Source of the DNA: Candidatus Solibacter sp.
Lineage (GTDB): Bacteria; Acidobacteriota; Terriglobia; Bryobacterales; Bryobacteraceae
NCBI GenBank assembly: GCA_025358475.1
Contig: JANYJN010000228.1
Coordinates: 1-42,038 of the forward strand
Reading direction: 5' to 3'
Length of the DNA stretch: 42,038 bases
In this document: piece after piece, positions 1-42,038 of the stretch
How positions within the stretch are numbered: the first letter of the stretch is position 1
Layout of the letters: each line of letters opens with the position of its first letter
Position numbers and translations under genes: made by a program
Notes under the pieces: model-generated
Databases searched by the model: none
The model's input: the letters and a program-made list of their open reading frames with translations, nothing else
Told to the model about the DNA's origin: nothing

Positions 1-2
1 AG

Positions 3-397
3 TGGTCCGGTCGCACCTGGTACCGCAAGACTTTCGTCGCACCGGCGTCCTTCCAGGGGAAGAAGGTGTTCCTTGAATTTGAGGCCGTGAGACAGATCGC
101 CGAGGTCTACGTCAACGGCAAACTGTTGGGCGTGAGCAAGAGGGGCTTCATCCCCTTCGGCTTCGACCTCACACCGTGATGGCCGACAACCGCTTCACGC
201 TGGAAACGGGGATGGCCAAAATTATCAAGACCGATCTGCCGTGGAACAGCCCGCACTGGCATCCGGCGCAGGGCGGCATCTATCGCAACGGTGAGTTCCA
301 GGTTGCCGATGTCCCAAAACTCCTGGTTGCGCAGCAGGATGGCCGCCTCCCCGCCATCCCCGTTGATGGCGGGGAGCGCACCCTCTCCGCGGGCTGA
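3..397 (+). pseudogene. Glycoside hydrolase family 2-like N-terminal remnant. The 5' end is off-window, there is a premature stop and frame change, and no catalytic domain follows.
   Basis: The frame starting at nt 3 reads WSGRTWYRKTFVAPASFQGKKVFLEFEAVRQIAEVYVNGKLLGVSKRGFIPFGFDLTP and stops at TGA 177-179; this is the GH2 sugar-binding-domain signature. The 176..397 ORF, in another frame, carries LPWNSPHWHPAQGGIYRN, the next conserved GH2 block. The reading frame then dies about 40 nt before a convergent gene. Confidence 0.5.
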
Positions 398-436
398 CTC
401 GAAGTTTTCGTTTTTCCCGCGAATTGTCCCCGTGGT

Positions 437-1237
437 TTAGGTGGTGAGCGACGTACCCGTGCCGCTCATGAACGACTTGTTCTTGTCGCCCACCCAATAG
501 CGTTCGCCTGCGATGCACCAGATAAACTGCAGTGGATCTTCTTGCGAAAACACTGGGTGGTAGTTAAACATCGGGATCGTGACCAGATCGCCTTCCTCCA
601 CGCTCCGCACGAAGCTCATGGTTTCGGGCGATTCGTAGACTTCCATGGAGCCCCGGCCTTGAATGAAGAAGTAGACCTCTTCCTGGTCGGTATGGTTGTG
701 TGGCGGCCAGGAGCGCTGGAACGGCTGGAAGAACGTGTAGCCGGCCACCAATTTGTCGGCGGGTTCGCTCACATCGAACATCATGTAGACGTCCTTGCCC
801 TTGAGATGGCGGATGCGATCCTCGCGTTTTGAGAACTCGGCAAACTTCGAGTGAAAGACCGGGTGAACGTTTTGCGCAGTCGCGGCGGTCTGAATCAGGC
901 GGGCAGGCTCGGCATCGGGATTTCGGAGCCGGAAGGCGGTACCGAGCGGAAGATACAGGGTGTCGTAATGGGCGAGGTGGTATTCGCCGCCGGTAACCTC
1001 GACGATCGCGCGGCCCTTCCACATATACAACAGCAGTTCGCAGCCCGGCGCGGAAAGCGCCTGCGACTCCGACCCGCCCGGCAAATGATACTCGCCGCAA
1101 GACAGGAATTTCAGATGCGCTTCCGTATTCATGAAGCGCTGGCGGTACACGACGGAGGACCTATCGGTTTGAAACAGCCTGCCCGGCTGTACTTGGTTAT
1201 CTCCGCTGTATTGTTTTTGAGGTGTAGTTGTGGCCAT
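437..1237 (-). CDS. KduI/IolB-family cupin sugar(-acid) isomerase
   Basis: 266-aa ORF with ATG at 1237. The cupin metal motif SWPPHNHTDQEEVYFFIQG resembles IolB PPHKH and KduI HTHERRMEVYFYF. The C-terminal FIWCIAGERYW resembles KduI FIWGMVGEN. Confidence 0.7.
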   Translation of the reverse strand: MATTTPQKQYSGDNQVQPGRLFQTDRSSVVYRQRFMNTEAHLKFLSCGEYHLPGGSESQALSAPGCELLLYMWKGRAIVEVTGGEYHLAHYDTLYLPLGTAFRLRNPDAEPARLIQTAATAQNVHPVFHSKFAEFSKREDRIRHLKGKDVYMMFDVSEPADKLVAGYTFFQPFQRSWPPHNHTDQEEVYFFIQGRGSMEVYESPETMSFVRSVEEGDLVTIPMFNYHPVFSQEDPLQFIWCIAGERYWVGDKNKSFMSGTGTSLTT

Positions 1238-1267
1238 AAATAGACTCGTCGATCACCAGGGGTCGCC

Positions 1268-1546
1268 TCACTCGAGGTGCGAATACTTCCAGTAAGCCTC
1301 GAGCGCAAAATGCTTGGGGTTACCCGCTTGAATACCGATCTCTACAGGCGCGCTGCCCGTCGCACCCGTCACCGGCGCAATGCAACTCGGAGCGCCCGGC
1401 TTTCGGGAAAGCCCCCAGCACCACGGGTCCGCGGCGGCCGCTGCCGGTCGAGGCCATTTCGAGGCTGTTATTCTTTCCGAAACTTCGCGGATGCGATGCC
1501 CCTGCAATCGCGCCCCGATGGCCTGTCCAAGCTCTCTAGGATTCAT
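1268..1546 (-). CDS. Hypothetical small protein (92 aa), possibly first gene of the cupin operon
   Basis: ATG at 1546 is preceded by GGTGGGGAC, with a promoter-like GTATCTGATATGCT motif 36-46 nt upstream. No recognisable domain; the middle of the protein is low complexity (PRPAAAAADPW). Confidence 0.3.
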   Translation of the reverse strand: MNPRELGQAIGARLQGHRIREVSERITASKWPRPAAAAADPWCWGLSRKPGAPSCIAPVTGATGSAPVEIGIQAGNPKHFALEAYWKYSHLE

Positions 1547-1581
1547 GTCCCCACCAATCGATTGGTGCCATTGAAAGTAGC

Positions 1582-1592
1582 ATATCAGATAC
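1582..1592 (-). promoter_or_regulatory. ATATCnGATAT-type palindromic motif / extended -10-like element
   Basis: The minus strand reads TAGTATCTGATATGCT (TG-n-TATGCT). It lies just after the porin stop and 36 nt upstream of ATG 1546. Confidence 0.4.
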
Positions 1593-1611
1593 TAACTAAC
1601 TCCGGACGCGG

Positions 1612-2988
1612 TCAGAATCCGTACTGAACAAAGATATTGATCCGGTTATCGAAACCCGGCAGCAGCCCGAAATAATCGGTGCGCCAGCGTAAGTAGTCCA
1701 GCCCGATTTCCATCTTGCCCCCGAGCGTAAGCCGGTTCGCTATATAGAAAGCGCGATTGCGTGTGCGGCTACCCGCGGCCAAGTCCGCCTTCACCGGATT
1801 GTCCGTGGTGAAGCCCGGAGCCACCGACCAATATCGGTTCAGCCGAACCTTAAATTCCCCCCACCCGCCCCGCCCGCGCACAATCCGGCCCTGCGAGACC
1901 GTGAATCCCTGCCCGGCGCCGCCGCGGAAGTCACTCATGTTGCGGCCCCACCAACCTTCGCCCCGGAAGGCCAGCGCTGAGGCGACCGGCAAGGTCAGAT
2001 CGAAGTTGTACCCGTCTGCCGGGAGAACGGTGCGTCCACCGATCGGCTTCGAAACTCCCAACCAGCCGGTAAAGGTTGAAGCGCCCAATGAGAAAGCCTG
2101 GTTTGCTACCCATAGCGGGCGCGAATATCCGATGCGAGCCTGCACGTCGGGCCGCATGGACTGGATTCCGTCTGCAAAACCGTTGTTATCCAGGTCCAGC
2201 GCGTCCACCACTCCGGTGACTCCGATGGCGCCCGTGAACGAGAACTGGCCCTTGCCAACCTTCGGCTCGTAAGCCGCACGAAGCTGAGGGCGGCGGTCAC
2301 CCAGGTTGCCGGCATTCCACATCAGGGTGTCGTTATTCGTGGTGGGGATCAGTGGGGAAAAGACGTCCCAGGTCTGGCCCGCAAGCAGAGAAAAGCCCTT
2401 CCAGGTAGCCTTCACGTAAGCGTGGCGAATGCGGATGATTTGGCGCGACTCCGAGCCCCCGTTCTCAAAGTCCGTCTCCAGTTTGCCGCTGAGTTCCGCG
2501 TTGCCCAGTGAACGCAGGCGAGGACCAAGGAGGTCGATGCCAACACGGGTCAAGCGCGGATGCATTGCGAAACTCCCGCCCTGCCCGCCGGATGGCGAAG
2601 TGATGAATAGGGGCACTTGCGGGCTATTGGGCCGCTGCGTGTCGATATCCATGTCCAATCTCAACATGCCGTACACTTTGAGCCGGGCGCTATCATCGGC
2701 ACCTTCGCTCTTCTGCGGTGCGCTCGCCGGGCCGGACCCTGCCACAGCCTTTGGCGCGGGAGCGGGAACCGGAGCTTGCGCGATCCCCTGCCCCGGCTGC
2801 AAGCGCGCCTCCAGGGCCGAGAGCAATTGGGCCATGCGGCGGTTCTGTGCTTCGAGGTCCGCGACCCGCTTCTTCAACTCCTCAATCTCGACCGCGGTGG
2901 AATCCGCGCGCCCGGGTGCAGGGGCAGCGGCGGCAATGATAATCTGCGTTGCCAGCAGGACACGGCTAAATAGGAACAAAATTCGCAA
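1612..2988 (-). CDS. Outer-membrane porin with N-terminal coiled coil (beta-barrel)
   Basis: TTG start at 2988 is preceded by GAGGAG. The protein has a signal peptide, a coiled coil (VEIEELKKRVADLEAQNRRMAQLLSALEARL) and an Ala/Pro linker. An alternating beta-strand pattern follows, ending in IFVQYGF (C-terminal Phe typical of OMPs). Confidence 0.7.
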   Translation of the reverse strand: MRILFLFSRVLLATQIIIAAAAPAPGRADSTAVEIEELKKRVADLEAQNRRMAQLLSALEARLQPGQGIAQAPVPAPAPKAVAGSGPASAPQKSEGADDSARLKVYGMLRLDMDIDTQRPNSPQVPLFITSPSGGQGGSFAMHPRLTRVGIDLLGPRLRSLGNAELSGKLETDFENGGSESRQIIRIRHAYVKATWKGFSLLAGQTWDVFSPLIPTTNNDTLMWNAGNLGDRRPQLRAAYEPKVGKGQFSFTGAIGVTGVVDALDLDNNGFADGIQSMRPDVQARIGYSRPLWVANQAFSLGASTFTGWLGVSKPIGGRTVLPADGYNFDLTLPVASALAFRGEGWWGRNMSDFRGGAGQGFTVSQGRIVRGRGGWGEFKVRLNRYWSVAPGFTTDNPVKADLAAGSRTRNRAFYIANRLTLGGKMEIGLDYLRWRTDYFGLLPGFDNRINIFVQYGF

Positions 2989-3038
2989 AAGTACTTCTCC
3001 TCGCGAGGTCAGAGTGGGGGAATGCCAGGACAGAGATT

Positions 3039-3060
3039 GGGGCGGCGGGAAGGCCGCCCC
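3039..3060 (-). terminator. GC-rich hairpin 8 nt downstream of the transaldolase stop
   Basis: GGGGCGGC-gggaag-GCCGCCCC is a perfect 8-bp stem. The trailing sequence on the minus strand (AATCTCTGTCC) is only moderately T-rich. Confidence 0.55.
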
Positions 3061-3068
3061 AGTTTGAC

Positions 3069-3740
3069 CTAAACCGCCGCCGCCTCGAACAACCGGCTCG
3101 GAGGAACGCGTTTCCAGTCGGTGAGAAAGCTTTGCAGCCCGGCATCCGTCAACGGGTGCCGGTACAGCGCCTCAAGCATCTCAAGCGGCATGGTGCAGAC
3201 ATCGGCGCCCGCTAGCAGCGAATCCAAAACCTGCTTGACGTTACGGATGCTCGCGGCGAGGATCTTGGTTTCGAAACCATAGTTGTCGTAAATCGCGCGA
3301 ATCTGGCGGATCAGGTCGGCGCCTTCGTGGCCCACCATGTCGAGACGGTGGATGAAAGGGCTGATATAAGTGGCGCCCGCTTTCGCGGCCAGGAAGGCTT
3401 GCACCGGGCTGAAACACAGCGTGACGTTGGTCTTGATGCCTTCGCTCGACAGCACCTTTACGGCCTTGAGCCCTTCGATCATGACCGGCACTTTCACCAC
3501 CGCGTTCTTATGGAAGGCTGCGATCCGGCGGCCTTCGGCGATGATGCCCGGGGCATTCGTGCTGACCGATTCCACGCTGATCGGCCCGTCCACCAATTCG
3601 AAGATCTCGGCGAGAACGTCGTCGAACGGCTTGCCCGAATTTGCGATATGCGTGGGATTAGTGGTCACTCCGTCCACAATGCCCCACGAGTACGCTTCAC
3701 GAATCTGTACGATATCGGCAGTATCAATAAATAGTTGCAT
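3069..3740 (-). CDS. tal: Small (about 220 aa, class 3B) transaldolase of the Tal/Fsa family
   Basis: MQLFIDTADIVQIREAYSWGIVDGVTTNPT at the N-terminus; Schiff-base lysine context NAVVKVPV; TNVTLCFSPVQAFLAAKAGATYISPFIHRLD has Phe where fructose-6-P aldolases have the catalytic Tyr. GGAG RBS precedes the ATG at 3740. Confidence 0.9.
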   Translation of the reverse strand: MQLFIDTADIVQIREAYSWGIVDGVTTNPTHIANSGKPFDDVLAEIFELVDGPISVESVSTNAPGIIAEGRRIAAFHKNAVVKVPVMIEGLKAVKVLSSEGIKTNVTLCFSPVQAFLAAKAGATYISPFIHRLDMVGHEGADLIRQIRAIYDNYGFETKILAASIRNVKQVLDSLLAGADVCTMPLEMLEALYRHPLTDAGLQSFLTDWKRVPPSRLFEAAAV

Positions 3741-3761
3741 TGTATTCTCCAGAACTTCCGT

Positions 3762-5204
3762 CTAAACCTTCCAGCAGATGAGCTTCATCTCGGACATCTC
3801 TTCAGCCGCATACTTTGGACCTTCGCGGCCCATCCCACTCTCTTTCACGCCTCCGTAGGGCATGTGATCTGCGCGGAACATAGGCACGTCGTTGATGATC
3901 ACGCCACCCACTTCGAACTCCAGCGCAGCCCGGAAAGCGCGTTCCAGATCCCTGGTGAAGATCCCGGCCTGCAGACCGTAGACGCTGTCGTTCACCATGT
4001 GGATCGCATCTTCCAGTTTCTGGTAGCGGTTCACCAGCACCACCGGCCCGAAGACCTCCTGGCAGGAAATGCGGGTGGTTCGCGGCGCGTCGGCGAGGAT
4101 CGTGGGCTCGATGGTGGCGTGCTTGCGGCCGCCACCGCAAATCAGACGCGCCCCTTGGCCCTTGGCCTCGGCGATCCAGGATTCCACGCGCACCGCTTCC
4201 GCCTGGGTAATCAGCGACGAGATATCCGTCGCCTCCTCAAAGGGATGGCCGATGCGAAGCTTGCCTGTGGCTGCGGCGAACTTCGCCAGGAACTCTTCCG
4301 CGATGGAATCGTGTACGTAGATCCGCTGCACGGAAATGCACACCTGCCCGCTATGGGAGAAGCTACCCATGACGCAGCGGGCAACTGCCGTGTCGACGTC
4401 GGCATCGGGCTCGATCACCAGCGCGGAGTTGCTTCCCAATTCCAAGGTCACGCGCTTCAAGCCCGCCCTGGCGCGAATCCCAATTCCGACTTCCTTGCTG
4501 CCGGTAAAAGTAATCATCGCCACATGGGGGCTGTCCACTAAAGCGTTCCCGATCAGCGAACCCGGTCCCGTCACCACGTTGTAGGCGCCGGCCGGAGCGC
4601 CCGCCTCCTCCATTACGCGTGCGAAGCGCAACGCGCTAAGCGGCGTGGTGGTGGCCGGCTTATGAACGATGGCGTTGCCCGCCGCCAAAGCCGGAGCCAC
4701 CTTGTGCATCATCAGATTAAAGGGAACGTTGAAAGGAGTGATGGCGCCGATCACGCCCAGCGGTTCGCGCACCGTCATTGCCAGCCGGCCTTTGCCGATA
4801 GGCGCGCCGTCCATCGGAATCACTTCACCGTGGAAATTGCGCGCTACCTCGGCCGAGGCGATCATTGTCTGCAGCGTCCGCTCGGCTTCGCCGCGCGCTT
4901 CCTTCACCGGCTTGCCGGTCTCAAGGCAAATCAGCTTGGCGAAATCCGCGAGATCGCGCTTGACGATTTCCGCCATGCGAACCAGCAAATCCGCCCGCTC
5001 GAAATTGGTGAGACGCCGCATTGCCGCGGCGCCGCGCTTAGCGCCTTCTACGGCCTTCCCCACCACGGCGGAGTCTGCCATGTAGCAAGATCCCACGGGG
5101 CTTCCGTCGTACGGCAACTCGACGGTATGTAACTCCGCGGTCCGTACCCATTCCCCGCCGATGTACATCGGCAGTGTTTCTATTTCTCGCGTGCCACTAG
5201 TCAT
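3762..5204 (-). CDS. NAD(P)+-dependent aldehyde dehydrogenase
   Basis: ALDH signatures are present: PFNVPFNLMMHK, catalytic Glu in LELGSNS, catalytic Cys in GQVCIS, and YGLQAGIFT. The start is set at ATG 5204 (MTSGTREIETLPMYIGGEW), which overlaps the upstream stop as ATGACTAG. The longer ORF to 5366 would run 170 nt into the larA-like gene. Confidence 0.9.
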   Translation of the reverse strand: MTSGTREIETLPMYIGGEWVRTAELHTVELPYDGSPVGSCYMADSAVVGKAVEGAKRGAAAMRRLTNFERADLLVRMAEIVKRDLADFAKLICLETGKPVKEARGEAERTLQTMIASAEVARNFHGEVIPMDGAPIGKGRLAMTVREPLGVIGAITPFNVPFNLMMHKVAPALAAGNAIVHKPATTTPLSALRFARVMEEAGAPAGAYNVVTGPGSLIGNALVDSPHVAMITFTGSKEVGIGIRARAGLKRVTLELGSNSALVIEPDADVDTAVARCVMGSFSHSGQVCISVQRIYVHDSIAEEFLAKFAAATGKLRIGHPFEEATDISSLITQAEAVRVESWIAEAKGQGARLICGGGRKHATIEPTILADAPRTTRISCQEVFGPVVLVNRYQKLEDAIHMVNDSVYGLQAGIFTRDLERAFRAALEFEVGGVIINDVPMFRADHMPYGGVKESGMGREGPKYAAEEMSEMKLICWKV

Positions 5205-6471
5205 TTGTTTTTCTCCCGAAACCACGAAGCGCCGGCGCCGTGAATCCGGCGTGTGGCATGACCGCCACACGGCCCGGAGCCTTGCGCCGGAGCAGTTCCA
5301 ACAGGCGACTTTCATGCTGCGCGGGGTGGACCGCTTGAAATCCGCATCGCTCGACCATACGCGCATCGAGGGTCGTCACCAGGTGAACGTCATAGCGTTT
5401 GCCGAGACGCGCCAGCCAGAGCGCCTTGTGACCGCCGACCACGAAGTTTTCCCTCAACGCACTCTCCATCGCGGCGTCCGTATCGTAGGTGTTCAGATAC
5501 AGTTCCAAATTGGCGCTGCCCAGGCCGTCGCTGCATTCGGCGTAGTAGTAGAGCAATCCGCCGGGACGAAGCGCGGCGCACGCATTCTCCATGCCCTTGT
5601 GGGCCTGGCGCAGATCGATATCCAGGGGCGCTCCGCCGGCCGAGGCGATCACCACGTCGTAAAGACATTCGATTTCGGTGCGCAGCAGCCGGTCCGCGGC
5701 GCGGCAACCTTGTAGGTGCGCCTGCTCCACGTCACCCGCCGCCACATAGAGAAGTTTGCCCGCCGGGCTCAGTACCACATTGACCACGAAATCCGGCCCG
5801 GCCATGCGCGAGCCTTCCAGCATATCTTCGTGTGCGGGGTTCCCGTCCAATACGCCCGCGCGGCAGCGGGGATCGAGCACCATCCGGTGGTTGAACGTCG
5901 TAGTGCGGTTGCCGGCCACCCCGGGGACGAGACTCTTGCGCCCTCCGCTGTAGCCGGCGATTTGATGAAAGATGATCTCGCCGGTGAGGATGATCCGGTC
6001 CGCCTCATACACCCTGCGATTGATCTGCACCCGGTTGCCGAAGCTCGTCGTGCCTACCTCCACCAGATTCGCCTCGTCGTCGCCGTCGTGATCGTAAAGC
6101 CGGATGCGGCGGAAAATCTCCTCCCCCACGATGGCGCGCTGCTCCGCCTCATTTTGCGGCCGGTGCGTACCCAGCGCGAACACGATAAAGATGTCCGCAT
6201 CCGGAATTCCACCGTAGTTCAGCGTGTTCACGATTGGCGGCAGGAACATGTCCGAGCGTGCGAGCCTCGTAATGTCATTCACGATGATGGCCACCGTCTC
6301 GCCCGCCTTCACCAGGCTGGCAAGCGGACCACAGCCCACCGGATGCTCCAACGCGTAAAGAATAGCCCCCGCTTCATCATCCAGCAGCGGAGCCATTGGT
6401 GGAGTGAGCGGATCGGCTTCGACAGCCAACCGGAAACTTGTATTGCCGAACGGCAACGATAGTGGAAGCAT
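5197..6471 (-). CDS. LarA-family (DUF2088) nickel-pincer-dependent 2-hydroxyacid racemase/epimerase homologue
   Basis: Conserved LarA blocks are ALGTHRPQ, GEIIFHQIAGYSGGRKSLVPG (His plus the cofactor-tethering Lys) and TTFNHR (Ni-ligand His). The start is probably ATG 6471 (MLPLSLPFGNTSFRL, like the LarA N-terminus); upstream in-frame starts at 6501 and 6576 cannot be excluded. Confidence 0.85.
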   Translation of the reverse strand: MLPLSLPFGNTSFRLAVEADPLTPPMAPLLDDEAGAILYALEHPVGCGPLASLVKAGETVAIIVNDITRLARSDMFLPPIVNTLNYGGIPDADIFIVFALGTHRPQNEAEQRAIVGEEIFRRIRLYDHDGDDEANLVEVGTTSFGNRVQINRRVYEADRIILTGEIIFHQIAGYSGGRKSLVPGVAGNRTTTFNHRMVLDPRCRAGVLDGNPAHEDMLEGSRMAGPDFVVNVVLSPAGKLLYVAAGDVEQAHLQGCRAADRLLRTEIECLYDVVIASAGGAPLDIDLRQAHKGMENACAALRPGGLLYYYAECSDGLGSANLELYLNTYDTDAAMESALRENFVVGGHKALWLARLGKRYDVHLVTTLDARMVERCGFQAVHPAQHESRLLELLRRKAPGRVAVMPHAGFTAPALRGFGRKTND

Positions 6472-6484
6472 TCTCAATGTTAAG

Positions 6485-6495
6485 ATATCAGATAT
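6485..6495 (-). promoter_or_regulatory. Perfect ATATCaGATAT palindrome / extended -10-like element in front of the larA-like operon
   Basis: The minus strand reads GATAATATCTGATATCTTAACATTGAGAATG, so TG-n-TATCTT ends 10 nt before ATG 6471. Confidence 0.45.
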
Positions 6496-6587
6496 TATCA
6501 TCCGTGACAATACCCCAAAATCCGGCAATTCGGTATTTCCAGACCAAAAATTGTGGGTGTGGATCAAACCAGGCATAAACGATCCTG

Positions 6588-6601
6588 GTATCTGATATGC
6601 T
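6588..6601 (+). promoter_or_regulatory. GTATCtGATAT motif / extended -10-like element (TG-a-TATGCT) in front of the MFS operon
   Basis: GGTATCTGATATGCTATACGACATG: the -10-like hexamer at 6596-6601 is followed 7 nt later by ATG 6609, which is compatible with a leaderless or very short-leader transcript. Confidence 0.45.
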
Positions 6602-7919
6602 ATACGACATGCCCGCTGCCGTTCCGTCGCTGAAATCCATACCCGGCATGCCGCCGCTCATCCGGCAGGTTCGCTGGTGGGTGATGGCGCTGCTGTTGTG
6701 CATCACGATCATCAACTTTGTTGACCGGCAATCCCTCTCTATTGTCGCGCCATTACTCCGCGAATCGCTGAAGCTGAGCAACACCGATTATGGAATCATC
6801 GTAGCCGCTTTCCAGATGGGAATGATGATGGGCGAGTTTCCGATGGGTTCGCTGATGGACCGCTTCGGAGTGAAATTTGGCTTCACGCTGGCGGTCTCAT
6901 GGTGGTCGCTGGCGAACGCATTGCATGCCGTTGCCCGTACCATGCTGCATTTCAGCGTGCTGAGGTTCTGGCTGGGCACCGGGGAATGCGGCAATTTCTC
7001 CGGAGGCATGAAAACGGTGTCGGAGTGGTTTCCGGTGCGGGAGCGGGCCCTTGCGATTGGGATCTTCAACGGCGGCTCCATGATAGGCTCCATCATCGCT
7101 CCGCCGCTGTTGGTTGTGCTGACGTTGAAATTCGGTTGGCACGCGGCATTTCTGTTGCCCAGCGCCTTGGGCTTTGTGTGGGTATTCGCCTGGCGCAAAT
7201 GGTATCGCAGCCCGGAAGATCACCCCTCGATGTCCGCTGTTGAGCGCGCTTATATTATCGACGGACGCGAATCCACCACGGACCAGCCCGCGCCCAGCAA
7301 TAGAGAGTTGTTGAAGTTGCGGCAGACGTGGGCCCTGATGGGCTGCCGGATGCTGGTTGGGCCCGTGGTCCAGTTTTATATCTATTGGCTGCCTGAATAC
7401 CTGTACCGGCAGCGCGGCCTCTCGCTCAAGGAAATCGGCTTGTTCGCGTGGGTGCCTTTCCTGTTCGGCGACATCGGTAGCATCGGTGGCGGCTGGCTGG
7501 CCGGACGGCTGCTCCGGCGCGGTTTCAGCGTCACCGATACCCGGCGGATCACCATGGGCATCGGCGCGGTATGCTGCCTGCTCAGTTTCGCCGTAGTGGG
7601 AGCGCGAACCATTCCGGTGGCGCTGGCGGGAATTTGCTTCGTGCTGCTCGGGCACACCTTCCTCTCCGCCAATATGTTTGCCGCTATCTCCGACGTGTTC
7701 CCCACCAGTGCGGTGGGGCGCGTCACGGCACTCACCGGAATCGCCGGCGGCCTGAGCGGGATGATCTTTCCCCTGCTCACGGGCATTCTGGTGGATCACT
7801 TTTCGTACCTGCCGGTCTTCAGCCTGGCAGCCGTGATGCCCATGGCGGGAAGCATACTCCTGTTTGCCATGGTCCGGAGCCTGCGTCAGGTTTCGCTCGG
7901 CAAGGAGAAAAACTTGTGA
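6597..7919 (+). CDS. MFS transporter, anion:cation symporter (ExuT/hexuronate-galactonate-like) subfamily
   Basis: Twelve-TMS-like profile with VMALLLCITIINFVDRQSLSIVAPLL, RFWLGTGECGNFSGG and WFPVRERALAIGIFNGG. The start is uncertain: ATG 6597 lies inside the promoter-like motif, so ATG 6609 or 6648 is more likely. Confidence 0.85.
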   Translation: MLYDMPAAVPSLKSIPGMPPLIRQVRWWVMALLLCITIINFVDRQSLSIVAPLLRESLKLSNTDYGIIVAAFQMGMMMGEFPMGSLMDRFGVKFGFTLAVSWWSLANALHAVARTMLHFSVLRFWLGTGECGNFSGGMKTVSEWFPVRERALAIGIFNGGSMIGSIIAPPLLVVLTLKFGWHAAFLLPSALGFVWVFAWRKWYRSPEDHPSMSAVERAYIIDGRESTTDQPAPSNRELLKLRQTWALMGCRMLVGPVVQFYIYWLPEYLYRQRGLSLKEIGLFAWVPFLFGDIGSIGGGWLAGRLLRRGFSVTDTRRITMGIGAVCCLLSFAVVGARTIPVALAGICFVLLGHTFLSANMFAAISDVFPTSAVGRVTALTGIAGGLSGMIFPLLTGILVDHFSYLPVFSLAAVMPMAGSILLFAMVRSLRQVSLGKEKNL

Positions 7920-8842
7920 GTTTAAGCTTTCGTGATATCGCGTTCGAACACTGGCAGGACTGCTGTCTGGTGTCGAATGGCTGCATGGAAATGGTGGTGC
8001 CCCGCAGCTTCGGCCCGCGCGTGATGCGCTGCGGTTTTACCGGCGGGGAGAATCTGTTCAAGATCTTTCCCGACGAAGGGCCCGGCGTGCGCGTTCGTGG
8101 TGGCCACCGCCTCTGGGTGGCACCCGAGCGGAAAGAGGTCACCTGGGTATTGGACAACGACCCGGTTGAGTTTGCCACCCTCGAGAACGGGCTGCACGTG
8201 ACAGGGGCGCTGGAGTCCTCCACGGGGCTACAGAAAGAAATGACCATCCATTTCGGTCCCTGCCCGAACGAAGTCGAAATCGTGCACCGCATCGTGAATC
8301 GCAACGTATGGGCGATCGAACTTGCACCGTGGACGCTCACTCAGGCAGCACCCGGTGGGATCGCGCTTTCGGGCTTCCCGCCCCGCGGCAAACACCCGGA
8401 AATGCTGCTGCCCACCCACCCGCTGGTCATGTGGGCGTACACCAAGCTGGGGGACCCGAGGTGGACCTGGGGCGAGCGATTCTTCGCGCTCCGGCAGGAT
8501 CCGGAAGCCGCCGAGCCTCAGAAGATCGGACTTTTCCATGAGCACGCCTGGACGGCTTACCTCCTCGGCAACGAAATCTTCTTCAAATACTCGAAAGCCG
8601 ATCCCACGCGCAGCTACCCGGACTTCGGCTGCTCGGTCGAGATCTTCACGAACCGCTTCATGATGGAGTTGGAAACACTCGGGCCGCTCGGCAAGCTGCA
8701 GCCGGGTGAATCGATCGAGCACACGGAGCGCTGGATCCTGCTTCGCGACGTGAAGCTTCCGGATCTTTCCGACGCCAGTATTGCAAAGGCGTTACAGCCC
8801 GCGCTCGAACGCGTTCTTAGTCTTCAGGAGCAAATTTCATGA
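7916..8842 (+). CDS. Conserved hypothetical protein, possibly mutarotase-like (DUF4380-like) fold
   Basis: GTG 7916 overlaps the MFS stop (GTGA). It reads VSLSFRDIAFEHW...GGHRLWVAPE...ELETLGPLGKLQPGESIEHTERW. The stop overlaps the next start (ATGA at 8839-8842). The long upstream extension of the ORF is inside the MFS gene. Confidence 0.6.
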   Translation: MSLSFRDIAFEHWQDCCLVSNGCMEMVVPRSFGPRVMRCGFTGGENLFKIFPDEGPGVRVRGGHRLWVAPERKEVTWVLDNDPVEFATLENGLHVTGALESSTGLQKEMTIHFGPCPNEVEIVHRIVNRNVWAIELAPWTLTQAAPGGIALSGFPPRGKHPEMLLPTHPLVMWAYTKLGDPRWTWGERFFALRQDPEAAEPQKIGLFHEHAWTAYLLGNEIFFKYSKADPTRSYPDFGCSVEIFTNRFMMELETLGPLGKLQPGESIEHTERWILLRDVKLPDLSDASIAKALQPALERVLSLQEQIS

Positions 8843-9699
8843 GCATCTCTCTTAGCCGCCGCGAACTGATTGCCCTCGTTCCAGCCAGCCTGCTGGCGTT
8901 TAAATCCGAGCTGCGAATGGGATGCCAGACAAACTCCTGGCCCATCGACCCGAAAAAGCTTTCCTCCTTCGCATCCGTACTCGACAAGATGAAGGCGTTC
9001 GGTTTTCAGGGATTCGAAACCAGTTTCCGGAATGTACAGGAACACTCCGGTGAGCCCGGCGAAGTGCGCTCGATGATCGCCAAATCCGGGCAGCGCTTCC
9101 TCGGGGTCCACATTTTCCTGCTCGCATACGATCCGACGTCCCACGTGGCGCCGGCAGATCTGTATCGCAAGGTGGTGGACGGGGCCGCTCCGATGGGCGC
9201 CGAGCGCCTCATCCTGAGTGGCTCCCCCGCCACTACCGACGGCGTTCTGGATCATGCCGCCATCCAGCGCAAGTGTGCGGCGCTCAATGCCGCGGCCGCC
9301 TACGCCAAGTCAAAGGGAATGCGCTTCGCTTATCACAACCATGGGCCGGAGTTTGCCAACGGAGCCGTTGAGATGGAAGCTTTGTACGCTGGCAGCGATC
9401 CCAATCTGGTGCACTTCATTTTCGATACCGGCCATGCCCGGCGCGCCAAGGCAGACGTACCGGCGTTTCTCCTAAAGCATCACTCGCGCATCGACGGTAT
9501 ACACTTGCGCGACCTCAGTGACCGTCCCGGTGACAACCCGGATTTGGGGGCGTTCGACCTGAAGGGGCTCGCCGCCGCCATCGATAAAGTGAAATGGAGC
9601 GGTTGGCTGATCGTCGAGGAAGAGAACGCCATCGGCAAGGCCGGCGACGATGCCGTCCGCCCTGCCCGCGAGGCGTTGCGCGCGCAATTCGGTATCTAA
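8839..9699 (+). CDS. Exported sugar-phosphate isomerase/epimerase (xylose-isomerase-like TIM barrel)
   Basis: Tat-like signal SRRELIALVPASLLA; AP_endonuc_2-type blocks YHNHGPEF, FDTGHA, IHLRD and WSGWLIVEEE; AGGAG RBS. Confidence 0.8.
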   Translation: MSISLSRRELIALVPASLLAFKSELRMGCQTNSWPIDPKKLSSFASVLDKMKAFGFQGFETSFRNVQEHSGEPGEVRSMIAKSGQRFLGVHIFLLAYDPTSHVAPADLYRKVVDGAAPMGAERLILSGSPATTDGVLDHAAIQRKCAALNAAAAYAKSKGMRFAYHNHGPEFANGAVEMEALYAGSDPNLVHFIFDTGHARRAKADVPAFLLKHHSRIDGIHLRDLSDRPGDNPDLGAFDLKGLAAAIDKVKWSGWLIVEEENAIGKAGDDAVRPAREALRAQFGI

Positions 9700-9709
9700 C
9701 GCGGGGGGC

Positions 9710-10741
9710 TCAAAACCCCTCTGGCGTGATCCAGAAACTTTCCTTCCACTCCCCGCCGGGCGGGATGCTCTGCAGACTTTTGTAGAGTCCGCGTTGCGCC
9801 AGATTGAAGGCGTTGGTGATCGCGGTCATCGGCTCCAGACATACTGCTTCCTTTCCCGGCGGCATAAAGGCGACCGCCACTGGATACTTGGGTCCGAAAG
9901 CGACGCTGATCTTTTCCCGCTTTCCTTTCACCCAGAACACCGCCCGGCCATCCGGACCCCGGTCCAGATCGGTAAGGATATCGTCCATCTGCACCGTGGC
10001 GAGCGCCTGCGGGTCCGCGTATTCCGTGTGCTTCATTTCGCCGGTTGGCACCATGTGGTCATTGAGGAGTACGTGCTGGCGCGCCGGAATGTGGACGCTC
10101 CACTCCGCCCGCGGCGAGTCATGCAAATTGAAGAACGGATGAAAGCCGATGCTGACCGGCATGGGGCTGAAAGAGTGATTTTCGATGTGCGTCTCCACTT
10201 CAAGGACACCTTTGGTGAGCCGGTGGGTCATGGTGATGGTGTGTGCGAAAGGAAACTGCGCCATCATGTCGGGGTACCTCCAGAACTCCAGGCGGCTAAC
10301 CGAGCGCGCCGAGTCTGCGTCCGCTTCAACTGAAACCAGTTTCCACGCAGAGGAAAAATAGAGCATGCCGTGGATAGACTGGCCGAACTGATCCCTCCGC
10401 AGGTTGTCGAGGCTGGGGTTCAGAATATACTTGCGGCCATTGGCCCAGTAGGCGTCCTCGTCGAGGCGATTGGCCCACGGCCCCAGGAACGGAATCGCGC
10501 AGGGGGTAAGATTCGCTTTCCACTGCGCCAGTCCCGCGAACGGAAAGTAGAGCACGTTCATTCTGTTGACCTTCATCTCGTACGCGATATTGCCGATCGA
10601 AGGCGCGATGGAGACTTGGGTGTTGCGCTCCGCATCGAACAGGCGCACAACCTCGATTCCCTCCACAACCGTCTTCCTGGCGGAATAATTCGCACCTTGA
10701 GCCGCCAAGGGCAGGATCATCATGGCTATCGCGATCTTCAT
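9710..10741 (-). CDS. Exported aldose 1-epimerase (galactose mutarotase family)
   Basis: Signal peptide MKIAIAMMILPLAAQG; mutarotase blocks IPFLGPWANRL, HGMLY, GFHPFF and CLEPMT. Confidence 0.8.
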   Translation of the reverse strand: MKIAIAMMILPLAAQGANYSARKTVVEGIEVVRLFDAERNTQVSIAPSIGNIAYEMKVNRMNVLYFPFAGLAQWKANLTPCAIPFLGPWANRLDEDAYWANGRKYILNPSLDNLRRDQFGQSIHGMLYFSSAWKLVSVEADADSARSVSRLEFWRYPDMMAQFPFAHTITMTHRLTKGVLEVETHIENHSFSPMPVSIGFHPFFNLHDSPRAEWSVHIPARQHVLLNDHMVPTGEMKHTEYADPQALATVQMDDILTDLDRGPDGRAVFWVKGKREKISVAFGPKYPVAVAFMPPGKEAVCLEPMTAITNAFNLAQRGLYKSLQSIPPGGEWKESFWITPEGF

Positions 10742-10768
10742 CTGTCAACCCTCATGGACCAAAAACGT

Positions 10769-10780
10769 AATATATCATAT
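10769..10780 (-). promoter_or_regulatory. Extended -10-like element (TG-a-TATATT) upstream of the mutarotase gene
   Basis: The minus strand reads GCATATGATATATTACG, followed by 27 nt including GAGGG, then ATG 10741. Confidence 0.35.
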
Positions 10781-10789
10781 GCCAACAAC

Positions 10790-11749
10790 TCAGACGCTGA
10801 TCCATCTTCTCCAGATAAAGAACAACGTCGTTGCCGCGACGACAACCCATAGCGCCAGACCCTGCGCGAAGGGCCGCCAGCCCACCCGCTTCAGTCCCTC
10901 CCGTGAGAGTCCCGCGCCGATAAGGAACAATGTCACCGAAAAGCCGGTGCGCGCCACGGCGACGATACCGCGGCTGAGCCCGTCTGCCTGCGGCCAGGAA
11001 GAGTGCAGCCATGCCGCCGCCACAAACAGGCCGATGAACCAGGGCCAGGCCTTCTTGCCGCGGTTTCGGAACCAAGCCGCCACGAGGACCGACACCGGAA
11101 CGATCCAGAGCGCCCGGACCAGTTTGACAGTAGTCCCCACGGCAAGCGCCACTGGGCCGTATCTGAGGCCTGCTCCCACCACGGAGCTGGTATCGTGAAT
11201 GGCAAGCGCCGCCCAGAGCCCGAATTGTCTTTGCGTGAGACCCACGGCTGCACCGATCACTGGGAAAGTGACCAGCGCGACGGAGTTCAGCACGAATATG
11301 GTCGTCAGCGATACGGCCGTCTCTTCCTCGCTCGCATCGACAATCGAGCGCGTTGCGGCGATCGCACTGCCGCCACAGATGGAAGTCCCGACGGAGATTA
11401 GAAAGGCGGAATTGAAAGGCACGCGCAGAAGGCGTCCAAAGAAAAGCCCGAGCCCGATCGCCGCGGCAATTCCGAAACCGGTGTAGACATAACTCGTGCG
11501 CCCCGTCTCCAGCACGGCGTGAATGTCCATGCCGAAACCCAAGCCGACGATGCTCCACTTCAGCAACTCGCGCGTCCACCACGACGATGCCGCGCGCCAT
11601 GGATTCGCCCCGGCAATCCCGATTGCCAGACCTAGCGCCAGAGCAAGAGGAGGGGAACACCACGGAGAGCAGCACAGCAGAACGGCACAGAGGAAAGCTA
11701 CCTTGGTAAGCACAATCCCAGTTTGCGGGCGCGGCAGGTGGGCGTCCAA
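10790..11749 (-). CDS. COG2855/UPF0324 (YeiH, SuyZ/TauZ-type) membrane protein, 'putative sulfate exporter' family
   Basis: Polytopic membrane protein with the family block GTSICGGSAIAA and AIHDTSSVVGAG. The ORF begins with TTG at 11749; the true start is uncertain. Confidence 0.75.
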   Translation of the reverse strand: MDAHLPRPQTGIVLTKVAFLCAVLLCCSPWCSPPLALALGLAIGIAGANPWRAASSWWTRELLKWSIVGLGFGMDIHAVLETGRTSYVYTGFGIAAAIGLGLFFGRLLRVPFNSAFLISVGTSICGGSAIAATRSIVDASEEETAVSLTTIFVLNSVALVTFPVIGAAVGLTQRQFGLWAALAIHDTSSVVGAGLRYGPVALAVGTTVKLVRALWIVPVSVLVAAWFRNRGKKAWPWFIGLFVAAAWLHSSWPQADGLSRGIVAVARTGFSVTLFLIGAGLSREGLKRVGWRPFAQGLALWVVVAATTLFFIWRRWISV

Positions 11750-11789
11750 TCACATTTTGTGATCGCGGATTTCCTCGGCTTATGCAGCG

Positions 11790-12506
11790 TTATCCACGGC
11801 CCAGATAGGGCTGGCCAACGGGCAGAACAACGGCTTCCAGCATGTTGATGTGAGCCGGAAGCGACGCCATGGCTACCACCACCTGGACCAACTGGTCCAC
11901 CGTCATCATCGGTTCCGGACGGTTCTTATTCTTTTCGACGAGGGTGTTGCCCGGAAATATGCAGCCACATGAAATCCCGAACTGCCGGCCTTCGAGCGCG
12001 GAAACCTGGGTGAGTCCCCATAGGCCGTGTTTGCTCGTACTGTAGGCCGCGGTGTGGGGCCGAACGCGCTTCGCGGCAAGGGAACCAATGTTAATAATGC
12101 GGCCTCCGCCGGCGGGCTTCATGATCCGAAACGCTTCCCGTGTGCAGAGAAAAGGTCCACGCAGATTCGCCGCCATGACCTTGTCCCAGGTTTCGACCGT
12201 GATTTCCTCCAGCGGACCGCCGTCTGAAACGCCAGCGTTATTGACCAGCAAATCCAGGCGGCTGAACCGCTGGATCGCTTGGGCGAACGCGGCGCATACC
12301 TGGCTTTCGACGGTAACATCCGCAACAACCGCGAGTGCGCGCGAACCCTTCGCCTGTAAATCCCCAGCGACACGCTGAAGCGCATCCTGGCCGCGAGCCA
12401 CCATTACCAGATCGGCGCCTTCGCCTGCCAGCGCTTCGCAGATTCCCCTGCCGATTCCTCGGCTCGCGCCGGTCACCAACGCGGTCCTACCCTGGAGCTT
12501 TTTCAT
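11790..12506 (-). CDS. Short-chain dehydrogenase/reductase (classical SDR)
   Basis: TGASRGIGRG cofactor motif, NNAG, and catalytic YSTSKHG. Confidence 0.85.
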   Translation of the reverse strand: MKKLQGRTALVTGASRGIGRGICEALAGEGADLVMVARGQDALQRVAGDLQAKGSRALAVVADVTVESQVCAAFAQAIQRFSRLDLLVNNAGVSDGGPLEEITVETWDKVMAANLRGPFLCTREAFRIMKPAGGGRIINIGSLAAKRVRPHTAAYSTSKHGLWGLTQVSALEGRQFGISCGCIFPGNTLVEKNKNRPEPMMTVDQLVQVVVAMASLPAHINMLEAVVLPVGQPYLGRG

Positions 12507-12651
12507 GGTTCGTTCTATTCGTGGAGAAGCGGCTTTACTGCCGCTCCGGAGGCAGGAGTGAATGAACGCCGGCCGGTAAGATCAATCCGTCTCACCGTGA
12601 AAAAGAGCGGCAAAACAGATAGCAAACCGGCCAGCTTCAAACAGGTACCCG

Positions 12652-13821
12652 TTATGCCGGCAGGTCGTTCCAGTTCAAGACGCGATGCTCGCGTAAGGAC
12701 TTCTCGGCAAGCAGGATGATCTTGACGGTCGTCTTGGCGGATTCGGGGCCCACCAGAGGCGGTTTGCCCAATCGCAGGCTCTGTGCAAACAATTGATATT
12801 GCTTATAGGTCTCGGGATCCTGGGCCGAGCCCACGGCTTTTCCGACGACCGACTTGGGCGTGTCGTCCACCACGTCCACGTAGCGCACCCCGCCACCGCC
12901 GTGCTTGCGGATTGCAATTTTGCCGTTCTCAGGGTACATCACGCCTTCGCTGCCGATCACCACGAGGCGCCTGCTTGACGGGCCCGCATTCGCCGCGAAC
13001 AGACACAATTCGAAGCTCAACTTCACACCCGAAGCGTATTCGACAATGGCAGCCACGTGATCGACTGTTTCGCGATCTTTATAAACGTTATTACCGCCGG
13101 ACGCGGTGACCCGCACCACCCGGTCGTCGATCATCCAATTGGCGCAGTCGATCTCGTGAACGCCGTCTTCGAGCAGAGCGCTGCCCTCGGTGTACGTGAG
13201 ATAGCGCCAGTTGGTGGCGATGCCGGTCTTGGGGTTCTTGTATTTCCAACTCTTCGGGTTCCAGTCGCCGCGGAAGAGATTACCGCTGACGAACTCGATC
13301 TTGCCTATTTCACCGGCGGCAACCAGATCCCGCATCTTGTTGGTCGCCGGGACCAGGCGCTTTTGGAATCCGATGTACAGGAGCTTGCCGGATTTGCGCG
13401 ACGCCTCGATCATGAGATTGGCATCGTCGATCGTGGTGGCCATCGGCTTTTCGCAGAGTACCGGCAGACCGCGCTCGAACGCGGCCACCGTCACTTCGGC
13501 GTGCAAAAAGCTGGGAGTGATCACCACAACTGCGTCGATATCGTGCCGTTCCGCCAGCAACTTGCGGTAATCCGCGTAGGTTTTGGCACCGGGAGCCAGG
13601 GTAGCCGCACGATCCAGGTTCTCCGGCGTTGGATCGGCCAGCGCTACCACCTGAAAACCGGGTAGAGATTGTAGGATCGCCAAGTGGGCCCATGCCCGGT
13701 ACCCGGTTCCTATGATCGCCAGTCGGATTGGTTTCTCACTCTGCGCCTCGAGCGCGGAGGCCCCCGAAATGATCGCGGACGCCCCCGCCGCCACCAGGAA
13801 TGACCGTCGGTTCGTTTCCAT
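12652..13821 (-). CDS. Tat-exported Gfo/Idh/MocA-family oxidoreductase
   Basis: ATG 13821 is preceded by AGGAGAAAGAG. It has the twin-arginine signal METNRRSFLVAAGASAI, the Rossmann motif LAIIGTGYRAWAHL, and CEKPMA. Confidence 0.85.
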   Translation of the reverse strand: METNRRSFLVAAGASAIISGASALEAQSEKPIRLAIIGTGYRAWAHLAILQSLPGFQVVALADPTPENLDRAATLAPGAKTYADYRKLLAERHDIDAVVVITPSFLHAEVTVAAFERGLPVLCEKPMATTIDDANLMIEASRKSGKLLYIGFQKRLVPATNKMRDLVAAGEIGKIEFVSGNLFRGDWNPKSWKYKNPKTGIATNWRYLTYTEGSALLEDGVHEIDCANWMIDDRVVRVTASGGNNVYKDRETVDHVAAIVEYASGVKLSFELCLFAANAGPSSRRLVVIGSEGVMYPENGKIAIRKHGGGGVRYVDVVDDTPKSVVGKAVGSAQDPETYKQYQLFAQSLRLGKPPLVGPESAKTTVKIILLAEKSLREHRVLNWNDLPA

Positions 13822-13875
13822 TTCTCTTTCTCCTAACGTTTCAAGTATTGGTTCCCACCGGACTGTTGAAGTGCC

Positions 13876-13901
13876 GGGTCGAAGTGCCACCATTTCGACC
13901 C
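13876..13901 (-). terminator. Hairpin between the TIM-barrel and Gfo genes (terminator or processing/attenuation structure)
   Basis: GGGTCGAA-gtgccaccat-TTCGACCC is a perfect 8-bp stem, but no U-tract follows on the minus strand. Confidence 0.3.
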
Positions 13902-13962
13902 GTAAGACTACGCACTGTATAACAGCGGCCGTGAATCCTCAGTTAACCGGGCCGCCCGAGTT

Positions 13963-14823
13963 TCAGACGCCGAAAAGTTTGCGGATGTACTCGCGATCCG
14001 GCCCAACCGCCGCCGTATTGCCGCCCTGCGGGCTACCGCCCTCTTCATCAATGAGCCAACCCGACCAACCGGTTTTCTTCACCGCGGCGGCGAGCGCCTG
14101 GAAATCGAAGTCGCCCTGGCCAAGCGGAACCTGGCCGCTAACCTGCTTGCCGCGGAACGTCTTCAGATGAATTCCATAGATCCGCTTCGAGTTTACAGCT
14201 AGGAAAGCGGCTGGATTACCACCGCCCAGGTATCCGTGTCCGGCATCCATGAGGAAGTTGACCAGAGCGGGATCGGTATTCTCGGCAAGTCCGTCCATTT
14301 CCGCGTTGTGGTTGGCGAACTCCGGGTTGTGGTTGTGATAGGCGAGGCGCAGCCGGTTCTCCTTGAGCATGCGGCCGATCTTGTCCAATTCCTTGGCTTT
14401 CTGCAACAGGGCCTCTTTCTCAAACGCGCCCTCCGCCGACAGACCCTTGCCGCTCATAATGATGCAGTCCGCTCCGAGGGCTGCCACACCGGCGGCAATG
14501 CCCGCACCCTTGGCGCCGCCGACGATGTCCATTCCGGCATGTGCCCCGATGAACGTCATTCCGGTTTTTTCGATCTGCCCGCGCGCGGCCGCGACGCGGC
14601 CGAACTCGCCTTCTACCAGCTTGTAATTACATTCAAAGCCGGTGTAGCCCAAGCTCTTCATCGATTCCAGCACCTTCAGCAGGCCTGGAAAGTCACCCGG
14701 CTTGAGCGGAAAGCCATTGGCTTGACATCCCACCCGAATGGATCCGCTTTTCGCCCATGCGCAAGCGGCCGAAACAGCGGAAGCGGCCACAAGAAATGTC
14801 CGGCGCGAAGTTAGATACGGCAT
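13963..14823 (-). CDS. Tat-exported sugar-phosphate isomerase/epimerase (xylose-isomerase-like TIM barrel)
   Basis: Signal SRRTFLVAASAVSAACAWA; blocks YHNHNPEF, MDAGHG, IHLK and WSGWLIDEEGG. Confidence 0.8.
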   Translation of the reverse strand: MPYLTSRRTFLVAASAVSAACAWAKSGSIRVGCQANGFPLKPGDFPGLLKVLESMKSLGYTGFECNYKLVEGEFGRVAAARGQIEKTGMTFIGAHAGMDIVGGAKGAGIAAGVAALGADCIIMSGKGLSAEGAFEKEALLQKAKELDKIGRMLKENRLRLAYHNHNPEFANHNAEMDGLAENTDPALVNFLMDAGHGYLGGGNPAAFLAVNSKRIYGIHLKTFRGKQVSGQVPLGQGDFDFQALAAAVKKTGWSGWLIDEEGGSPQGGNTAAVGPDREYIRKLFGV

Positions 14824-14840
14824 AATGTCTCCTCGAAACT

Positions 14841-17800
14841 TTAAAAGGCAAGTCTTAGCGATAGTTGGATGTTCCTCGGCTTGTACGCCGAAGTGTATGC
14901 GCCGAAAAGCGGATCGGTCTGAACGCCGTTCTTATCAAACCTGGCGGTTGAGTTCAATCCCGAGAACTGCGTATGGTTGAACGCGTTGAACAGTTCCGTC
15001 CGGAACTGCAGGTACCGGCCCTCGGAGAACAGACGAAACCGCTTACTAATGGCGAGATCCCAGTTATTAACCCCGGGTCCGTACAGAAGGCCTAGGCCCG
15101 CGTTACCGAAACTGCCTCTCGGGGTACGACTGAAAACGCCGGTATTGAAAGTGCGGCTAAAGGTCTTCTGGCTCTTGTCCAGGCGCGGGTCGCCGGTCAC
15201 AGTAATCCGGGCTCCATCGGTGGACCCGGTGGTATCCAGCCCATCCACCAAGCTGAATCCGGGAGTAAACGGGCTGCCGCTTAAGAATGAGGTGATACCA
15301 CTGATCTGCCAGTTGTCCAACACCCACTTGGCGGGTTTGAAACCCGTCATGGTTCCGACTTTCGGCACCTCGTACATGTAGTTCAGCACAAGGGTTTGCG
15401 GCTGATTGAAGTTCGCCGGGCCGTAGTTCCAGGAGCGGGTCGGGAAGTACGAACTAAGGCCGCCAGTGTCGCCGCTCGAAACGGTCAGAATCTTCGACCA
15501 CGTGTAGGAGGCACCGAACTGCACTCCCTTCGAGAAGCGGCGGCTCGCCGAAACCTGCAGCGCATGGTAGTTCGACGTTCCTGTGAACTCCCGCTGATTG
15601 ATATTGCCGTAGCCGCGATACGGGCGGAGGAAATTATCCTGGAGCGGAGTGGAGGTCTGCGTCGGGTCCGCGTTCTTCGGATCAAACCGCGCGAACATCG
15701 GGATTGCGTTGATGTTGCGCTGCACGGAAAGGTGCCGGGCCAAACTGCCGACGTAGGCAAGGTCGAACATCGTGTTGCTAACCTGATGCTGAATCGAAAG
15801 GCTGTAGTTCATCACGGTCGGCATCGGTTGGTTGCCCGAGAGGACAGTGATATCCGAGGGACCCGTGGAGCCGGGGTTTTGTGCGTAGGTGTCCAGCGTT
15901 CCGTAATACAGAGTAGGAGTGGACGTGATGGGAGGATTGCCGGCGCTGTTGTAGAGCGTGTTGCCCGTGACTTTGTCCTTGAAGACGCCGAAGCCGCCAC
16001 GAATAGCGGTCTTGCCGGTCCCAAAGACATCATAACCAAAACCGAAGCGCGGGCCGAATTCCAGCCAGGAAGTGGAGTACAGGCCTAAAGGCACACCGTT
16101 ACCGGCGGCCCGGGAGCCGTTCGCGAAATCTCCGGAATTCGGCACAAAGAGGCCGATCATCGGACTGGGTGCCAGCGCTCCCGTGAGCGGATTTTTGGCA
16201 ACCCGCTTATTCGCGGCGTCCCGCGCGGGAATGTAAAGGACCGGCGCCTTGGATGGATCGTAAAGACCGGGCACGAAGGTGGCCACTGCCCCGCCGCGAT
16301 CGATGGTCGGTGGAGTGTGATAGAAGCGCAAGCCGTAATCGAGGGTCAGTTTCGAGGTGACGCGCCAGTTGTCCTGCACATACCATTCGTAATCCCAGAA
16401 CATGTAATCGCCCTTGGGCTGGTTGTTCGCCTCGGAGTAAGATTGAAAATTCCCGATCAGCGCATTCGCATAGCCGTGCCCGGTGTCCAGCGGGTTGTTG
16501 GTGTCCCGCGCGAAATTGAAGGCGCCGTGGATTTGCGTAGAGGCGGACTGGATCTTATTGTTCCGTTCCACGTAAAAGCCAACTTTCAGACTGTGGCTCT
16601 TCCAAACCTTGCTCAGGCTCTCCGTCAAGGTGTATCCAGGATCCGGAAGAGCGTCCGGAATATTCACATTCAGCGAAGTGTTCGCCGTGTTGACCGGCGT
16701 TCCGCCGAAGGTCAAGGCCGGGATCCAGTTGGCGTTGGGCTGGTCGTGCTTGAACCATTGCGCCGGATTGCCCATGAGCGACCGGTCCAGAACGCTGGGA
16801 TCGGTCGGATAGGTGATCACGTTGTTAAATGCCCGTGTGAAGGTGACTTCGTTAACGAGAGTGGGCGAGAAAACGTTGGTGGCGTGAACGGCTTGCGCAC
16901 GGGAGGGGCGATCCCACATGACCGGCGTCAGCATATAGTTCACGCCGCCAGCGGGCCAGCCGCCCGATCCAGTCTGCAGCAACAGTTTATTGGAATCTTC
17001 AAGCAGGCGATAGAAAACCTGGAACTTCGACGTAATGTTGTAGTCCGCGCGGAACACTTCCTGACGCCGGGGCCAGCTTCCGCTCGGAACCGTGCGGTAG
17101 TTGCGCCGGTACACGTACGCGGGATCGGGATCCGTATAATTTGGCAGCGGCAAGAAATTCAGCATGGCCTGGCCAAGCTTGTTGATGCGGTCCTTGGGTA
17201 TCATGTTTCCCGGGAAGACCAGACCCGTGGCCGGGTCCTTCACTGGAATCTGCGCGCCAGCCACGTCGTAACTCTTTGAGTAGTCGCCGTTTCTTTCGAG
17301 CTGCGTCGGAACGTTGATGAATTGGGGACTCCAGTTATTCTTCGACCCAACGAGTTCCTGCGAGAAGAAGAAGAAGAGCTTGTCCTTCTGCCTGTTAAAA
17401 TTCGTCCTGGGGAGCAAAACCGGCCCACCGACGGAAAATCCCGTAATGCGGTAGCGGTATGGAGCCTTGGCCGTGCCCGTTCGGTTGTCGAAGTAATTAG
17501 CGGCGTCCAGGCTTTCGTGCCTGTAATACTCGTAGGCCGACCCATGAAAATCTTTGGAACCCGATTTGGTGATCACCGTGATCATACCGCCGGCATTGCG
17601 CCCGTACTCAGCCTGATAGTTGCTGGTCATTACCTTGACTTCGGCGATGGCGTCCATATTCGGTTCGCCCGGCACACCGTTATTGCCGGCGTCCAGGCTG
17701 GGCATGCCGTCCACCATCATCAGCACAGATGAATCGCGTCCGCCGTTGATGTGAATTCCAGCCAGCGCGTTGCGCGCCATGGCTTCTCTGCCTTGCGAGG

Positions 17801-18302
17801 CTGTGTCCACAATACCGGGTACCGTCAAGAGGAACGAAGCAAAGTCGCGCCCTTTCACGGCGATTTCGGCAATCTGGGCTCCCGTGACAACGCCCGACCT
17901 CTCGCCGCTCGCTACCTGCACCGGCGTGCCTTGCGCCTCAACCGTCACGCTTTCCACCAGACCGCCCAGTTCCAGCGTGAGCTTTCCGACGCTGCGCACT
18001 TCGCTTGCGGTCAGAACCAGATCGCGAACTAACAGCCTCTTAAAACCATCGGCCTGCACGGTCAGATCGTAAGTTCCTGGTGCAAGGTTGGGGATGACAA
18101 AGGAACCATCCGCTTCCGTGGCAAAGTTCCTCGACACTCCTCTCGCCTGATCGACGAGCGTGCCTTTGCCGCCAGGCACCGTCGCTCCGCTGGAATCCAC
18201 CGCGGTTCCGCTCACAGTGCTGTAGATATTCTGACCAAAAGCCATCGAGGCCGCCAGCAAGAAGCAACCGACAACCATCACACTAACCGTCACACTTCGC
18301 AT
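14841..18302 (-). CDS. TonB-dependent outer-membrane receptor with N-terminal carboxypeptidase-regulatory-like domain
   Basis: Start set at ATG 18302 (MRSVTVSVMVVGCFLLAASMAFGQ signal). It has a CarboxypepD_reg-like segment (SGTAVDSSGATVPG...GSFVIPNLAPGTYDLTV), a plug region, and a huge barrel ending in LSLRLAF. Confidence 0.85.
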   Translation of the reverse strand: MRSVTVSVMVVGCFLLAASMAFGQNIYSTVSGTAVDSSGATVPGGKGTLVDQARGVSRNFATEADGSFVIPNLAPGTYDLTVQADGFKRLLVRDLVLTASEVRSVGKLTLELGGLVESVTVEAQGTPVQVASGERSGVVTGAQIAEIAVKGRDFASFLLTVPGIVDTASQGREAMARNALAGIHINGGRDSSVLMMVDGMPSLDAGNNGVPGEPNMDAIAEVKVMTSNYQAEYGRNAGGMITVITKSGSKDFHGSAYEYYRHESLDAANYFDNRTGTAKAPYRYRITGFSVGGPVLLPRTNFNRQKDKLFFFFSQELVGSKNNWSPQFINVPTQLERNGDYSKSYDVAGAQIPVKDPATGLVFPGNMIPKDRINKLGQAMLNFLPLPNYTDPDPAYVYRRNYRTVPSGSWPRRQEVFRADYNITSKFQVFYRLLEDSNKLLLQTGSGGWPAGGVNYMLTPVMWDRPSRAQAVHATNVFSPTLVNEVTFTRAFNNVITYPTDPSVLDRSLMGNPAQWFKHDQPNANWIPALTFGGTPVNTANTSLNVNIPDALPDPGYTLTESLSKVWKSHSLKVGFYVERNNKIQSASTQIHGAFNFARDTNNPLDTGHGYANALIGNFQSYSEANNQPKGDYMFWDYEWYVQDNWRVTSKLTLDYGLRFYHTPPTIDRGGAVATFVPGLYDPSKAPVLYIPARDAANKRVAKNPLTGALAPSPMIGLFVPNSGDFANGSRAAGNGVPLGLYSTSWLEFGPRFGFGYDVFGTGKTAIRGGFGVFKDKVTGNTLYNSAGNPPITSTPTLYYGTLDTYAQNPGSTGPSDITVLSGNQPMPTVMNYSLSIQHQVSNTMFDLAYVGSLARHLSVQRNINAIPMFARFDPKNADPTQTSTPLQDNFLRPYRGYGNINQREFTGTSNYHALQVSASRRFSKGVQFGASYTWSKILTVSSGDTGGLSSYFPTRSWNYGPANFNQPQTLVLNYMYEVPKVGTMTGFKPAKWVLDNWQISGITSFLSGSPFTPGFSLVDGLDTTGSTDGARITVTGDPRLDKSQKTFSRTFNTGVFSRTPRGSFGNAGLGLLYGPGVNNWDLAISKRFRLFSEGRYLQFRTELFNAFNHTQFSGLNSTARFDKNGVQTDPLFGAYTSAYKPRNIQLSLRLAF

Positions 18303-18345
18303 TTCACGCCTTTCAACAAAGTACACGACGAACCTATCTTGGTCG

Positions 18346-18375
18346 ATAATACATGATATATCAGTTGAGTGTCAA
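18346..18375 (-). promoter_or_regulatory. Sigma70-like promoter for the TonB receptor gene (TTGACA-18 nt-TATTAT)
   Basis: The minus strand reads TTGACACTCAACTGATATATCATGTATTAT; the spacer contains the CTGATATATCA motif. It sits between the LysR stop (18382) and the receptor start. Confidence 0.45.
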
Positions 18376-18381
18376 TCGATA

Positions 18382-19377
18382 TTACGACCTTTTTACTGGA
18401 TTAACCGCTCCGCTTCGGAGGCCAGGTGACGTGAACTGGTTGCGGAACTGGCGAGCTACGCGCAGGAAGGCTCCCGCCGCGCCTACCGGTTCGGGCCCCT
18501 GAGGATACACGAACTGAAAGGACCGTTTGATCCTTAAGCCTGCCACGGGGACGGCCCGCACACCGGGAGAATCTCCGTCCCGCAGCGCCCAGCGCGAGAC
18601 AAAACCGATGCCCAATCCCGCTGCCACGCCAGACTTGATGGCTTCGGTGGAATCCAGTTCCATGACCACCCACAAGCTGCGCTGGGCCAGACCCCGTTTT
18701 CGAAGAGCATCTTCCACTACCCGCCGCGTGCCCGACCCGGGCTCTCGGAACAAGAGCGGCTCGGCGGCCAGTTGCGCGACTTGCGGCGTTCCATTCTGGG
18801 GATTCAAAAAGGCGTGCCCCTCTGGAACGATGACCACGATGTCGTCATCCACGAATTTCTCGATCTTCAGTTCGCAGGCGCCGGGAGGGCCTTCGATGAG
18901 ACCGAGATCACTCTGCCGTGCGATGACCCGCGCAGCGATTTGCGCGGTGTTCGCGCTGACCACGGAGAGTTCAATGGCAGGATGCAATTGCACGAATTCG
19001 GCGAGTAGGCGGGGGAGCAGATACTGCGCGATCGTGGTGGAAGCGCCCAATGACAACCGCCCGCGCTCTTCGCCATTGAATTGCCCGATGTCTCTCACCG
19101 CTTGCTGCGCCAATTCCTCGACTTCCAGGGCGTAGCGTCGCAGGCGCTCGCCCGCGGCGGTAAGCCGGACTCCGCCCGGGGTGCGTTCGAACAGGCGGAC
19201 TCCGAGTTGCTGTTCCAGGACTTTTACGTGCGAGGTAACGGCGGGTTGGCTGATGTGGAGGAATTCCGCCGCGTGAGTGAAACTGAGGCGCTCGGCCACC
19301 GCACGAAACACGTTTAGCCGAACATTCTGGAGCGATGTGGACAGAAATCCCTCACGATTCGATTGCTTTGGTTGCAC
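18382..19377 (-). CDS. LysR-family transcriptional regulator
   Basis: HTH FTHAAEFLHISQPAVTSHVKVLEQQLGVRLFER followed by a LysR substrate-binding domain. GTG start at 19377; the exact start is uncertain. Confidence 0.85.
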   Translation of the reverse strand: MQPKQSNREGFLSTSLQNVRLNVFRAVAERLSFTHAAEFLHISQPAVTSHVKVLEQQLGVRLFERTPGGVRLTAAGERLRRYALEVEELAQQAVRDIGQFNGEERGRLSLGASTTIAQYLLPRLLAEFVQLHPAIELSVVSANTAQIAARVIARQSDLGLIEGPPGACELKIEKFVDDDIVVIVPEGHAFLNPQNGTPQVAQLAAEPLLFREPGSGTRRVVEDALRKRGLAQRSLWVVMELDSTEAIKSGVAAGLGIGFVSRWALRDGDSPGVRAVPVAGLRIKRSFQFVYPQGPEPVGAAGAFLRVARQFRNQFTSPGLRSGAVNPVKRS

Positions 19378-19435
19378 CGCCGGATACGCTTTCCGTGAGG
19401 TCCGCGTGCCCGGCGGGATGCGCCACCGTGGGGTA

Positions 19436-20632
19436 CTAAGCGCTTTCGTACAGCCGGGTGAAGACGAACTCCCGATGTCCGAGCACCTCGGCGCTCGTCA
19501 GCCGGCCATTCGCTGTCTGGAAAATGACGTCCAGAAGGTTGTCGCCGGCCTGATCCAGATTCATCTCCCGGCGCAGGATGCCCGAGACGTCCAGGTCGAT
19601 GTGCTCCTTCATGGTACGTACAGTGCGCGGGTTTCCGCAGAGCTTGATCACCGGCAAGATCGGGTTTCCGATCACGTTGCACTGGCCGGTCGGGAACGTG
19701 TGCACCACGAATCCGGCGGCAGCCACCAGCGTTACCATTTCCGCCGCGGCGGAAGAGGAATCCATGAACCAGAGGCCGGGCCCCGTAGGCGATTCCGCCT
19801 TGTCCAGCACGCCGTCAACGACGCACTTCCTTCCGATCTTCTGGATGTTCCCGAGTGCCTTTTCCTCAATGGTCGTGAGACCGCCCGCAATGTTGCCCTT
19901 CGTTGGCTGTGAGTCGGAGAGATCGCTCGTCTTATGACGGTTGATCAAATCCTGGTAGCGGTTGAACATCGCCATGAATTGCTCGGCGATTTCAGGCGTT
20001 CGGCAACGATTGGCCACCATGCGTTCGCCGCCCGTGATTTCAGTGGTCTCACCGAAAACCAGGGTCAACCCTTGTTCGTAGAGTTTGTCAAACGCGTTTC
20101 CCACGGTTGGGTTCCCGGCCAGTCCCGAGGTCGTGTCGGACTCGCCACACTTAGTCGAAACCCACAGGTCGTGGATGGGCCGTTCTTCGCGAACCAGTGA
20201 CGATGCATGTTGGACAAAATCTTTCGCGGCACGCGACGCACGCGCGACCGTGTCGATATCGCCATGCAACTCGATGCCGAATCCCACTACCGGCTTGCCG
20301 GTCGCGGCAATGCCGTCAACTACTTTTTGCGTCCACTGTTCTTCAATGCCGATAACCACTACGGCAGCCACGTTGGGATTGGATCCGGTGCCAATTAACG
20401 TGCGGAAATGTAGATCCAGGTCCGCCCCAAACTGGAGGCGGCCGTAAGGGTGCGGCAACGCCATAGCGCCCTTAATGTGATTAGCGGTGGCTTCCGCCGC
20501 CGCGTTCGACAGGTCGTCAACGGGAAGGATGATGACATGGTTCCGGACGCCAACGCGCCCATTTTCTCGCCGGTAACCCGAGAATACCTTATTCTTGAGA
20601 TCGATAGCCAAAGTTCTGTTCCTCTCTACCAA
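19436..20632 (-). CDS. UxaA-family dehydratase/lyase large subunit (C-terminal catalytic domain); SuyB-like candidate
   Basis: [38 protein letters not shown] and [22 protein letters not shown] are altronate-dehydratase C-terminal blocks. The protein is about 398 aa. The non-ATG (TTG) start at 20632 overlaps the small-subunit stop by 7 nt. Confidence 0.8.
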
Positions 20633-20913
20633 CGTTTCGTCTTGACATTATGCACGTGCAGATGCTCGCCCACCTGGATCGGCGCAACGGTCCGCCCGAT
20701 GTCCACTCCGTACTTGATCACGGTGGCGCCATTCGCCAAGGCTTTGATCGCGAGTTTGTGCCCGATCGGAATATCGTTCAAGGCTTTGAAATTCACGATC
20801 TTGTCCTGGTCCATGATCCATCCGGAGAGCATGTCCTGTGCTTTGACGTCTTCCACGACAATAACCCCAACCGAGTCCCCTTCGTCATGAACCACAAAAT
20901 GAATTTTTTCCAT
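20626..20913 (-). CDS. UxaA-family small subunit (SAF domain only, 95 aa); SuyA-like candidate
   Basis: The SAF-domain pattern [15 protein letters not shown]...[22 protein letters not shown] corresponds to the N-terminus of single-chain UxaA. A strong RBS (GGAAAGGAG) precedes ATG 20913. Confidence 0.8.
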
Positions 20914-20939
20914 TATTCTCCTTTCCTATACCATCTCTT

Positions 20940-20976
20940 GATATCTAATATCTCGCTTTTGCCCCGGCTGTGTCAA
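20940..20976 (-). promoter_or_regulatory. Sigma70-like promoter for the split-UxaA genes
   Basis: The minus strand reads TTGACA-cagccggggcaaaagcg-AGATATTAGATATCA, i.e. a -35 box plus 17 nt, then overlapping GATAT repeats. Confidence 0.45.
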
Positions 20977-21206
20977 GCGAAATCAACAAAATGCCGTGCC
21001 TGTGCGTGCCCCGGTTCCCTTGCGGAGGGTCTCATCCGTACCGAGACGCGGCCCCGCCCCTACCGGCTGTGCGTCTCGATTCAAGGATGTTAGTTAGCGA
21101 TCTCTAAGACCCGCGGCAAGCGCTCCAACCCACGTGGTAGGAAACAACCTTCGGGTGGGCAGGACGGCTGAGGTCACTCGACCGCCCTGCAATCAATCGA
21201 CGGCGA

Positions 21207-24200
21207 TTAGAAGGCGAGCTTCAAGGCAAACTGGAGCACGCGCGCATCGCTCGCAGCGGTGATTTTTCCAAACGTGCCCGAATTTAACGCCGAGGTCGGC
21301 GGTGCGAAATTCGCCCGGTTTTCGATGTTGAACGCCTCGGCACGGAATTGCAGATAGCGCTTTTCCGTGAACTTGAAGTTCTTGAAGATCGAAACGTCCA
21401 TATTAAAGAGTCCCGGTGCCCGCATGGAGTTGCGCCCAAGGTTCCCAAACGTCCCGATCGCCGCCGGAACAAACGCCCCGGTATTGAAATACTGGGCGAC
21501 CTGGTTGGCGCCTACCACACGGGTGGGGTCGCCGACCAGGTCGGCATAGTCGTTGCCGATACCGGAGATCGACCGGTCCGTACCGCTCACAATCGTGAAC
21601 GGCATCCCGCTCATGATGGCCGTGATCACGTTGACTTGCCAGTCGTTCAGAAGGGCGTTGCCGACGCCGGTCACGTGAACATGCGGCGTGTTGTAGACGG
21701 TTGAGAGGTTAAACCGGAACTTCTGGTCGAAGTCAGCCGGCCCCCTGGCGGAATTGAAGTTGAACGGATTGTGAGGTCCGGTACCGCCTTCTGCGGCACT
21801 GGAGTTGTTGTCGATGGTTTTCGACCAGACCAAATTCCCCAGCAGCGTAAGGCCGCGCGTGAGCCGTTGATTTAAGCTCAACTGCAGCGAGTGGAAATGG
21901 GCGTATTCGTACGAGGATGCGTATTCCACCGCCCCCATTCCCGGGTACAACCGATGGCTGTTCTCTTGCCCGACAGTCGCCCCGGGGGAGTACAACGCGG
22001 GATTCAACTGCCGGGAACCCATGATGTTCACCCCGTGATTCCCCACGTAAGCGGCCGTAAACACCAGGTTGCTGCGGAGTTGGCGTTCCACTGTGAGGTT
22101 CCAGTTTTCCGTATACCCCACCCTGGAGGCTGGATCCAGCATGCCCCCGGAAACCGGCAGGATGAACTTGTAAGTGGCGAATTGCCCAGGTAAGATGTGC
22201 GGTCTCGGGAACGGATTGCCGCCCGGGAAGCCGAGATAAGGATTCGTGAAGCTGGCCGGATTCGGAATGCTTAGGTACAAATCGGTGGGCTGCGTGGCGT
22301 TGGTCCGCTGGTAGAGCAGGCCCTCCGGGAAACTGTAGAAGATGCCGGCGCCTCCGCGGATCACGGTCTTTCCGTCCCCGCCTACGTTCCAGGCGAAGCC
22401 GGCGCGCGGCGCAAACGCCATCCAGTTGTGCTTGAAGACCGAGGCCGTGATTCCCGCATCCCCCGGGAAGAGCAGGCCGAGCGGGGCGTTCGGAGCGACT
22501 ACTGACTGCCTGCCGGGCACAAAAGCCGTCAAAGCGTTGTTCTTGTCGATCGGCGCCAGCCACGGCTCCCAGCGCACCCCGATATTGACGGTGAATTGGC
22601 GGCTCACCTTCCAGTCGTCCTGGAAGTACAGCGAGGGCCGGCTGCCCCGAAGATAGAGTGTTCGACCGTTGTCCTGGAAGAACTGCGAGGGGTAGCCCAG
22701 GAAGAAATCCGACACAGCGTTGCCGGTCACTTGTCCATTAAACGCGTTGTCGCCCGGTACATAGGAGTAATCGTTGACGTTGATCCGGGTCCGCTCAAAT
22801 TCGAATCCGAAGTTCATCGTGTGAGAACTCAGGAGCTTGGTTCCCGAGGCCTTCCATACAAACGACGTGGGGTACTGACGGAGCGCGCCGCCCGAGAAGA
22901 CGTTAACGAAGCCGGAGATGTTCGCCCGCACCCCGGGGAAGACCGGCACGGCCGTGCCGAGCGGAACCTGCACGCCCAGGTCCTGCAGAGTTTTCAACCC
23001 AGGAGCCTGTGGAACCTGAGTGCGGGCGAATCGCCCGAAGCTCAAAAACAGGGAGCCTGTCAGGGTCGGGCTGAAGATCTGCGTATCCGTCACAGCGGCG
23101 CTCTGATTCAGGAAGTAATTAGCGGCATAGAACCCGGTAGGCGCGTTGAACGTCCTCCAGAAATCGTTCTCGTCGTGGAAGTACCGGGCGCTGAGGTGAT
23201 TGGTGGACGTGATCATCTGGTCTACCTTGGCCAGCCATTGCAGGTCGTCGACGTGTTTGAACTGGGTCCCGACCCACTGCGTACCACGGTTGGGAAGCGG
23301 CAGGTATAGGTCCGCGACCTTCTGCGAAACCGAATTAAACCTGCTGATCGGAATTATGTTGCCTGGAAATGGCGTGTTGCCGTTGGCTGGATCCACGATC
23401 ACGGTCTTGGGCAGCAACGCCGAAAAATCGCCCTGACGCTGTGCTGCCGTTGGCGGGGTGATGGAAATGCCGCTCGGCGCCGCTCTCTGAACCTGATCCT
23501 GTACGGAGACGAAGAAGAAGGCTTTGTTGCGTCGAATCGGTCCGCCAAATGCGCCACCAAACTGGTTCTGCTTATAGGGAGGACGCGTCAGTTGGAAGAA
23601 ATTTCGGGCGTTCAGCTTGGTGTTCCGGAAGAACTCGAAGGCAGTCCCGTGAAATTCGTTGGTTCCAGACCGCGTGGAAAGCTGCACCAGCGCGCCAGCT
23701 CCGCCGAATTCCGCGCTGTAGGCGGAAGTCTTGATCGTGAACTCTTCGAGCGTGTCAGGGTTCGGCATGGTAGGCACCGAATCGAAGAAGCGGTTGGTGT
23801 AGATGGTCCCGTCCAACTGGAAATTATTCTGTGTGGTGCGGAGGCCGTTTACGGCAATTCCGCGGTTGTCCTGCTGGCCGGCTTCCGTGCCGACGTCTGT
23901 CATGACGGTGCCGGGCGTGAGGATCGTCAATTGCAGTGCGTTGCGCCCGTTCAGGGGTAGATCTACCATCTGCCTCTGTGTCACGGATGATTGCACCGTG
24001 GAGGAGGTGGTCTGCATCAGTTCGCCCTCGGCCGTGACCTCCACCGCCTGGGTCAGGTCACCTACCTGCAGGCTGACTTGAATGTCGAGTATCTGTCCGG
24101 TGACCAGAGCGATGCTTTCCATGCGTTGCGGCCGGAAGCCCTGTTTCTGCATTTCCACCTGGTACTGCCCGATAGGTAGGTCGGGAAACACGAACGCGCC

Positions 24201-24416
24201 GCCACTCGAGCTGTCCGCTTTCCGGGTCAACCCGGTGCCAGTATTCGTGCACGTCACTGCCACGCCGGGGACCACACTACCGGATGCATCGGTTACGGTG
24301 CCGCCGATGCGTCCCGTCGCCTGGCCAAACAGGACTTGGCTTGAGAAAAGACAGCAAAGAACAGTCAGGAAGATCAACAAGAACTTGTGTGAATAGAGGC
24401 GGTGCGATTTCGTCAT
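21207..24416 (-). CDS. TonB-dependent outer-membrane receptor with N-terminal carboxypeptidase-regulatory-like domain (second copy)
   Basis: Start set at ATG 24416 (MTKSHRLYSHKFLLIFLTVLCCLFSSQVLFGQ), preceded by GGAGAAGGAG. It has a CarboxypepD_reg-like segment (GGTVTDASGSVVPGVAVT...FVFPDLPIGQYQVEM), a plug and a barrel ending in FALKLAF. Confidence 0.85.
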   Translation of the reverse strand: MTKSHRLYSHKFLLIFLTVLCCLFSSQVLFGQATGRIGGTVTDASGSVVPGVAVTCTNTGTGLTRKADSSSGGAFVFPDLPIGQYQVEMQKQGFRPQRMESIALVTGQILDIQVSLQVGDLTQAVEVTAEGELMQTTSSTVQSSVTQRQMVDLPLNGRNALQLTILTPGTVMTDVGTEAGQQDNRGIAVNGLRTTQNNFQLDGTIYTNRFFDSVPTMPNPDTLEEFTIKTSAYSAEFGGAGALVQLSTRSGTNEFHGTAFEFFRNTKLNARNFFQLTRPPYKQNQFGGAFGGPIRRNKAFFFVSVQDQVQRAAPSGISITPPTAAQRQGDFSALLPKTVIVDPANGNTPFPGNIIPISRFNSVSQKVADLYLPLPNRGTQWVGTQFKHVDDLQWLAKVDQMITSTNHLSARYFHDENDFWRTFNAPTGFYAANYFLNQSAAVTDTQIFSPTLTGSLFLSFGRFARTQVPQAPGLKTLQDLGVQVPLGTAVPVFPGVRANISGFVNVFSGGALRQYPTSFVWKASGTKLLSSHTMNFGFEFERTRINVNDYSYVPGDNAFNGQVTGNAVSDFFLGYPSQFFQDNGRTLYLRGSRPSLYFQDDWKVSRQFTVNIGVRWEPWLAPIDKNNALTAFVPGRQSVVAPNAPLGLLFPGDAGITASVFKHNWMAFAPRAGFAWNVGGDGKTVIRGGAGIFYSFPEGLLYQRTNATQPTDLYLSIPNPASFTNPYLGFPGGNPFPRPHILPGQFATYKFILPVSGGMLDPASRVGYTENWNLTVERQLRSNLVFTAAYVGNHGVNIMGSRQLNPALYSPGATVGQENSHRLYPGMGAVEYASSYEYAHFHSLQLSLNQRLTRGLTLLGNLVWSKTIDNNSSAAEGGTGPHNPFNFNSARGPADFDQKFRFNLSTVYNTPHVHVTGVGNALLNDWQVNVITAIMSGMPFTIVSGTDRSISGIGNDYADLVGDPTRVVGANQVAQYFNTGAFVPAAIGTFGNLGRNSMRAPGLFNMDVSIFKNFKFTEKRYLQFRAEAFNIENRANFAPPTSALNSGTFGKITAASDARVLQFALKLAF

Positions 24417-24570
24417 GAATACTCCTTCTCCGGCCTCGAAACAGCGGCTGCGCTGCCGATTCGTGCGAGAGATTCTCATTCGCTGCGTCCTACAAGGCAC
24501 GCACGCTGGCCTAAGCAAGTCCGACTTTCCATTTAACGACCCGCGAATCCGAAGGCCCACCAACGATTTC

Positions 24571-24590
24571 TATATACGATATACTATATA
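24571..24590 (-). promoter_or_regulatory. AT-rich TATATAGTATATCGTATATA element about 155 nt upstream of the second TonB receptor
   Basis: It is the only AT-rich island in an otherwise GC-rich 570-nt gene-poor stretch and resembles the other (T)ATAT-repeat promoter-like elements. Its function is not established. Confidence 0.3.
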
Positions 24591-24713
24591 TTTTCGCCCG
24601 TCAAGAGGCGATTTTTCAAATCGTACACGTCTTATGAGGGTGTTGCCAACCGATCATGTCCTGATTACGCCGGGATCTGCTCGCCTGCGAAATCTGTGGT
24701 TAACATGCGGGGC

Positions 24714-24875
24714 TCAGCGCTGGGGTTGAGTCAAGAAGTAGAACTTGCGGCAGGTGGAGTCGACGGAGAGCTGCCCGTCTTCCCAGTCGTTGTTGAATCG
24801 GGCGTGGTGCGAAGCATTCCGAATCGCTTGGGAGTAACGGTTGTCACGAGCAACATCGACTTGCCATGCGCTCAC
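24714..24875 (-). CDS. Possible small ORF or gene remnant (53 aa, GTG start)
   Basis: VSAWQVDVARDNRYSQAIRNASHHARFNNDWEDGQLSVDSTCRKFYFLTQPQR. Third codon positions are strongly C/G-biased, like the genuine genes here. There is no ATG, no clear RBS and no recognised domain. It is below the 60-aa cutoff of the ORF track. Confidence 0.2.
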   Translation of the reverse strand: MSAWQVDVARDNRYSQAIRNASHHARFNNDWEDGQLSVDSTCRKFYFLTQPQR

Positions 24876-24992
24876 CGCAGGCCGACCGTTTCAATCGGAT
24901 TTCGAGGATGGCTTTCGCGTGCAACTGTGCCGCATGCGGGGGATCGCTCCGCGGAAGTGCGACGCTTGCAGACGGTCGCGGCAGCCTGGCTG

Positions 24993-25694
24993 CTAGCGCA
25001 GCGCCGCGAAGGTCGGGCCCTGGTTTTGTTCTTGTGCGGGTTTCGGCCGCTGTCCTTGTTCCAAAAACTCAAGCAGTTTGCCGCGGACGGTGCGGATGTG
25101 CTCATTCATGGCGTGCTCGGCGCGCGGCCGCTCCCCGGTTTCGAGCGCCGCGATGATGGCCTCATGGGTATCGGCCGCCGTGCTGCTGGATAGGTCGTAG
25201 GTCTTGCGGCGCAAAATCCAGATCTGGTTTTGCACGTTCTCCAGCATTCTGCAAAGGCGGTTGTTGCCAGTCGCGTTCGCCAGCAAGGCATGAAAGCGCA
25301 AGTCTTCTTCGATGTAATGCGGCTTATCGTTATCCCTCAGGGCCTGACGCATCTGCCGAGCGCTCTGCTTCAATTCGGCGAAAAGCTTCGGGGATAGGGC
25401 CGCTGTGTGGACCACGTGCGTTTCGAGAGCGCTTCGTAAGTCGTAGAGATCGTTAATGTCCTGGATGGAGTAATCTCGGAGGTAGGCGCCTCTTCGGGGT
25501 TCGATGTGAATGAACCCCTCCGTTTCCAGGCGGTTCAGCGCTTCCCGGATCGGCGATTTGCTGATGCCGAGACTGGTGGAGAGGAATTCCTCCGTCAGCC
25601 GCGCGCCTTCGTCAAGTCTTCCGTCAAGTATGTATCGCTTGATGCTGTCGTATGCCAGCGACGTTAGGTTCGATGGAATCTTGAGTTTCTTCAT
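24993..25694 (-). CDS. GntR-family transcriptional regulator (FadR subfamily, FCD effector domain)
   Basis: Winged HTH LAYDSIKRYILDGRLDEGARLTEEFLSTSLGISKSPIREALNRLETEGFIHIEPRRGAYL, followed by an all-helical FCD-like domain with His residues. Confidence 0.85.
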   Translation of the reverse strand: MKKLKIPSNLTSLAYDSIKRYILDGRLDEGARLTEEFLSTSLGISKSPIREALNRLETEGFIHIEPRRGAYLRDYSIQDINDLYDLRSALETHVVHTAALSPKLFAELKQSARQMRQALRDNDKPHYIEEDLRFHALLANATGNNRLCRMLENVQNQIWILRRKTYDLSSSTAADTHEAIIAALETGERPRAEHAMNEHIRTVRGKLLEFLEQGQRPKPAQEQNQGPTFAALR

Positions 25695-25709
25695 AGCTGC
25701 TACGTCGTA

Positions 25710-25723
25710 TGTAGAATATCACA
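25710..25723 (-). promoter_or_regulatory. TGT-N8-ACA element overlapping an extended -10-like TG-t-GATATT in front of the GntR gene
   Basis: The minus strand reads TTTTGTGATATTCTACATACGACGTAGCAGCTATG. The GT..AC ends fit the general GntR-operator pattern. Confidence 0.3.
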
Positions 25724-25755
25724 AAAGAAAAATGTCGGGGAACCATATAGTACTG

Positions 25756-27363
25756 TTAATGCCACTCCCACTCGATGAAACCCGGCTTCGCCGCTGTCAT
25801 AGCGTTTACAATCAACTCCGCCAGACCACCGTACAGAATCTTGTGTTTGTTCCACAGATCGTAATAAGCCAGCAGATCCCGGATCTGGCCCTTGCAATTG
25901 CTGCACGGCGCGCAGACGTACTTGGGCGTCTCCGGCTCCAGGCATCCGGAGAATGCGTTCAGGATCTGTTGCAGTTTCTTGCGGCCCGCAACATGGAATC
26001 GCCAATCCGGGAAATTGGTCCCGCTCATGATCGCGAAACCGCTTCCGCCGCCACAACAGTAGTTGTCCACTCCGTGCGGTGTCATTTCCCGGAATTGGGG
26101 GCAGATCTTGCGGAGGATTTCCCGCTGCGGTTCCACTACCCCCATCAGCCTCACCATATTGCAGGGATCGTGCAGCGTCACCGGAAAATCATTGCGGCTG
26201 GGATCTAGTTCCAGGCGCCCGCTCATGACGATGTCGCGGAGCAGCGCCATGGAGCTTTCGCGCCGTACGTTCATGTCACCCGTCAGAATGCGGTCGGCGA
26301 TCACCGACAGCGCCTTGTGGGCGTGGCCGCACTCGCCGATTACAATCTTCTTCACCTTCAGCTTGCGGGCGATCTCGGCGTGCTTCAGCGCAACCCTGGC
26401 AAATTGGGCGTCGTCGTACCACAGGCCGTAGTTGATGGCGTCGTATCCGGCCATCTCCGACGATAGCGTCCACTTGATTCCGGCCGCCGTCAGGATTAGG
26501 GCGAATGCTCCTGGATTCTCAGGCCAGGCCAGAATTTCGCCGGCATTGTGAAGCAAAAGGACATCCGCTCCTTCCACATCCCACGGTGTCTCGATTTTGA
26601 TCCCGGTCTTTTCCGACGTGTCCTCGTCAATGAACTCCATGTTGTCTTTCACTGCCGCCGGAGTCATGCCGGTGGACGAGCCCGTCTTGAGTTGCAGCAT
26701 CGAGCCGTTATCGTGGATTTCCTTCGGCGCGATACCCATCTCCATGCTGAACAGCTTGCGCAACTCGTGCGCCACCAGACCATTGTCGGCGCCGACCGGG
26801 CAGGTTTGCGCACATCGCCGGCACAGATTGCAGCGGTAGGACAATTCGATCAGGCGCGCCACCAGCGGCCAGTTGAGTTCGATGTCGCCATGCTGCAGCG
26901 CCGACAGCAATCCGCCGCCTTTGACGTGTTTGAAGTACAGCCGGCGCAGAACTTCGGAGCGAAAAGTAGGCCGGTACACCTCATTGCGCCCGCTGGCTTC
27001 GAAGATGTGGCAGGAGTCCGCGCAGGTCTGACAGCGCGTGCAATGTTCCATCGTAAGGATGAGCGGCTGCAGGAACGTCCAATTGTTCTCCTTGGAGAAC
27101 AGCTTATCCAGGCCCGCGGCGAACTGGCGCACCAACACTTGTTCTTCTTCGAGCGATTTGGGCCGCGGAATTGAGACCGCGCAGGTATTGTCCAGCGAGC
27201 ATTCGCATGCCTCTATCGTCCGCGGCGCCAGGGGCTTCCAGCTTTTGTCCTTGCCGGGCGAGTCGAACGGCGCGGGCAGGGGCATCAACTCCTCGTTGAC
27301 TACGTGAGTCAGGGGCTCCCGCGACGCGCGGGAGATATCTGTGAGTTTCAGGTCGGCGCTCAT
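25756..27363 (-). CDS. DsrK-like / HdrD-like CCG-domain iron-sulfur protein (second copy)
   Basis: Two ferredoxin-type motifs (CTRCQTCADSC and CNLCRRCAQTCP) and CCG-domain blocks (HDPCNMVRL, NYCCGGGSGF, CAPCSNCKGQ). ATG 27363 overlaps the upstream stop. Confidence 0.75.
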   Translation of the reverse strand: MSADLKLTDISRASREPLTHVVNEELMPLPAPFDSPGKDKSWKPLAPRTIEACECSLDNTCAVSIPRPKSLEEEQVLVRQFAAGLDKLFSKENNWTFLQPLILTMEHCTRCQTCADSCHIFEASGRNEVYRPTFRSEVLRRLYFKHVKGGGLLSALQHGDIELNWPLVARLIELSYRCNLCRRCAQTCPVGADNGLVAHELRKLFSMEMGIAPKEIHDNGSMLQLKTGSSTGMTPAAVKDNMEFIDEDTSEKTGIKIETPWDVEGADVLLLHNAGEILAWPENPGAFALILTAAGIKWTLSSEMAGYDAINYGLWYDDAQFARVALKHAEIARKLKVKKIVIGECGHAHKALSVIADRILTGDMNVRRESSMALLRDIVMSGRLELDPSRNDFPVTLHDPCNMVRLMGVVEPQREILRKICPQFREMTPHGVDNYCCGGGSGFAIMSGTNFPDWRFHVAGRKKLQQILNAFSGCLEPETPKYVCAPCSNCKGQIRDLLAYYDLWNKHKILYGGLAELIVNAMTAAKPGFIEWEWH

Positions 27364-28268
27364 TTATTCGTTCCTGTATTGGGATTAGTCGTGGCCACCT
27401 CCGCCCAGGTCGCTTTGCCGTCGGCGCCGACGTGCCGGGCGGACCAAGTGGGCTTATACGCTAAGCATTCGGCGACTTTCGCCTCAAGCGAGCGCTCATT
27501 CCGGTTTGGCTTGTCGTCCCAACGCACCGCGTGATAGGTGAAATATTTGCCAATGAAATGCGCCATGTGCGTCATCGGGATGTAGAGGATCAACGCCGCG
27601 GCTACGGCCAACGCCCCTGCCAGTGCCGCCGGCAGTTCCAGGCTGGTATCGAACGCCAGCAAACCGCGCAGGATGGCGCGCACGCTCGGTGCCGCGGGAG
27701 ACTGGGACCCGTACGCAAACAACAGGCCGGAGACAGTGCCGATAAAGCAGCAGAGATTGAATACGTCCCCCGGCGTGGTGTAGTTTCTTAGCTTCGGGTC
27801 TCTCAGACGCCGCCAGAGCAGGCCGGCCGCCCCGGCCAGCACCAGGACCGCTCCGGCCAGTCCCGCGGCTTTATACAGAGGATGAAGCCATGGCGTGAGC
27901 GCCGGCGCCACCGCTGCAACACTGGCGGTCACGCCCGTGAAGATCAGCAGATATAAGCCGAGGTGGAAAGGATAGGAGCGGAACCACAGGCTCCGGTTAA
28001 ATTCCCAGACGCCCTTAAGAAACAGGATCTCGCATCCCATGGCCTTCAATTCACCAAGCAGGTTGGGGCGTGCGGACCGCGTCCACCAGTCTGTATCCTC
28101 ATAGCGGGAGCCACCGTAAGCGGCCCGTCGCGCCTCCTCGTGGGGAACCGGGTACAATTCCCAACGAAGATGCAGGGGATACCGGGCGTACCGCAATGCC
28201 CGCACCACGCAAGCGGTCAGCGAGACCAGAAGACAGGCGTAAATCCATCCGTAAAGCAAAGCAGTCAC
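27360..28268 (-). CDS. DsrM-like (NarI/HmeC-type) integral-membrane cytochrome b (second copy)
   Basis: RYARYPLHLRWELYPVPHEE N-terminal block, multiple TMS with conserved His (YPFHLG, MTHMAHF). GTG start at 28268 is preceded by GGAGGA. Confidence 0.7.
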   Translation of the reverse strand: MTALLYGWIYACLLVSLTACVVRALRYARYPLHLRWELYPVPHEEARRAAYGGSRYEDTDWWTRSARPNLLGELKAMGCEILFLKGVWEFNRSLWFRSYPFHLGLYLLIFTGVTASVAAVAPALTPWLHPLYKAAGLAGAVLVLAGAAGLLWRRLRDPKLRNYTTPGDVFNLCCFIGTVSGLLFAYGSQSPAAPSVRAILRGLLAFDTSLELPAALAGALAVAAALILYIPMTHMAHFIGKYFTYHAVRWDDKPNRNERSLEAKVAECLAYKPTWSARHVGADGKATWAEVATTNPNTGTNK

Positions 28269-28286
28269 TTACAATCCTCCAGAAAA

Positions 28287-29684
28287 TCAAACCAGCGCGC
28301 GACGGCTAGCGCTATAGGCCGCGGCGGCTTTCGCGACGCCATCCGCCCAGGCCGGCACACCCAGCGCGTGTATGTGTGTGTAACTGGCCCAGACATTACC
28401 CGCTAACGCGCCATCGCGGCCTTTAAAACATCCGGCACCGCGCTCCACGGAGCATGCGGTGGGCGGCGGATCGCAGCCCGCCACGACCCGGGAATAGTGA
28501 AATTCGTGTCCCTTAATCTCCAGGCCCACCGGATAAAACGGGTTCGGCCGGTCCACTTTCAACCGCACATAGCCGTGGCCCTGAGGCGAGGGGCACATTT
28601 CCACTTCGAACGGCAGCACGCCCGACATCGGATGCGAGCGCCCGCCACTCCGTATGGCCCGCGACAGCAACATCAGCCCGCCGCATTCGGCATAAATGGG
28701 CAAACCCCGAGCCGCCCCGTCATTCAGCGCCCGCAGGAATGGGGCATTGCCAGAGAGCGCGTCCACGTGCGTTTCCGGGAATCCGCCGCCGATGTAGAGC
28801 GCGTCCAGTTCCCCCGGTAGATCCTGCGCCGTCAGCGAATCAATGGGCGCGAGCTTGGCTCCGGCCGCTTCCAGCGCCTCCAGGTTTTCAGGATAATAAA
28901 ACGTAAAAACGCGGTCCTTGATGTAGCCGACCGTCAGATTGCGCGGCTTAGTTCCGGCGCCCATGACGTTATCGCGGACCATCATGTTGGCGGAACGCGC
29001 GCAAGCGAGGATTCCCTCAAGGTCCAGGCAATCCCCGACGCCTGTGAGCAACTGCTCCCCTAGCGCGCCGGCCGAGGGATGATCGCCGGGAGTCACGAGC
29101 CCCAGGTGCCGCCCCGGCATCAGGCAGGTGCGCAGCCTGGGCACCGAGCCGAGTACCGGAATGCCGCAGATCTGTTCGATGGACTCGCGCAGGATGCGCT
29201 CCTGGCGCGCCGTCCCCACCTCATTCAGGATGACTCCCGCGAACCGCACGTCCGGATCTAGTCTCTGGCAACCCAATGCGCAAGCCGCCACCGTCCTCGT
29301 GGCCTTGGTCGCATTGATCACCAGGAGCACCGGTGCGTCGATCGCCTTGGCAAGTTCCGCCGTGCTGTGGGTGCCCCGTACGTCGGTGCCATCGAACACG
29401 CCGCGGTTCCCTTCGATGACATTCAGTCCGTCCACGCAGCCATGCGCCGCGAACGATGCTGCCGCGCCATCGAAACCCATCAGGTAAGTATCCAGGTTTC
29501 GCGCGGTATGCCCCGATGCCCAAGCCAGCCACGCGGTGTCGATGTAGTCCGGCCCTTTCTTGAAGGCACGCACGGCGACCCCGGCACGCCGGGCAGCCAA
29601 AGCCAGACCAAGAGATACAAGCGTCTTGCCTGCGTCTCCGGCCAGCCCGGCCACCACCACCCTGGGAATCGAAACCGATTGCAT
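28287..29684 (-). CDS. dsrN: Cobyrinic acid a,c-diamide synthase-type amidase, DsrN
   Basis: Start set at ATG 29684 (MQSVSIPRVVVAGLAGDAGKTLVSLGL, the nucleotide-binding loop). It has KKGPDYID and a C-terminal glutamine amidotransferase domain with YAECGGLMLL. It lies within the dsr locus. Confidence 0.8.
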   Translation of the reverse strand: MQSVSIPRVVVAGLAGDAGKTLVSLGLALAARRAGVAVRAFKKGPDYIDTAWLAWASGHTARNLDTYLMGFDGAAASFAAHGCVDGLNVIEGNRGVFDGTDVRGTHSTAELAKAIDAPVLLVINATKATRTVAACALGCQRLDPDVRFAGVILNEVGTARQERILRESIEQICGIPVLGSVPRLRTCLMPGRHLGLVTPGDHPSAGALGEQLLTGVGDCLDLEGILACARSANMMVRDNVMGAGTKPRNLTVGYIKDRVFTFYYPENLEALEAAGAKLAPIDSLTAQDLPGELDALYIGGGFPETHVDALSGNAPFLRALNDGAARGLPIYAECGGLMLLSRAIRSGGRSHPMSGVLPFEVEMCPSPQGHGYVRLKVDRPNPFYPVGLEIKGHEFHYSRVVAGCDPPPTACSVERGAGCFKGRDGALAGNVWASYTHIHALGVPAWADGVAKAAAAYSASRRALV

Positions 29685-29700
29685 CGCTGGGCCAAAAGCT

Positions 29701-29913
29701 CTATTCCGGAGCCGCTCCTTCTTTGTGCGGCAGCTCCACGTAAGAGCCGCCGAAATAACTGTACACGCACCGTTCTGCGTCGATGAGCAGGCGCAGCGCC
29801 TGCTTGCAGTCGTCCTTCGTGCACGTGGCACCGTGTTTGACGATCATGGCTTTCGTTAGATCGCCCGCCTTGAGATTCTTCTTCCCCGCGGATTCCGCGA
29901 CCAACTTATACAT
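29701..29913 (-). CDS. dsrD: Small DsrD-like winged-helix protein (70 aa)
   Basis: KQALRLLIDAERCVYSYFGGSYVEL parallels Desulfovibrio DsrD KKILTALVNDEVLEYWSSGSTTMYGL. The size and dsr context fit. This rests on similarity recalled from memory, not a search. Confidence 0.5.
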   Translation of the reverse strand: MYKLVAESAGKKNLKAGDLTKAMIVKHGATCTKDDCKQALRLLIDAERCVYSYFGGSYVELPHKEGAAPE

Positions 29914-29944
29914 GTCTTCCGCGAGTGCTTCCCTACTGATTGTG

Positions 29945-31159
29945 CTAATGGGACACCTCCAATAAGTTCTTATCTACAGCCCGCAGAGGGGCTGCCCTGC
30001 CGGCCAAGCCACCCCGGACCAATATCGCAAGCTTAATCAACACCGTCGCGACAAGCGCACCAAGGGCCCAGATTCCGGCGGCAATCGCTATCTCCGGAGC
30101 AGTTGGAGCGTACCCGGTCACGGCGCCCATTGGCGATGGCACGAAGCCGCCCACCACCATCGCCACTCCCTTGTCGATCCAAAGCGAGACGAAGACGAAA
30201 ACGCAGGCCAATGCCAACGTCCGATGATTCTCCCTGGTCGCCGGCCGGAGTAAAAGCACCAGCGAGAGAATCGCCAGGCCGGCCGAAACCCACATCCACG
30301 GCACCAGTGAGAAGTGGCCATCCAGCCCCAGATAGAGATAGCGGAAATGCTCCGCGTCCCCGGGTATGCCGCTGTAGAGAGCGGTGAAAAGTTCCAGTAG
30401 GACGAAGAACACGTTCAGGAGCATGGCGTAAGTTGCGATCACGGCCAGCTTCCGTACGGCTTCCCCGCCCGCCTTGACGTGGGTCAGTTTGCTCAGCAGC
30501 AGCCAGAGCAGAATCAGAAGCGCGGGTCCGGAGGCAAACGCCGAAGCGAGAAACCGCGGCGCGAGGATCGCCGTCAGCCAGAAAGACCTGCCCGGCAGCC
30601 CGCAATACAGAAACGCCGTCACCGTGTGGATGCTCACCGCCCACGGAATCGACAGCAGGATCAGGGAACGGATCCATGTGGGTGGAGGAAGCTCCCTGCG
30701 CTCCGCAGCCAGCGTCACGGAGGCGATGATGGTGTTCAACAGGAGGTAGATGCTGAGCGAAACCATGTCCCAGAACATCATCGACTGGGGCGCCGGATGC
30801 AGCATCACGTTCAAAACCCGGGCCGGTTGGCCCATGTCTGCGAAGATGAACAGCATGCACATGAGCACGGCCGAGATGGCCACGAACTCGCCGAGTATCA
30901 ACATGGGCCCAAAGGCCTTATAGTCGTGCAGGTAGTACGGCAGGACCACCATTACGGCCGAAGCGGCGATGCCCACCGTGAAAGTGAACTGCGCGATGTA
31001 GAGTCCCCAGGTGATGTCGCGGCTCATACCAGTGACCGCCAGGCCATAGTCCAGTTGGCGTAGATAGCAGGCAAATCCGGTCGCGATCACTGCCGCCAGG
31101 CAAAGCAACCAGATCCGGTACGCCCGTCCGCCCGACACTGTTTTTTCCAGTCGCAACAT
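29945..31159 (-). CDS. dsrP: DsrP, NrfD/PsrC-type integral membrane quinone-interacting subunit
   Basis: About ten TMS, the NrfD-like block GLAVTGMSRDITWGLYIAQFTFTVG, and a position after dsrO. Confidence 0.85.
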   Translation of the reverse strand: MLRLEKTVSGGRAYRIWLLCLAAVIATGFACYLRQLDYGLAVTGMSRDITWGLYIAQFTFTVGIAASAVMVVLPYYLHDYKAFGPMLILGEFVAISAVLMCMLFIFADMGQPARVLNVMLHPAPQSMMFWDMVSLSIYLLLNTIIASVTLAAERRELPPPTWIRSLILLSIPWAVSIHTVTAFLYCGLPGRSFWLTAILAPRFLASAFASGPALLILLWLLLSKLTHVKAGGEAVRKLAVIATYAMLLNVFFVLLELFTALYSGIPGDAEHFRYLYLGLDGHFSLVPWMWVSAGLAILSLVLLLRPATRENHRTLALACVFVFVSLWIDKGVAMVVGGFVPSPMGAVTGYAPTAPEIAIAAGIWALGALVATVLIKLAILVRGGLAGRAAPLRAVDKNLLEVSH

Positions 31160-31168
31160 ACCATTGCC

Positions 31169-31888
31169 TCAGAGGATGTAGAATACCGACGGCCGTGTGC
31201 CGAGCTCGGTCCGCCGCCGCAGGCCGTAGCGCGCACTGAGCAGGGTGCGGATTTCCGAACGCGGATCGTTCAGGTCGCCGAAAATCAGCGCCTTTTCCGG
31301 GCACGCCTCGCTGCACAGGGGCGCCTTACCCACATCCAGCCGCTCCACGCAGAACGTACACTTCTCCACCACACCCTTCGTGCGGCAGGGATACGCGGCA
31401 TTGACGGAACGGATGTGCGGCCTCGGATCGCTCCAATTAAAACTTCGCGAACCGTAAGGGCAGGCTGCCATGCAGTAACGGCAGCCGATGCACCGGTGCC
31501 AGTCCATCATCACGATTCCATCCGGCCGCTTGAATGTAGCGCCGGTCGGGCACACCCGCGTGCAAGGCGGGTTTTCGCAATGATTACACATCACCGGTCC
31601 GGACGCATTCTCGAGCCTGGCGGGAAGATATTCGGAGGGGAACACCTTGGAAAAGCGCTCTTTCCAGACCCACTTCACTTCGCGCCGGGCATCCGGAATT
31701 GTGGGAACGTTATGCGTCAAATGGCAGGCGTCGGTACACAACGTGCATCCTTCGTCCTTCGCGCAATTGCGGTGGTCGATCGCCATTCCCCAGCGCGGTC
31801 CGTTAGGCTTGGATCTGGCTCCCTTGGCCGCCAGCGCCACGAACGGCAAGGCCGCGAATTTGACAAAAGTCTTTCTCGAAATGTTCAT
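31169..31888 (-). CDS. dsrO: DsrO, Tat-exported 4x[4Fe-4S] ferredoxin-like subunit
   Basis: ATG 31888 overlaps the dsrJ stop (ATGA). Signal MNISRKTFVKFAALPFVALAA; cluster motifs CNHCENPPCTRVCP, CIGCRYCMAACP and CTFCVERL...CSEACP. Confidence 0.85.
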   Translation of the reverse strand: MNISRKTFVKFAALPFVALAAKGARSKPNGPRWGMAIDHRNCAKDEGCTLCTDACHLTHNVPTIPDARREVKWVWKERFSKVFPSEYLPARLENASGPVMCNHCENPPCTRVCPTGATFKRPDGIVMMDWHRCIGCRYCMAACPYGSRSFNWSDPRPHIRSVNAAYPCRTKGVVEKCTFCVERLDVGKAPLCSEACPEKALIFGDLNDPRSEIRTLLSARYGLRRRTELGTRPSVFYIL

Positions 31889-32283
31889 CGCGCAGTCCTC
31901 ACGGCGTTTCCGGGCGAGTTGTGACAATCCCAGCAGTAGGCCGCCCGCACTCCCACGTAAGAGTGGCAGCGGTCGCAGAATTTCGCCCGGTCTTGATGGC
32001 ACTGGGACAGGCACGTGCCCGTCAGGCTGATGTCATAGGTCTTACCGCCGGGGCTGGTATAGCGGCGGACTCCCGTGCGCACCACCTGGTCTCTCCAGGA
32101 GTCCAGCATGCGCATGTGATACGCCTTCATGTACTTGACAGGCGCCACGCATTGCTTGCCGGGCGGCAATTGGAGCGCCGGCCTGGCAGCGGCTCTTAGG
32201 GTAGCCGCGTTGTACCAGAAAGGAAAGCTGGCGATCACGAGGAACACCGCCAGACCCGCGAGAATGATTGGCTGGTCACGCAC
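31885..32283 (-). CDS. dsrJ: DsrJ, membrane-anchored periplasmic triheme cytochrome c
   Basis: N-terminal anchor IILAGLAVFLVIASF and three heme-c motifs: CLSQCH (CX3CH), CDRCH and CWDCH. GTG start at 32283 overlaps the dsrK stop by 8 nt. Confidence 0.85.
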   Translation of the reverse strand: MRDQPIILAGLAVFLVIASFPFWYNAATLRAAARPALQLPPGKQCVAPVKYMKAYHMRMLDSWRDQVVRTGVRRYTSPGGKTYDISLTGTCLSQCHQDRAKFCDRCHSYVGVRAAYCWDCHNSPGNAVRTAR

Positions 32284-33889
32284 CTGCCTGCTCCGTTTGC
32301 GGCGCGAAAGGCTGTCCGCGAAGATCGGTAGTGCGTTCCTTCTCTCCGCTCATCACCAGCGCGTTGCCCAGCAGTTCGTGGACGCCGGCCACTTCCACGC
32401 CGGGCACCCAGTATTCCAGCAGCGTGGGAAGCGTCGCCTTGTCGATCGCGCAGATGCAGGAAAGTAGGTTGACGCCGAATTTCTCCTTCACGTACTTCAC
32501 CGCGTTTGCTCTTGGGAAGCCGCCGCGCATGCGCATCTCGAAGTTTTCGTCGGTCCCAATTCCAGAGCCGCTGCCGCAGCAGAAGGTCTGCTCGCGGATC
32601 GTGTTCTCCGGCATTTCGTGAAACCGGTCGCAGACATTCCGGATGATGTAGCGAGGCTCTTCCAACATGCCCATCGCCCGCGCCGGGTTGCAGGAGTCGT
32701 GGTAAGTGACGTTCCAATGCGCGTTGCGGGCCGGGTCCAGCTTTAGCTTGCCGTGCCGGATCAGGTCCGCCGTGAATTCGCAGATGTGGACCATCTTCGT
32801 GGACCGCGCGTTGTCGAACGCCGTGCCCGTGACCGGGGAAACCGGAGGCTGCAGAAAATCCGCCGGACCGTTCATCGTATCCATATACTGGTTCACGACG
32901 CGCCACATATGTCCGCATTCGCCGCCCAGTATCCACTTGACGCCAAGCCGGCGGGCCTCGCTGTACATCTTCGCGTTCAGCCGCTTCATCATCTCATTGG
33001 AGGTGAACAGCCCGAAATTGCCTCCTTCGGATGCATAGGCGCTGAAGGTGTAGTCGAGCCCCACTTCATGGAACAGCATGAGGTACCCGAGCAGCGTGTA
33101 GTAGTGCGGGGAGCCGAAGTAATCGGCCGACGGAACGACGAATAGGACCTCGGCGCCCTTCTTGTTGATGGGCGCTTCCACGCGGACGCCGATCATCTCC
33201 TCAATCTCGTCCACCGCGAAGTCGATGCTGTCCTTAAACCCGTGCGGTTGGATCCCGAGGTGATTGCCCACGCGGTAGCAGTTGGCCACCGGTTCCTGCA
33301 CCCAATGGATGTTGCAGCCCACCAGGTTCAGAAGTTCGCGTACGATCATGGTGATTTCGGCGGTATCGATTCCGAAGGGGCAGAACACCGAACAGCGGCG
33401 GCACTCGGTGCACTGGTAGAAGTAGTAGAACCACTCCTTCAGCACGTCCTCGGTCAAGTCCCGCGCGCCGGCCAATTTCCCGAGTATCTTACCGGCGGCG
33501 GTGAAGTAGCGCCGGTAGACGGAGCGGATCAGTTCCGCCCGCAGCACCGGCATGTTCTTGGGATCGCCGGAGCCGATGTAGAAGTGGCACTTGTCCGCGC
33601 AGGCGCCGCATCGCACGCAGATATCCATGAACAGGCGGAAGGAGCGGAAGCGCTCCAAGCGGTCCCGCATGCCCTCCAGAACGATCTCTTTCCAATCGGG
33701 CGGCAGTTTCCAATCGGCGTCGGAGGGCTTCCAATTGCGCGCGTTGGGCATCCCCACCTGATCCAGGCTCTTCGGCAGCGCGCTATTGCAATAGGCGCCC
33801 TTCCGATAATTGGCGCTCGGCTCGAGCCAACTCCCCGAAGGAGGCGTGTTGTCGATCTGAACCAGTTCGTCCGGCTTTGGCCACGCCAT
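32276..33889 (-). CDS. dsrK: DsrK, cytoplasmic CCG-domain (HdrD-like) iron-sulfur subunit
   Basis: CVRCGACADKC, CTECRRCSVFCP, HDSCNPARAMG and TFCCGSGSGIG. Confidence 0.9.
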   Translation of the reverse strand: MAWPKPDELVQIDNTPPSGSWLEPSANYRKGAYCNSALPKSLDQVGMPNARNWKPSDADWKLPPDWKEIVLEGMRDRLERFRSFRLFMDICVRCGACADKCHFYIGSGDPKNMPVLRAELIRSVYRRYFTAAGKILGKLAGARDLTEDVLKEWFYYFYQCTECRRCSVFCPFGIDTAEITMIVRELLNLVGCNIHWVQEPVANCYRVGNHLGIQPHGFKDSIDFAVDEIEEMIGVRVEAPINKKGAEVLFVVPSADYFGSPHYYTLLGYLMLFHEVGLDYTFSAYASEGGNFGLFTSNEMMKRLNAKMYSEARRLGVKWILGGECGHMWRVVNQYMDTMNGPADFLQPPVSPVTGTAFDNARSTKMVHICEFTADLIRHGKLKLDPARNAHWNVTYHDSCNPARAMGMLEEPRYIIRNVCDRFHEMPENTIREQTFCCGSGSGIGTDENFEMRMRGGFPRANAVKYVKEKFGVNLLSCICAIDKATLPTLLEYWVPGVEVAGVHELLGNALVMSGEKERTTDLRGQPFAPQTEQAGA

Positions 33890-33891
33890 GG

Positions 33892-34815
33892 TTATTGCTT
33901 CTCCAGCGGGATTCCGGCGGTTCTCATCTTATCTCGAAACTCGTCTTCGAACTGTTCGTAAGTGTGTAACTCGACGGCCGGATTCCACGGGTTCACATGC
34001 CGCTTCATGCGGCTGTTATTGGCCAGATTCCGGGTGGGGCTCAGGAAACTTCCGCCCATGTGCATCAGCTTGCTGAACGGGAACCAGGCGAGCAGTAAGC
34101 TGAGCGTCGCCACGTGAAAGTAAAAAAGCGCGCCCGCATCGGACGGCAGCGCCGGCGACATGGTTGCCAGCCCCAGCGCGTACCGTTTTATTTCCACGAT
34201 GTTCACGCGCGCGAAATAGCGCATGAGGATTCCCGAGCCGGCCAGCGCGAGCAGCAACCCCAGCGCGAAGTAATCGCTGGGAAGCGAGAGATAGCGCAAT
34301 TGCGCTTGCGCCAGCCGCCTGCCTAGCAGGTAAAGCAGCGCAACCAACAGAATCGCGTCCGTCGCGTAGACCACCGGCATTCCGGCCTGGAAAAACCCAT
34401 CCAGCGACTGCAGCGCCAACACCCATCTGGGGGTTGGTTGCAGGAAAAGGCGAAGATGGCGCAGCAGCACGATCAGAAAAGACCAGTGAAACGCCAGCGC
34501 ACCCAACCAAAGCCAGCCGGAGGGTGAGTAGACCAGGCGGGAACCCAGCCGCTCCGGCCGGTGATTGCGCAGCAGCGAACGAAATACCAGCACTTCCGAA
34601 GCCACGCGCGCCACGGCGCCGGCGGTTGTGTAGGGGTTCTCCAGCCAGGAAGCTTTAATCCAAGGCAACGACTTCTGCTGACCGCAGGTGGTGGGAATGC
34701 GGAATGGAACCGGCGCGCGGGACCAACTCAGCACGCGGTAGCCGATGCCCACAAAAAACGCCAGCAAGGCCGCGTAGGGAAGGCCGACCGCAAGAATCAT
34801 GCGCAGTTCCATCAT
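33892..34815 (-). CDS. dsrM: DsrM, NarI-like membrane diheme cytochrome b
   Basis: TMS with paired His (AFHWSFLIVLLRHLRLF and a second set near FYFHVATLS...KLMHMGG). ATG 34815 overlaps the dsrT stop (ATGA). Confidence 0.85.
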   Translation of the reverse strand: MMELRMILAVGLPYAALLAFFVGIGYRVLSWSRAPVPFRIPTTCGQQKSLPWIKASWLENPYTTAGAVARVASEVLVFRSLLRNHRPERLGSRLVYSPSGWLWLGALAFHWSFLIVLLRHLRLFLQPTPRWVLALQSLDGFFQAGMPVVYATDAILLVALLYLLGRRLAQAQLRYLSLPSDYFALGLLLALAGSGILMRYFARVNIVEIKRYALGLATMSPALPSDAGALFYFHVATLSLLLAWFPFSKLMHMGGSFLSPTRNLANNSRMKRHVNPWNPAVELHTYEQFEDEFRDKMRTAGIPLEKQ

Positions 34816-35297
34816 GATTTGGACATTCTTTCGAGCAGAAACCTCCGCCGGCGGGCTTCATTCACCCGCAGCGTCAACAGTCTCTCGCGGCATTGCGTGA
34901 AGGCGTCAAAGGCCATCAGCGCCAGTTGATCGATCTTATTCTCGTGATCGATCCTGCGCTCATTGCAGCCGGACCGCTCTTGTAGCAGCGGCTTCAGCAG
35001 GAACACGAACGATACGGCTTGGGAGGCCGAAGACTCCTGAACCGCCCGGATGCTGAGCAAGTCGTCCAGCACCTGCCGGGCCGTGTCGCATTCGGCCTCG
35101 CCGAGAGCCACGTCCAGCAGCACGGGGAGTCCTTCGCGAAGCGCGTAGCCCACCGGATTAAGGAACCTGTCTTCCCGGCCGAGCAGAACCTGGGCCGTCG
35201 GCTCGGGATACATTTGCACGGTGCGCTCCAGCCAGGCGCTACAGATGGCGCGCTTGTCCTCAACCGGAACGATGTCTTTAGGCCGGGAAACTGCCAC
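34812..35297 (-). CDS. dsrT: DsrT (RsbRD N-terminal-domain protein of dsr loci)
   Basis: AWLERTVQMYPEPTAQVLLGREDRFLNPVGYALREGLPVLLD matches the RsbRD_N/DsrT pattern. GTG start at 35297 is preceded by AAGGAG. Confidence 0.7.
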   Translation of the reverse strand: MAVSRPKDIVPVEDKRAICSAWLERTVQMYPEPTAQVLLGREDRFLNPVGYALREGLPVLLDVALGEAECDTARQVLDDLLSIRAVQESSASQAVSFVFLLKPLLQERSGCNERRIDHENKIDQLALMAFDAFTQCRERLLTLRVNEARRRRFLLERMSKS

Positions 35298-35307
35298 GAC
35301 TACTCCT

Positions 35308-35625
35308 TTACACGCAGCCCGTGGGCTTGGGGAGTCCAGCCAGTTTGCATGCGCCCTTGGCTGGACCCGAAGGGAAGAGTCCGTAGATCTCGTTCAGCTT
35401 GAACCCGGTTTCCTTGCAAACCTTGCGGACCATGGGCGCGATGCCGAATCCCAAGTAATAATTCCGGAGGTAATTGATCACCTTCCAGTGATCCGGCGTC
35501 AGATCCGTGATGTCTTCGCTCTGCGCAAAATCCTTGGCAACGGCTTCGTTCCAGATCTCCGGATTTTCCAAAAAGCCATCTTCGTCCACCTCATAAACCG
35601 TTCCGTTTGCTTCGAATGTCGGCAC
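35308..35625 (-). CDS. dsrC: DsrC (TusE/DsrC family) with both redox-active C-terminal cysteines
   Basis: HWKVINYLRNYY, and the C-terminus GACKLAGLPKPTGCV (Cys-X10-Cys with a penultimate Cys). GTG start at 35625 is preceded by AGAGGAG. Confidence 0.9.
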   Translation of the reverse strand: MPTFEANGTVYEVDEDGFLENPEIWNEAVAKDFAQSEDITDLTPDHWKVINYLRNYYLGFGIAPMVRKVCKETGFKLNEIYGLFPSGPAKGACKLAGLPKPTGCV

Positions 35626-35661
35626 TAGTAGCTCCTCTTTCGAGTTGGGACTTCGGCCATT

Positions 35662-36708
35662 TCAGGCCAAGTCGATATAACCGCTCGGGCAGCCGTCGGT
35701 GCATTTGCCGCACCCGTTACATTGGTCCAAATTAATCCGGTAGCGTCGGCCCGATGGAACTTTTTCAAATCCATGCTTCGTGCAGTACATCCAGCAGTTC
35801 CCACAACCCATGCACATACCGCAAGACATGCAGCGCTTGGACTCAGCCACAGCATCGGCCGCAATCATTGCGGCCGCCGCGGCGTAACGGGGCTGCTCTT
35901 TGTACCACTCCAGCCGCAACCGCTCTTTCGGGGCTGACAGCTTCGGCGCCGGCTTTTGCCCGGCAACACCGCGAATCCGGGCGTCAGCCTCTTCGGCCGC
36001 CAGAAGACCGCTGGCAATAACCGATGCGATCGCGGAAGCATCCGGCGTTTCCATGCTCGCCGTCTCGATCACTGCGCCATAGGCGGCGCGGAGTCCCTCC
36101 ACGTCGATGCCGCCGCAGTCGCACTTCAGTTCCACTCCGAGGTCCAGAATCCTCCGGATCTCGGAGTCCAGGATTTCATCCAGCAAATTCTGCCGCATGA
36201 TGCCGCCGGACTGCGGGGAACTTTCGAAAATTGTGACTTTGTATCCGCGCTTTACCAAGTGGAAGGCCGCGGTGAGCCCCGCCAGACCCGCGCCTACCAC
36301 CGCCACCGAAGTAGGCAACTCTTTCGTCCGGCCGAACTTAAGCGCGTGCTCGATCGCGTAGTCGCCGACGAAACGCTCCACCGCGTTCACCGCTACCGCT
36401 CCTTCCTTCAGGCTCCGGTGGCAGTTGTCCTCGCACGGATGCGAGCACAGCCTGCCGCACGCGGACGGAAACGGATTGCGGGCGGTGATCCTCCGCCACG
36501 CAAACTCTGCGGCCTGCTCCGCCGTCCGGCCTTCCACTTCGGCGTCTGCGATGGTGGCGAGCATTCCGCGCACGTCGCATCCGATGGGACAACCGGCCGC
36601 GCAGGGAGCGGTTTTCGGCGTGTAATGCGGCCGCAAGGGACTCGATTGGTTTTCCGTCGAACCCATCTGGCGGATCAAAGGCTTCTTGACCGTCTTAAAT
36701 AACGCCAT
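35662..36708 (-). CDS. dsrL: Shortened DsrL-like (GltD/NfnB-type) iron-sulfur flavoprotein that appears to lack the NAD(P)H-binding domain, with a C-terminal 2x[4Fe-4S] ferredoxin domain
   Basis: N-terminal Fe-S motifs CAAGCPIGC and PFPSACGRLCSHPCEDNC; FAD fold VAVVGAGLAGLTAAFHLVKRGYKVTIFESSPQSGG; C-terminal CMSCGMCMGCGNC and CNGCGKCTDGCP. It is only 348 aa and sits between dsrB and dsrC. Confidence 0.65.
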   Translation of the reverse strand: MALFKTVKKPLIRQMGSTENQSSPLRPHYTPKTAPCAAGCPIGCDVRGMLATIADAEVEGRTAEQAAEFAWRRITARNPFPSACGRLCSHPCEDNCHRSLKEGAVAVNAVERFVGDYAIEHALKFGRTKELPTSVAVVGAGLAGLTAAFHLVKRGYKVTIFESSPQSGGIMRQNLLDEILDSEIRRILDLGVELKCDCGGIDVEGLRAAYGAVIETASMETPDASAIASVIASGLLAAEEADARIRGVAGQKPAPKLSAPKERLRLEWYKEQPRYAAAAAMIAADAVAESKRCMSCGMCMGCGNCWMYCTKHGFEKVPSGRRYRINLDQCNGCGKCTDGCPSGYIDLA

Positions 36709-36715
36709 AGTACGG

Positions 36716-37798
36716 CTAATACCTTATATGTGTGGACCGCGCGTACGTCAAACCGGCATGCTTGAAATCGTCGAGATGGTAGCGCGTAAACTCAATCCCG
36801 GTCAGCTCGAAGAACCTGGGCCAGCCGATCCGGTCGATCCACTCGCCCATGCGCTCGAACTTCTTGGCGCCGCCGGCGTAGACCTCCACGATGTTGGCCA
36901 CTGCATCCACTACTTCAGGCCAGCGCGGCGGATTGTTGGGCAAGAACGGAATCGCCAGCTTCGAGAACTTCGGAGCCGTACGGGCATTGCTTACCTTGCC
37001 GCCTACGTAGATCGATAACCCGTCGTTTTCCGGATCGTCCAGCGGCATCGCGGGCGAAACCGTGTAGCAGTTTCCGCAGTACATGCACTTCTCGTCAATC
37101 ACGGTCACGGATTCCTTGCCCCCCACCACCGCGGGCCGGATCGCGTCCGTGGGACACGCGGCAATGACGGTGGGAATCTCGCTGACCTTTTTCAAAATAT
37201 CGTGATTGATTTTTGGCGGCTTGCGGTGAATGCCCAGGATGGCGATGTCCGAACAGTGAACGGCCCCGCACATATTCAGGCAGCAAGCCACGGCAATTCG
37301 CACACGCGCCGGCAGAGTTTCTTCGGTGAACCGGGAATAGAGCCGGTCCATCAGCGATTTCACGAGCCCCGAAGCGTCGGTCGCCGCCGAGTGGCAATGA
37401 ATCCAACCCTGGGTATGCACTATGTTACTGATGGATGCGCCCGTGCCCCCCACCGGGAACCCGGCGTCGAAAAGTTCCTTCCGGAGCGGTTCGATGTTGG
37501 CTGGATCCTCCAGCAGGAACTCGATGTTGTTTCGGCTGGTGAACCGCAGATAACCACCGCAATACTTATCCGCGAGCGCCGCGAATAAGCGGATGGTGTC
37601 CACGCTCAACAGGCGCGGCGAGCCGGCGCGAACCGTATAGAGCCGTTCGCCCGATTCAGAGACATGGCACAGCACCCCCGGAGCGATTCCTTCGTGATAC
37701 TGCCATTTCCCGTAATTCCTCTTGATCACCGGGGGGAGAAACTTTTCATAATTGGGCGGTCCGATATCTGTAATTCTTTTTGCTGTTTCGGTTGCCAT
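36716..37798 (-). CDS. dsrB: Dissimilatory sulfite reductase beta subunit
   Basis: Start at ATG 37798, 1 nt after the dsrA stop ([32 protein letters not shown]). [32 protein letters not shown], and a ferredoxin insert CPTDAI...CMYCGNC. Confidence 0.9.
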
Positions 37799-37799
37799 G

Positions 37800-38996
37800 T
37801 TAGTTTGCCTCCTCTTCCCGGAAAAAGATGAACGGGTTGTCGCGAGGCGCCGCCACCATCTCGGGTGTGGGATCCAAACCGATACCATCCAAAAAATTCG
37901 CGAGCCCGACGCGCTGGATCAGTTCGCCGATGCGCTCCCGGTTCTCGCCGTGCTCGTCCCAGAAATCCCACAAGCGCTTGAGCAACTCATTCACGGTCCC
38001 TTCCAGTTCTTCGGCCGCCACGAATGGCACCAGCACGCTCGAAAGCAGCGCGCCCTTGACGATGGGTGCCTTGGCTCCGATCAGAAGCACCGCGCCGCGC
38101 TCCTTGCCGGGCCGGAGCGCCTTGGGCATCACGTTGATGCAATGCATGCAGCGTACGCACTCGCGGTTCTCGATGGTCAACTTGCCATTGTCCCAGTCCA
38201 TGCATCGCGTCGGGCAACGGTCGCAGACATCCCTCCGGATATCGAGGCCAGCGGCGGCATATTCGGCCACCGCGGCGTCGTCCTGCCGGATGGCATCTTT
38301 CCAGGTGCCGATGATGGACAGGTCCGCCCGCGCGCTGGCCGCCACGCAGTCATTAGGACAGCCAGAACATTTGATCTTAAATTTGTACGGAAAAGCGGGC
38401 CGGTGCATCTCGTCCTGGTACTGGTGCGTCAGGTCGTTGCACAGTTTCATCGTGTCGTAGCACGCCCATTCGCAGCGCGCCTGGCCGACACAGGAAGAGG
38501 GGGTTCGAAGCGCGGAGCCCGACCCGCCAAGGTCGAATCCGGCCTGCGTTAGTTCATTGAACGTCGGCTCCAGTTCCGTCGTGTTCGTGCCCAGGAAAAT
38601 GATGTCGCCGGTCGAACCGTGAAAGTTGGTCAGCCCTGAGCCATGCCGCTCCCAAATATCCGCTAGCGTCCGGAGAGCGTCACTGGTGTAGAACCAGCCC
38701 GATGGGTGGTTGACACGGATCGTGTGGAAGTGGGCGATCCGGGGAAACTGCTCCGGCATCGCGCTATACCGGCCGATGACGCCGCCACCGTACCCACGAA
38801 CGCCCACCATACCGCCGTGTTTCCAGTGGCCTCTCTTCTCCTCGTAAGACGACTCGAGTTGTTGCAGGAGGTCATTGCAAGCGGGGTTCTTCTCGCCCGC
38901 CTTTTTGATTTCGGTGACAAAACTGGGCCAGGGACCCTCTTCAAGTTGATCGAGTAGTTTGGTTGGGCGTCTCTCGTCGTCAGGCATTGGTTGCAT
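37800..38996 (-). CDS. dsrA: Dissimilatory sulfite reductase alpha subunit
   Basis: [32 protein letters not shown], siroheme/[4Fe-4S] motifs [13 protein letters not shown] and KCSGCPNDC, and the ferredoxin domain CDRCPTRC...CVRCMHC. ATG 38996, or ATG 38987 three codons further in. Confidence 0.92.
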
Positions 38997-39044
38997 CCCC
39001 GTTTCAGTTCTCCACGTTTACGTAGTGAAGGTTTCTCTACCTTA

Positions 39045-39055
39045 ATATCTCATAT
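39045..39055 (-). promoter_or_regulatory. ATATCtCATAT motif / extended -10-like element upstream of dsrA
   Basis: The minus strand reads CTAGTATATGAGATATTAAGG (TG-a-GATATT), about 50 nt before the dsrA ATG and immediately after a hairpin. Confidence 0.4.
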
Positions 39056-39061
39056 ACTAGC

Positions 39062-39085
39062 GCGGCGGTCAATTTCGACCGCCGC
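39062..39085 (-). terminator. Hairpin 16 nt after the Gfo-family gene stop, separating it from the dsr promoter region
   Basis: GCGGCGGTC-aatttc-GACCGCCGC is a perfect 9-bp stem. The tail on the minus strand (GCTAGTATAT) is not a classic U-tract. Confidence 0.5.
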
Positions 39086-39100
39086 AAAGCAGATTTTCCC

Positions 39101-40222
39101 CTACACGGCAGGAAAGTCCTTGCCGGTGACTATACGGTCCTCGCGGATGCTGATGTCGGCGCCGTAGGCCAGCTTGGAAGGCTCTAGCGCCGCTTCCGGA
39201 CTGAGCGGGGACTGCTTCCGGTCATGCACATTCTGGAAAAATTCGCGGTACATCTGCACTTCCGGACCGCCTTCGCCCTCGTCGCTGAACTTCACCGGTT
39301 CCAAAGCCTTATCCAGAGAGCCCACCAGGAGTTTGCCGCCCTCGCGCCGGATCACACCCTTGTCGCCGATGATCAGCAGTTTGCCGCCCGCCGACCGCGA
39401 GAAGCATGTAAAGGAGTAGTTCATCCGCCCGCCATTGGCGAAGTCCGCCAGAATCGAGGAGACGTCACGTGTGTCCCGATCCTTGTAGTGCATCACTCCG
39501 CCCGATGCGGACAGCCGCACCATGGGAGAGTTCACGATAGAGGTCACCATGCTCAGCGCATGGATGGAAAATTCAAGTTCGCTCGATCCGGACGTCTGCG
39601 CGAGCAGCCGCCAACTCACCTTCTGACCCGTCTTCGGATCGGTCACCTTGGAAGTCTGCGGATTCCAATCGTTGCGGTATTCCTCATAATTGATAAACCG
39701 CACGGGCCCGATCGTGCCGCTTTCGACGATCTTCCGGATCTCCGAGTCGCCCTTGGAGTAGCGCCGCTGCATTCCCACGCACACCACTTTCCCGGACTTG
39801 CGGGACTCCCGGATGATATCCGCCGCTTCCTTGTAGTTCAGCGCGAGCGGCTTTTCGAGCATCACATCCTTGCCGGCGCGCAGAGCCGCAATCGCCATCT
39901 CGTGGTGCATGTAGCCGGGGGTAATGATCGCTACCGCGCCGACGCTCTTGTCATTGAGCAGTTCCCGGTAATCGGTGTACATGGCCGGCTTGGAGGGCAG
40001 CGCGCCGGCCGCCTTCGCCATGCGGGCCGATTCGAGGTCGCAGAGCGCCACCACATTTGATTCGCTCTGAAGTTGCGTCAGCGCTTTGAGATGAGCGCCG
40101 GACCTCAACCCCACTCCAATGATTCCGAGATTCACGGAACCCGCCTGCGCGTTCGCCGCCGTCGTGCCCAGCGCGGCCAAGCCAACCGCCATCATCTGCC
40201 TGCGCGAAATATCTTCTTTCAT
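39101..40222 (-). CDS. Tat-exported Gfo/Idh/MocA-family oxidoreductase (second copy)
   Basis: AAGGAG RBS; twin-arginine signal MKEDISRRQMMAVGLAALGTTAANAQA; LGIIGVGLRSGAHL; LEKPLA. Confidence 0.85.
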   Translation of the reverse strand: MKEDISRRQMMAVGLAALGTTAANAQAGSVNLGIIGVGLRSGAHLKALTQLQSESNVVALCDLESARMAKAAGALPSKPAMYTDYRELLNDKSVGAVAIITPGYMHHEMAIAALRAGKDVMLEKPLALNYKEAADIIRESRKSGKVVCVGMQRRYSKGDSEIRKIVESGTIGPVRFINYEEYRNDWNPQTSKVTDPKTGQKVSWRLLAQTSGSSELEFSIHALSMVTSIVNSPMVRLSASGGVMHYKDRDTRDVSSILADFANGGRMNYSFTCFSRSAGGKLLIIGDKGVIRREGGKLLVGSLDKALEPVKFSDEGEGGPEVQMYREFFQNVHDRKQSPLSPEAALEPSKLAYGADISIREDRIVTGKDFPAV

Positions 40223-40320
40223 GCCATCTCCTTATGTGCTCAGTTGATTCTTCATATAGCCCCGAGCGGGCATTTGGATGCGGCCCGAATCGGCAAATGC
40301 ATCCTGCCCCGCTAATTCGC

Positions 40321-41169
40321 TTATGCGAACTGGCGGCGGATGAACGCGATATTCTTCTTGGTCGCCTCGACGCACTTCTCGGGTCCGGAGTGTGTGCTCT
40401 CGAAGACCACCCAGCCCTGGTACCCGATCCCGCGTATCGCTTTGAAGGCGGCGATCCAATTTACGCGGCCGGGCTCTTCGAGCAGCGACTCCTCGTTTTT
40501 GACGTGGATCTGGGCGATGCGGGATTTCCCGAGCACCTCGTATCCGGGGACGCTCTCGTCTTTGTGGCCGAAGCGTTCGGCGTTGTCGGCGTCGTAATAC
40601 ACCTTGACAGAAGGTTTAGCCACTAAGTCGATCAGCTTCTTGTCGTCGGCGGGACTCAGCGAGGTCTCCATGCCCAGCGTCACGCCGGCATCGGCCGCGG
40701 CTTCCGCCACTTTCCGCAGCATGGTAACCACCGGCCCGTAAGAGTCCTCCTGATCCATGATGGGGCAGTTCTTCTGGAACGCGGCGACCAGGATCACCTT
40801 GGCATTCAGGGCTTCCGCCGCCTGGATCGACTTCCGGAGCGTCTCTTCCGCGGGGCCGGGTTGCACCAGCGAAGCCCCTGCTGCCCAGACACCGGCGAGG
40901 GATGGGATCAGAAGTCCCGCATCCGCGGCGCCGCGCTTATACGTGAGCAGCGTATCGCGGTCCCACAGCGTCGTCTTTTGAAACTGAACCTGAAGCTCGA
41001 CGCCGGTGATGCCCGGAATGCGGCGCGCGATCTCGAACACCCCCGGTCCCGGCTCCTTCGTCATGTTGGCCTGCCGGTGTCCGATCTTTAGGGGCGCCGT
41101 CTCGGCTTTCAGCATGGCGGCCAGGGCGGCGGAACAGGAGGTGATACCGAACTGCCTGCGGGTGAGCAT
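40321..41169 (-). CDS. Exported sugar-phosphate isomerase/epimerase (xylose-isomerase-like TIM barrel), third copy
   Basis: Signal MLTRRQFGITSCSAALAAMLKA; blocks LGMETS, YYDADNAERFGH, IHVKN and YQGWVVFES. Confidence 0.75.
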   Translation of the reverse strand: MLTRRQFGITSCSAALAAMLKAETAPLKIGHRQANMTKEPGPGVFEIARRIPGITGVELQVQFQKTTLWDRDTLLTYKRGAADAGLLIPSLAGVWAAGASLVQPGPAEETLRKSIQAAEALNAKVILVAAFQKNCPIMDQEDSYGPVVTMLRKVAEAAADAGVTLGMETSLSPADDKKLIDLVAKPSVKVYYDADNAERFGHKDESVPGYEVLGKSRIAQIHVKNEESLLEEPGRVNWIAAFKAIRGIGYQGWVVFESTHSGPEKCVEATKKNIAFIRRQFA

Positions 41170-41206
41170 CTGTCAATCCTTTCGGTTCGTCTTCAGAAAA
41201 TACAGT

Positions 41207-41217
41207 ATATCAGATAT
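41207..41217 (-). promoter_or_regulatory. Perfect ATATCaGATAT palindrome / extended -10-like element (TG-a-TATACT) upstream of the TIM-barrel/Gfo pair
   Basis: The minus strand reads TTGACC-19 nt-TATACT inside TATGATATCTGATATACTG, followed by a 38-nt leader containing AAAGGA before ATG 41169. Confidence 0.45.
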
Positions 41218-41405
41218 CATAGCCCTGGGGTCAACGTGAAACGGCCCGGAGCAAACGACCCGATCCGCCAGCCGCCGGCAGCTTTGCCAACGAAGGTACG
41301 GCGTCTCATCTTAGTCCGTCCCTCGCAGAATACATCCTTATTACTTGCGGTAAAGATTCTCGCTCTCGACGGATGTTTCATGCACTGCGGGATTAACCAC
41401 GACAA

Positions 41406-41845
41406 TTAGGGTTGATCGATCTTTTCCTTCCAAACCAGATCGAATTGAAACTCCATGGTGCCATAGCTGTCGGCTACGAAGTCCGTATGCCAGATGTTAT
41501 CGAAGACCATTGCGACCATTGCCAGGATAGTGCGGTGATCGAGGGGCTCAACCTGATGGCGCTCCGCAACGTGAGGGGATCCGATAGCGATGAGTGCCGC
41601 GTCACGCGTCACCCAGAGCCAGTGGCCGTCGTTCGCCGCATAATATGCCCAGCCATCAATCGCGAAGTAGTCTCTACACGTGAGCTCCCGTTTGTTCCCA
41701 CAGGATGGCGAGGTTGCGGGCCGCTTCGAGGTTACCGCTTTCCTGAGGGGGCAGGTAGCGTGCCGTGGAGAGGGAGATAGGCTTCCCTCCAAGCGTGCCA
41801 CGAATGACAATTGGGCGACCGCATCTGGTATACCCCAGGTGCTAC
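41406..41845 (-). pseudogene. 5'-truncated and frameshifted remnant of a larger protein (C-terminal beta-sandwich-like part, possibly glycoside-hydrolase associated)
   Basis: One minus frame reads HLGYTRCGRPIVIRGTLGGKPISLSTARYLPPQESGNLEAARNLAILWEQTGAHV and stops at 41674-41676. The protein-like sequence continues in the next frame: DYFAIDGWAYYAANDGHWLWVTRDAALIAIGSPHV...FDNIWHTDFVADSYGTMEFQFDLVW. Only about 60 nt separate its upstream end from the tmRNA 3' end, so most of the gene is missing. Confidence 0.5.
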
Positions 41846-41902
41846 TGTGTTTTCTTGCAGGGTGGGCGGTGGCGTCTTTGGGCTAACTCAATGATTCTAT
41901 TG

Positions 41903-42038
41903 TGGTGGAGGCGGGGGGAGTTGAACCCCCGTCCGAGAAAGCCCGCAATGAAGAGAACTACGTGCGTATCCGGCCCATGATTTTTGACCGCCACCTCTGG
42001 ACCGGCGAGGGTGATGGAAGCCTAGCCCGATTGGTTCT
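41903..42038 (-). ncRNA. ssrA: tmRNA (ssrA), 3' portion; the 5' part lies beyond the window end
   Basis: The reverse complement of 41903-41935 is CGGACGGGGGTTCAACTCCCCCCGCCTCCACCA: a tRNA-like T-arm, an acceptor 3' strand with U at the G3:U70 position, and an encoded CCA, closely resembling the E. coli ssrA 3' end GGACGCGGGTTCAACTCCCGCCAGCTCCACCA. No matching 5' acceptor strand lies within 76 nt, so it is not a tRNA. Confidence 0.85.

Follow-up and report, generated by a model that had tools for sequence, protein, structure and literature searches.

Which 2-hydroxy acid does a LarA-type protein act on when its gene lies in one operon with an aldehyde dehydrogenase (ALDH) and a short transaldolase (Tal), and in one stretch of DNA with a sulfo-lyase and a dsr locus? 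The question is posed by a 42,038-nucleotide stretch from Candidatus Solibacter sp. (the window), whose LarA homologue had been proposed as a direct sulfolactate racemase. Comparative genomics strongly supports this proposal (linkage to SuyAB, SorA, dsr and SuyZ, the substrate pocket, the absence of ComC/SlcC from the loci searched), and judged from sequence the protein is probably a nickel-pincer-nucleotide (NPN) dependent 3-sulfolactate racemase, which would act as stereochemical adaptor within a self-contained pathway of sulfosugar mineralisation.

Operon organisation

The operon comprises the following features:

3039..3060, minus strand: G+C hairpin 3' of tal, possible operon end by folding energy, no U tract
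3069..3740, minus strand: short transaldolase, 223 aa (Pfam TAL_FSA 1.1e-56; TIGR00875)
3762..5204, minus strand: NAD(P)+ ALDH, 480 aa, with Glu255 and Cys289 (Pfam Aldedh 1.4e-156)
5197..6471, minus strand: LarA homologue, 424 aa (Pfam Lar_N 1.4e-64, LarA_C 1e-11)

The three genes are closely packed in one minus-strand operon, and everything originally stated of its sequence, from the overlap and spacer to the hairpin and motifs, holds. The TAG of the LarA gene (5199-5197) and the ALDH ATG (5204-5202) overlap within ATGACTAG, ALDH is translationally coupled to the LarA gene, and 21 nt separate the ALDH stop (3764-3762) from the tal ATG (3740). The hairpin has a 9-bp G+C stem (GGGGCGGCC/GGCCGCCCC; -25.1 kcal/mol, z = -3.3 against shuffled sequences) and, lacking a U tract, is not a canonical intrinsic terminator. 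The database gene call is a longer LarA frame starting at 6576 (459 aa), but homologues are 421-428 aa long with alignments beginning at residue 1-6, and there is a promoter-like site at 6510-6482, making the start at 6471 the likelier one. The LarA-ALDH-Tal order recurs in relatives L001/L011 and L013 (LarA identity 73-81%), indicating more than chance association.

In NCBIfam the ALDH matches lactaldehyde dehydrogenase best (513 bits against a cut-off of 650), and this enzyme is also among its best PDB matches; we treat it as a candidate sulfolactaldehyde dehydrogenase. Tal is of transferase type, as predicted, with its Schiff-base Lys83 in VVKVPV and Phe129 in ISPFIHRLD, and has an anion site of Arg132, Ser164 and Arg166. 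It scores 280 bits against TIGR00875 (cut-off 246), and in the PDB 247 bits against T. acidophilum Tal and 159 bits against BmSF-TAL. Its sequence resembles housekeeping short transaldolases more than BmSF-TAL; it is a candidate sulfofructose transaldolase.

Sugar-processing and transport genes

Around the operon lie genes for sugar conversion and transport:

437..1237, minus strand: KduI/IolB-family bicupin (Pfam KduI 3e-12)
1612..2988, minus strand: DcaP-like outer-membrane porin (weak Pfam DcaP match)
6597..7919, plus strand: MFS transporter, anion:cation symporter type (D-galactonate transporter subfamily), divergent from LarA
7919..8842, plus strand: TTE1925-family-like mutarotase (NCBIfam NF052227, 267 bits against a cut-off of 550)
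8839..9699, plus strand: xylose-isomerase-like TIM barrel protein (AP_endonuc_2, IolE-like)
9710..10741, minus strand: aldose 1-epimerase, periplasmic mutarotase with N-terminal signal peptide
12652..13893, minus strand: GFO/IDH/MocA oxidoreductase with Tat signal (RRSFL)
13963..14823, minus strand: second AP_endonuc_2 TIM-barrel protein
14841..18326, minus strand: TonB-dependent-type outer-membrane receptor
24993..25694, minus strand: GntR/FCD regulator, with orthologues beside the LarA gene in many loci

The KduI-like bicupin is a candidate aldose-ketose isomerase, with a putative role in converting sulfoquinovose to sulfofructose, and the MFS protein a candidate sulfosugar importer; its gene also stands next to LarA in L001, L012, L014, L024, L059 and L073, and a porin orthologue adjoins LarA in L012. 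The GFO/IDH/MocA protein is possibly a periplasmic glycoside 3-oxidoreductase; it does not belong to SqgA/GH188 and does not have the SqgA sulfonate triad. No sulfoquinovosidase (GH31 or GH188) is recognisable in the window and none of larB, larC and larE is present, both absences having been noted originally.

SuyAB and sulfite handling

The sulfur genes of the window are:

19436..20632, minus strand: SuyB, (2R)-3-sulfolactate sulfo-lyase large subunit, by identity to CpSuyB and PvSuyB
20626..20913, minus strand: SuyA, small SAF-domain subunit (weak SAF and TIGR03248 N-terminal matches)
25756..38996, minus strand: dsr locus with dsrA, dsrB, dsrC, dsrMK, dsrOP, dsrN and a second dsrMK (Pfam NIR_SIR twice, DsrC, NrfD, Nitrate_red_gam, CCG, CobB/CobQ-like)

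What had been called a SuyAB-like lyase is, as judged by identity, a true orthologue of characterised-type SuyAB. Its SuyB is 76% identical to that of Cupriavidus pinatubonensis (CpSuyB, from an hpsN-hpsO-MFS-hpsP-suyAB cluster) and 65% to that of Paracoccus versutus (PvSuyB, from a GntR-suyAB-exporter cluster), while identity to the remaining UxaA-family plasmid proteins does not exceed 39% (GarD only 113 bits), and SuyA is 55% identical to CpSuyA and 51% to PvSuyA. A generic UxaA dehydratase was rejected on the same SuyB identities. SuyAB lies 13 kb from the LarA operon with other genes between, and the dsr locus is the proposed sink for the sulfite it releases. Dsr-type genes (GntR, then Fe-S, NrfD/cytochrome and DsrN-like) also adjoin the sugar cluster in the relative L001/L011, where that cluster is inverted relative to them compared with the window.

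Sulfoglycolysis yields the S enantiomer of sulfolactate and SuyAB uses the R enantiomer. A search for the two-dehydrogenase solution to this mismatch, proposed as a check on the racemase, found no ComC/SlcC-type (Ldh_2/ComC-like) dehydrogenase and no HpsN, either in the window or among 90 related acidobacterial loci.

The LarA homologue

The catalytic blocks attributed to the protein are confirmed by alignment. His103 of GTHR, His169 and Lys179 of FHQIAGYSGGRKS and His195 of FNHR align with His108, His174, Lys184 and His200 of LarA_Lp, and Asp66/Arg69 and Gln289/Lys292 match its Asp72/Arg75 and Gln295/Lys298; mapping to LarA_Lp, Sar and Mar2 assigns His103 and His169 as catalytic, Lys179 as cofactor tether and His195 as Ni ligand. 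The pocket residues are Gln170, Ile171, Arg288, His291, His348 and Lys349. All three sets are conserved across 88 clade members, the catalytic and cofactor residues being invariant and the Gln170-Ile171 position reading Gln/Leu-Ile. An AF2 model (pLDDT 84; TM 0.89 to LarA_Ip 9eid) predicts that the protein has the LarA fold.

His348-Lys349 belong to the 'GHK' motif of the malate racemase (MAR) type, which is said to bind the side-chain anion, and on this published signature alone the protein would be labelled a malate racemase. Replacing one carboxylate of malate by a sulfonate gives sulfolactate. Arg288 is clade-specific, occupying the position of Tyr294 in LarA, Sar and Mar2; since the LarA_Ip Y294A variant loses the cofactor, this substitution counts against racemase function.

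All the best NCBIfam matches fall under their cut-offs (LarAH10 394 of 540 bits, MAR LarAH6 391 of 500, LarA 280 of 460, a second MAR equivalog 317 of 462), and these models give no clear orthology to the gluconate 2-epimerase or lactate racemase groups; such orthology had been named in advance as contradicting the proposal. The closest solved structure by sequence is Mar2 (284 bits, 38% identity), which together with GHK and the LarAH6 match might suggest that the protein racemises malate (or a tartrate-type dicarboxylate) in the manner of Mar2/LarAH6, with sulfonate genes nearby only incidentally. We consider this unlikely, as both MAR cut-offs are missed, Tyr172-Lys173 of Mar2 is replaced by Gln/Leu-Ile, its Gln293 by His291 and the conserved Tyr by Arg288, no malic enzyme or malate transporter lies nearby, the transaldolase/ALDH pair offers no apparent route to malate, and the linkage to SuyAB, SorA and dsr described below, repeated in rearranged gene orders, would be hard to explain.

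Conservation across Acidobacteriota

Clade counts refer to 80 GTDB species loci of Acidobacteriota, with neighbours scored within 10 kb. An ALDH orthologue (58-85% identity) lies immediately 3' of LarA in 32 of the 80 (31 of the 67 whose flank is long enough). Tal orthologues (67-90% identity) occur in eight species loci, with a KduI-like gene wherever the contig extends several kb beyond, and the KduI-like gene accompanies the clade in 12 (59-82% identity). SuyB at 60% identity or more is found near 12 of the 80, SuyA near 14 and a sulfite-oxidase-family protein near eight, any one of these at 19; roughly one locus in four has SuyAB orthologues, SorA-type sulfite dehydrogenases or dsr genes inside this distance, in varied gene orders. 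Thus L024 reads LarA-ALDH-Tal-MFS-KduI-SuyA-SuyB on a single strand, L007/L059 LarA-ALDH-SuyA-SuyB-...-KduI plus MFS and Tal, L015 GntR-LarA-SuyA-SuyB, L010 LarA-ALDH-SuyA-SuyB and L076 suyA-suyB-SorA-LarA-ALDH (SorA 552 bits to NF052245). L076 also has a PPi-PFK-type kinase, a DhnA-type aldolase and an SftI-like isomerase whose best NCBIfam match is sulfoquinovose isomerase, so two distinct sugar-splitting modules accompany the clade: Tal with the KduI-like cupin, or the SftI-like isomerase with PFK and aldolase. SuyZ-like exporters lie near LarA in L038, L043, L045 and L059. Bona fide cofactor proteins are encoded no more than 10 kb from clade members, LarC in L055 and LarE in L083, and Bryobacteraceae have LarC in abundance. 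At some 40% of the clade's loci there is no sulfonate-related gene within 10 kb, suggesting that some members may act otherwise or have unlinked partners.

Many loci consist only of LarA-ALDH-SuyAB, a transporter and a regulator, without sugar-splitting genes (L010, L015, L063, L067, L075), and Firmicutes SuyAB-LarAH5-TctCAB loci resemble sulfolactate-uptake units. The enzyme might accordingly scavenge both enantiomers of environmental or DHPS-derived sulfolactate, unrelated to sulfoquinovose and not as an obligatory step, to which we give little credence here because in the window, as in at least 10 further loci, the gene sits among Tal/KduI or SftI-like/PFK/aldolase modules. With an identical enzyme activity, this is a variant of sulfolactate racemisation in sulfosugar breakdown and not a true rival to it.

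Proposed pathway

From this gene content we infer all substrates, the racemase activity and the Tal and KduI-like roles in the following scheme. An anionic sulfosugar, most likely sulfoquinovose or its glycoside, would enter through the TonB-type receptor or porin and then the anion-type MFS transporter, and be isomerised, presumably by the KduI-like cupin, to 6-deoxy-6-sulfofructose. The short transaldolase would transfer C1-C3 to glyceraldehyde-3-phosphate, giving fructose-6-phosphate and releasing (S)-3-sulfolactaldehyde, which the coupled ALDH would oxidise to (S)-3-sulfolactate. The LarA homologue would then pass the C2 hydride to the NPN cofactor, with His103/His169 as acid/base and sulfopyruvate as a transient intermediate, and return it to the opposite face, yielding (R)-3-sulfolactate for SuyAB to cleave to pyruvate and sulfite. 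The adjacent Dsr system would respire the sulfite, which relatives would instead oxidise by the SorA-type dehydrogenase.

Direct racemisation of sulfolactate is favoured by the SuyAB orthology, the clade-wide sulfur-gene linkage in varied gene orders, the two sugar modules, the lack of a ComC/SlcC shuttle, the S versus R mismatch, the GHK anion-binding pocket, the LarA fold, LarC/LarE near clade members and the Firmicutes LarAH5-SuyAB parallel. Against it we count, besides Arg288, the 13-kb distance to SuyAB, the loci without sulfonate genes, the lack of larBCE and GH31/GH188 in the window, the nearness of Tal to the housekeeping type, the ALDH's lactaldehyde dehydrogenase match and the GHK-based malate racemase label.

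The lactaldehyde dehydrogenase match of the ALDH, the glycerate racemisation also carried out by LarA-type lactate racemases, and the alpha-L-fucosidase and KDPG-aldolase genes near L010 would suit a lactate/glycerate racemase for acids released by transaldolase from non-sulfonated (6-deoxy)hexoses (quinovose, rhamnose, fucose). Such a function is very unlikely, given a cationic/polar pocket (His348, Lys349, Arg288, His291) without the lactate-racemase Phe-Phe-Trp, a lactate racemase score below cut-off, an anion-type adjoining transporter, a SuyAB orthologue that would have no role with lactate, and adjacent sulfite dehydrogenases and dsr. Most improbable is the null hypothesis of a plain sugar-acid role, in which the protein would epimerise C2 of a longer acid (gluconate/mannonate-type, sulfogluconate) and feed a UxaA-type dehydratase. 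The top match LarAH10 (also a gluconate and mannonate epimerase) and the GFO/IDH/MocA, AP_endonuc_2 and KduI-like genes, reminiscent of uronate/inositol pathways, might suggest it; against it stand a GntE-type score of only 24 bits, a pocket without the GntE signature E/V/A/H, a supposed dehydratase that is a SuyB orthologue, and a cluster without sugar-acid kinase, KDG or KDPG aldolase.

The proposed racemisation had been thought unfamiliar for the family, and we found no paper describing LarA-type sulfolactate racemase activity. If the scheme is true, one soil acidobacterium would convert sulfoquinovose, a sulfosugar abundant in plants, completely into pyruvate and sulfite that can be respired.

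Comparison with known systems

Mar2/LarAH6 of Thermoanaerobacterium thermosaccharolyticum (PDB 6D6Z) shares with the window protein the LarA fold, all catalytic and NPN-binding residues and the helix-14 GHK motif, in which Lys is the proposed binding residue for the anion of the side chain; both substrates would be 2-hydroxy acids with a four-atom backbone and a second anionic group. The proposed substrate differs in bearing a sulfonate in place of the carboxylate, and the gene context in comprising ALDH, SuyAB and sulfite enzymes, not malate metabolism.

LarAH5/Mar1 of Desulfitobacterium hafniense (Dhaf_4417), also of the LarA superfamily with GHK, directly follows SuyAB orthologues (SAF + GD_AH), their SuyB being 61% identical to window SuyB and CpSuyB. 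It is only 31.5% identical to the window protein, forming a separate clade, and has no ALDH or sugar module, its neighbours being a TctCAB transporter and an Ldh_2 dehydrogenase. Published as a malate racemase, it is a poor one (Km for malate 55 mM), the authors doubting malate as native substrate, and published Table S1 gives COG2721 in 19 of 19 group-5 (LarAH5) contexts. LarAH5 probably has the same physiological role as the window protein, and its place beside SuyAB in Firmicutes is a convergent case.

SlcC/ComC of Chromohalobacter salexigens achieves the same net conversion of (S)- to (R)-3-sulfolactate via sulfopyruvate, feeding SuyAB, with two NAD(P)-dependent dehydrogenases, free sulfopyruvate and free nicotinamide cofactors. 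In the LarA route one enzyme, its Ni-pincer cofactor tethered, would do the whole conversion, and redox equivalents would not be exchanged on balance. Hausmann et al. (2018) described suyAB-dsr linkage in the peatland Acidobacteria SbA4 and SbA5, of the same lineage as the window, with SuyAB supplying sulfite to Dsr, and invoked slcC/comC (SbA5 only). Unlike the present proposal, theirs connected the supply of sulfolactate neither with a sugar pathway nor with a LarA homologue; SbA4 encodes a member of the window clade (L039).

The sulfo-TAL (sulfo-SFT) pathway of Bacillus megaterium and Eubacterium rectale, like the window, brings together a Tal/FSA-family transaldolase, an aldehyde-processing enzyme, an isomerase, a transporter and mutarotases. 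The sulfo-TAL-like route originally proposed is weakened by a Tal nearer the housekeeping type and an isomerase candidate that is only a KduI-type bicupin, not SftI, and the window has no GH31 SftG. Where sulfo-TAL ends in excretion, the C3 sulfonate would here be desulfonated within the cell by LarA and SuyAB, and its sulfite respired.

Operon and fold of the LarA homologue

The operon under study consists of three minus-strand genes, real and packed as the original prediction described, with high Pfam scores for each product:

6471-5197, minus strand, LarA homologue, 424 aa, Lar_N and LarA_C
5204-3762, minus strand, aldehyde dehydrogenase (ALDH), 480 aa, Aldedh
3740-3069, minus strand, short transaldolase (Tal), 223 aa, TAL_FSA

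The LarA TAG and ALDH ATG overlap inside ATGACTAG (5197-5204), 21 nt separate ALDH and tal, and tal is followed, as had been noticed, by a 9-bp G+C hairpin at 3039-3060 (-25 kcal/mol, z = -3.3) that lacks a U tract. In the database the LarA gene is called from 6576 (459 aa); its homologues are 421-428 aa long, their alignment begins at the first residues of the 424-aa version, and a promoter-like site lies at 6510-6482, upstream of the start at 6471. Comparative genomics supports the earlier reading of this homologue as a direct sulfolactate racemase, and we consider it probable that it is a nickel-pincer nucleotide (NPN)-dependent enzyme of this kind within a complete pathway from sulfosugar to sulfite.

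Lar_N (217.6 bits) and LarA_C (45.5 bits) both exceed their gathering scores, and superposing the AF2 model (pLDDT 84) on structures of the LarA family gives TM 0.86-0.89 (0.89 to 9eid, 0.87 to 5huq); to GntE2 (4nar) the TM is 0.67 and the identity 17%. The motifs from which the protein was first assigned are present, with His103 and His169 equivalent to the catalytic His108 and His174 of Lactobacillus plantarum LarA (LarA_Lp), Lys179 to Lys184, which tethers NPN, and His195 to the Ni ligand His200, while the alignment further pairs Asp66/Arg69 with Asp72/Arg75 and Gln289/Lys292 with Gln295/Lys298. The catalytic and cofactor residues are invariant or nearly so, being kept in at least 87 of 88 clade members.

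Substrate pocket

No curated NCBIfam equivalog cut-off is reached by the LarA homologue, which scores 394 bits against 540 for LarAH10, 391 against 500 for the malate racemase (MAR) model LarAH6, 317 against 462 for MAR LarAH5, 280 against 460 for lactate racemase LarA (NF033504) and 23.7 against 500 for the putative hexonate epimerase NF052594 (LarAH18); the GntE (LarAH19/20) model is absent among its matches. Neither by family model nor by the E/V/A/H pocket signature is it a D-gluconate 2-epimerase. The positions reported to predict specificity, F175, F176, W358 and T359 of LarA, correspond in the clade to Gln/Leu170 (Gln in the window protein), Ile171, His348 and Lys349, so that Gln/Leu, Ile and His stand in place of the hydrophobic Phe175/Phe176/Trp358 pocket of lactate racemases. 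Orthology to gluconate 2-epimerases or lactate racemases, named at the outset as an outcome that would count against a sulfolactate substrate, was not seen, the scores lying below cut-offs and the pocket signatures being absent.

The main rival reading is a malate-type racemase. Gly347-His348-Lys349 gives the GHK signature (H/Q-K at LarA W358/T359) which the literature associates with malate racemases and ‘closely related substrates’, its Lys being proposed to bind a second anionic group, and identity is 38% to Mar2, the LarAH6 malate racemase, and 35% to Sar. Features of the Mar2 type are nevertheless absent, as Gln170-Ile171 replaces the loop Tyr-Lys and a clade-specific His291 (Gln in Mar2, Val in LarA) precedes the catalytic Lys, and we regard a malate racemase as improbable. 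A MAR-like pocket found among sulfonate genes fits the proposed substrate, 3-sulfolactate being malate's sulfonate analogue. All 88 clade members carry Arg288 at the position of LarA Tyr294, which is Tyr in the Lp, Tt and Ip LarA proteins, Sar and Mar2. As Tyr294 hydrogen-bonds the substrate 2-OH and is required for cofactor retention in LarA_Ip, Arg288 may be a ligand for the sulfonate but also counts as a caveat.

The lyase and the fate of sulfite

The overlapping genes for SuyA (20626-20913, minus strand, 95 aa) and SuyB (19436-20632, minus strand, 398 aa) fit the format of a ~90-aa SAF-type and a ~390-aa GD_AH protein. SuyB shares 76% identity with the product of the C. pinatubonensis gene downstream of hpsN-hpsO-MFS-hpsP and 65% with its Paracoccus versutus counterpart from a GntR-suyA-suyB-sulfate-exporter locus, hpsNOP-suyAB and GntR-suyAB-exporter being the two classical suy contexts, and SuyA is 55% and 51% identical to the respective SuyA proteins. 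The remaining UxaA-family plasmid matches to SuyB reach at most 39%, and E. coli-type GarD 113 bits, and a generic altronate/galactarate dehydratase was rejected on these identities. As far as sequence can tell, the window lyase is thus a true SuyAB, and the similarity originally remarked on becomes orthology to the enzyme of recognised sulfonate clusters, not to UxaA or GarD. The null hypothesis of a sugar-acid pathway, in which the lyase would be a plain sugar-acid dehydratase, thereby loses its main prop. A third possibility, an inositol-like pathway built from the GFO, IolE-like, IolB-like and ALDH genes, was rejected, as IolD, IolC and IolJ are lacking and LarA, SuyAB and Tal would go unexplained.

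By published accounts sulfoglycolysis yields (S)-configured C3 sulfonates and SuyAB acts on (R)-sulfolactate, so that an inversion from S to R must come before SuyAB. The sole inversion of sulfolactate described is the SlcC/ComC dehydrogenase pair, which combines an Ldh_2-type (R)-sulfolactate dehydrogenase with one for (S)-sulfolactate; the window has no Ldh_2 or NAD_binding_2 protein, and ComC-like (Ldh_2) or HpsN genes are absent from it and from 90 acidobacterial loci. The constant core of the putative pathway would run from aldehyde to 2-hydroxy acid, through racemisation to SuyAB and so to sulfite.

The window’s dsr locus (25756-38996, minus strand) has the order dsrAB-C-MK-OP-N-M2K2; dsrMK is duplicated, a dsrN-like amidase is present, and between dsrB/dsrC and dsrM are a 348-aa Fer4_20/NAD-binding/ferredoxin protein and an RsbRD_N-domain protein. 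The window lacks sat and aprAB, a pattern compatible with a reducer of sulfite only, such as SbA4/SbA5.

For the cofactor, profile searches bear out that the 42-kb window has no larB, larC or larE. Within 1.55 Mb of related loci one bona fide LarC (at L055; TIGR00299, 227 bits, cut-off 90) and one LarE (at L083; TIGR00268, 312 bits, cut-off 150) each lie less than 10 kb from a clade member. LarC homologues are very numerous across Bryobacteraceae, and the genome of the closest relative is not among the best 120 matches of the LarC search.

The sugar module

Tal has the Tal/FSA fold, an active site fully canonical for Tal, and the Schiff-base Lys and Phe earlier ascribed to it, the Phe (not Tyr) standing at the position that switches this family between transferase and aldolase. 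It was rejected as an orthologue of the Bacillus megaterium sulfofructose transaldolase BmSF-TAL (159 bits, against 247 bits to T. acidophilum Tal), being nearer to housekeeping Tals such as those of T. acidophilum and T. maritima. The ALDH has the family fold with catalytic Glu255 and Cys289, and matches PDB 8c54 (289 bits), deposited as a succinate semialdehyde dehydrogenase and which we take to be the R. leguminosarum GabD-type sulfolactaldehyde dehydrogenase, no more closely than it does many other ALDHs.

Downstream of the operon lie a KduI/IolB-type bicupin (437-1237, minus strand) and a DcaP-like porin; upstream are a divergent anion-type MFS transporter, a TTE1925-like mutarotase and an AP_endonuc_2 protein, and further out a signal-peptide aldose 1-epimerase, an SDR, a Tat-signal GFO/IDH/MocA protein, a second AP_endonuc_2 protein and a TonB-type receptor, with LysR, another receptor, GntR and the SuyA/SuyB-like genes also in the window. 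A 333-aa ORF (10752-11753, minus strand) with an Arg-rich low-complexity N-terminus has no family match and a single, weak homologue (44% identical, at L012); it may be mis-called or have a later start.

As cautioned in the original prediction, the window has no recognisable sulfoquinovosidase or sulfoquinovose isomerase, domain and NCBIfam searches finding neither SftI nor a GH31 SftG. KduI/IolB cupins are known for aldose-ketose isomerisation of anionic sugars, and we infer a role as sulfoquinovose isomerase for the bicupin, which, because neither YihS-type nor SftI-type gene is in the window, becomes a candidate for a third, undescribed isomerase type. This bicupin type accompanies the LarA, ALDH and Tal genes in 12 species; a database entry identical to the window product was not found, probably owing to a different called start.

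There are two pairs of GFO/IDH/MocA and AP_endonuc_2 genes (12652-14823, minus; 8839-9699, plus; 39101-41169, minus). The first GFO/IDH/MocA protein has a Tat signal (RRSFL) and has the signal-peptide aldose 1-epimerase as a neighbour; in the PDB it matches DgpA and related C-glycoside/glycoside 3-oxidoreductases best. Together with the AP_endonuc_2 proteins it may effect periplasmic oxidative glycoside cleavage in place of a sulfoquinovosidase. The protein (12652-13893) was rejected as SqgA (GH188), whose sulfonate triad is Arg166/Lys172 and the Leu170 backbone, with Tyr136 also involved: aligned to 8qc2 it has Lys for Arg166, Ile for Lys172, Gln for Tyr136 and an 11-residue insertion, so that neither triad nor Tyr136 is conserved. 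The housekeeping-like Tal, the cupin standing in as isomerase, the missing SqgA triad and the clade loci that lack a nearby sulfonate gene all weaken the case for sulfoquinovose.

Conservation of gene linkage

Scanning a single genome for each GTDB species gave 80 loci with LarA 51-81% identical to the window protein, nearly all from Bryobacterales/Terriglobia and including the peat MAGs SbA3 and SbA4; the window itself looks acidobacterial, with its closest homologues in Bryobacteraceae/Solibacteraceae MAGs.

Genes at LarA-clade loci, counted by tblastn with window proteins and proteins from informative loci as queries
ALDH orthologue directly downstream of LarA: 32/80 (31/67 with enough flank)
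SuyB at 60% identity or above: 12/80
SuyA: 14/80
Divergent SuyB type: 2/80
Sulfite-oxidase-family protein: 8/80
Tal: 8/80
KduI-like cupin: 12/80
SftI-like isomerase: 3/80
PFK-like kinase: 7/80

At least one sulfite-producing or -consuming gene lies within 10 kb in 19 of the 80, SuyZ-like exporters are near LarA in four further loci, and in ~40% of clade loci a sulfonate gene was not found within 10 kb of LarA. The sugar cluster also lies next to dsr-type genes in the closest relative (81% LarA identity), there with its orientation to them reversed.

Gene orders at selected loci
L024: LarA-ALDH-Tal-MFS-KduI-SuyA-SuyB, single strand
L007/L059: LarA-ALDH-SuyA-SuyB-x-AP_endo-KduI, plus GntR, MFS and Tal
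L015: GntR-LarA-SuyA-SuyB
L010: LarA-ALDH-SuyA-SuyB
L076: suyA-suyB-SorA-type sulfite dehydrogenase-small ORF-LarA-ALDH-GntR

At L076 the SorA-type sulfite dehydrogenase gene (552 bits) lies between suyB and the LarA gene (8048-9694 and 13917-17683 region), and beside this core are an isomerase whose best NCBIfam match is the sulfoquinovose isomerase SftI, a PPi-PFK-type kinase and a DhnA-type aldolase. Instead of Tal/KduI, L076 has a sulfo-EMP-like module, which looks like an undescribed acidobacterial sulfo-EMP variant. That these rare genes stay linked despite rearrangement, and with two different sugar-splitting modules, argues for one shared pathway.

Two variants were also seen. Three Tal/KduI-type clusters (L007, 10799-12294; L036; L059, 12661-14168) have, in place of the SuyAB orthologue, a divergent SuyAB-like pair, its SuyB 36-41% identical to those of the window, C. 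pinatubonensis and Paracoccus; the gene after the pair invariably encodes a 195-224-aa protein without a Pfam match on record. At L003/L017 (11278-18002) the genes after LarA (65% identical) encode another ALDH (35% to that of the window), an SftI-like isomerase (72% to that of L076), an SSF transporter and a GH2 glycosidase, and no lyase lies in range.

A second LarA clade in Firmicutes

Desguin et al. (2020) reported a Km of 55 mM for malate for the Desulfitobacterium hafniense LarAH5 enzyme Mar1, published as a malate racemase, themselves doubting that its native substrate is malate, and their Table S1 places a COG2721 ‘altronate dehydratase’ in 19 of 19 group-5 neighbourhoods. In the Desulfitobacterium/Desulfosporosinus loci (L094, 6492-9287; L095, 6349-9260) the order is SAF-GD_AH-LarAH5-TctCAB-GntR-Ldh_2, and the GD_AH protein shares 61% identity with the SuyB of the window and of C. 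pinatubonensis alike. Review text attributes sulfolactate respiration to D. hafniense. As LarAH5 and the window protein share only 31.5% identity and both are near SuyAB, two separate LarA clades are tied to this lyase, and Mar1 may be mis-assigned and really a sulfolactate racemase.

More tentatively, and less likely than not, nickel-pincer racemisation might be a general, unrecognised solution to the S/R mismatch, with at least two unrelated LarA clades (acidobacterial and Firmicutes LarAH5) being dedicated 3-sulfolactate racemases, and the acidobacterial cluster encoding all that one organism needs to take sulfoquinovose glycosides to pyruvate, fructose-6-P and respired sulfite, via a new KduI-type isomerase and a periplasmic GFO/IDH/MocA and AP_endonuc_2 replacement for sulfoquinovosidase.

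Implications and comparison with known systems

Sulfoquinovose output is ~10 billion tonnes a year. If our reading of the LarA homologue as a sulfolactate racemase is correct, it gives the LarA superfamily its first sulfonated substrate, explains the poor malate kinetics of ‘Mar1’, provides a marker gene for complete mineralisation of sulfosugars, and links widespread Acidobacteriota of soil and peat, dsr-carrying sulfite reducers among them, directly to the turnover of plant sulfolipid and to cryptic sulfur cycling.

A 2026 review considers desulfonation to be rarely co-inherited with sulfoglycolysis, secondary degraders receiving the C3 sulfonates according to reviews, and a racemase of the LarA kind goes unmentioned in two 2026 reviews of sulfoquinovose catabolism. 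In keeping with the novelty first suggested, full-text searches turned up no publication that connects sulfolactate, sulfoquinovose or SuyAB with LarA or lactate racemase. Hausmann et al. (2018) had already reported suyAB adjoining dsr in peat Acidobacteria, and this linkage is common to their account and ours; they, however, invoked slcC/comC for the step we assign to LarA. The acidobacterial protein would therefore represent a new substrate class and pathway role within a known enzyme superfamily, a view supported by strong comparative genomics.

Follow-up and report, generated by a model that had tools for sequence, protein, structure and literature searches.

Does one stretch of acidobacterial DNA hold both the genes that release sulfite from a sulfonated sugar and the genes that reduce it? 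The window is a whole contig of 42,038 nucleotides from a Bryobacteraceae-like soil acidobacterium. Its gene families were identified by Pfam, NCBIfam and PDB searches (Table 1), and family membership of all the genes is directly established. We lean towards a full explanation in which two functional units adjoin, one for sulfosugar catabolism and one for Dsr. Most likely, judging from gene content, the recurring cluster would take a sulfonated sugar to pyruvate and sulfite, and it adjoins genes for taking sulfite to sulfide. The cluster is wider than the span from 3069 to 38996 of the earlier note, with a porin and a KduI-like cupin on its left and a GFO/XI-like pair on its right. All listed genes are on the minus strand save one three-gene operon (MFS, mutarotase-like, XI-like).

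Table 1. Features of the window (positions, strand and supporting match)
Feature	Position	Strand	Evidence
KduI/IolB-family cupin; candidate cytoplasmic aldose-ketose isomerase (sulfoquinovose to sulfofructose)	437-1237	-	Pfam KduI 46.8 bits
Outer-membrane porin-like protein, N-terminal coiled coil	1612-2988	-	Pfam DcaP 23.9 bits, below cut-off
Short (TalC/FSA-type) transaldolase (Tal); candidate sulfofructose transaldolase	3069-3740	-	TIGR00875 280 bits, above cut-off
NAD(P)-dependent aldehyde dehydrogenase (ALDH); candidate sulfolactaldehyde dehydrogenase	3762-5366	-	Pfam Aldedh 522 bits
LarA-superfamily (nickel-pincer) 2-hydroxyacid racemase homologue; candidate sulfolactate racemase	5197-6576	-	Lar_N + LarA_C
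MFS transporter, anion:cation symporter type	6597-7919	+	MFS_1 176 bits
TTE1925-family mutarotase-like protein, cytoplasmic	7937-8842	+	NCBIfam NF052227 265 bits, below cut-off
Xylose-isomerase-like (XI-like) TIM-barrel protein	8839-9699	+	AP_endonuc_2; RR (Tat-like) N-terminus SRRELIAL...
Aldose 1-epimerase, signal peptide	9710-10741	-	Aldose_epim 83 bits
YeiH/PF03601 (COG2855) putative sulfate/sulfite exporter	10790-11749	-	Cons_hypoth698 153 bits
Short-chain dehydrogenase	11790-12506	-	adh_short 189 bits
Tat-signal GFO/IDH/MocA oxidoreductase (GFO) + XI-like TIM-barrel pair	12652-13893 + 13963-14823	-	Pfam; RR N-termini
TonB-dependent-receptor-like (TBDR) outer-membrane protein	14841-18326	-	CarboxypepD_reg + Plug + OMP_b-brl_4
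LysR-family regulator, adjoins suyB	18382-19377	-	HTH_1 + LysR_substrate
suyA + suyB, (R)-sulfolactate sulfo-lyase	20626-20913 + 19436-20632	-	GD_AH_second + GD_AH_C (Pfam)
Second TBDR-like protein, directly upstream of suyA	21207-24563	-	Pfam
GntR/FCD regulator, junction of sulfonate cluster and dsr	24993-25694	-	Pfam
dsrK2 + dsrM2, paralogous DsrMK pair	25756-27363 + 27360-28268	-	CCG/Fer4_8 and Nitrate_red_gam
dsrN (sirohaem amidase homologue)	28287-29831	-	GATase_3 + CbiA
dsrP, dsrO, dsrJ, dsrK, dsrM	29945-34815	-	NrfD, Fer4_11, CxxCH, CCG/Fer4, Nitrate_red_gam
dsrT + dsrC	34812-35297 + 35308-35625	-	RsbRD_N; DsrC 127 bits
Short DsrL-like iron-sulfur flavoprotein, 348 aa	35662-36708	-	Fer4_20 + FAD Rossmann + C-terminal ferredoxin
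dsrA + dsrB	37800-38996 + 36716-37888	-	TIGR02064 579 bits + TIGR02066 508 bits, both above cut-off
Second Tat-signal GFO/IDH/MocA + XI-like TIM-barrel pair, upstream of dsrA	39101-41169	-	Pfam; RR N-termini

Sulfolactate cleavage and a recurring gene cluster

The earlier note saw SuyAB-like genes with a LysR regulator, and both are present. By sequence SuyAB are true orthologues of the characterised sulfolactate sulfo-lyase; this orthology is directly established. Against the hpsNOUP-suyAB genes of Cupriavidus pinatubonensis, identity is 76% (75-76%) for SuyB and 55% for SuyA. The match lies in the order hpsN-hpsO-MFS-hpsP-suyA-suyB, a cluster described in PMC11382572. SuyB is also 65% identical to suyB of Paracoccus versutus, where a putative sulfate exporter gene comes next. 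A tblastn search against plasmids was bimodal, with 13 matches at 60-76% identity and the rest, all the remaining UxaA-family matches, below 40%. The SuyB copies of LarA-linked loci are all 61-78% identical to CpSuyB.

LarA, ALDH, short Tal, the KduI-like cupin, the anion-type MFS and SuyAB occur together on Acidobacteriota contigs in many gene orders. This recurrent operon-level linkage is directly established, and it argues that they form one catabolic unit. The synteny check that had been proposed thus came out in favour of joining the transaldolase-ALDH-LarA block to SuyAB at operon scale. The gene set of the window is present in loci L088 and L089. The order is TBDR-XI-GFO-LarA-ALDH-Tal-MFS-KduI-SuyA-SuyB in L099, LarA-Tal-MFS-SuyA-SuyB in L132, LarA-ALDH-SuyA-SuyB in L094 and LarA-Tal-SuyA-SuyB in L100. 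LarA adjoins SuyAB in 13 metagenome loci, and the gap from SuyB is under 200 nt in L103, L109 and L113. Among 21 loci anchored on LarA and 10 kb or longer, ALDH is found in 10, SuyAB and the KduI-like cupin in 9 each, and Tal in 6. Two observations count against the pathway proposed below. No Tal is within view in LarA-linked clusters with 50-56% LarA identity. In L087, SuyAB-TBDR-XI-GFO-MFS-LarA has a fucosidase, GH38 and RhaM as neighbours and lacks both ALDH and Tal.

A proposed route from sulfonated sugar to sulfolactate

We argue that Unit 1 (~0.4-25.7 kb) would be a conserved catabolic cluster whose substrate is most simply a sulfonated sugar, sulfoquinovose or one of its glycosides. TonB-type receptors and the porin would serve outer-membrane uptake, Tat-exported GFO/XI-like pairs and a mutarotase periplasmic processing, and the anion-type MFS import. 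The KduI-like cupin, helped by the mutarotase-like protein, would carry out isomerisation. Transaldolase would convert sulfofructose to fructose-6-phosphate and (S)-sulfolactaldehyde, ALDH would turn the latter into (S)-sulfolactate, the LarA-family nickel-pincer racemase would give (R)-sulfolactate, and SuyAB would yield pyruvate and sulfite. The substrate, the racemase role, every enzymatic step except that of SuyAB and sulfite as electron acceptor are things we only infer from gene content.

The porin, two TonB receptors and opposite-strand anion-type MFS reported earlier were all recovered by the Pfam, NCBIfam and PDB searches. The porin-like protein has a 70% homologue at the same position in L089; L142 has a 463-aa ORF between Tal and KduI. 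The second TBDR has an 86% homologue in L089, and the TBDR-suyA-suyB unit is also in L001-L003. The TBDR-XI-GFO module is kept beside LarA in L085, L087, L099, L100 and L141, and the MFS in L085-L089, L099 and L141. The MFS matches the TIGR00893 D-galactonate-transporter subfamily at 274 bits, below cut-off; it is unrelated to HpsU. The mutarotase-like protein has no Pfam match and a 301-aa homologue at the same place in L085. The aldose 1-epimerase, conserved in L085 and L088, has a signal-like N-terminus and so should be periplasmic. The first GFO/XI-like pair is putatively for periplasmic sugar or glycoside processing. In the PDB it weakly resembles enzymes of the 3-keto-glycoside pathway (DgpA, 8tcs/8tcd) and, at 84 bits, the GH188 sulfoquinovosidase 8qc2. 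The GH188 sulfonate-binding residues are not conserved in its GFO (GFO1). The second pair has 86% orthologues at the same position in L005.

The earlier note envisaged a self-contained route. The linkage of its carbon block to SuyAB stands, but the window has no known sulfoquinovosidase (no GH31 type) and no YihS/SqvD-type SQ isomerase. The KduI-like cupin is a remote family member, with weak NCBIfam matches to KduI and IolB and no sequence match in the PDB. It is co-located with LarA/ALDH/Tal in L085, L088, L089, L099, L112, L115, L141 and L142.

Transaldolase, ALDH and LarA were confirmed by profile and PDB searches. Tal is operonic with the other two in the window, L085, L088, L089, L099, L100, L132, L141 and L142. 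The ALDH probably starts near 5204 (~480 aa); its homologues have 480-481 aa. It must be noted that it resembles lactaldehyde and succinate-semialdehyde dehydrogenases most closely, which counts against the pathway. The best NCBIfam match is lactaldehyde DH (512 bits, below cut-off), with SafD at 374 bits. It scores 289 bits against 8c54, which the PDB lists as a succinate semialdehyde dehydrogenase and which we take to be the Rhizobium leguminosarum SLA dehydrogenase RlGabD.

The LarA homologue likely starts near 6474 (~425 aa). It matches LarAH10 and the malate racemase LarAH6 at ~390 bits each, below cut-offs. Its nearest PDB entry is the malate racemase Mar2 (6d6z, 284 bits), with which it shares the THR, FHxxAGYSGGxK and NH motifs. 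The carboxylate analogue of sulfolactate is malate. The stereochemistry agrees with a racemase, since sulfoglycolysis yields S-sulfolactate and SuyAB is described as (R)-sulfolactate-cleaving. In C. pinatubonensis it is HpsN that makes the R-sulfolactate feeding SuyAB, and SlcC/ComC otherwise convert one enantiomer into the other (PMC11382572). In favour of the racemase, the window holds no Ldh_2-type SlcC/ComC and no HpsN; against it, the larBCE cofactor genes are missing from the window too. The best reading is that the LarA-family enzyme would invert (S)- to (R)-sulfolactate, an apparently undescribed role.

The Dsr genes and their adjacency to the cluster

Unit 2 (25.7-39.0 kb), DsrAB-C-MKJOP-T-N-M2K2 with a truncated DsrL, would reduce sulfite to sulfide. 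The Dsr system had been called complete. The dsrAB, dsrC, dsrT, dsrMKJOP and dsrN genes are there, plus a second dsrMK, but dsrD is absent and DsrL has 348 aa. The 25.7-39.0 kb region has no intergenic room for dsrD, and the sole unassigned small ORF has no match. Alignment of the DsrL-like protein with a normal 553-aa acidobacterial DsrL covers only residues 1-224 and 418-552 of the latter, and the NAD(P)H-binding domain is missing. This form is shared with the closest relative, L005; at about 60 other loci DsrL has 551-582 aa. Direction and completeness are less clear than claimed because of these two points, and we would not call reductive working assured. DsrC has both C-terminal Cys (C-terminus ...GACKLAGLPKPTGCV), and DsrJ has three CxxCH motifs.

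Alternatively, sulfite might be exported by the YeiH-family protein. The note's COG2855 assignment holds at family level, with TIGR00698 at 81 bits, below cut-off, but the protein is just 29% identical to the suyAB-linked 'putative sulfate exporter' of Paracoccus versutus. Its gene directly adjoins SuyA and LysR in L089, where a 69% homologue of the LysR lies beside COG2855-SuyA-SuyB.

Adjacency to dsr counts in favour of the explanation. The cluster is next to dsr in L005/L085 (OY764903.1) and L142, and probably in L088; suyAB abuts dsrP in L004/L083 and L081. Orthologues of the GntR/FCD regulator, at 64-78%, occupy the matching junction in L004, L005/L085 and L142; in L141 the orthologue lies alongside the cluster. 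Of the 80 species-level dsr loci, three have cluster genes, where chance would give 0.2-0.5, and 77 have none. None of the 21 long LarA-anchored loci has dsr nearby. Adjacency, directly established as recurrent in two lineages, is real and comes in differing arrangements, yet it is a minority state. The proposed linkage of carbon branch and dsr survives for about two lineages, but in the majority of cluster copies dsr is not close by.

Comparison with known systems

The clustering had been put forward as new. That suyAB occurs in sulfite-only dsr Acidobacteria MAGs was already published (Hausmann et al. 2018), but the operon, the transaldolase branch and the racemase role of LarA appear unreported. 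A point against the pathway is that the transaldolase is nearer to canonical transaldolases (T. acidophilum Tal, 247 bits) than to the characterised sulfofructose enzyme BmSF-TAL (8bc3, 159 bits). In having no sugar kinase, the cluster is like the sulfo-TAL pathway.

Gene content of the window and the proposed pathway

The genes of the window were identified from an ORF listing and profile searches. Nearly all of the gene list in the earlier note was confirmed this way, but there is no dsrD and DsrL is shortened. The gene field it described is real, but the cluster reaches further than it had supposed. Only the operon of the MFS, mutarotase-like and XI-like (xylose-isomerase-like) proteins lies on the plus strand among the listed cluster and dsr genes. 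Its 301-aa ORF at 7937-8842 is a TTE1925-family mutarotase-like protein (NCBIfam), and a single-sequence structure prediction for it has a mean pLDDT of 36, which is unusable. A genomic island, as the tmRNA fragment might suggest, was considered and rejected, as integrase genes and repeats of the tmRNA end are absent from the window and its composition does not shift. No sat, apr or qmo genes lie in the window. Since the window is a complete 42-kb contig, their absence says nothing about the rest of the genome.

Genes and features of the window, with the basis of assignment
Feature	Position (nt)	Strand	Basis
KduI/IolB-like cupin	437-1237	-	profile search
Porin-like protein	1612-2988	-	profile search
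Short transaldolase (Tal)	3069-3740	-	TIGR00875 above cut-off
Aldehyde dehydrogenase (ALDH)	3762-5366	-	profile search
LarA homologue	5197-6576	-	Lar_N + LarA_C (Pfam)
MFS, mutarotase-like protein, XI-like protein (three-gene operon)	6597-9699	+	
Aldose 1-epimerase with signal peptide	9710-10741	-	
PF03601/YeiH-family membrane protein (COG2855)	10790-11749	-	
SDR	11790-12506	-	
GFO/IDH/MocA + xylose-isomerase-like pair	12652-14823	-	
TonB-receptor-like protein, first	14841-18326	-	
LysR	18382-19377	-	
suyB/suyA-like genes	19436-20913	-	GD_AH_second + GD_AH_C
TonB-receptor-like protein, second	21207-24563	-	
GntR/FCD regulator	24993-25694	-	
dsrK2-M2-N-P-O-J-K-M-T-C-L'-B-A	25756-38996	-	
GFO/XI-like pair, second	39101-41169	-	
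tmRNA gene, 3' part, cut by contig end	41903-42038	-	Rfam RF00023, 64.8 bits, model positions 236-374

We argue the best explanation, and on balance a probable one, is a sulfosugar cluster that would produce sulfolactate, invert it with the LarA homologue and cleave it with SuyAB, all beside a Dsr system. Sulfoquinovose would be converted to sulfofructose, which the transaldolase would split into sulfolactaldehyde and fructose-6-phosphate, and ALDH would turn the aldehyde into sulfolactate. The LarA homologue would convert S-sulfolactate to R-sulfolactate, SuyAB would cleave the R form and release pyruvate and sulfite, and Dsr would reduce the sulfite. The fullest version of this scheme is much more tentative. 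A single acidobacterium would take up a sulfosugar, split it by transaldolase, desulfonate the product and respire its own sulfite via Dsr, using three enzyme types new to sulfonate metabolism. These would be a nickel-pincer sulfolactate racemase of the LarA family that takes the place of SlcC/ComC, a sulfoquinovose isomerase of KduI/IolB-like type, and periplasmic Tat-exported GFO/XI-like enzymes in place of GH31/GH188 sulfoquinovosidases. The self-contained route from sulfosugar to sulfide that had been proposed should be judged by its parts. That the carbon branch is one unit and that the suyAB-like genes are SuyAB is strongly supported. Support is moderate for a sulfosugar substrate and for LarA as the racemase, and moderate to weak for an obligatory coupling to Dsr.

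The Dsr system and its linkage to the sulfonate genes

DsrA and DsrB match TIGR02064 and TIGR02066 above cut-off. DsrC has its Pfam match and a ...C...C-V terminus with both C-terminal cysteines, the DsrMKJOP domains are present, and there are also DsrT, DsrN and DsrM2K2. The dsrD-like gene that had been reported, which would encode the allosteric activator that reductive systems typically have, is absent: the dsr cluster has no such ORF and no intergenic room for one, though dsrD may lie elsewhere in the genome. The dsrL-like gene is present, but its product (35662-36708, minus strand) has 348 aa and aligns to residues 1-224 and 418-552 of a 553-aa acidobacterial DsrL. The N-terminal Fe-S domain, the FAD-binding fold and a ferredoxin domain at the C-terminus are retained. 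Since the middle of the longer protein is unaligned, the NAD(P)H-binding domain (about 190 residues) is missing and, judging from its sequence, this DsrL is unable to bind NAD(P)H as a DsrL normally does. The window's dsr cluster has no full-length NAD(P)H:acceptor oxidoreductase of the DsrL-2 type. The closest relative, a complete Bryobacteraceae MAG chromosome (L005, OY764903.1) whose DsrA and DsrB are each 88% identical, has the same short DsrL at 72% identity over the full length. This form is common to both, so it is not an assembly artefact. DsrL has 551-582 aa in about 60 other acidobacterial dsr loci, and possible additional short forms occur in L046 (397 aa), L062 (395 aa) and L072 (308 aa). 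Locus L004 has a 144-aa ORF with a faint rubrerythrin-like match between dsrB and dsrL (18863-19297) that is absent from the window.

To place the linkage in context, 80 species-representative loci around DsrP relatives were scored, all from Acidobacteriota-type MAGs (1.34 Mb examined). Cluster genes lie within 10 kb of dsr in three of them (L005, L081 and L083). L005/L085 and L142 run from dsr to dsrN, then through redox or sirohaem genes to GntR and KduI-(porin)-Tal-ALDH-LarA, inverted relative to the window. The contig end of L088 reads Tal-KduI-GntR-TP_methylase, the same as the L142 junction. In the Bryobacterales MAGs L081 and L083 (the latter on the same contig as L004) GntR-suyA-suyB abuts dsrP convergently. 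The gap between dsrN and GntR varies. It holds a CCG/Fe-S protein, a Fer4_11 protein and an NrfD-multihaem cytochrome fusion without dsrM2K2 in L005 (13096-15672; 16351-21133 in L085), and sirohaem-synthesis genes (CysG-like, TP_methylase) instead of the window's dsrM2K2 in L142 (6919-9809).

If the cluster sat at one or two random places per genome, 0.2-0.5 adjacencies would be expected by chance, against the three observed (P ~0.001-0.02). The linkage of sulfonate genes to dsr that the earlier note drew from one contig does recur, in about two lineages, but 77 of the 80 dsr loci have no cluster. Gene neighbourhoods thus described indicate a linkage that is real, recurrent and facultative. 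They also indicate that the sulfonate cluster is a widespread acidobacterial trait, with dsr as its neighbour in a subset of Dsr-carrying lineages.

The main alternative is that the two gene groups are neighbours by historical accident, a state passed down in one or two lineages. Sulfite would be exported, or oxidised in aerobic growth, and Dsr would serve inorganic sulfite or sulfate respiration, sulfur oxidation or disproportionation. We consider this doubtful, but it must be taken seriously. The cluster is common without dsr: none of the 21 LarA-anchored loci of at least 10 kb has dsr beside it, and L001, L087 and L141 have the cluster with no dsr nearby. Shared ancestry leaves only about two independent linkage events, which raises the adjacency to P ~0.02-0.10. 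Block orientation and intervening genes differ between the window and L005/L142. The window also encodes a YeiH-type exporter, and a 2023 review reads a DsrL-type gene without dsrD as ambiguous or oxidative. Against this, the linkage in clade A has survived an inversion and insertions, clade B gained it in another form, with suyAB abutting dsrP, and both clades have a GntR/FCD regulator at the junction. Acidobacterial DsrAB is also classed as the reductive bacterial type with DsrL-2C adjoining, in published work including Hausmann et al. 2018 (PMC6018796), and in that study suyAB is found specifically in MAGs limited to sulfite reduction. We argue that reduction via Dsr would be the most natural fate of SuyAB-derived sulfite in the window organism. 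Even so, the YeiH-family protein may export sulfite, or Dsr may have another role.

SuyAB, the LarA homologue and the transaldolase branch

The suyAB-like genes are established as orthologues of the sulfolactate sulfo-lyase SuyAB at the level of sequence. A 95-aa SuyA-like ORF (weak SAF match) overlaps the start of a 391-398-aa protein with GD_AH_second and GD_AH_C domains, which is the SuyAB layout of a small SuyA (~90-95 aa) beside a large UxaA-family SuyB (~390 aa). SuyB has no NCBIfam model and its sole match is galactarate dehydratase at 140 bits. Automatic annotation calls genes of this type either "UxaA family hydrolase" or "(2R)-sulfolactate sulfo-lyase". A tblastn search of annotated plasmids with SuyB is bimodal, with 13 matches at 60-76% identity and the rest below 40%. 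The best match (75-76%) is a UxaA-family pair of Cupriavidus pinatubonensis that follows hpsN, hpsO, an MFS gene and an hpsP homologue, the gene set described as the hpsRNOUP-suyAB cluster (PMC11382572). SuyB of the window is 76% and SuyA 55% identical to these counterparts. Paracoccus versutus SuyB is 65% identical, and the next gene there is a "putative sulfate exporter family transporter". All SuyB copies in the LarA-anchored loci are 61-78% identical to Cupriavidus SuyB.

It must be noted that the window's SuyB is nearer to that of Cupriavidus (76%) than to SuyB of other acidobacterial LarA-SuyAB operons (62-66%), while SuyB of L099/L103-type operons is slightly nearer to Paracoccus SuyB (67-68%). 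These split identities imply two SuyB subclades in Acidobacteriota, and SuyB has possibly been transferred horizontally. In L001 (SuyB 90% identical, no LarA, no dsr) TBDR-suyA-suyB, led by a TonB-dependent receptor gene, has a sulfatase, DUF4838 and a DUF5054/GH38-like protein on its flanks (2530-6312 and 11220-13952), which suggests a possible connection with sulfated or other glycans.

Context searches were anchored on SuyB, LarA and the junction regulator GntR, and the neighbourhoods were read. JGI metagenome contigs were also scanned with the LarA homologue, and all loci were scored with the window proteins. LarA recurs in tight, mostly co-directional strings with SuyA-SuyB, ALDH, Tal, the KduI-like cupin, MFS and GntR, in varying order. 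Examples are TBDR-XI-GFO-LarA-ALDH-Tal-MFS-KduI-SuyA-SuyB (L099), LarA-Tal-SuyA-SuyB (L100), LarA-ALDH-SuyA-SuyB (L094), SuyA-SuyB-LarA-ALDH-GntR (L103) and LarA-Tal-MFS-SuyA-SuyB (L132). The gene set of the window is repeated in L088 (FWPV01005632.1) and in L089 (OCZT010000586.1, read as far as its GntR), where LysR-YeiH-SuyA-SuyB occurs. Among the 21 LarA-anchored loci of at least 10 kb, SuyAB is present in 9, ALDH in 10, the cupin in 9, Tal in 6 and GntR in 12. The neighbourhood is kept through shuffled orders down to ~52% LarA identity, and no Tal is within view of the more distant LarA copies in the clusters examined. Because it is conserved despite this shuffling, the transaldolase-ALDH-LarA block and the SuyAB-LysR block are functionally linked, and their predicted co-occurrence in relatives is borne out by the recurrent strings. 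This is strong evidence that LarA, SuyAB, ALDH, Tal, the cupin, MFS and GntR belong to one predicted pathway. The COG2855 protein, which the earlier note listed as a block of its own, is an occasional member only. At 29% identity it belongs to the same family as the Paracoccus exporter, with no claim of orthology.

The LarA homologue contains both Lar_N and LarA_C. Its nearest match in the structural database is the malate racemase Mar2 (LarAH6, PDB 6d6z) at 284 bits, and its GTHR, FHQIAGYSGGRK and NH motifs align with those of Mar2, so that cofactor and catalytic motifs are kept. With numbering relative to L. plantarum LarA, the catalytic His residues, the cofactor-binding Lys and the Ni-ligand His are present. 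The protein falls under the cut-off of every NCBIfam LarAH model (393 vs 540, 391 vs 500, 317 vs 462 and 280 vs 460) and belongs to none of the defined substrate families, such as lactate, malate, 2-hydroxyglutarate, gluconate or LarAH10. No larB, larC or larE was found in the window or in the related loci examined. Plasmid records contain nothing above 37% identity to it, so there is no independent proteobacterial example of a LarA-SuyAB pairing. Profile searches of the window found neither HpsN, which makes R-sulfolactate from DHPS, nor an Ldh_2-type SlcC/ComC to interconvert the sulfolactate enantiomers. Sulfoglycolysis yields S-sulfolactate and SuyAB is described as acting on R-sulfolactate, so a 2-hydroxyacid racemase is needed between ALDH and SuyAB. 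We hold with moderate confidence that the LarA homologue would be this racemase. Like sulfolactate, malate, the substrate of the Mar2/LarAH6 racemases (PMC7583248, PMC11770544), is a 2-hydroxy acid whose C3 bears an anionic group; it is the carboxylate analogue of sulfolactate. The fold and conserved motifs are alike. Unlike those racemases, the window protein is below all LarAH cut-offs and has a sulfolactate lyase as its genomic partner. According to a 2024 superfamily survey, known activities of LarA homologues are the epimerisation of gluconate/mannonate and the racemisation of lactate, glycerate and malate; the survey does not mention sulfolactate as a substrate, and "sulfo" never occurs in its text. 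Our literature searches found no report of a LarA-type sulfolactate racemase or of a sulfoquinovose pathway in Acidobacteria.

Tal is of the short type, has the VVKVP motif with the Schiff-base lysine and is within the operon. Its score is 247 bits with the transaldolase of Thermoplasma and 159 bits with BmSF-TAL, the sulfofructose enzyme of Bacillus. Characterised SftT is itself 41.7% identical to TacTal and keeps the S7P activity of a normal transaldolase. ALDH lies directly between LarA and Tal. It scores 289 bits against PDB 8c54, which we take to be RlGabD, an SLA dehydrogenase, and 356 bits against ALDH21; its similarity to SLA dehydrogenases is generic. The window combines an operon of Tal and ALDH with two mutarotase-like proteins and an anion-type transporter, and its cluster has no sugar kinase. 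We propose sulfoglycolysis by the transaldolase route because this combination is its signature.

The entry enzymes would be unconventional. No window ORF has a YihS/SqvD-type SQ isomerase domain or a GH31 sulfoquinovosidase domain. The remaining isomerase candidates are the XI-like TIM-barrel proteins and the cupin, a remote member of the KduI/IolB family with no match in the PDB. GFO1, a GFO/IDH/MocA oxidoreductase of the window, was considered as an NAD-dependent GH188 sulfoquinovosidase and rejected. Its match to 8qc2 is only 84 bits, and the GH188 sulfonate residues R166/L170/K172 are not conserved but align to K/T/I beside an 11-residue insertion. All three XI-like and both GFO proteins (8839-9699, 12652-14823, 39101-41169) have twin-arginine N-termini such as NRRSFLVAAG and SRRTFLVAAS, and are probably exported folded and cofactor-bound. 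These N-termini, and the signal peptide of one epimerase, place the proteins in the periplasm. Weak similarity to enzymes of the 3-keto-glycoside route allows the speculation that the GFO/XI pairs process glycosides. Two further orthologies were rejected for want of meaningful similarity: the MFS protein with C. pinatubonensis HpsU, and GntR with the suyAB-linked GntR of Paracoccus.

One can imagine a scenario where a C3 sulfonate such as sulfolactate, racemic or S-enriched, is imported, LarA racemises it and SuyAB cleaves it, so that the only pathway enzymes to handle sulfonates are these two. The remaining proteins (Tal, ALDH, the KduI-like cupin, both mutarotases and GFO/XI) would then make up an adjacent pathway under shared regulation, for a sugar or sugar acid that has no sulfonate group. 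LarA and SuyAB are indeed the tightest pair, under 200 nt apart in L103, L109 and L113, while Tal is missing in L105, L112 and L131, and both ALDH and Tal in L087 and L109. Yet ALDH stands between LarA and Tal or SuyAB in many loci with gaps of a few bases. In L099 and L132, Tal, MFS and KduI separate LarA from SuyAB within a single co-directional run of genes, which is hard to split into two pathways. The resemblance of Tal to ordinary transaldolases, the lack of a sulfoquinovosidase and a known SQ isomerase in the window, and the great frequency of GFO/XI pairs and TonB receptors in these genomes fit the imported-sulfonate scenario, but it would leave the aldehyde dehydrogenase without a role. 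We consider it unlikely.

That the substrate of the SuyAB-like and LarA-like enzymes is a 2-hydroxy acid without a sulfonate group, with a C2-epimerase feeding a UxaA-type dehydratase, or a lactaldehyde dehydrogenase and lactate racemase working from 6-deoxy sugars, accords with the galactarate dehydratase match, the lactaldehyde dehydrogenase that is the top match of ALDH, the known LarA activities and the fucosidase and RhaM close by in L087, but it is very improbable given SuyB/SuyA identities of 76%/55% across phyla to an experimentally studied hps-suy cluster (other UxaA-family proteins are below 40%), the lack of a beta leaving group in lactate for a SuyAB-type lyase, and the dsr and sulfate-exporter-family genes alongside.

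Comparison with known systems

The co-occurrence of dsr and suyAB in peatland Acidobacteria had indeed been published, and with it the general idea. In the peatland MAGs SbA4 and SbA5, which have sulfite reduction only, Hausmann et al. 2018 (PMC6018796) found suyAB, and they proposed organosulfonates as the sulfite source. The window shares with these MAGs the phylum, the habitat type, dsrAB followed by a dsrL-dsrC pair and a paralogous dsrM2K2. That study gives suyAB (and SlcC/ComC in SbA5) as isolated markers. It has no Tal-ALDH-LarA-KduI-MFS-SuyAB operon and no LarA-type racemase, does not derive the sulfolactate from a sulfosugar and describes no physical link with dsr. The window differs in having no SlcC/ComC, no dsrD and a truncated DsrL. 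The acidobacterial operon, the transaldolase branch, the unconventional entry enzymes, the predicted LarA-type sulfolactate racemase and the dsr adjacency appear unreported. Organosulfonates have been proposed as the hidden sulfite source of Dsr-carrying Acidobacteria in low-sulfate peat, though no pathway for this had been defined. The recurring operon gives this proposal a concrete, testable gene set. Sulfolactate would be a new substrate for the nickel-pincer LarA superfamily. If this is true, the S/R mismatch would be solved by one enzyme rather than two dehydrogenases, and the annotation of sulfonate degradation in soil metagenomes would change for genes now labelled "lactate racemase", "UxaA family hydrolase" and "transaldolase".

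The sulfo-TAL pathway of Bacillus aryabhattai/megaterium and gut Firmicutes (PMC7491151; reviewed in PMC12890257) is alike in having a short transaldolase, an NAD+ aldehyde dehydrogenase, a mutarotase, MFS and GntR in one cluster, no sugar kinase, and sulfolactate as end product. The Firmicutes clusters alone contain a GH31 sulfoquinovosidase, a YihS/SqvD-type isomerase, DUF4867 and a TauE exporter. The window instead has the KduI-like cupin, periplasmic GFO/XI-like pairs and TonB receptors, and its Tal is closer to canonical transaldolases than to the sulfo-TAL enzyme. Firmicutes excrete sulfolactate or DHPS, whereas the sulfolactate of the window organism is predicted to be desulfonated in the same cell.

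Paracoccus wurundjeri has a tandem sulfofucolytic/sulfolactate sulfolyase pathway, shown for sulfofucose (PMC12421959), and coupling of sulfosugars to SuyAB is predicted for some GH188-linked actinobacterial clusters containing SuyAB (PMC11465081). As predicted for the window organism, sulfosugar cleavage and SuyAB occur in one organism and the sulfonate is mineralised to sulfite. However, their racemisation is assigned to the two SlcC/ComC dehydrogenases or to a 3-phosphoglycerate-dehydrogenase homologue, their upper pathway follows the ED or EMP type, and their sulfite has no link to Dsr.

Complete anaerobic breakdown of sulfoquinovose to sulfide is currently explained by cross-feeding between two organisms. 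Desulfovibrio sp. DF1 and Bilophila wadsworthia respire DHPS/sulfolactate, and DsrAB reduces the sulfite from SuyAB to sulfide (PMC6278857). The window has the SuyAB + DsrAB gene set that serves this organosulfonate respiration in those bacteria. Those bacteria receive their C3 sulfonates from a separate SQ fermenter, whereas the window has a putative sugar-cleaving branch and Dsr on one contig.

Follow-up and report, generated by a model that had tools for sequence, protein, structure and literature searches.

Gene content of the locus

The window, by which we mean the whole stretch of 42,038 nt analysed here, carries on its minus strand the genes suyA and suyB, arranged head to tail and followed by the gene of a LysR-type regulator (Table 1). 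Both open reading frames, claimed in the preliminary description as separate SAF and catalytic genes, are present as described and agree in their domains. The suyA product gives a weak match to Pfam SAF (E 0.007) and a match to the N-terminus of GarD (E 1e-5), and the suyB product contains GD_AH_second (E 7e-33) and GD_AH_C (E 3e-85). The large subunit of 398 aa and its 7-nt overlap with suyA, as initially proposed, are an artefact of the longest open reading frame. The SuyB length is 389–391 aa in 120 of 120 close homologues, and judged by these lengths the start of suyB is TTG 20611, which gives 391 aa and abolishes the overlap. This codon lies 14 nt past the suyA stop, with GAGAGGAA just before it. 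The ribosome binding site ascribed to suyA is found as AGGAG ahead of the ATG. GC content is uniform across the window (0.55–0.63), which makes base composition uninformative for judging recent transfer.

Table 1. Features of the window in order of position.
Feature	Position	Strand	Basis and remarks
KduI/IolB-type cupin	437–1237		weak match
Small transaldolase (TAL)	3069–3740	-	Pfam, NCBIfam and PDB matches; operon-like trio 3069–6468
Lactaldehyde-dehydrogenase-like aldehyde dehydrogenase (Aldedh)	3762–5201	-	Pfam, NCBIfam and PDB matches; same trio
Malate-racemase-like LarA homologue	5197–6468	-	Pfam, NCBIfam and PDB matches; same trio
ACS-family MFS importer	6597–7919	+	32% identical to ExuT
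TTE1925-type mutarotase-like protein	7916–8842	+	
Xylose-isomerase-like TIM barrel	8839–9699	+	
Aldose epimerase-like protein, Sec signal	first of envelope block 9710–18326	-	Pfam, signal read
YeiH/PF03601 membrane protein, candidate sulfite/sulfate exporter (SuyZ-like role)	10790–11749	-	Pfam E 1e-44; NCBIfam YeiH
SDR	envelope block 9710–18326, after YeiH	-	Pfam
GFO/IDH/MocA oxidoreductase, Tat signal	12652–13893	-	Pfam, signal read
TIM barrel, Tat signal	13963–14823	-	Pfam, signal read
TonB-type outer-membrane protein	14841–18326	-	Pfam
LysR-type regulator	18382–19377	-	Pfam HTH_1 and LysR_substrate; start uncertain, gene callers give 309 aa
suyB, catalytic subunit	19436–20611	-	391 aa from TTG 20611; longest ORF from TTG 20632
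suyA, small SAF-type subunit of sulfolactate sulfo-lyase	20626–20913	-	95-aa ORF
Promoter-like TTGACA-18 nt-GATATT	20976–20947 (element 20940–20976)	-	promoter scan, 10/12 matches
Second TonB-type outer-membrane protein	21207–24563	-	Pfam CarboxypepD_reg, Plug, OMP_b-brl_4; between GntR and suyA
GntR/FCD regulator	24993–25694	-	Pfam
dsr cluster: dsrK2, dsrM2, dsrN, dsrP, dsrO, dsrJ, dsrK, dsrM, dsrT, dsrC	25756–38996	-	Pfam
dsr cluster, remaining genes: short dsrL-like, dsrB, dsrA	within 25756–38996	-	Pfam
DsrJ, three-haem	31885–32283	-	
DsrC	35308–35625	-	C-terminal ...CKLAGLPKPTGCV

Identity of the gene pair

SuyB is 61–83% identical to proteins encoded in hpsNOP, slcC/comC and suyR-A-B-Z clusters, which bears out the initial preference for SuyAB over hexuronate dehydration. 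Of the loci with physiological data, that of Cupriavidus pinatubonensis JMP134 (Mayer et al. 2010) gives the highest identity, with 74.6% by tblastn against plasmids and 75.4% in the tree alignment; the gene order there is hpsN-hpsO-MFS-hpsP-like-suyA-suyB. The protein of Paracoccus versutus, encoded in the context GntR-suyA-suyB-'sulfate exporter', is 65% identical. SuyA of P. versutus matches Swiss-Prot SUYA_PARPN of the purified P. pantotrophus enzyme at 100% identity, and through this identical locus both window subunits are orthologous to a characterised SuyAB. Window SuyA shares 51% identity with P. versutus SuyA, 60% over 55 aa with SUYA_PARPN (Q58Y44) and 71–86% with acidobacterial relatives.

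A sharp drop in identity separates these proteins from all others. The tblastn search against plasmids gave 13 records at 61–76% and then at most 39%, and in an exhaustive search the full-length representatives were at 74% for the nearest, 46–50% for the next and at most 41% for the rest. Sugar-acid-type split relatives likewise reach at most 41%. Many proteobacterial (Burkholderiales) proteins that adjoin slcC/comC-like genes are 78–83% identical to SuyB, and among 80 genome loci with SuyB at 78–90% identity, slcC-like and comC-like genes are present in 23–25, a SuyR-type GntR gene in 36 and hpsN in 10. The orthologues of Methylobacterium and Rhodococcus have TauE, ComC-type Ldh_2, aldehyde dehydrogenase and YeiH genes as neighbours. 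The phylogeny agrees: in a neighbour-joining tree, the only type built and computed without SuyB of DF1 and Chromohalobacter, the window protein falls within the SuyB clade with 99–100% bootstrap.

In contrast to UxaA/GarD and the heteromeric L-fuconate-type dehydratases (COG2721), with which SuyB shares the fold and the beta-elimination chemistry (GarD 6U7L, E 2.5e-31), the expected leaving group of SuyB is sulfite and not hydroxide, and its identity to these enzymes is only 27–41%. The counterparts of UxaA C132, C166 and C199 are L34, R58 and a gap, leaving SuyB without three of the four superfamily cysteines; C264 corresponds to C155, the sole one kept, which is conserved in 29 of 30 aligned sequences. 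According to Watanabe (2019), SuyAB lacks the cysteines that the remaining UxaA/GarD enzymes conserve. We considered this loss as a diagnostic of SuyB and rejected it, since several split members outside SuyB also lack these cysteines; it is consistent with SuyB and no marker of it. Around the retained Cys, the SuyB clade carries the signature S-T-K-C-G-E where dehydratases have G-x-E-C-G-G. Residues N24, N80, E188, K323 and D339 are invariant across the alignment including the UxaA/GarD enzymes, and all clade-discriminating positions (26 of 26) are common to window SuyB and the proteobacterial members.

The split into a small SAF and a ~390-aa GD_AH subunit, to which the preliminary description had given weight, is a property of SuyAB but not unique to it. 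Sugar-acid clusters contain split members of the UxaA family too, among them the one in the fucose-type cluster of Bacillus F19 and a heteromeric L-fuconate dehydratase whose assignment is based on gene context (Watanabe 2019). The stated absence of uxaB, uxaC, uxuA, kdgK and eda holds among the open reading frames scanned in the window, where a weak cupin match does occur; garL/garR and FAH/fucU partner genes are absent from it as well. The 42-kb window also contains no slcC, comC, hpsN, tauE or known sulfolactate importer gene, and a comC-like gene is carried by the acidobacterial loci L043 and L063. The pair has the orthology, architecture and conserved residues of SuyAB, and its synteny recurs in relatives. 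Orthology and this synteny strongly support its assignment as a SuyAB orthologue and not as a hexuronate dehydratase.

Regulators and conserved neighbours

The TTGACA promoter reported upstream of suyA is present, with a spacer of 18 nt instead of the 17 nt given. An AT-rich GATAT..ATATC element overlaps the -10 region. It occurs once in the 42-kb window, is kept 5' of suyA in the related loci L184, L185, L003, L004, L007, L015–L017, L024, L026 and L032, and is a candidate operator.

Across related Acidobacteria, suyAB is repeatedly adjoined by genes of the dsr cluster, by a LysR-YeiH pair or by a GntR/FCD regulator. The LysR gene said to adjoin suyB is real, and the 58-nt gap between them depends on its start, becoming ~124 nt with the 309-aa form. 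Among NCBIfam models its product fits best to the selenium-metabolism LysR and to YeiE, with scores under the cut-off for both. The COG2855/YeiH-family gene expected on the same strand was likewise recovered. Inside the window, LysR and YeiH make a weak argument for SuyAB, because YeiH is 7 kb away and only 29% identical, over half the length, to the SuyZ-like protein of P. versutus; we therefore rejected it as an orthologue of the Paracoccus protein, although it belongs to the same family. In relatives the argument is good. A dedicated homologue search found LysR orthologues, 69–80% identical, adjoining YeiH, in L184 and L185 together with suyAB. L184 repeats the window order, and in L185 the order LysR-YeiH-suyA-suyB is contiguous, with a 70% YeiH orthologue directly between LysR and suyA. 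It is this synteny on which a functional analogy of YeiH to SuyZ can be based. The comparison shows that the LysR-YeiH pair, and not only a GntR regulator, is part of the acidobacterial suy locus. Orthologues of the window GntR/FCD regulator (64–73%) lie directly 5' of suyA in L003, L017–L020, L032 and L104, and about 9 kb downstream of suyAB, within 10 kb, in L015. The GntR encoded next to suyA in Paracoccus was considered as its orthologue and rejected, with only 31% identity over the HTH region.

The envelope genes are conserved as well. The order of the block is identical in L184, downstream of suyAB-LysR, and orthologues of GFO and the Tat-signal TIM barrel adjoin suyAB in L015, L016, L017, L032 and L107. 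The second TonB-type protein has 64–65% orthologues in the suyAB loci L017, L032, L104 and L107.

We also considered the GFO protein as a GH188 NAD+-dependent sulfoquinovosidase. SqgA structures 8QC2 and 8QC3 are its second and third PDB matches (E 6e-23 and 4e-22), with only partial similarity. Equivalents of the EKP Lys, Glu189 and His193 are kept and His321 falls outside the alignment. The sulfonate-binding residues are not conserved: compared with ArSqgA, Arg166 is replaced by Lys and Lys172 by Ile. The catalytic Tyr136 likewise aligns with Lys. The protein also carries a Tat signal.

Proposed sulfolactate cleavage and fate of sulfite

The enzymes of P. pantotrophus and Desulfovibrio DF1 are known to cleave (R)-3-sulfolactate to pyruvate and sulfite in a reaction that depends on Fe(II) and is sensitive to oxygen. 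For the acidobacterial SuyAB we infer catalysis, metal dependence, regulation and Dsr coupling as follows. SuyB, with its UxaA/GarD fold and a probable requirement for Fe(II), would take the alpha-proton from (R)-sulfolactate, upon which the beta-sulfonate would leave as sulfite and the resulting enol-pyruvate would become pyruvate. SuyA would act as a detached SAF/beta-clip domain that stimulates activity. Both genes would be transcribed from the conserved promoter. Their locus also encodes the LysR regulator and an anion exporter of the YeiH type, together with a complete DsrABC-MKJOP set for sulfite reduction. Pyruvate would enter carbon and energy metabolism, and sulfite would be reduced to sulfide by Dsr or leave through YeiH when not respired. 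Organosulfonate respiration is the most likely function. We regard the joint reading, a SuyAB pair with a conserved promoter in a LysR/YeiH/Dsr locus that most likely serves this respiration, as highly probable.

The dsr block begins 4.8 kb from suyA, matching the ~5 kb estimated before, and the argument from proximity is reinforced by relatives. Direct adjacency of suyAB and dsr genes is seen in five or more further arrangements among Acidobacteria (L003/L027, L026, L032, L107 and L017/L104), with the order MFS-GntR-suyA-suyB-dsrN-M2-K2-A-B-L in L032. L004, L007, L015 and L016 lack dsr genes up to 10 kb from suyAB, so that coupling to Dsr is not obligatory. This link is already on record. In the peat Acidobacteria MAG SbA4, Hausmann et al. 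(2018) located suyAB on the scaffold that carries dsrM2K2; they also detected suyB transcripts, and noted that the MAGs with suyAB were those with only sulfite-reduction genes.

SuyAB could alternatively serve only carbon acquisition and desulfonation, with sulfite exported by YeiH or detoxified and dsr working independently or in an oxidative or disproportionating direction. The close relatives without nearby dsr fit this, as does the position of the YeiH-type exporter, the tightest conserved neighbour in L185 as in the aerobic Paracoccus; Hausmann et al. (2018) also discussed reversibility of the acidobacterial Dsr pathway, for which an oxidative direction has been proposed as well. Against it stand the immediate adjacency of suyAB and dsr, often on the same strand, in the five or more differently arranged loci, the restriction of the suyAB-bearing MAGs to sulfite-reduction genes, and the precedent for Dsr coupling in Desulfovibrio DF1. 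We consider desulfonation alone unlikely, and respiration of the organosulfonate through Dsr the better explanation.

Comparison with known systems

Similar to the window, SuyAB of Paracoccus pantotrophus (2005; SuyA, Q58Y44) consists of a small SAF subunit and a ~42-kDa catalytic subunit encoded by two genes, and a PF03601 (YeiH/SuyZ-type) membrane protein is encoded both in the Paracoccus locus and in the suyAB locus L185. In contrast to the window, Paracoccus has the order suyR(GntR)-suyA-suyB-suyZ and is an aerobe/denitrifier that oxidises sulfite, whereas the window carries LysR and unrelated GntR/FCD regulators and has a dissimilatory sulfite reductase as partner. The logic proposed here is the one known from Desulfovibrio sp. 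DF1, where splitting of sulfolactate yields pyruvate and sulfite, the latter being the substrate of Dsr. Recombinant Fe(II)-reconstituted SuyAB of this organism cleaves sulfolactate, SuyB alone is weakly active, and its SuyB shows >70% identity across phyla (Burrichter et al. 2018). Sulfolactate in DF1 is formed from DHPS via DhpA and SlaB, whereas the window contains no DhpA/HpsN homologue; nor are the HpsN, HpsO and HpsP dehydrogenases, which act upstream in C. pinatubonensis JMP134, encoded in it. The MAGs SbA4 and SbA5 (Hausmann et al. 2018) share with the window the phylum, the peat habitat type and the short DsrL form, and SbA5 has comC and slcC, both absent from the window. In that work suyAB was annotated without orthology tests, and the conserved neighbours LysR-YeiH, TAL-Aldedh-LarA, MFS-mutarotase-TIM and Tat-GFO/TIM were not part of its description.

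A possible source of sulfolactate

Genes for possible steps upstream of sulfolactate recur with suyAB in shuffled order. In L185 the TAL-Aldedh-LarA trio is 5 kb away from suyAB; it appears again in L187, and a LarA orthologue is found near suyAB in L015. L185 carries MFS-mutarotase-TIM-LysR-YeiH-suyA-suyB orthologues on one strand. We propose that the trio could supply (R)-sulfolactate. Together with suyAB, the TAL, Aldedh, LarA, MFS, mutarotase and TIM genes suggest an undescribed sulfosugar route and a nickel-dependent sulfolactate racemase.

The LarA homologue has Lar_N and LarA_C domains (Pfam E 1.6e-64) and aligns over its full length with the malate racemase Mar2 (6D6Z, E 2e-83), including GTHR, FHQIAGYSGGRK and NH. 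It thus has the residues typical of LarA-type enzymes, namely two catalytic His, a Lys that binds NPN and a His that ligates Ni; its NCBIfam LarAH10 and LarAH6 scores are below the cut-offs, and larB, larC and larE are absent from the window. We found no literature report of a LarA-type sulfolactate racemase.

For the transaldolase, the sulfonate-orienting W-A-R motif of SF-TAL replaces the phosphate-binding G-R of ordinary small transaldolases (PMC11659671). The window TAL was rejected as a known SF-TAL (SftT/SqvA; the Bacillus-type sulfo-TAL pathway): it lacks WAR, keeps the phosphate-binding Arg/Ser/Arg, with SPFIHRLDM including the phosphate-binding Arg and ASIRN retained, and is closer to T. 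acidophilum Tal (1.7e-72) than to BmSF-TAL (1.3e-45). All suyAB-linked TALs, however, have an unusual H-R-(LDM/KEL) where others have G-R-L-D-D, and with the synteny this motif keeps the TAL as a lead.

In such a route, a sulfosugar, in the simplest case sulfoquinovose or its glycosides, would be taken up via the TonB-type outer-membrane proteins, processed in the periplasm by the Tat-exported GFO and TIM-barrel enzymes, imported by the ExuT-like anion-sugar MFS and converted by mutarotase and TIM-barrel isomerase steps. The variant small transaldolase would then release sulfolactaldehyde, which the lactaldehyde-dehydrogenase-like enzyme would oxidise to (S)-sulfolactate. The malate-racemase-like nickel-pincer LarA homologue may invert this to (R)-sulfolactate, as a new kind of sulfolactate racemase that would replace the SlcC/ComC dehydrogenase pair, before SuyAB cleavage and reduction of the sulfite by Dsr. 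The proposal is based on the recurrent, shuffled synteny of the window, L015, L017, L032, L107, L184, L185 and L187, and on the isosteric relation of sulfolactate to malate. That all these steps form one self-contained path from sulfosugar to sulfide in a single acidobacterium is a possibility we put forward tentatively, with the odds somewhat against it. No sulfoquinovose route in Acidobacteria is described in recent reviews on the catabolism of this sulfosugar and on organisms with dsrAB, and the former does not mention Acidobacteria.

The unusual neighbourhood also bears on the substrate. A SuyAB-clade lyase acting on another beta-sulfonated 2-hydroxy acid, or on the other enantiomer, would account for the absence of the usual racemase pair SlcC/ComC from the window and for acidobacterial neighbours (GFO, TIM, TAL, OMP) unlike those of any characterised suy cluster. 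We regard this as improbable: the 75–83% identity to proteobacterial SuyB and the complete sharing of the clade-discriminating positions leave little room for a changed substrate pocket, and the LarA homologue could provide the (R)-enantiomer. Still less credible is a heteromeric UxaA/GarD sugar-acid dehydratase (for altronate, fuconate or similar) that neighbours dsr by coincidence; split enzymes in sugar clusters, the ExuT-like MFS, the cupin, and the mutarotase, TIM-barrel and sugar-type periplasmic oxidoreductase genes nearby would suit it, but the 36–41% identity to split dehydratase-type proteins against 61–83% to sulfonate-cluster proteins, the bootstrap of the SuyB clade, an active-site motif unlike every dehydratase-type member sampled and the lack of uxaC, uxaB, uxuA, kdgK, eda or FAH-type partners in the window make it very improbable.

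Implications

Given the 2018 precedent in sister genomes, the association of SuyAB with dsr in the window is a confirmation and not a discovery. New is a set of neighbouring genes, concrete and testable, that hints at the source of sulfolactate, with a possible nickel-dependent sulfolactate racemase as a further lead. SuyAB opens organosulfonates derived from plant sulfolipid to sulfite-respiring bacteria, and their use in low-sulfate peat could sustain a cryptic sulfur cycle that competes with methanogenesis.

Sequence relationships of the gene pair

The two subunit genes and the LysR gene after them were recovered on the minus strand as separate ORFs with their domains, as the preliminary description had it. 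Both domains of the large ORF are altronate/galactarate dehydratase family domains, and GarD (6U7L, E 2.5e-31) is its sole solved relative. The small protein matches SAF weakly and can be aligned to the GarD N-terminus. The split architecture had been taken as an argument for the sulfolactate sulfo-lyase SuyAB. Alone it is not decisive, because split UxaA-family genes occur in sugar-acid clusters too, as in a fucose-type cluster of Bacillus sp. F19 (39% identical); a heteromeric L-fuconate dehydratase of the UxaA superfamily has been assigned from gene context (unpublished data in Watanabe et al. 2019). The SuyAB reading itself stands and is decided by sequence relationships.

A translated search of plasmids gives 13 records at 61-76% identity to SuyB, followed by a fall to ≤39%. 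The Cupriavidus pinatubonensis protein is 74.6% identical in this search and 75.4% in the tree alignment, and its gene pair comes after hpsN-hpsO-MFS-hpsP-like genes, the DHPS pathway locus where SuyAB has been studied. The Paracoccus versutus pTAV3 protein is 65% identical, within the order GntR-suyA-suyB-'sulfate exporter'. Its small subunit is 100% identical across all 67 residues to Swiss-Prot SUYA_PARPN, a subunit of the enzyme purified from P. pantotrophus, to which the SuyA of the window is 60% identical. Orthologues of SuyB in Methylobacterium (71%) and Rhodococcus (62%) have TauE, ComC-type Ldh_2, hydroxyacid dehydrogenase, aldehyde dehydrogenase and YeiH-type genes as neighbours. In one-genome-per-species contigs, many Burkholderiales, Variovorax and Rhodospirillaceae proteins are 78-83% identical to SuyB; within 10 kb of their genes lie slcC-like and comC-like genes in 23-25 loci, hpsN in 10 and a SuyR-type GntR gene in 36. 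When 1.8 billion representatives were searched exhaustively and without a profile, the closest full-length cluster was 74% identical, a few groups came next at 46-50%, and all others were at ≤41%.

In the large-subunit phylogeny proposed earlier (neighbour-joining, 100 bootstraps), the window protein falls inside the SuyB clade with 99-100% support; the fused and split dehydratase-type members lie outside. Three of the four cysteines that UxaA and GarD share are missing from the clade, a point that Watanabe et al. had made for SuyAB; to judge from the sequences, such cysteine loss also occurs outside the clade and is not unique to it. At the retained cysteine the clade reads S-T-K-C-G-E, in contrast to G-x-E-C-G-G in dehydratase-type members. 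We conclude that the gene pair is very probably a SuyAB orthologue.

As in the homologous enzymes of P. pantotrophus and Desulfovibrio DF1, SuyB would be the catalytic subunit, its activity enhanced by SuyA, and would require Fe(II). The alpha-proton of (R)-3-sulfolactate would be abstracted and sulfite lost by beta-elimination to leave pyruvate. The window SuyB has the superfamily-invariant residues N24, N80, E188, K323 and D339 as well as the near-invariant C155.

The 78-83% identity of this acidobacterial SuyB to proteins of Burkholderiales, Rhodospirillaceae and Gammaproteobacteria (loci L030-L103) looks unusually high across phyla, which points to either horizontal spread or a very strong constraint. 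From the local GC content there is no indication of recent transfer.

Features of the suyAB region in the window
Feature	Position	Strand	Remark
Bicupin	437-1237	minus	left end; weak KduI/IolB similarity
DcaP-like outer-membrane protein	1612-2988	minus	
TAL-aldehyde dehydrogenase-LarA trio	3069-6468	minus	operon-like
Small transaldolase (TAL)	3069-3740	minus	
Lactaldehyde-dehydrogenase-like enzyme	3762-5201	minus	
LarA homologue	5197-6468	minus	
MFS, mutarotase-like ORF, TIM barrel	6597-9699		divergent from trio
Mutarotase-like ORF	7916-8842	plus	overlaps MFS stop by 4 nt
GFO oxidoreductases/TIM barrels	8839-9699, 12652-13893, 13963-14823, 39101-40222, 40321-41169		Tat signals
Epimerase-like protein	9710-10741		Sec signal
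YeiH-family gene	10790-11749		PF03601
TonB-type outer-membrane protein (OMP)	14841-18326		
Sigma-70-like match	18346-18375	minus	TTGACA-18-TATTAT, 11/12
LysR-type regulator	18382-19377	minus	downstream of suyB
suyB, large catalytic subunit	19436-20611 (longest ORF to 20632)	minus	GD_AH_second, GD_AH_C
suyA, small SAF-type subunit	20626-20913	minus	ORF, 95 aa
GATAT..ATATC element	20940-20952		overlaps -10 region of suyA promoter
suyA promoter	20976-20947		promoter-like, TTGACA-18-GATATT
GntR/FCD regulator	24993-25694		
dsr genes	from 25756		dsrA, B, short dsrL-like, C, T, M, K, J, O, P, N, second dsrM2K2
Second dsrM2K2 pair	25756-28268		flanks dsrN
DsrL-like gene	35662-36708		348-aa ORF

Gene starts and promoter-like site

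The 7-nt overlap of the two subunit genes reported before is probably not real, because all 120 of 120 closest SuyB homologues are 389-391 aa long and point to a TTG start at 20611. This start lies 14 nt past the suyA stop and is preceded by the ribosome-binding site GAGAGGAA. The strong site described before suyA, AGGAG, is present. The promoter-like site is present with a spacer of 18 nt and not 17; likewise the LysR gene lies where it was placed, with a later start set by gene callers (309 aa).

The AT-rich GATAT..ATATC element occurs once in the window. It, or GATATCATATACTAC in another subgroup, is found upstream of suyA in L003, L004, L007, L015-L017, L024, L026, L032, L184 and L185, and it is kept in most acidobacterial loci despite differing neighbours. 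It is a candidate operator.

The reviewed SuyA entry (Q58Y44) has 67 aa (~8 kDa) compared to 96 aa for the identical P. versutus ORF (L001, 6707-6997), and the acidobacterial ORFs of 94-95 aa are likewise longer. This means either that the Swiss-Prot entry starts internally or that the N-terminus of the mature subunit is shorter.

Regulators and exporter

Among about 170 suyB-centred loci, no orthologue of the window LysR is found; the recurrent regulator there is GntR/FCD, orthologous to the window gene. Conservation of LysR was tested again by a homologue search starting from LysR itself. In one acidobacterial relative (L184) the genes run exactly as in the window, suyA-suyB-LysR-OMP-TIM-GFO-SDR-YeiH-epimerase, with identities of 75-89%, and another (L185) has MFS-mutarotase-TIM-LysR-YeiH-suyA-suyB on one strand. 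Since both keep LysR and YeiH with suyAB, the earlier arguments from the LysR gene and from the COG2855/YeiH-family gene, which is present as described, are strengthened. LysR-YeiH pairs in L186 to L188 add to this support and recall E. coli yeiE-yeiH; the second-best NCBIfam match of the window LysR is YeiE. The window YeiH is only 29% identical to the SuyZ-like protein of Paracoccus, and outside the HTH region the window GntR shows no relationship to the GntR-family regulator of Paracoccus.

In Variovorax-type loci (L047, L051, L053, L056, L138, L152, L155), a LysR gene lies beside a SuyR-type GntR gene upstream of suyA-suyB-slcC-comC; its product is 33-36% identical to the window LysR, too low for orthology. 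The best sigma-70-like match in the region lies just past the LysR stop and upstream of the OMP gene, which probably has its own promoter.

Possible source of sulfolactate

No slcC, comC, hpsN or known importer gene is present in the window. A gene set accompanies suyAB in shuffled arrangements, consisting of TAL, aldehyde dehydrogenase, LarA, MFS, mutarotase, TIM, GFO, epimerase and OMP genes. In L185 the trio of the first three is found 5 kb from suyAB; L187 has it too, and a LarA orthologue is near suyAB in L015. The nearest relatives of the aldehyde dehydrogenase are lactaldehyde dehydrogenase and dehydrogenases acting on anionic C2-C4 aldehydes, and the MFS protein is ExuT-like. For the GFO enzyme, the best solved relatives are DgpA, a C-glycoside 3-oxidase, and the NAD-dependent sulfoquinovosidases (SqgA), but it does not conserve the sulfonate-binding residues. 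In the transaldolase the phosphate-binding residues are kept, and the WAR motif known from sulfofructose transaldolase is absent. Compared to the T. acidophilum enzyme (SPFVGRLDD), all suyAB-linked transaldolases (window, L017, L032, L107, L185, L187) share an unusual SPF[IL]HR(LDM or KEL), with the phosphate-binding Arg and ASIR kept, and may be a subfamily of their own.

The closest match of the LarA homologue is the malate racemase Mar2 (E 2e-83), with the catalytic motifs kept, and the protein is a candidate nickel-dependent sulfolactate racemase. Sulfolactate and malate are isosteric. SuyAB needs (R)-sulfolactate, and sulfolactate from sulfoquinovose is (S). Taken together, these similarities suggest a possible route from sulfosugar to sulfolactate with a putative LarA-type racemase. 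Neither a route of this kind nor such a racemase turned up in the literature searched.

Tat signals are present in GFO/IDH/MocA oxidoreductases and xylose-isomerase-like TIM barrels that occur as three pairs or singletons; their best solved relatives are oxidative glycoside cleavage enzymes (DgpA, SqgA, 8TC*/8TD* entries). They look like a periplasmic module for glycoside processing and lie next to TonB-type outer-membrane proteins. The mutarotase-like ORF has no Pfam match and stays below the cut-off of the NCBIfam TTE1925 mutarotase family with 267 bits; conserved counterparts at 46-66% identity occur in the suyAB neighbourhood of L107, L185 and L187. The DcaP-like protein has orthologues (69-72%) adjoining the same gene set in L185 and L186.

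Possible coupling to dsr

The dsr locus is present near the pair, as described, and is complete for sulfite reduction. Its linkage to suyAB is no peculiarity of this window: GntR-suyA-suyB is convergent on dsrPOJKMT-C-L-BA in L003/L027, L032 has MFS-GntR-suyA-suyB-dsrN-M2-K2-A-B-L on a single strand, L026 has suyAB-dsrN...dsrABL, suyAB lies against dsrK2-M2-N-P-O in L107, and L017/L104 have suyAB-dsrN. In other close relatives no dsr gene lies within 10 kb of suyAB.

The DsrL-like gene is short, as was remarked for DsrL of MAGs SbA4 and SbA5. Between dsrB and dsrL the window has no dsrD-like ORF; L003 has a 144-aa gene there.

Hausmann et al. (2018) reported suyAB on the dsrM2K2 scaffold of SbA4, with suyB transcribed, and proposed organosulfonates as a sulfite source for acidobacterial Dsr, an account repeated in a 2023 review. 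The central idea of the preliminary description, SuyAB next to dsr, is thus correct, yet already published. The pair is a further member of a known enzyme family with a published suyAB-dsr association; the upstream genes and the putative racemase are what merits experiments.

Follow-up and report, generated by a model that had tools for sequence, protein, structure and literature searches.

Mini-DsrL, a DsrL-like protein lacking the NAD(P)H-binding domain, encoded between dsrB and dsrC in soil Acidobacteria

The gene located between dsrB and dsrC in the window (the whole stretch of 42,038 nucleotides that was analysed) encodes a 348-amino acid protein, hereafter named mini-DsrL, which has lost the NAD(P)H-binding domain of DsrL. 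The explanation that we favour, with a confidence somewhat above even, is that mini-DsrL represents a derived DsrL-2 acting as an NAD(P)H-independent Fe-S electron-transfer partner of DsrAB, in which FAD is perhaps retained. From its sequence, hydride transfer from NAD(P)H is predicted to be no longer possible in this protein, and these soil Acidobacteria probably feed their sulfite reductase from an electron source other than NAD(P)H. A distinct module in which the Fe-S clusters, and perhaps FAD, are retained but NAD(P)H cannot be used directly was one of the two possibilities raised in the initial annotation, and it is the one favoured by the evidence. Mini-DsrL falls outside the published domain definition of DsrL and no description of it was found in the literature. 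A search of Loffler 2020, Diao 2023, Hausmann 2018, Flieder 2021, Dyksma 2023 and the 2024 ISME J paper on Dsr-mediated sulfur oxidation revealed no truncated or shorter form of DsrL, the sole remark there being that the 553-aa acidobacterial DsrL is shorter than that of A. vinosum and has the same domains.

Gene, operon and domain architecture of mini-DsrL

The mini-DsrL gene (348 aa plus the stop codon; 35662–36708) was delimited as an ORF starting with ATG and by comparison with its homologues. Its extent and its place between dsrB and dsrC had been correctly given in the initial annotation, to which the strand (minus) is now added; the plus-strand frame of the same interval was translated and rejected as a gene. 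All the genes described below are also encoded on the minus strand. Mini-DsrL is preceded by dsrA (37800–38996; TIGR02064, E 4e-174) and dsrB (36716–37798; TIGR02066, E 1e-152), with 7 nt between the dsrB stop codon and the mini-DsrL ATG. The mechanical ORF of dsrB extends to 37888, and its likely start is M31, which gives a protein of 360 aa, coincident with the size of its homologues. On the other side, 36 nt separate the mini-DsrL stop codon from the GTG of dsrC (35308–35625; PF04358, E 4e-37), which is followed by a dsrT-like gene with an RsbRD_N domain (34812–35297; Pfam domain and synteny). The dsrMKJOP block (29945–34815) comprises dsrM (33892–34815), dsrK (32276–33889), dsrJ (31885–32283), dsrO (31169–32014, start uncertain) and dsrP (29945–31159), which were assigned by Pfam and by a gene order and families coincident with those of loci L001, L004 and L008. 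A second block (25756–29687), arranged as in L001 and L008, contains dsrN (about 28287–29687) and additional copies of dsrM and dsrK, namely dsrM2 (27360–28268) and dsrK2 (25756–27363). Immediately upstream of dsrN lies a 70-aa DsrD-like ORF (29701–29913), and dsrD-dsrN pairs have been reported (Hausmann 2018). Homologues with 83–85% identity to this ORF occupy the equivalent place in L001, L004 and L008, and ORFs with 54–68% identity were located by tblastn directly after dsrB in L084 and L095. As a DsrD it gave neither a Pfam match at E ≤ 0.01 nor a PDB match, and its label derives from synteny and from the tblastn matches to the ORFs found after dsrB elsewhere.

The cluster, dinucleotide-fold and ferredoxin motifs quoted in the initial annotation are all present in the protein, in which CAAGCPIGC (aa 36–44), PFPSACGRLCSHPCEDNC (aa 79–96), VAVVGAGLAGLTAAFHLVKRGYKVTIFESSPQSGG (aa 135–169), LRAAYGAVIETASMETPDASAIASVIASGLLAAEEADARIRG (aa 206–247), CMSCGMCMGCGNC (aa 293–305) and CNGCGKCTDGCP (aa 330–341) were located. 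The N-terminal NfnB/GltD-type domain (aa 22–125; 36334–36645) was recognised by Fer4_20 (aa 32–121, E 1.6e-13) and by ligand mapping according to Loffler 2020 (PMC7596348), which places the ligand positions of a distal [4Fe-4S] cluster at S23, R26, C36 and C96, and those of a proximal one at C40, C88, C92 and E111. The remnant of an FAD-binding Rossmann domain (aa 126–250; 35959–36333), defined by Pfam, alignments and the AF2 model, contains beta1-GAGLAG-helix-beta2-E162, G168, G169, R172 and two helices, followed by strands 193–195 and 212–215 and by the final helix 224–246. Pyr_redox_2 matched aa 134–178 only, which correspond to the first beta-alpha-beta unit (26.5 bits, cut-off 26.1), and no second Rossmann match was obtained with Pfam. 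The profile search found Fer4_20 but no intact NAD(P)H-binding Rossmann domain. A linker with a conserved W268-Y269 pair (aa 251–290; 35839–35958), delimited by the alignment and by dN/dS, precedes the C-terminal ferredoxin domain (aa 291–348; 35665–35838). The latter was matched by Pfam as a 4Fe-4S dicluster domain (Fer4_7/Fer4_9, aa 298–346) and provides two [4Fe-4S] sites with ten conserved Cys (C293, C296, C299, C302, C305, C309, C330, C333, C336 and C340). In the AF2 model, pLDDT values were 88–98 for most of aa 40–250, with strand 212–215 passing into helix 224–246, and about 81–97 over the N-terminal two-cluster domain; the C-terminal ferredoxin domain was modelled with low confidence (about 50). 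The NCBIfam model PRK12771 (566 positions) aligned in two stretches, the best one covering model positions 33–228, and scored 243 bits against a cut-off of 516, whereas the gltA/gltD models gave 63–101 bits (cut-offs 448–483). Hence, mini-DsrL has no above-cut-off match across both dinucleotide-binding domains of the kind that defines the GltD/NfnB family.

Alignment of mini-DsrL with the acidobacterial DsrL-2 (about 553 aa) revealed one gap of about 205 residues, which together with the missing second Rossmann match bears out the earlier claim that the NAD(P)H-binding domain has been lost. The gap takes out the whole NAD(P)H Rossmann domain with GGGDTAID and YRR, and likewise the FAD-domain strands that come after it, among them the one before AGGD, and the GG of the GGD motif. 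Six residues are all that align to the roughly 187-residue NAD(P)H-domain region, and the linker is 14 residues shorter than in the 553-aa DsrL-2. At the deletion scar AVIETASMETPDASA (aa 212–226; 36031–36075), identified in the alignments, the strand equivalent to AVFVG(IGA) leads through a degenerate GGD remnant (S-M-E) into the last FAD-domain helix. The family alignments agree in this respect with the initial annotation, which had described the sequence as running straight into that helix. Its failure to find a GG(D) motif holds for the GG, but a degenerate (A/S/G)-L/M-E remnant survives in the short forms. One phmmer alignment, which paired aa 221–248 with the beginning of the NAD(P)H domain of NfnB, was discarded as spurious; in the family alignments this stretch is the last FAD-domain helix.

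Distribution and selective constraint of the short form

At least 35 diverged relatives of mini-DsrL (308–365 aa, 45–82% identity) share its junction. Database entries account for 33 of them (50–82% identity, 100% query coverage) and two more were obtained from genomes; the NCBI name of the short forms is 'FAD-dependent oxidoreductase' only. In NJ distance trees (built with numpy, with simple bootstraps and no outgroup, and not by ML), the forms of up to 370 aa grouped in one clan in 200 of 200 bootstraps, with a mean distance of 0.57 within this clan versus 0.31 among the retrieved long forms. The short architecture recurs at the dsrB-dsrC junction of related genomes (L001, L004, L007, L008, L014 and L015), where the order dsrA-dsrB-L-dsrC-dsrT-dsrM-dsrK was observed, and the same order was found in loci with a full-length DsrL (L016, L018, L088 and L091). 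Short and full-length DsrL share, therefore, one dsrAB-L-C-T-MKJOP slot, which is a case of positional orthology. Comparison from dsrA to dsrP with the full-length-DsrL Bryobacteraceae operon L091 revealed no operon gene specific to the short form.

The other possibility raised in the initial annotation was an artefact or a non-functional deletion. A collapsed assembly, an isolated in-frame deletion or a pseudogene in decay would fit the unusual architecture and the score below the NCBIfam cut-off, and nothing else among our results. This explanation, to which we assign a negligible probability, is refuted by the diversified clan, the synteny, the independent assemblies and the purifying selection. 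The identical protein was found on 4 contigs, and the short form is present on the complete 7.36-Mb Bryobacteraceae chromosome OY764903.1 and in both short-read and long-read contigs, in JGI, ENA, NCBI and Logan assemblies. A systematic collapse shared by all these assemblies is implausible at 45–82% identity, and AF2 modelled the junction with confidence. With an overall dN/dS of 0.14–0.26, mini-DsrL is under purifying selection.

The lowest dN/dS values were those of the Fe-S domains (0.05–0.15; 0.05–0.12 for the C-terminal ferredoxin domain); the FAD remnant showed 0.13–0.28, and constraint was weakest in the linker, with 0.30–0.65. Among the 35 short forms, each of the 18 Fe-S ligand positions is 91–100% conserved, and the ten Cys of the C-terminal ferredoxin domain reach 97–100%. 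R26, which corresponds to the Arg typical of the DsrL-2 proteins that accompany reductive DsrAB (Loffler 2020, PMC7596348), is invariant among the short forms. These data bear on whether mini-DsrL might have no redox function and be retained only for binding, as a DsrAB subunit with a structural or regulatory role similar to that of DsrD. A changed role would be consistent with the absence of the domain for catalytic input, and clan-specific substitutions (D301G/A, E303G, H322R and N97H) occur in both ferredoxin domains. However, ligands that have stayed conserved across a divergence of about 0.57 substitutions per site, and a dN/dS that is lowest in the Fe-S domains, argue that the clusters themselves are needed, and the operon already has a DsrD-like gene, so that we consider a non-redox subunit very improbable.

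At least four other dsr-linked lineages have lost the NAD(P)H domain too; they are represented by the 396-aa Terriglobales/Acidobacteriaceae forms (L011–L013, P0107), P0134 (394 aa), P0127 (379 aa) and P0140 (395 aa). This domain is likewise absent from P0193 (416 aa), which is flanked by PFOR/VOR subunits (2-oxoacid:ferredoxin oxidoreductase) and not by dsr genes. All of them resemble mini-DsrL in having Fer4_20, one Rossmann remnant and a two-[4Fe-4S] ferredoxin C-terminus, with no NAD(P)H Rossmann domain and no YRR, but their deletion boundaries differ from that of mini-DsrL, and P0134 and P0193, unlike it, still have the arginine that contacts the flavin and the strand with GGD (or GGK). 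The 396-aa clan joined that of mini-DsrL in only 10 of 200 NJ bootstraps, their origins being separate on the tree, and about 21 NAD(P)H-less clades were counted overall in the NJ tree without an outgroup. These other DsrL-like proteins apparently are also undescribed.

The flavin site and the path of electrons

In T. maritima NfnB, Arg187 hydrogen-bonds the flavin N5, and one side of the isoalloxazine pocket is normally closed off by the NAD(P)H domain (PMC6405883). The equivalent of Arg187 sits in the YGIPxYRLP loop, and this arginine is replaced or deleted in every short form; the YRR motif, whose region is deleted, is absent from all of them. In addition, the GG of GGD and the residues R235 and F236 of the last helix, which are at least 95% conserved in 83 long forms, are replaced in the short clan. 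Judging from these alignments, the isoalloxazine pocket of mini-DsrL is dismantled, including the flavin-N5 arginine. As for the ADP-binding side, the motifs G139, G141, G144, E162 and G168-G169, together with the acidic position 220, are 74–100% conserved versus a domain background of 62%, which suggests that the flavin site is not simply vestigial. Within the clan, G141 is present in 100% of the members, G139 and G144 in 89–91%, G168-G169 in 80% and E162 in 77% (86% as E or D). At position 220, E is found in 74% and D in 17%, so that 91% of the members have an acidic residue there.

Mini-DsrL could, consequently, still be a working flavoprotein, in which FAD would be held at the ADP-binding site and its exposed isoalloxazine would dock a new partner or donor, the two-electron input being split by FAD into one-electron steps that reach DsrAB via the clusters. 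Apart from the conservation of the ADP-binding side, this is supported by R172 (R in 25 of 33 members), by the dN/dS of the remnant and by the members without E162 (gap, G or Q), in which G168-G169 is also deleted or altered, except in P0029, which is the pattern that selection for FAD binding in the rest of the clan would produce. Moreover, in the dsr-linked P0134 the NAD(P)H domain has been cleanly excised, and GGD, the SRLP arginine and NGRR are all retained. The dismantling of the pocket, with the loss of the wall formed by the NAD(P)H domain, argues against a working flavin. So do seven of the 35 members, which lack E162, the G168-G169 pair or both and yet keep nearly all the Fe-S ligand positions; the smallest short forms also lose the remaining FAD motifs. 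On balance, we regard a working flavoprotein as rather unlikely.

It might also be thought that NAD(P)H dependence is preserved in trans, a separate NAD(P)H-domain protein or a full-length DsrL/NfnB-like paralogue complementing mini-DsrL in the manner of a split gene. DsrL-1 is encoded by two genes in one MAG (Diao 2023), and the missing segment is an inserted domain, which in principle could be supplied separately. Against this, a stand-alone NAD(P)H-domain gene was not found in the 42-kb window or in the conserved short-form operons, and OY764903.1 and four other reduced-form genomes contained one DsrL-like locus each among the best 80 matches. A separate domain would also find no complete flavin site at which to dock, because mini-DsrL has lost the returning strands of the FAD domain and the loop that contacts the flavin. 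A full-length dsrL may lie elsewhere in the same genome, outside the 42-kb window, but complementation in trans is on the whole improbable.

The preferred reading remains that of an NAD(P)H-independent Fe-S partner of DsrAB. Mini-DsrL, which probably belongs to a Bryobacteraceae relative, would be a derived form of the DsrL-2 found in reductive-type Acidobacteria, produced by an ancestral single internal deletion that removed the NAD(P)H Rossmann domain and the following FAD-domain strands; the flavin loop and the linker would have been trimmed further, either together with the main deletion or later. The product would hold four [4Fe-4S] sites (two NfnB-type at the N-terminus and two ferredoxin-type at the C-terminus) joined by the compact FAD-domain remnant. 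It may dock on DsrAB like full-length DsrL, an interaction proposed solely from its homology to DsrL and its gene position, and may serve as an iron-sulfur relay between DsrAB and another carrier, such as ferredoxin or other redox protein. The domain loss, the conservation of the protein and of its Fe-S ligands, the synteny and the purifying selection are observations, and the binding to DsrAB, the direction of electron flow, the donor and the FAD status are inferences. FAD or an ADP-containing ligand may still bind to mini-DsrL, with a structural or auxiliary role. Since the N-terminal chain of clusters now stops at the flavin remnant and no longer leads to an NAD(P)H site, electrons would have no obvious point of entry into a pure Fe-S wire. 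The repeated loss of the NAD(P)H domain, in the Bryobacteraceae clan and in at least four other dsr-linked lineages, raises the tentative possibility that the indispensable role of DsrL is that of an Fe-S adaptor to DsrAB, for which NAD(P)H would be one interchangeable input, and that mini-DsrL is a new functional type.

DsrL, DsrD and DsrEFH are used as genomic markers for the reductive versus oxidative direction of the Dsr pathway, and the proposal that NADPH supplies electrons for sulfite reduction in Acidobacteria and in other recently recognised sulfite/sulfate reducers rests on DsrL. A DsrL unable to bind NAD(P)H would break this marker-based inference for the whole peat/soil Bryobacteraceae clan. 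Because the short forms score below the curated HMM cut-offs and lie outside the published criteria, surveys would classify their hosts as DsrL-lacking or as NADPH-linked, both of which would be incorrect. The full-length proteins, those with a clean excision that keep FAD, those with an eroded flavin pocket and those without FAD motifs form a natural series, which points to both Fe-S domains as the indispensable parts of DsrL and makes mini-DsrL a minimal construct for studying electron delivery to DsrAB. If the tentative view of DsrL as an Fe-S adaptor with interchangeable inputs is true, mini-DsrL would link the reductive DsrAB of widespread peat/soil Acidobacteria to another donor, e.g. 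ferredoxin or a partner docking on the flavin remnant, and such a donor would be a candidate electron source for DsrAB in DsrL-less sulfate reducers, for which the literature consulted names none.

Comparison with known DsrL and NfnB/GltD-type systems

According to the published criteria, the FAD domain of a DsrL harbours a further Rossmann domain, which binds NAD(P), and the OFOR-linked class is explicitly excluded (Loffler 2020, PMC7596348); P0193 is of that class. Mini-DsrL has the two N-terminal [4Fe-4S] sites with NfnB-type ligands. Of the FAD domain, the first beta-alpha-beta unit (GAGLAG), E162, G168-G169 and the last helix are present, whereas the GG, the strands and the arginine loop are absent, and no second Rossmann domain for NAD(P) is embedded in it. 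The linker and the C-terminal ferredoxin domain are present, although the linker measures only about 45 aa versus about 100 aa. The gene is an intact ORF immediately downstream of dsrAB on the same contig, and its neighbours are dsrB and dsrC, with no linkage to a pyruvate/ketoisovalerate:ferredoxin oxidoreductase.

Mini-DsrL shares the N-terminal two-cluster fold and the first half of the FAD domain with the NfnB/GltD/DPD structures (4YLF, 5JCA, 5VJ7, 2VDC and 1H7W) and with the large subunits of NfnABC/StnABC (9BOV, 9N5U and 8OH5). Structures of the NfnB, GltD and DPD type were matched by Foldseek over about 200 columns only (E 1e-9 to 3e-14, rmsd 2.3–3.1 Å), and by phmmer with E 1e-21 to 6e-28; none of the solved structures has the short architecture. 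The FAD pocket and the NAD(P)H domain are intact in all these enzymes, unlike in mini-DsrL, and NfnB and GltD do not have the C-terminal ferredoxin domain that is present in mini-DsrL.

The initial annotation was right in taking the protein as DsrL-like, but its comparator, the roughly 650-aa DsrL-1A of A. vinosum, had to be replaced with the 553-aa acidobacterial DsrL-2. Mini-DsrL has the Arg at the position of NfnB Cys42, as in DsrL-2, and lacks the YRR motif that denotes NADP(H) preference; its DsrL-2 affiliation relies on its nearest full-length relatives, which are acidobacterial DsrL-2 proteins, including that of Ca. Sulfopaludibacter. DsrL-2C (Diao 2023), e.g. P0117 of Ca. Sulfopaludibacter SbA3 (553 aa), occupies the same dsrAB-L-C-T-MKJOP slot. 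Mini-DsrL and the acidobacterial DsrL-2 are 50–57% identical over their shared parts, they have in common the N-terminal ligands, including S23 and R26, and the two-[4Fe-4S] C-terminal ferredoxin domain, and both co-occur with a DsrD-like gene. DsrL-2 contains, in contrast, the NAD(P)H Rossmann domain with YRR, the FAD strands, the GG, the YGIPxYR loop and the 14 linker residues that are absent in mini-DsrL. The biochemically characterised DsrL-2 is that of Desulfurella amilsii (Loffler 2020, PMC7596348). Having no NAD(P)H domain, mini-DsrL would therefore not work as an NAD(P)H:acceptor oxidoreductase in the manner shown for DaDsrL-2.

Domain structure of mini-DsrL and extent of the deletion

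The mini-DsrL gene lies on the minus strand (35662..36708), starts with ATG and encodes 348 amino acids. All the peptides quoted in the initial annotation were found in this ORF (aa 36-44, 79-96, 135-169, 206-247, 293-305 and 330-341); the plus-strand translation of the same interval was rejected as not being the gene. Pfam searches identified a Fer4_20 domain (aa 32-121), a dinucleotide fold limited to the first beta-alpha-beta unit (aa 134-178), where NAD_binding_8, DAO and similar models all end, and a 4Fe-4S dicluster domain (aa 298-346); Pyr_redox_2 matched only through model positions 2-49 of 291. Among NCBIfam models, PRK12771 (566 positions) matched best: it aligned in two stretches, the better one covering model positions 33-228, and reached 243 bits, the cut-off being 516. 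A homologue is named only 'FAD-dependent oxidoreductase' at NCBI, and JGI uses names such as 'Pyruvate/2-oxoacid:ferredoxin oxidoreductase delta subunit'.

The protein was aligned with full-length acidobacterial DsrL of ~553 aa, including the Ca. Sulfopaludibacter protein (source name DsrL/gltD) and one named 'dissimilatory sulfite reductase flavoprotein subunit' by JGI. A single gap of ~205 residues was observed, at which the AVIET strand (equivalent to AVFVG of AVFVGIGA) continues through ASMETPD into the last helix of the FAD domain, AIASVIASGLLAAEEADARIRG. This gap takes out the Rossmann fold for NAD(P)H (GGGDTAID) together with the YRR motif, the returning FAD strands and the GG of GGD. 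The lack of a second Rossmann motif, proposed initially, is thus borne out both by the Pfam matches and by the alignment. Two smaller deletions removed five residues of the GGMLRYGIPxYRLP loop and 14 linker residues. The former matters for the flavin, because the loop Arg corresponds, through the 4YLF alignment, to Arg187 of T. maritima NfnB, which hydrogen-bonds flavin N5 (PMC6405883); this position is R in 83/83 long forms and never R among the short forms.

An AlphaFold2 model built from a 76-sequence alignment reached a pTM of 0.82, with pLDDT values of ~88-98 over most of aa 40-250, deletion junction included, and low confidence in the C-terminal domain. Foldseek matched this model to NfnB, GltD, DPD and the large subunits of NfnABC/StnABC over ~200 columns only, and retrieved no solved structure with the mini-DsrL architecture. 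The comparison with NfnB and GltD suggested at the outset therefore gives a partial fold match with a confidently modelled junction.

Family, selection and operon context

A protein search yielded 33 complete relatives of 308-365 aa (50-82% identity, 100% coverage), the 553-aa forms ranking next, and the exact window protein was present on 4 contigs. Forms of <=370 aa constituted one clan in 200/200 neighbour-joining (NJ) bootstraps, with a mean within-clan distance of 0.57 substitutions per site (0.31 for the retrieved long forms). The order dsrA-dsrB-short gene-dsrC-dsrT-dsrMKJOP-dsrD-dsrN was kept on contigs of 84, 38, 28 and 20 kb and on the complete 7.36-Mb Bryobacteraceae chromosome OY764903.1, and the short architecture is thus present at the same dsr slot in related genomes, where it was to be sought. 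Full-length DsrL of related Bryobacteraceae and other Acidobacteriota occupies exactly the same slot (contigs L016, L018, L088 and L091), which makes the short gene its positional orthologue. Nei-Gojobori dN/dS values against two orthologues (82% and 72% identical, respectively) were 0.26 and 0.14 for the whole gene, 0.15 and 0.13 for the N-terminal Fe-S domain, 0.12 and 0.05 for the C-terminal ferredoxin domain, 0.28 and 0.135 for the FAD remnant, and 0.65 and 0.30 for the linker.

An assembly artefact or a non-functional deletion had been one of the two explanations offered initially. Assembly errors do occur in this set: on ENA contig L006 (6171-7984), dsrA and dsrB are split into many small ORFs, typical of uncorrected long-read frameshifts, and this assembly is probably long-read. 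Its mini-DsrL is nevertheless intact and identical to that of the independent Logan contig L007. Given the 33 diverged relatives, the conserved synteny, the independent assemblies and whole-gene dN/dS of 0.14-0.26, an artefact or pseudogene is hardly credible; as judged from these sequence comparisons, mini-DsrL is a genuine, long-standing gene family under selection.

The minus-strand dsr operon of the window is complete (dsrA, dsrB, mini-DsrL, dsrC, dsrT-like, dsrM, K, J, O, P, a DsrD-like ORF, dsrN and dsrM2K2). Only 7 nt separate the dsrB stop from the mini-DsrL ATG, and 36 nt, with a strong AGAGGAG Shine-Dalgarno sequence, precede dsrC. The DsrD-like ORF (70 aa, 29701-29913, minus strand, between dsrP and dsrN) had no Pfam DsrD match and no PDB sequence match. 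It shows 83-85% identity to ORFs at the same position in other short-form operons and 54-68% to ORFs directly 3' of dsrB in contigs L084 (Methylomirabilales) and L095, and is probably a divergent DsrD missed by current models. The dsrM2K2 pair (25756-28268, minus strand, downstream of dsrN), consisting of a dsrM-like (Nitrate_red_gam) and a dsrK-like gene (Fer4_8 + CCG), is kept in contigs L001 and L008 and corresponds to the dsrM2K2 reported from peatland Acidobacteria. That the pathway runs reductively is suggested by the DsrD-like gene, by R26, an Arg of the reductive type, and by the acidobacterial context of DsrAB.

The mechanically called ORFs of dsrB (36716-37888), dsrO (31169-32014) and dsrN (28287-29831), all on the minus strand, start upstream of the likely true starts. 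That of dsrB is likely M31 at 37798, one base past the dsrA stop, which gives 360 aa as in homologues, and the dsrN ORF as called overlaps the DsrD-like ORF.

Immediately upstream of dsrA, contig L001, whose mini-DsrL is just 56% identical to that of the window, carries genes for a GFO/IDH/MocA oxidoreductase and a xylose-isomerase-like TIM-barrel protein (5518-7547). Two window ORFs of 373 and 282 aa (39101-41169, minus strand) resemble this pair in size and position; the pair is absent from contigs L004 and L008. It may represent a linked sugar-metabolism module. Positions 1-25700 contain carbohydrate and sugar-acid genes (KduI, transaldolase, aldehyde dehydrogenase, LarA-like, MFS transporter, aldose epimerase, altronate/galactarate dehydratase), GntR and LysR regulators, as well as two outer-membrane beta-barrel proteins of very large size that carry CarboxypepD_reg domains; the window has no tRNA genes. 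This gene content does not contradict an acidobacterial host, to which the matches of DsrA, DsrB and mini-DsrL to Bryobacteraceae MAGs point.

Iron-sulfur ligands, flavin site and other reduced relatives

The 18 predicted Fe-S ligand positions are all 91-100% conserved among the 35 short forms: the distal cluster is assigned S23, R26, C36 and C96, the proximal cluster C40, C88, C92 and E111, and the C-terminal domain ten Cys. A non-redox role has to be set against this retention, and we regard it as very improbable. Cys content otherwise varies across the clan: the extra Cys at aa 44 (CPIGC; window ~36577-36579) is confined within the clan to the window's subgroup, and many members have Thr in place of C84 (AxCGR; ~36457-36459), as does NfnB; both positions lie outside the predicted ligand set.

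The main rival explanation is that FAD is retained as a functional entry point. Conservation of the ADP-binding FAD motifs exceeds the 62% background of the remnant domain without being absolute (G139, 89%; G141, 100%; G144, 91%; E162, 77%, or 86% counting D; G168-G169, 80%; an acidic residue at position 220, 91%), suggesting that the dinucleotide site is under selection in most short forms, including that of the window. Conversely, substitutions run through the whole clan at many positions that the 83 long forms conserve to >=95% (C147A, Q150H, F164S, Y173/R174, F214, G216, G219L, D220E, R235L/M and F236). They cluster mostly round the former isoalloxazine/NAD(P)H interface, and we read the flavin ring environment as dismantled. 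The reduction is graded. A 362-365-aa subgroup (P0011) retains a GVFTACE strand in place of GVFAGGD. The window's type has just S-M-E there, so that the reported absence of GG(D) holds for the GG, although a remnant marks its place. P0059, P0043 and P0039 (308-323 aa) have also lost E162 and the PGG loop, and P0029 (311 aa) the VELKC strand; the smallest members almost certainly no longer bind FAD but keep the clusters. A functional FAD entry point is rather unlikely, and complementation of the NAD(P)H domain in trans, which would make good the ~205-residue loss, is improbable.

Further relatives without the NAD(P)H domain came from the matches listed in a genome scan and from exhaustively searching a set of 1.84 billion representative proteins. 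Forms of ~396 aa from Terriglobales/Acidobacteriaceae MAGs (contigs L011-L013, match at 4001-5194; protein P0107), in the order dsrAB-L-C, made up their own clan in 192/200 bootstraps and joined the window's clan in 10/200. They retain the YRIPR loop and the AVFFA(I/V)(G/S)L strand, have lost GGD and carry ~40 unrelated residues in place of the NAD(P)H domain. In P0134 (394 aa; L095, 6001-7185; dsrM2K2-x-dsrA-dsrB-dsrD-L-dsrN-dsrC-dsrT-MKJO) this domain is cleanly excised and all FAD motifs are kept (GGD, the flavin-contact SRLP arginine and NGRR). P0127 (379 aa, L096) and P0140 (395 aa, L097) are encoded upstream of dsrA, as L-dsrA and L-dsrA-dsrB, respectively. P0055 (433 aa) has a degenerate GEAAMAAD where GGGDTAID stood and seems to have decayed more recently.

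In 43/132 complete relatives, <90 of the ~187 NAD(P)H-region residues were present, and these 43 fall into ~21 separate clades among full-length proteins in a midpoint-rooted NJ tree; as the trees are distance-based and have no outgroup, the number of independent losses is an approximation. At least two losses have direct bootstrap support, and at least five dsr-linked reduced lineages, differing in deletion boundaries and gene orders, are well supported. In at least one of the 43 the same architecture also exists outside dsr operons, since P0193 (416 aa; L094, 484-1734), with Fer4_20, a FAD-domain remnant (VYAGGK), a C-terminal ferredoxin domain and no NAD(P)H Rossmann fold, is flanked by genes for the gamma and the alpha subunit of a pyruvate/ketoisovalerate:ferredoxin oxidoreductase (PFOR/VOR), a class deliberately excluded from DsrL by Loffler et al. 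(PMC7596348).

Proposed electron route and relation to known DsrL proteins

DsrL serves DsrAB as its partner NAD(P)H:acceptor oxidoreductase; in Desulfurella amilsii, DsrL-2 relies on the YRR motif to use NADP(H) (Loffler 2020, PMC7596348), and the electron path in NfnB starts at NADPH and leads via FAD and the proximal and then the distal cluster to ferredoxin (PMC6405883). The hydride-accepting input is physically absent from the deduced mini-DsrL, and direct use of NAD(P)H is therefore excluded. With 18 ligand positions kept and the NAD(P)H fold gone, we favour the second initial explanation, a distinct Fe-S electron-transfer module. Mini-DsrL most likely still binds DsrAB; once bound, it would relay electrons through four [4Fe-4S] clusters independently of NAD(P)H, and these electrons would enter from another carrier (ferredoxin or another partner), at a cluster or at an exposed flavin remnant. 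We lean towards this complete scheme with reserve.

Mini-DsrL is not a categorically new system: it derives from DsrL-2 and sits at the DsrL-2 locus. It differs in lacking both the YRR motif of DsrL-2 and the embedded NAD(P) Rossmann domain that defines DsrL by the criteria of Loffler 2020, and in functional terms it should therefore not be classified as a DsrL. No DsrL without an NAD(P)H domain is described in the main DsrL and acidobacterial sulfur-cycle papers that were searched; the one related remark, in Hausmann 2018, is that the 553-aa forms are shorter than A. vinosum DsrL but share its domains. Mini-DsrL would be of note to sulfur-cycle specialists, since it runs counter to the assumption that the presence of DsrL means coupling to NAD(P)H, and it constitutes a natural minimal construct for the study of electron delivery to DsrAB.
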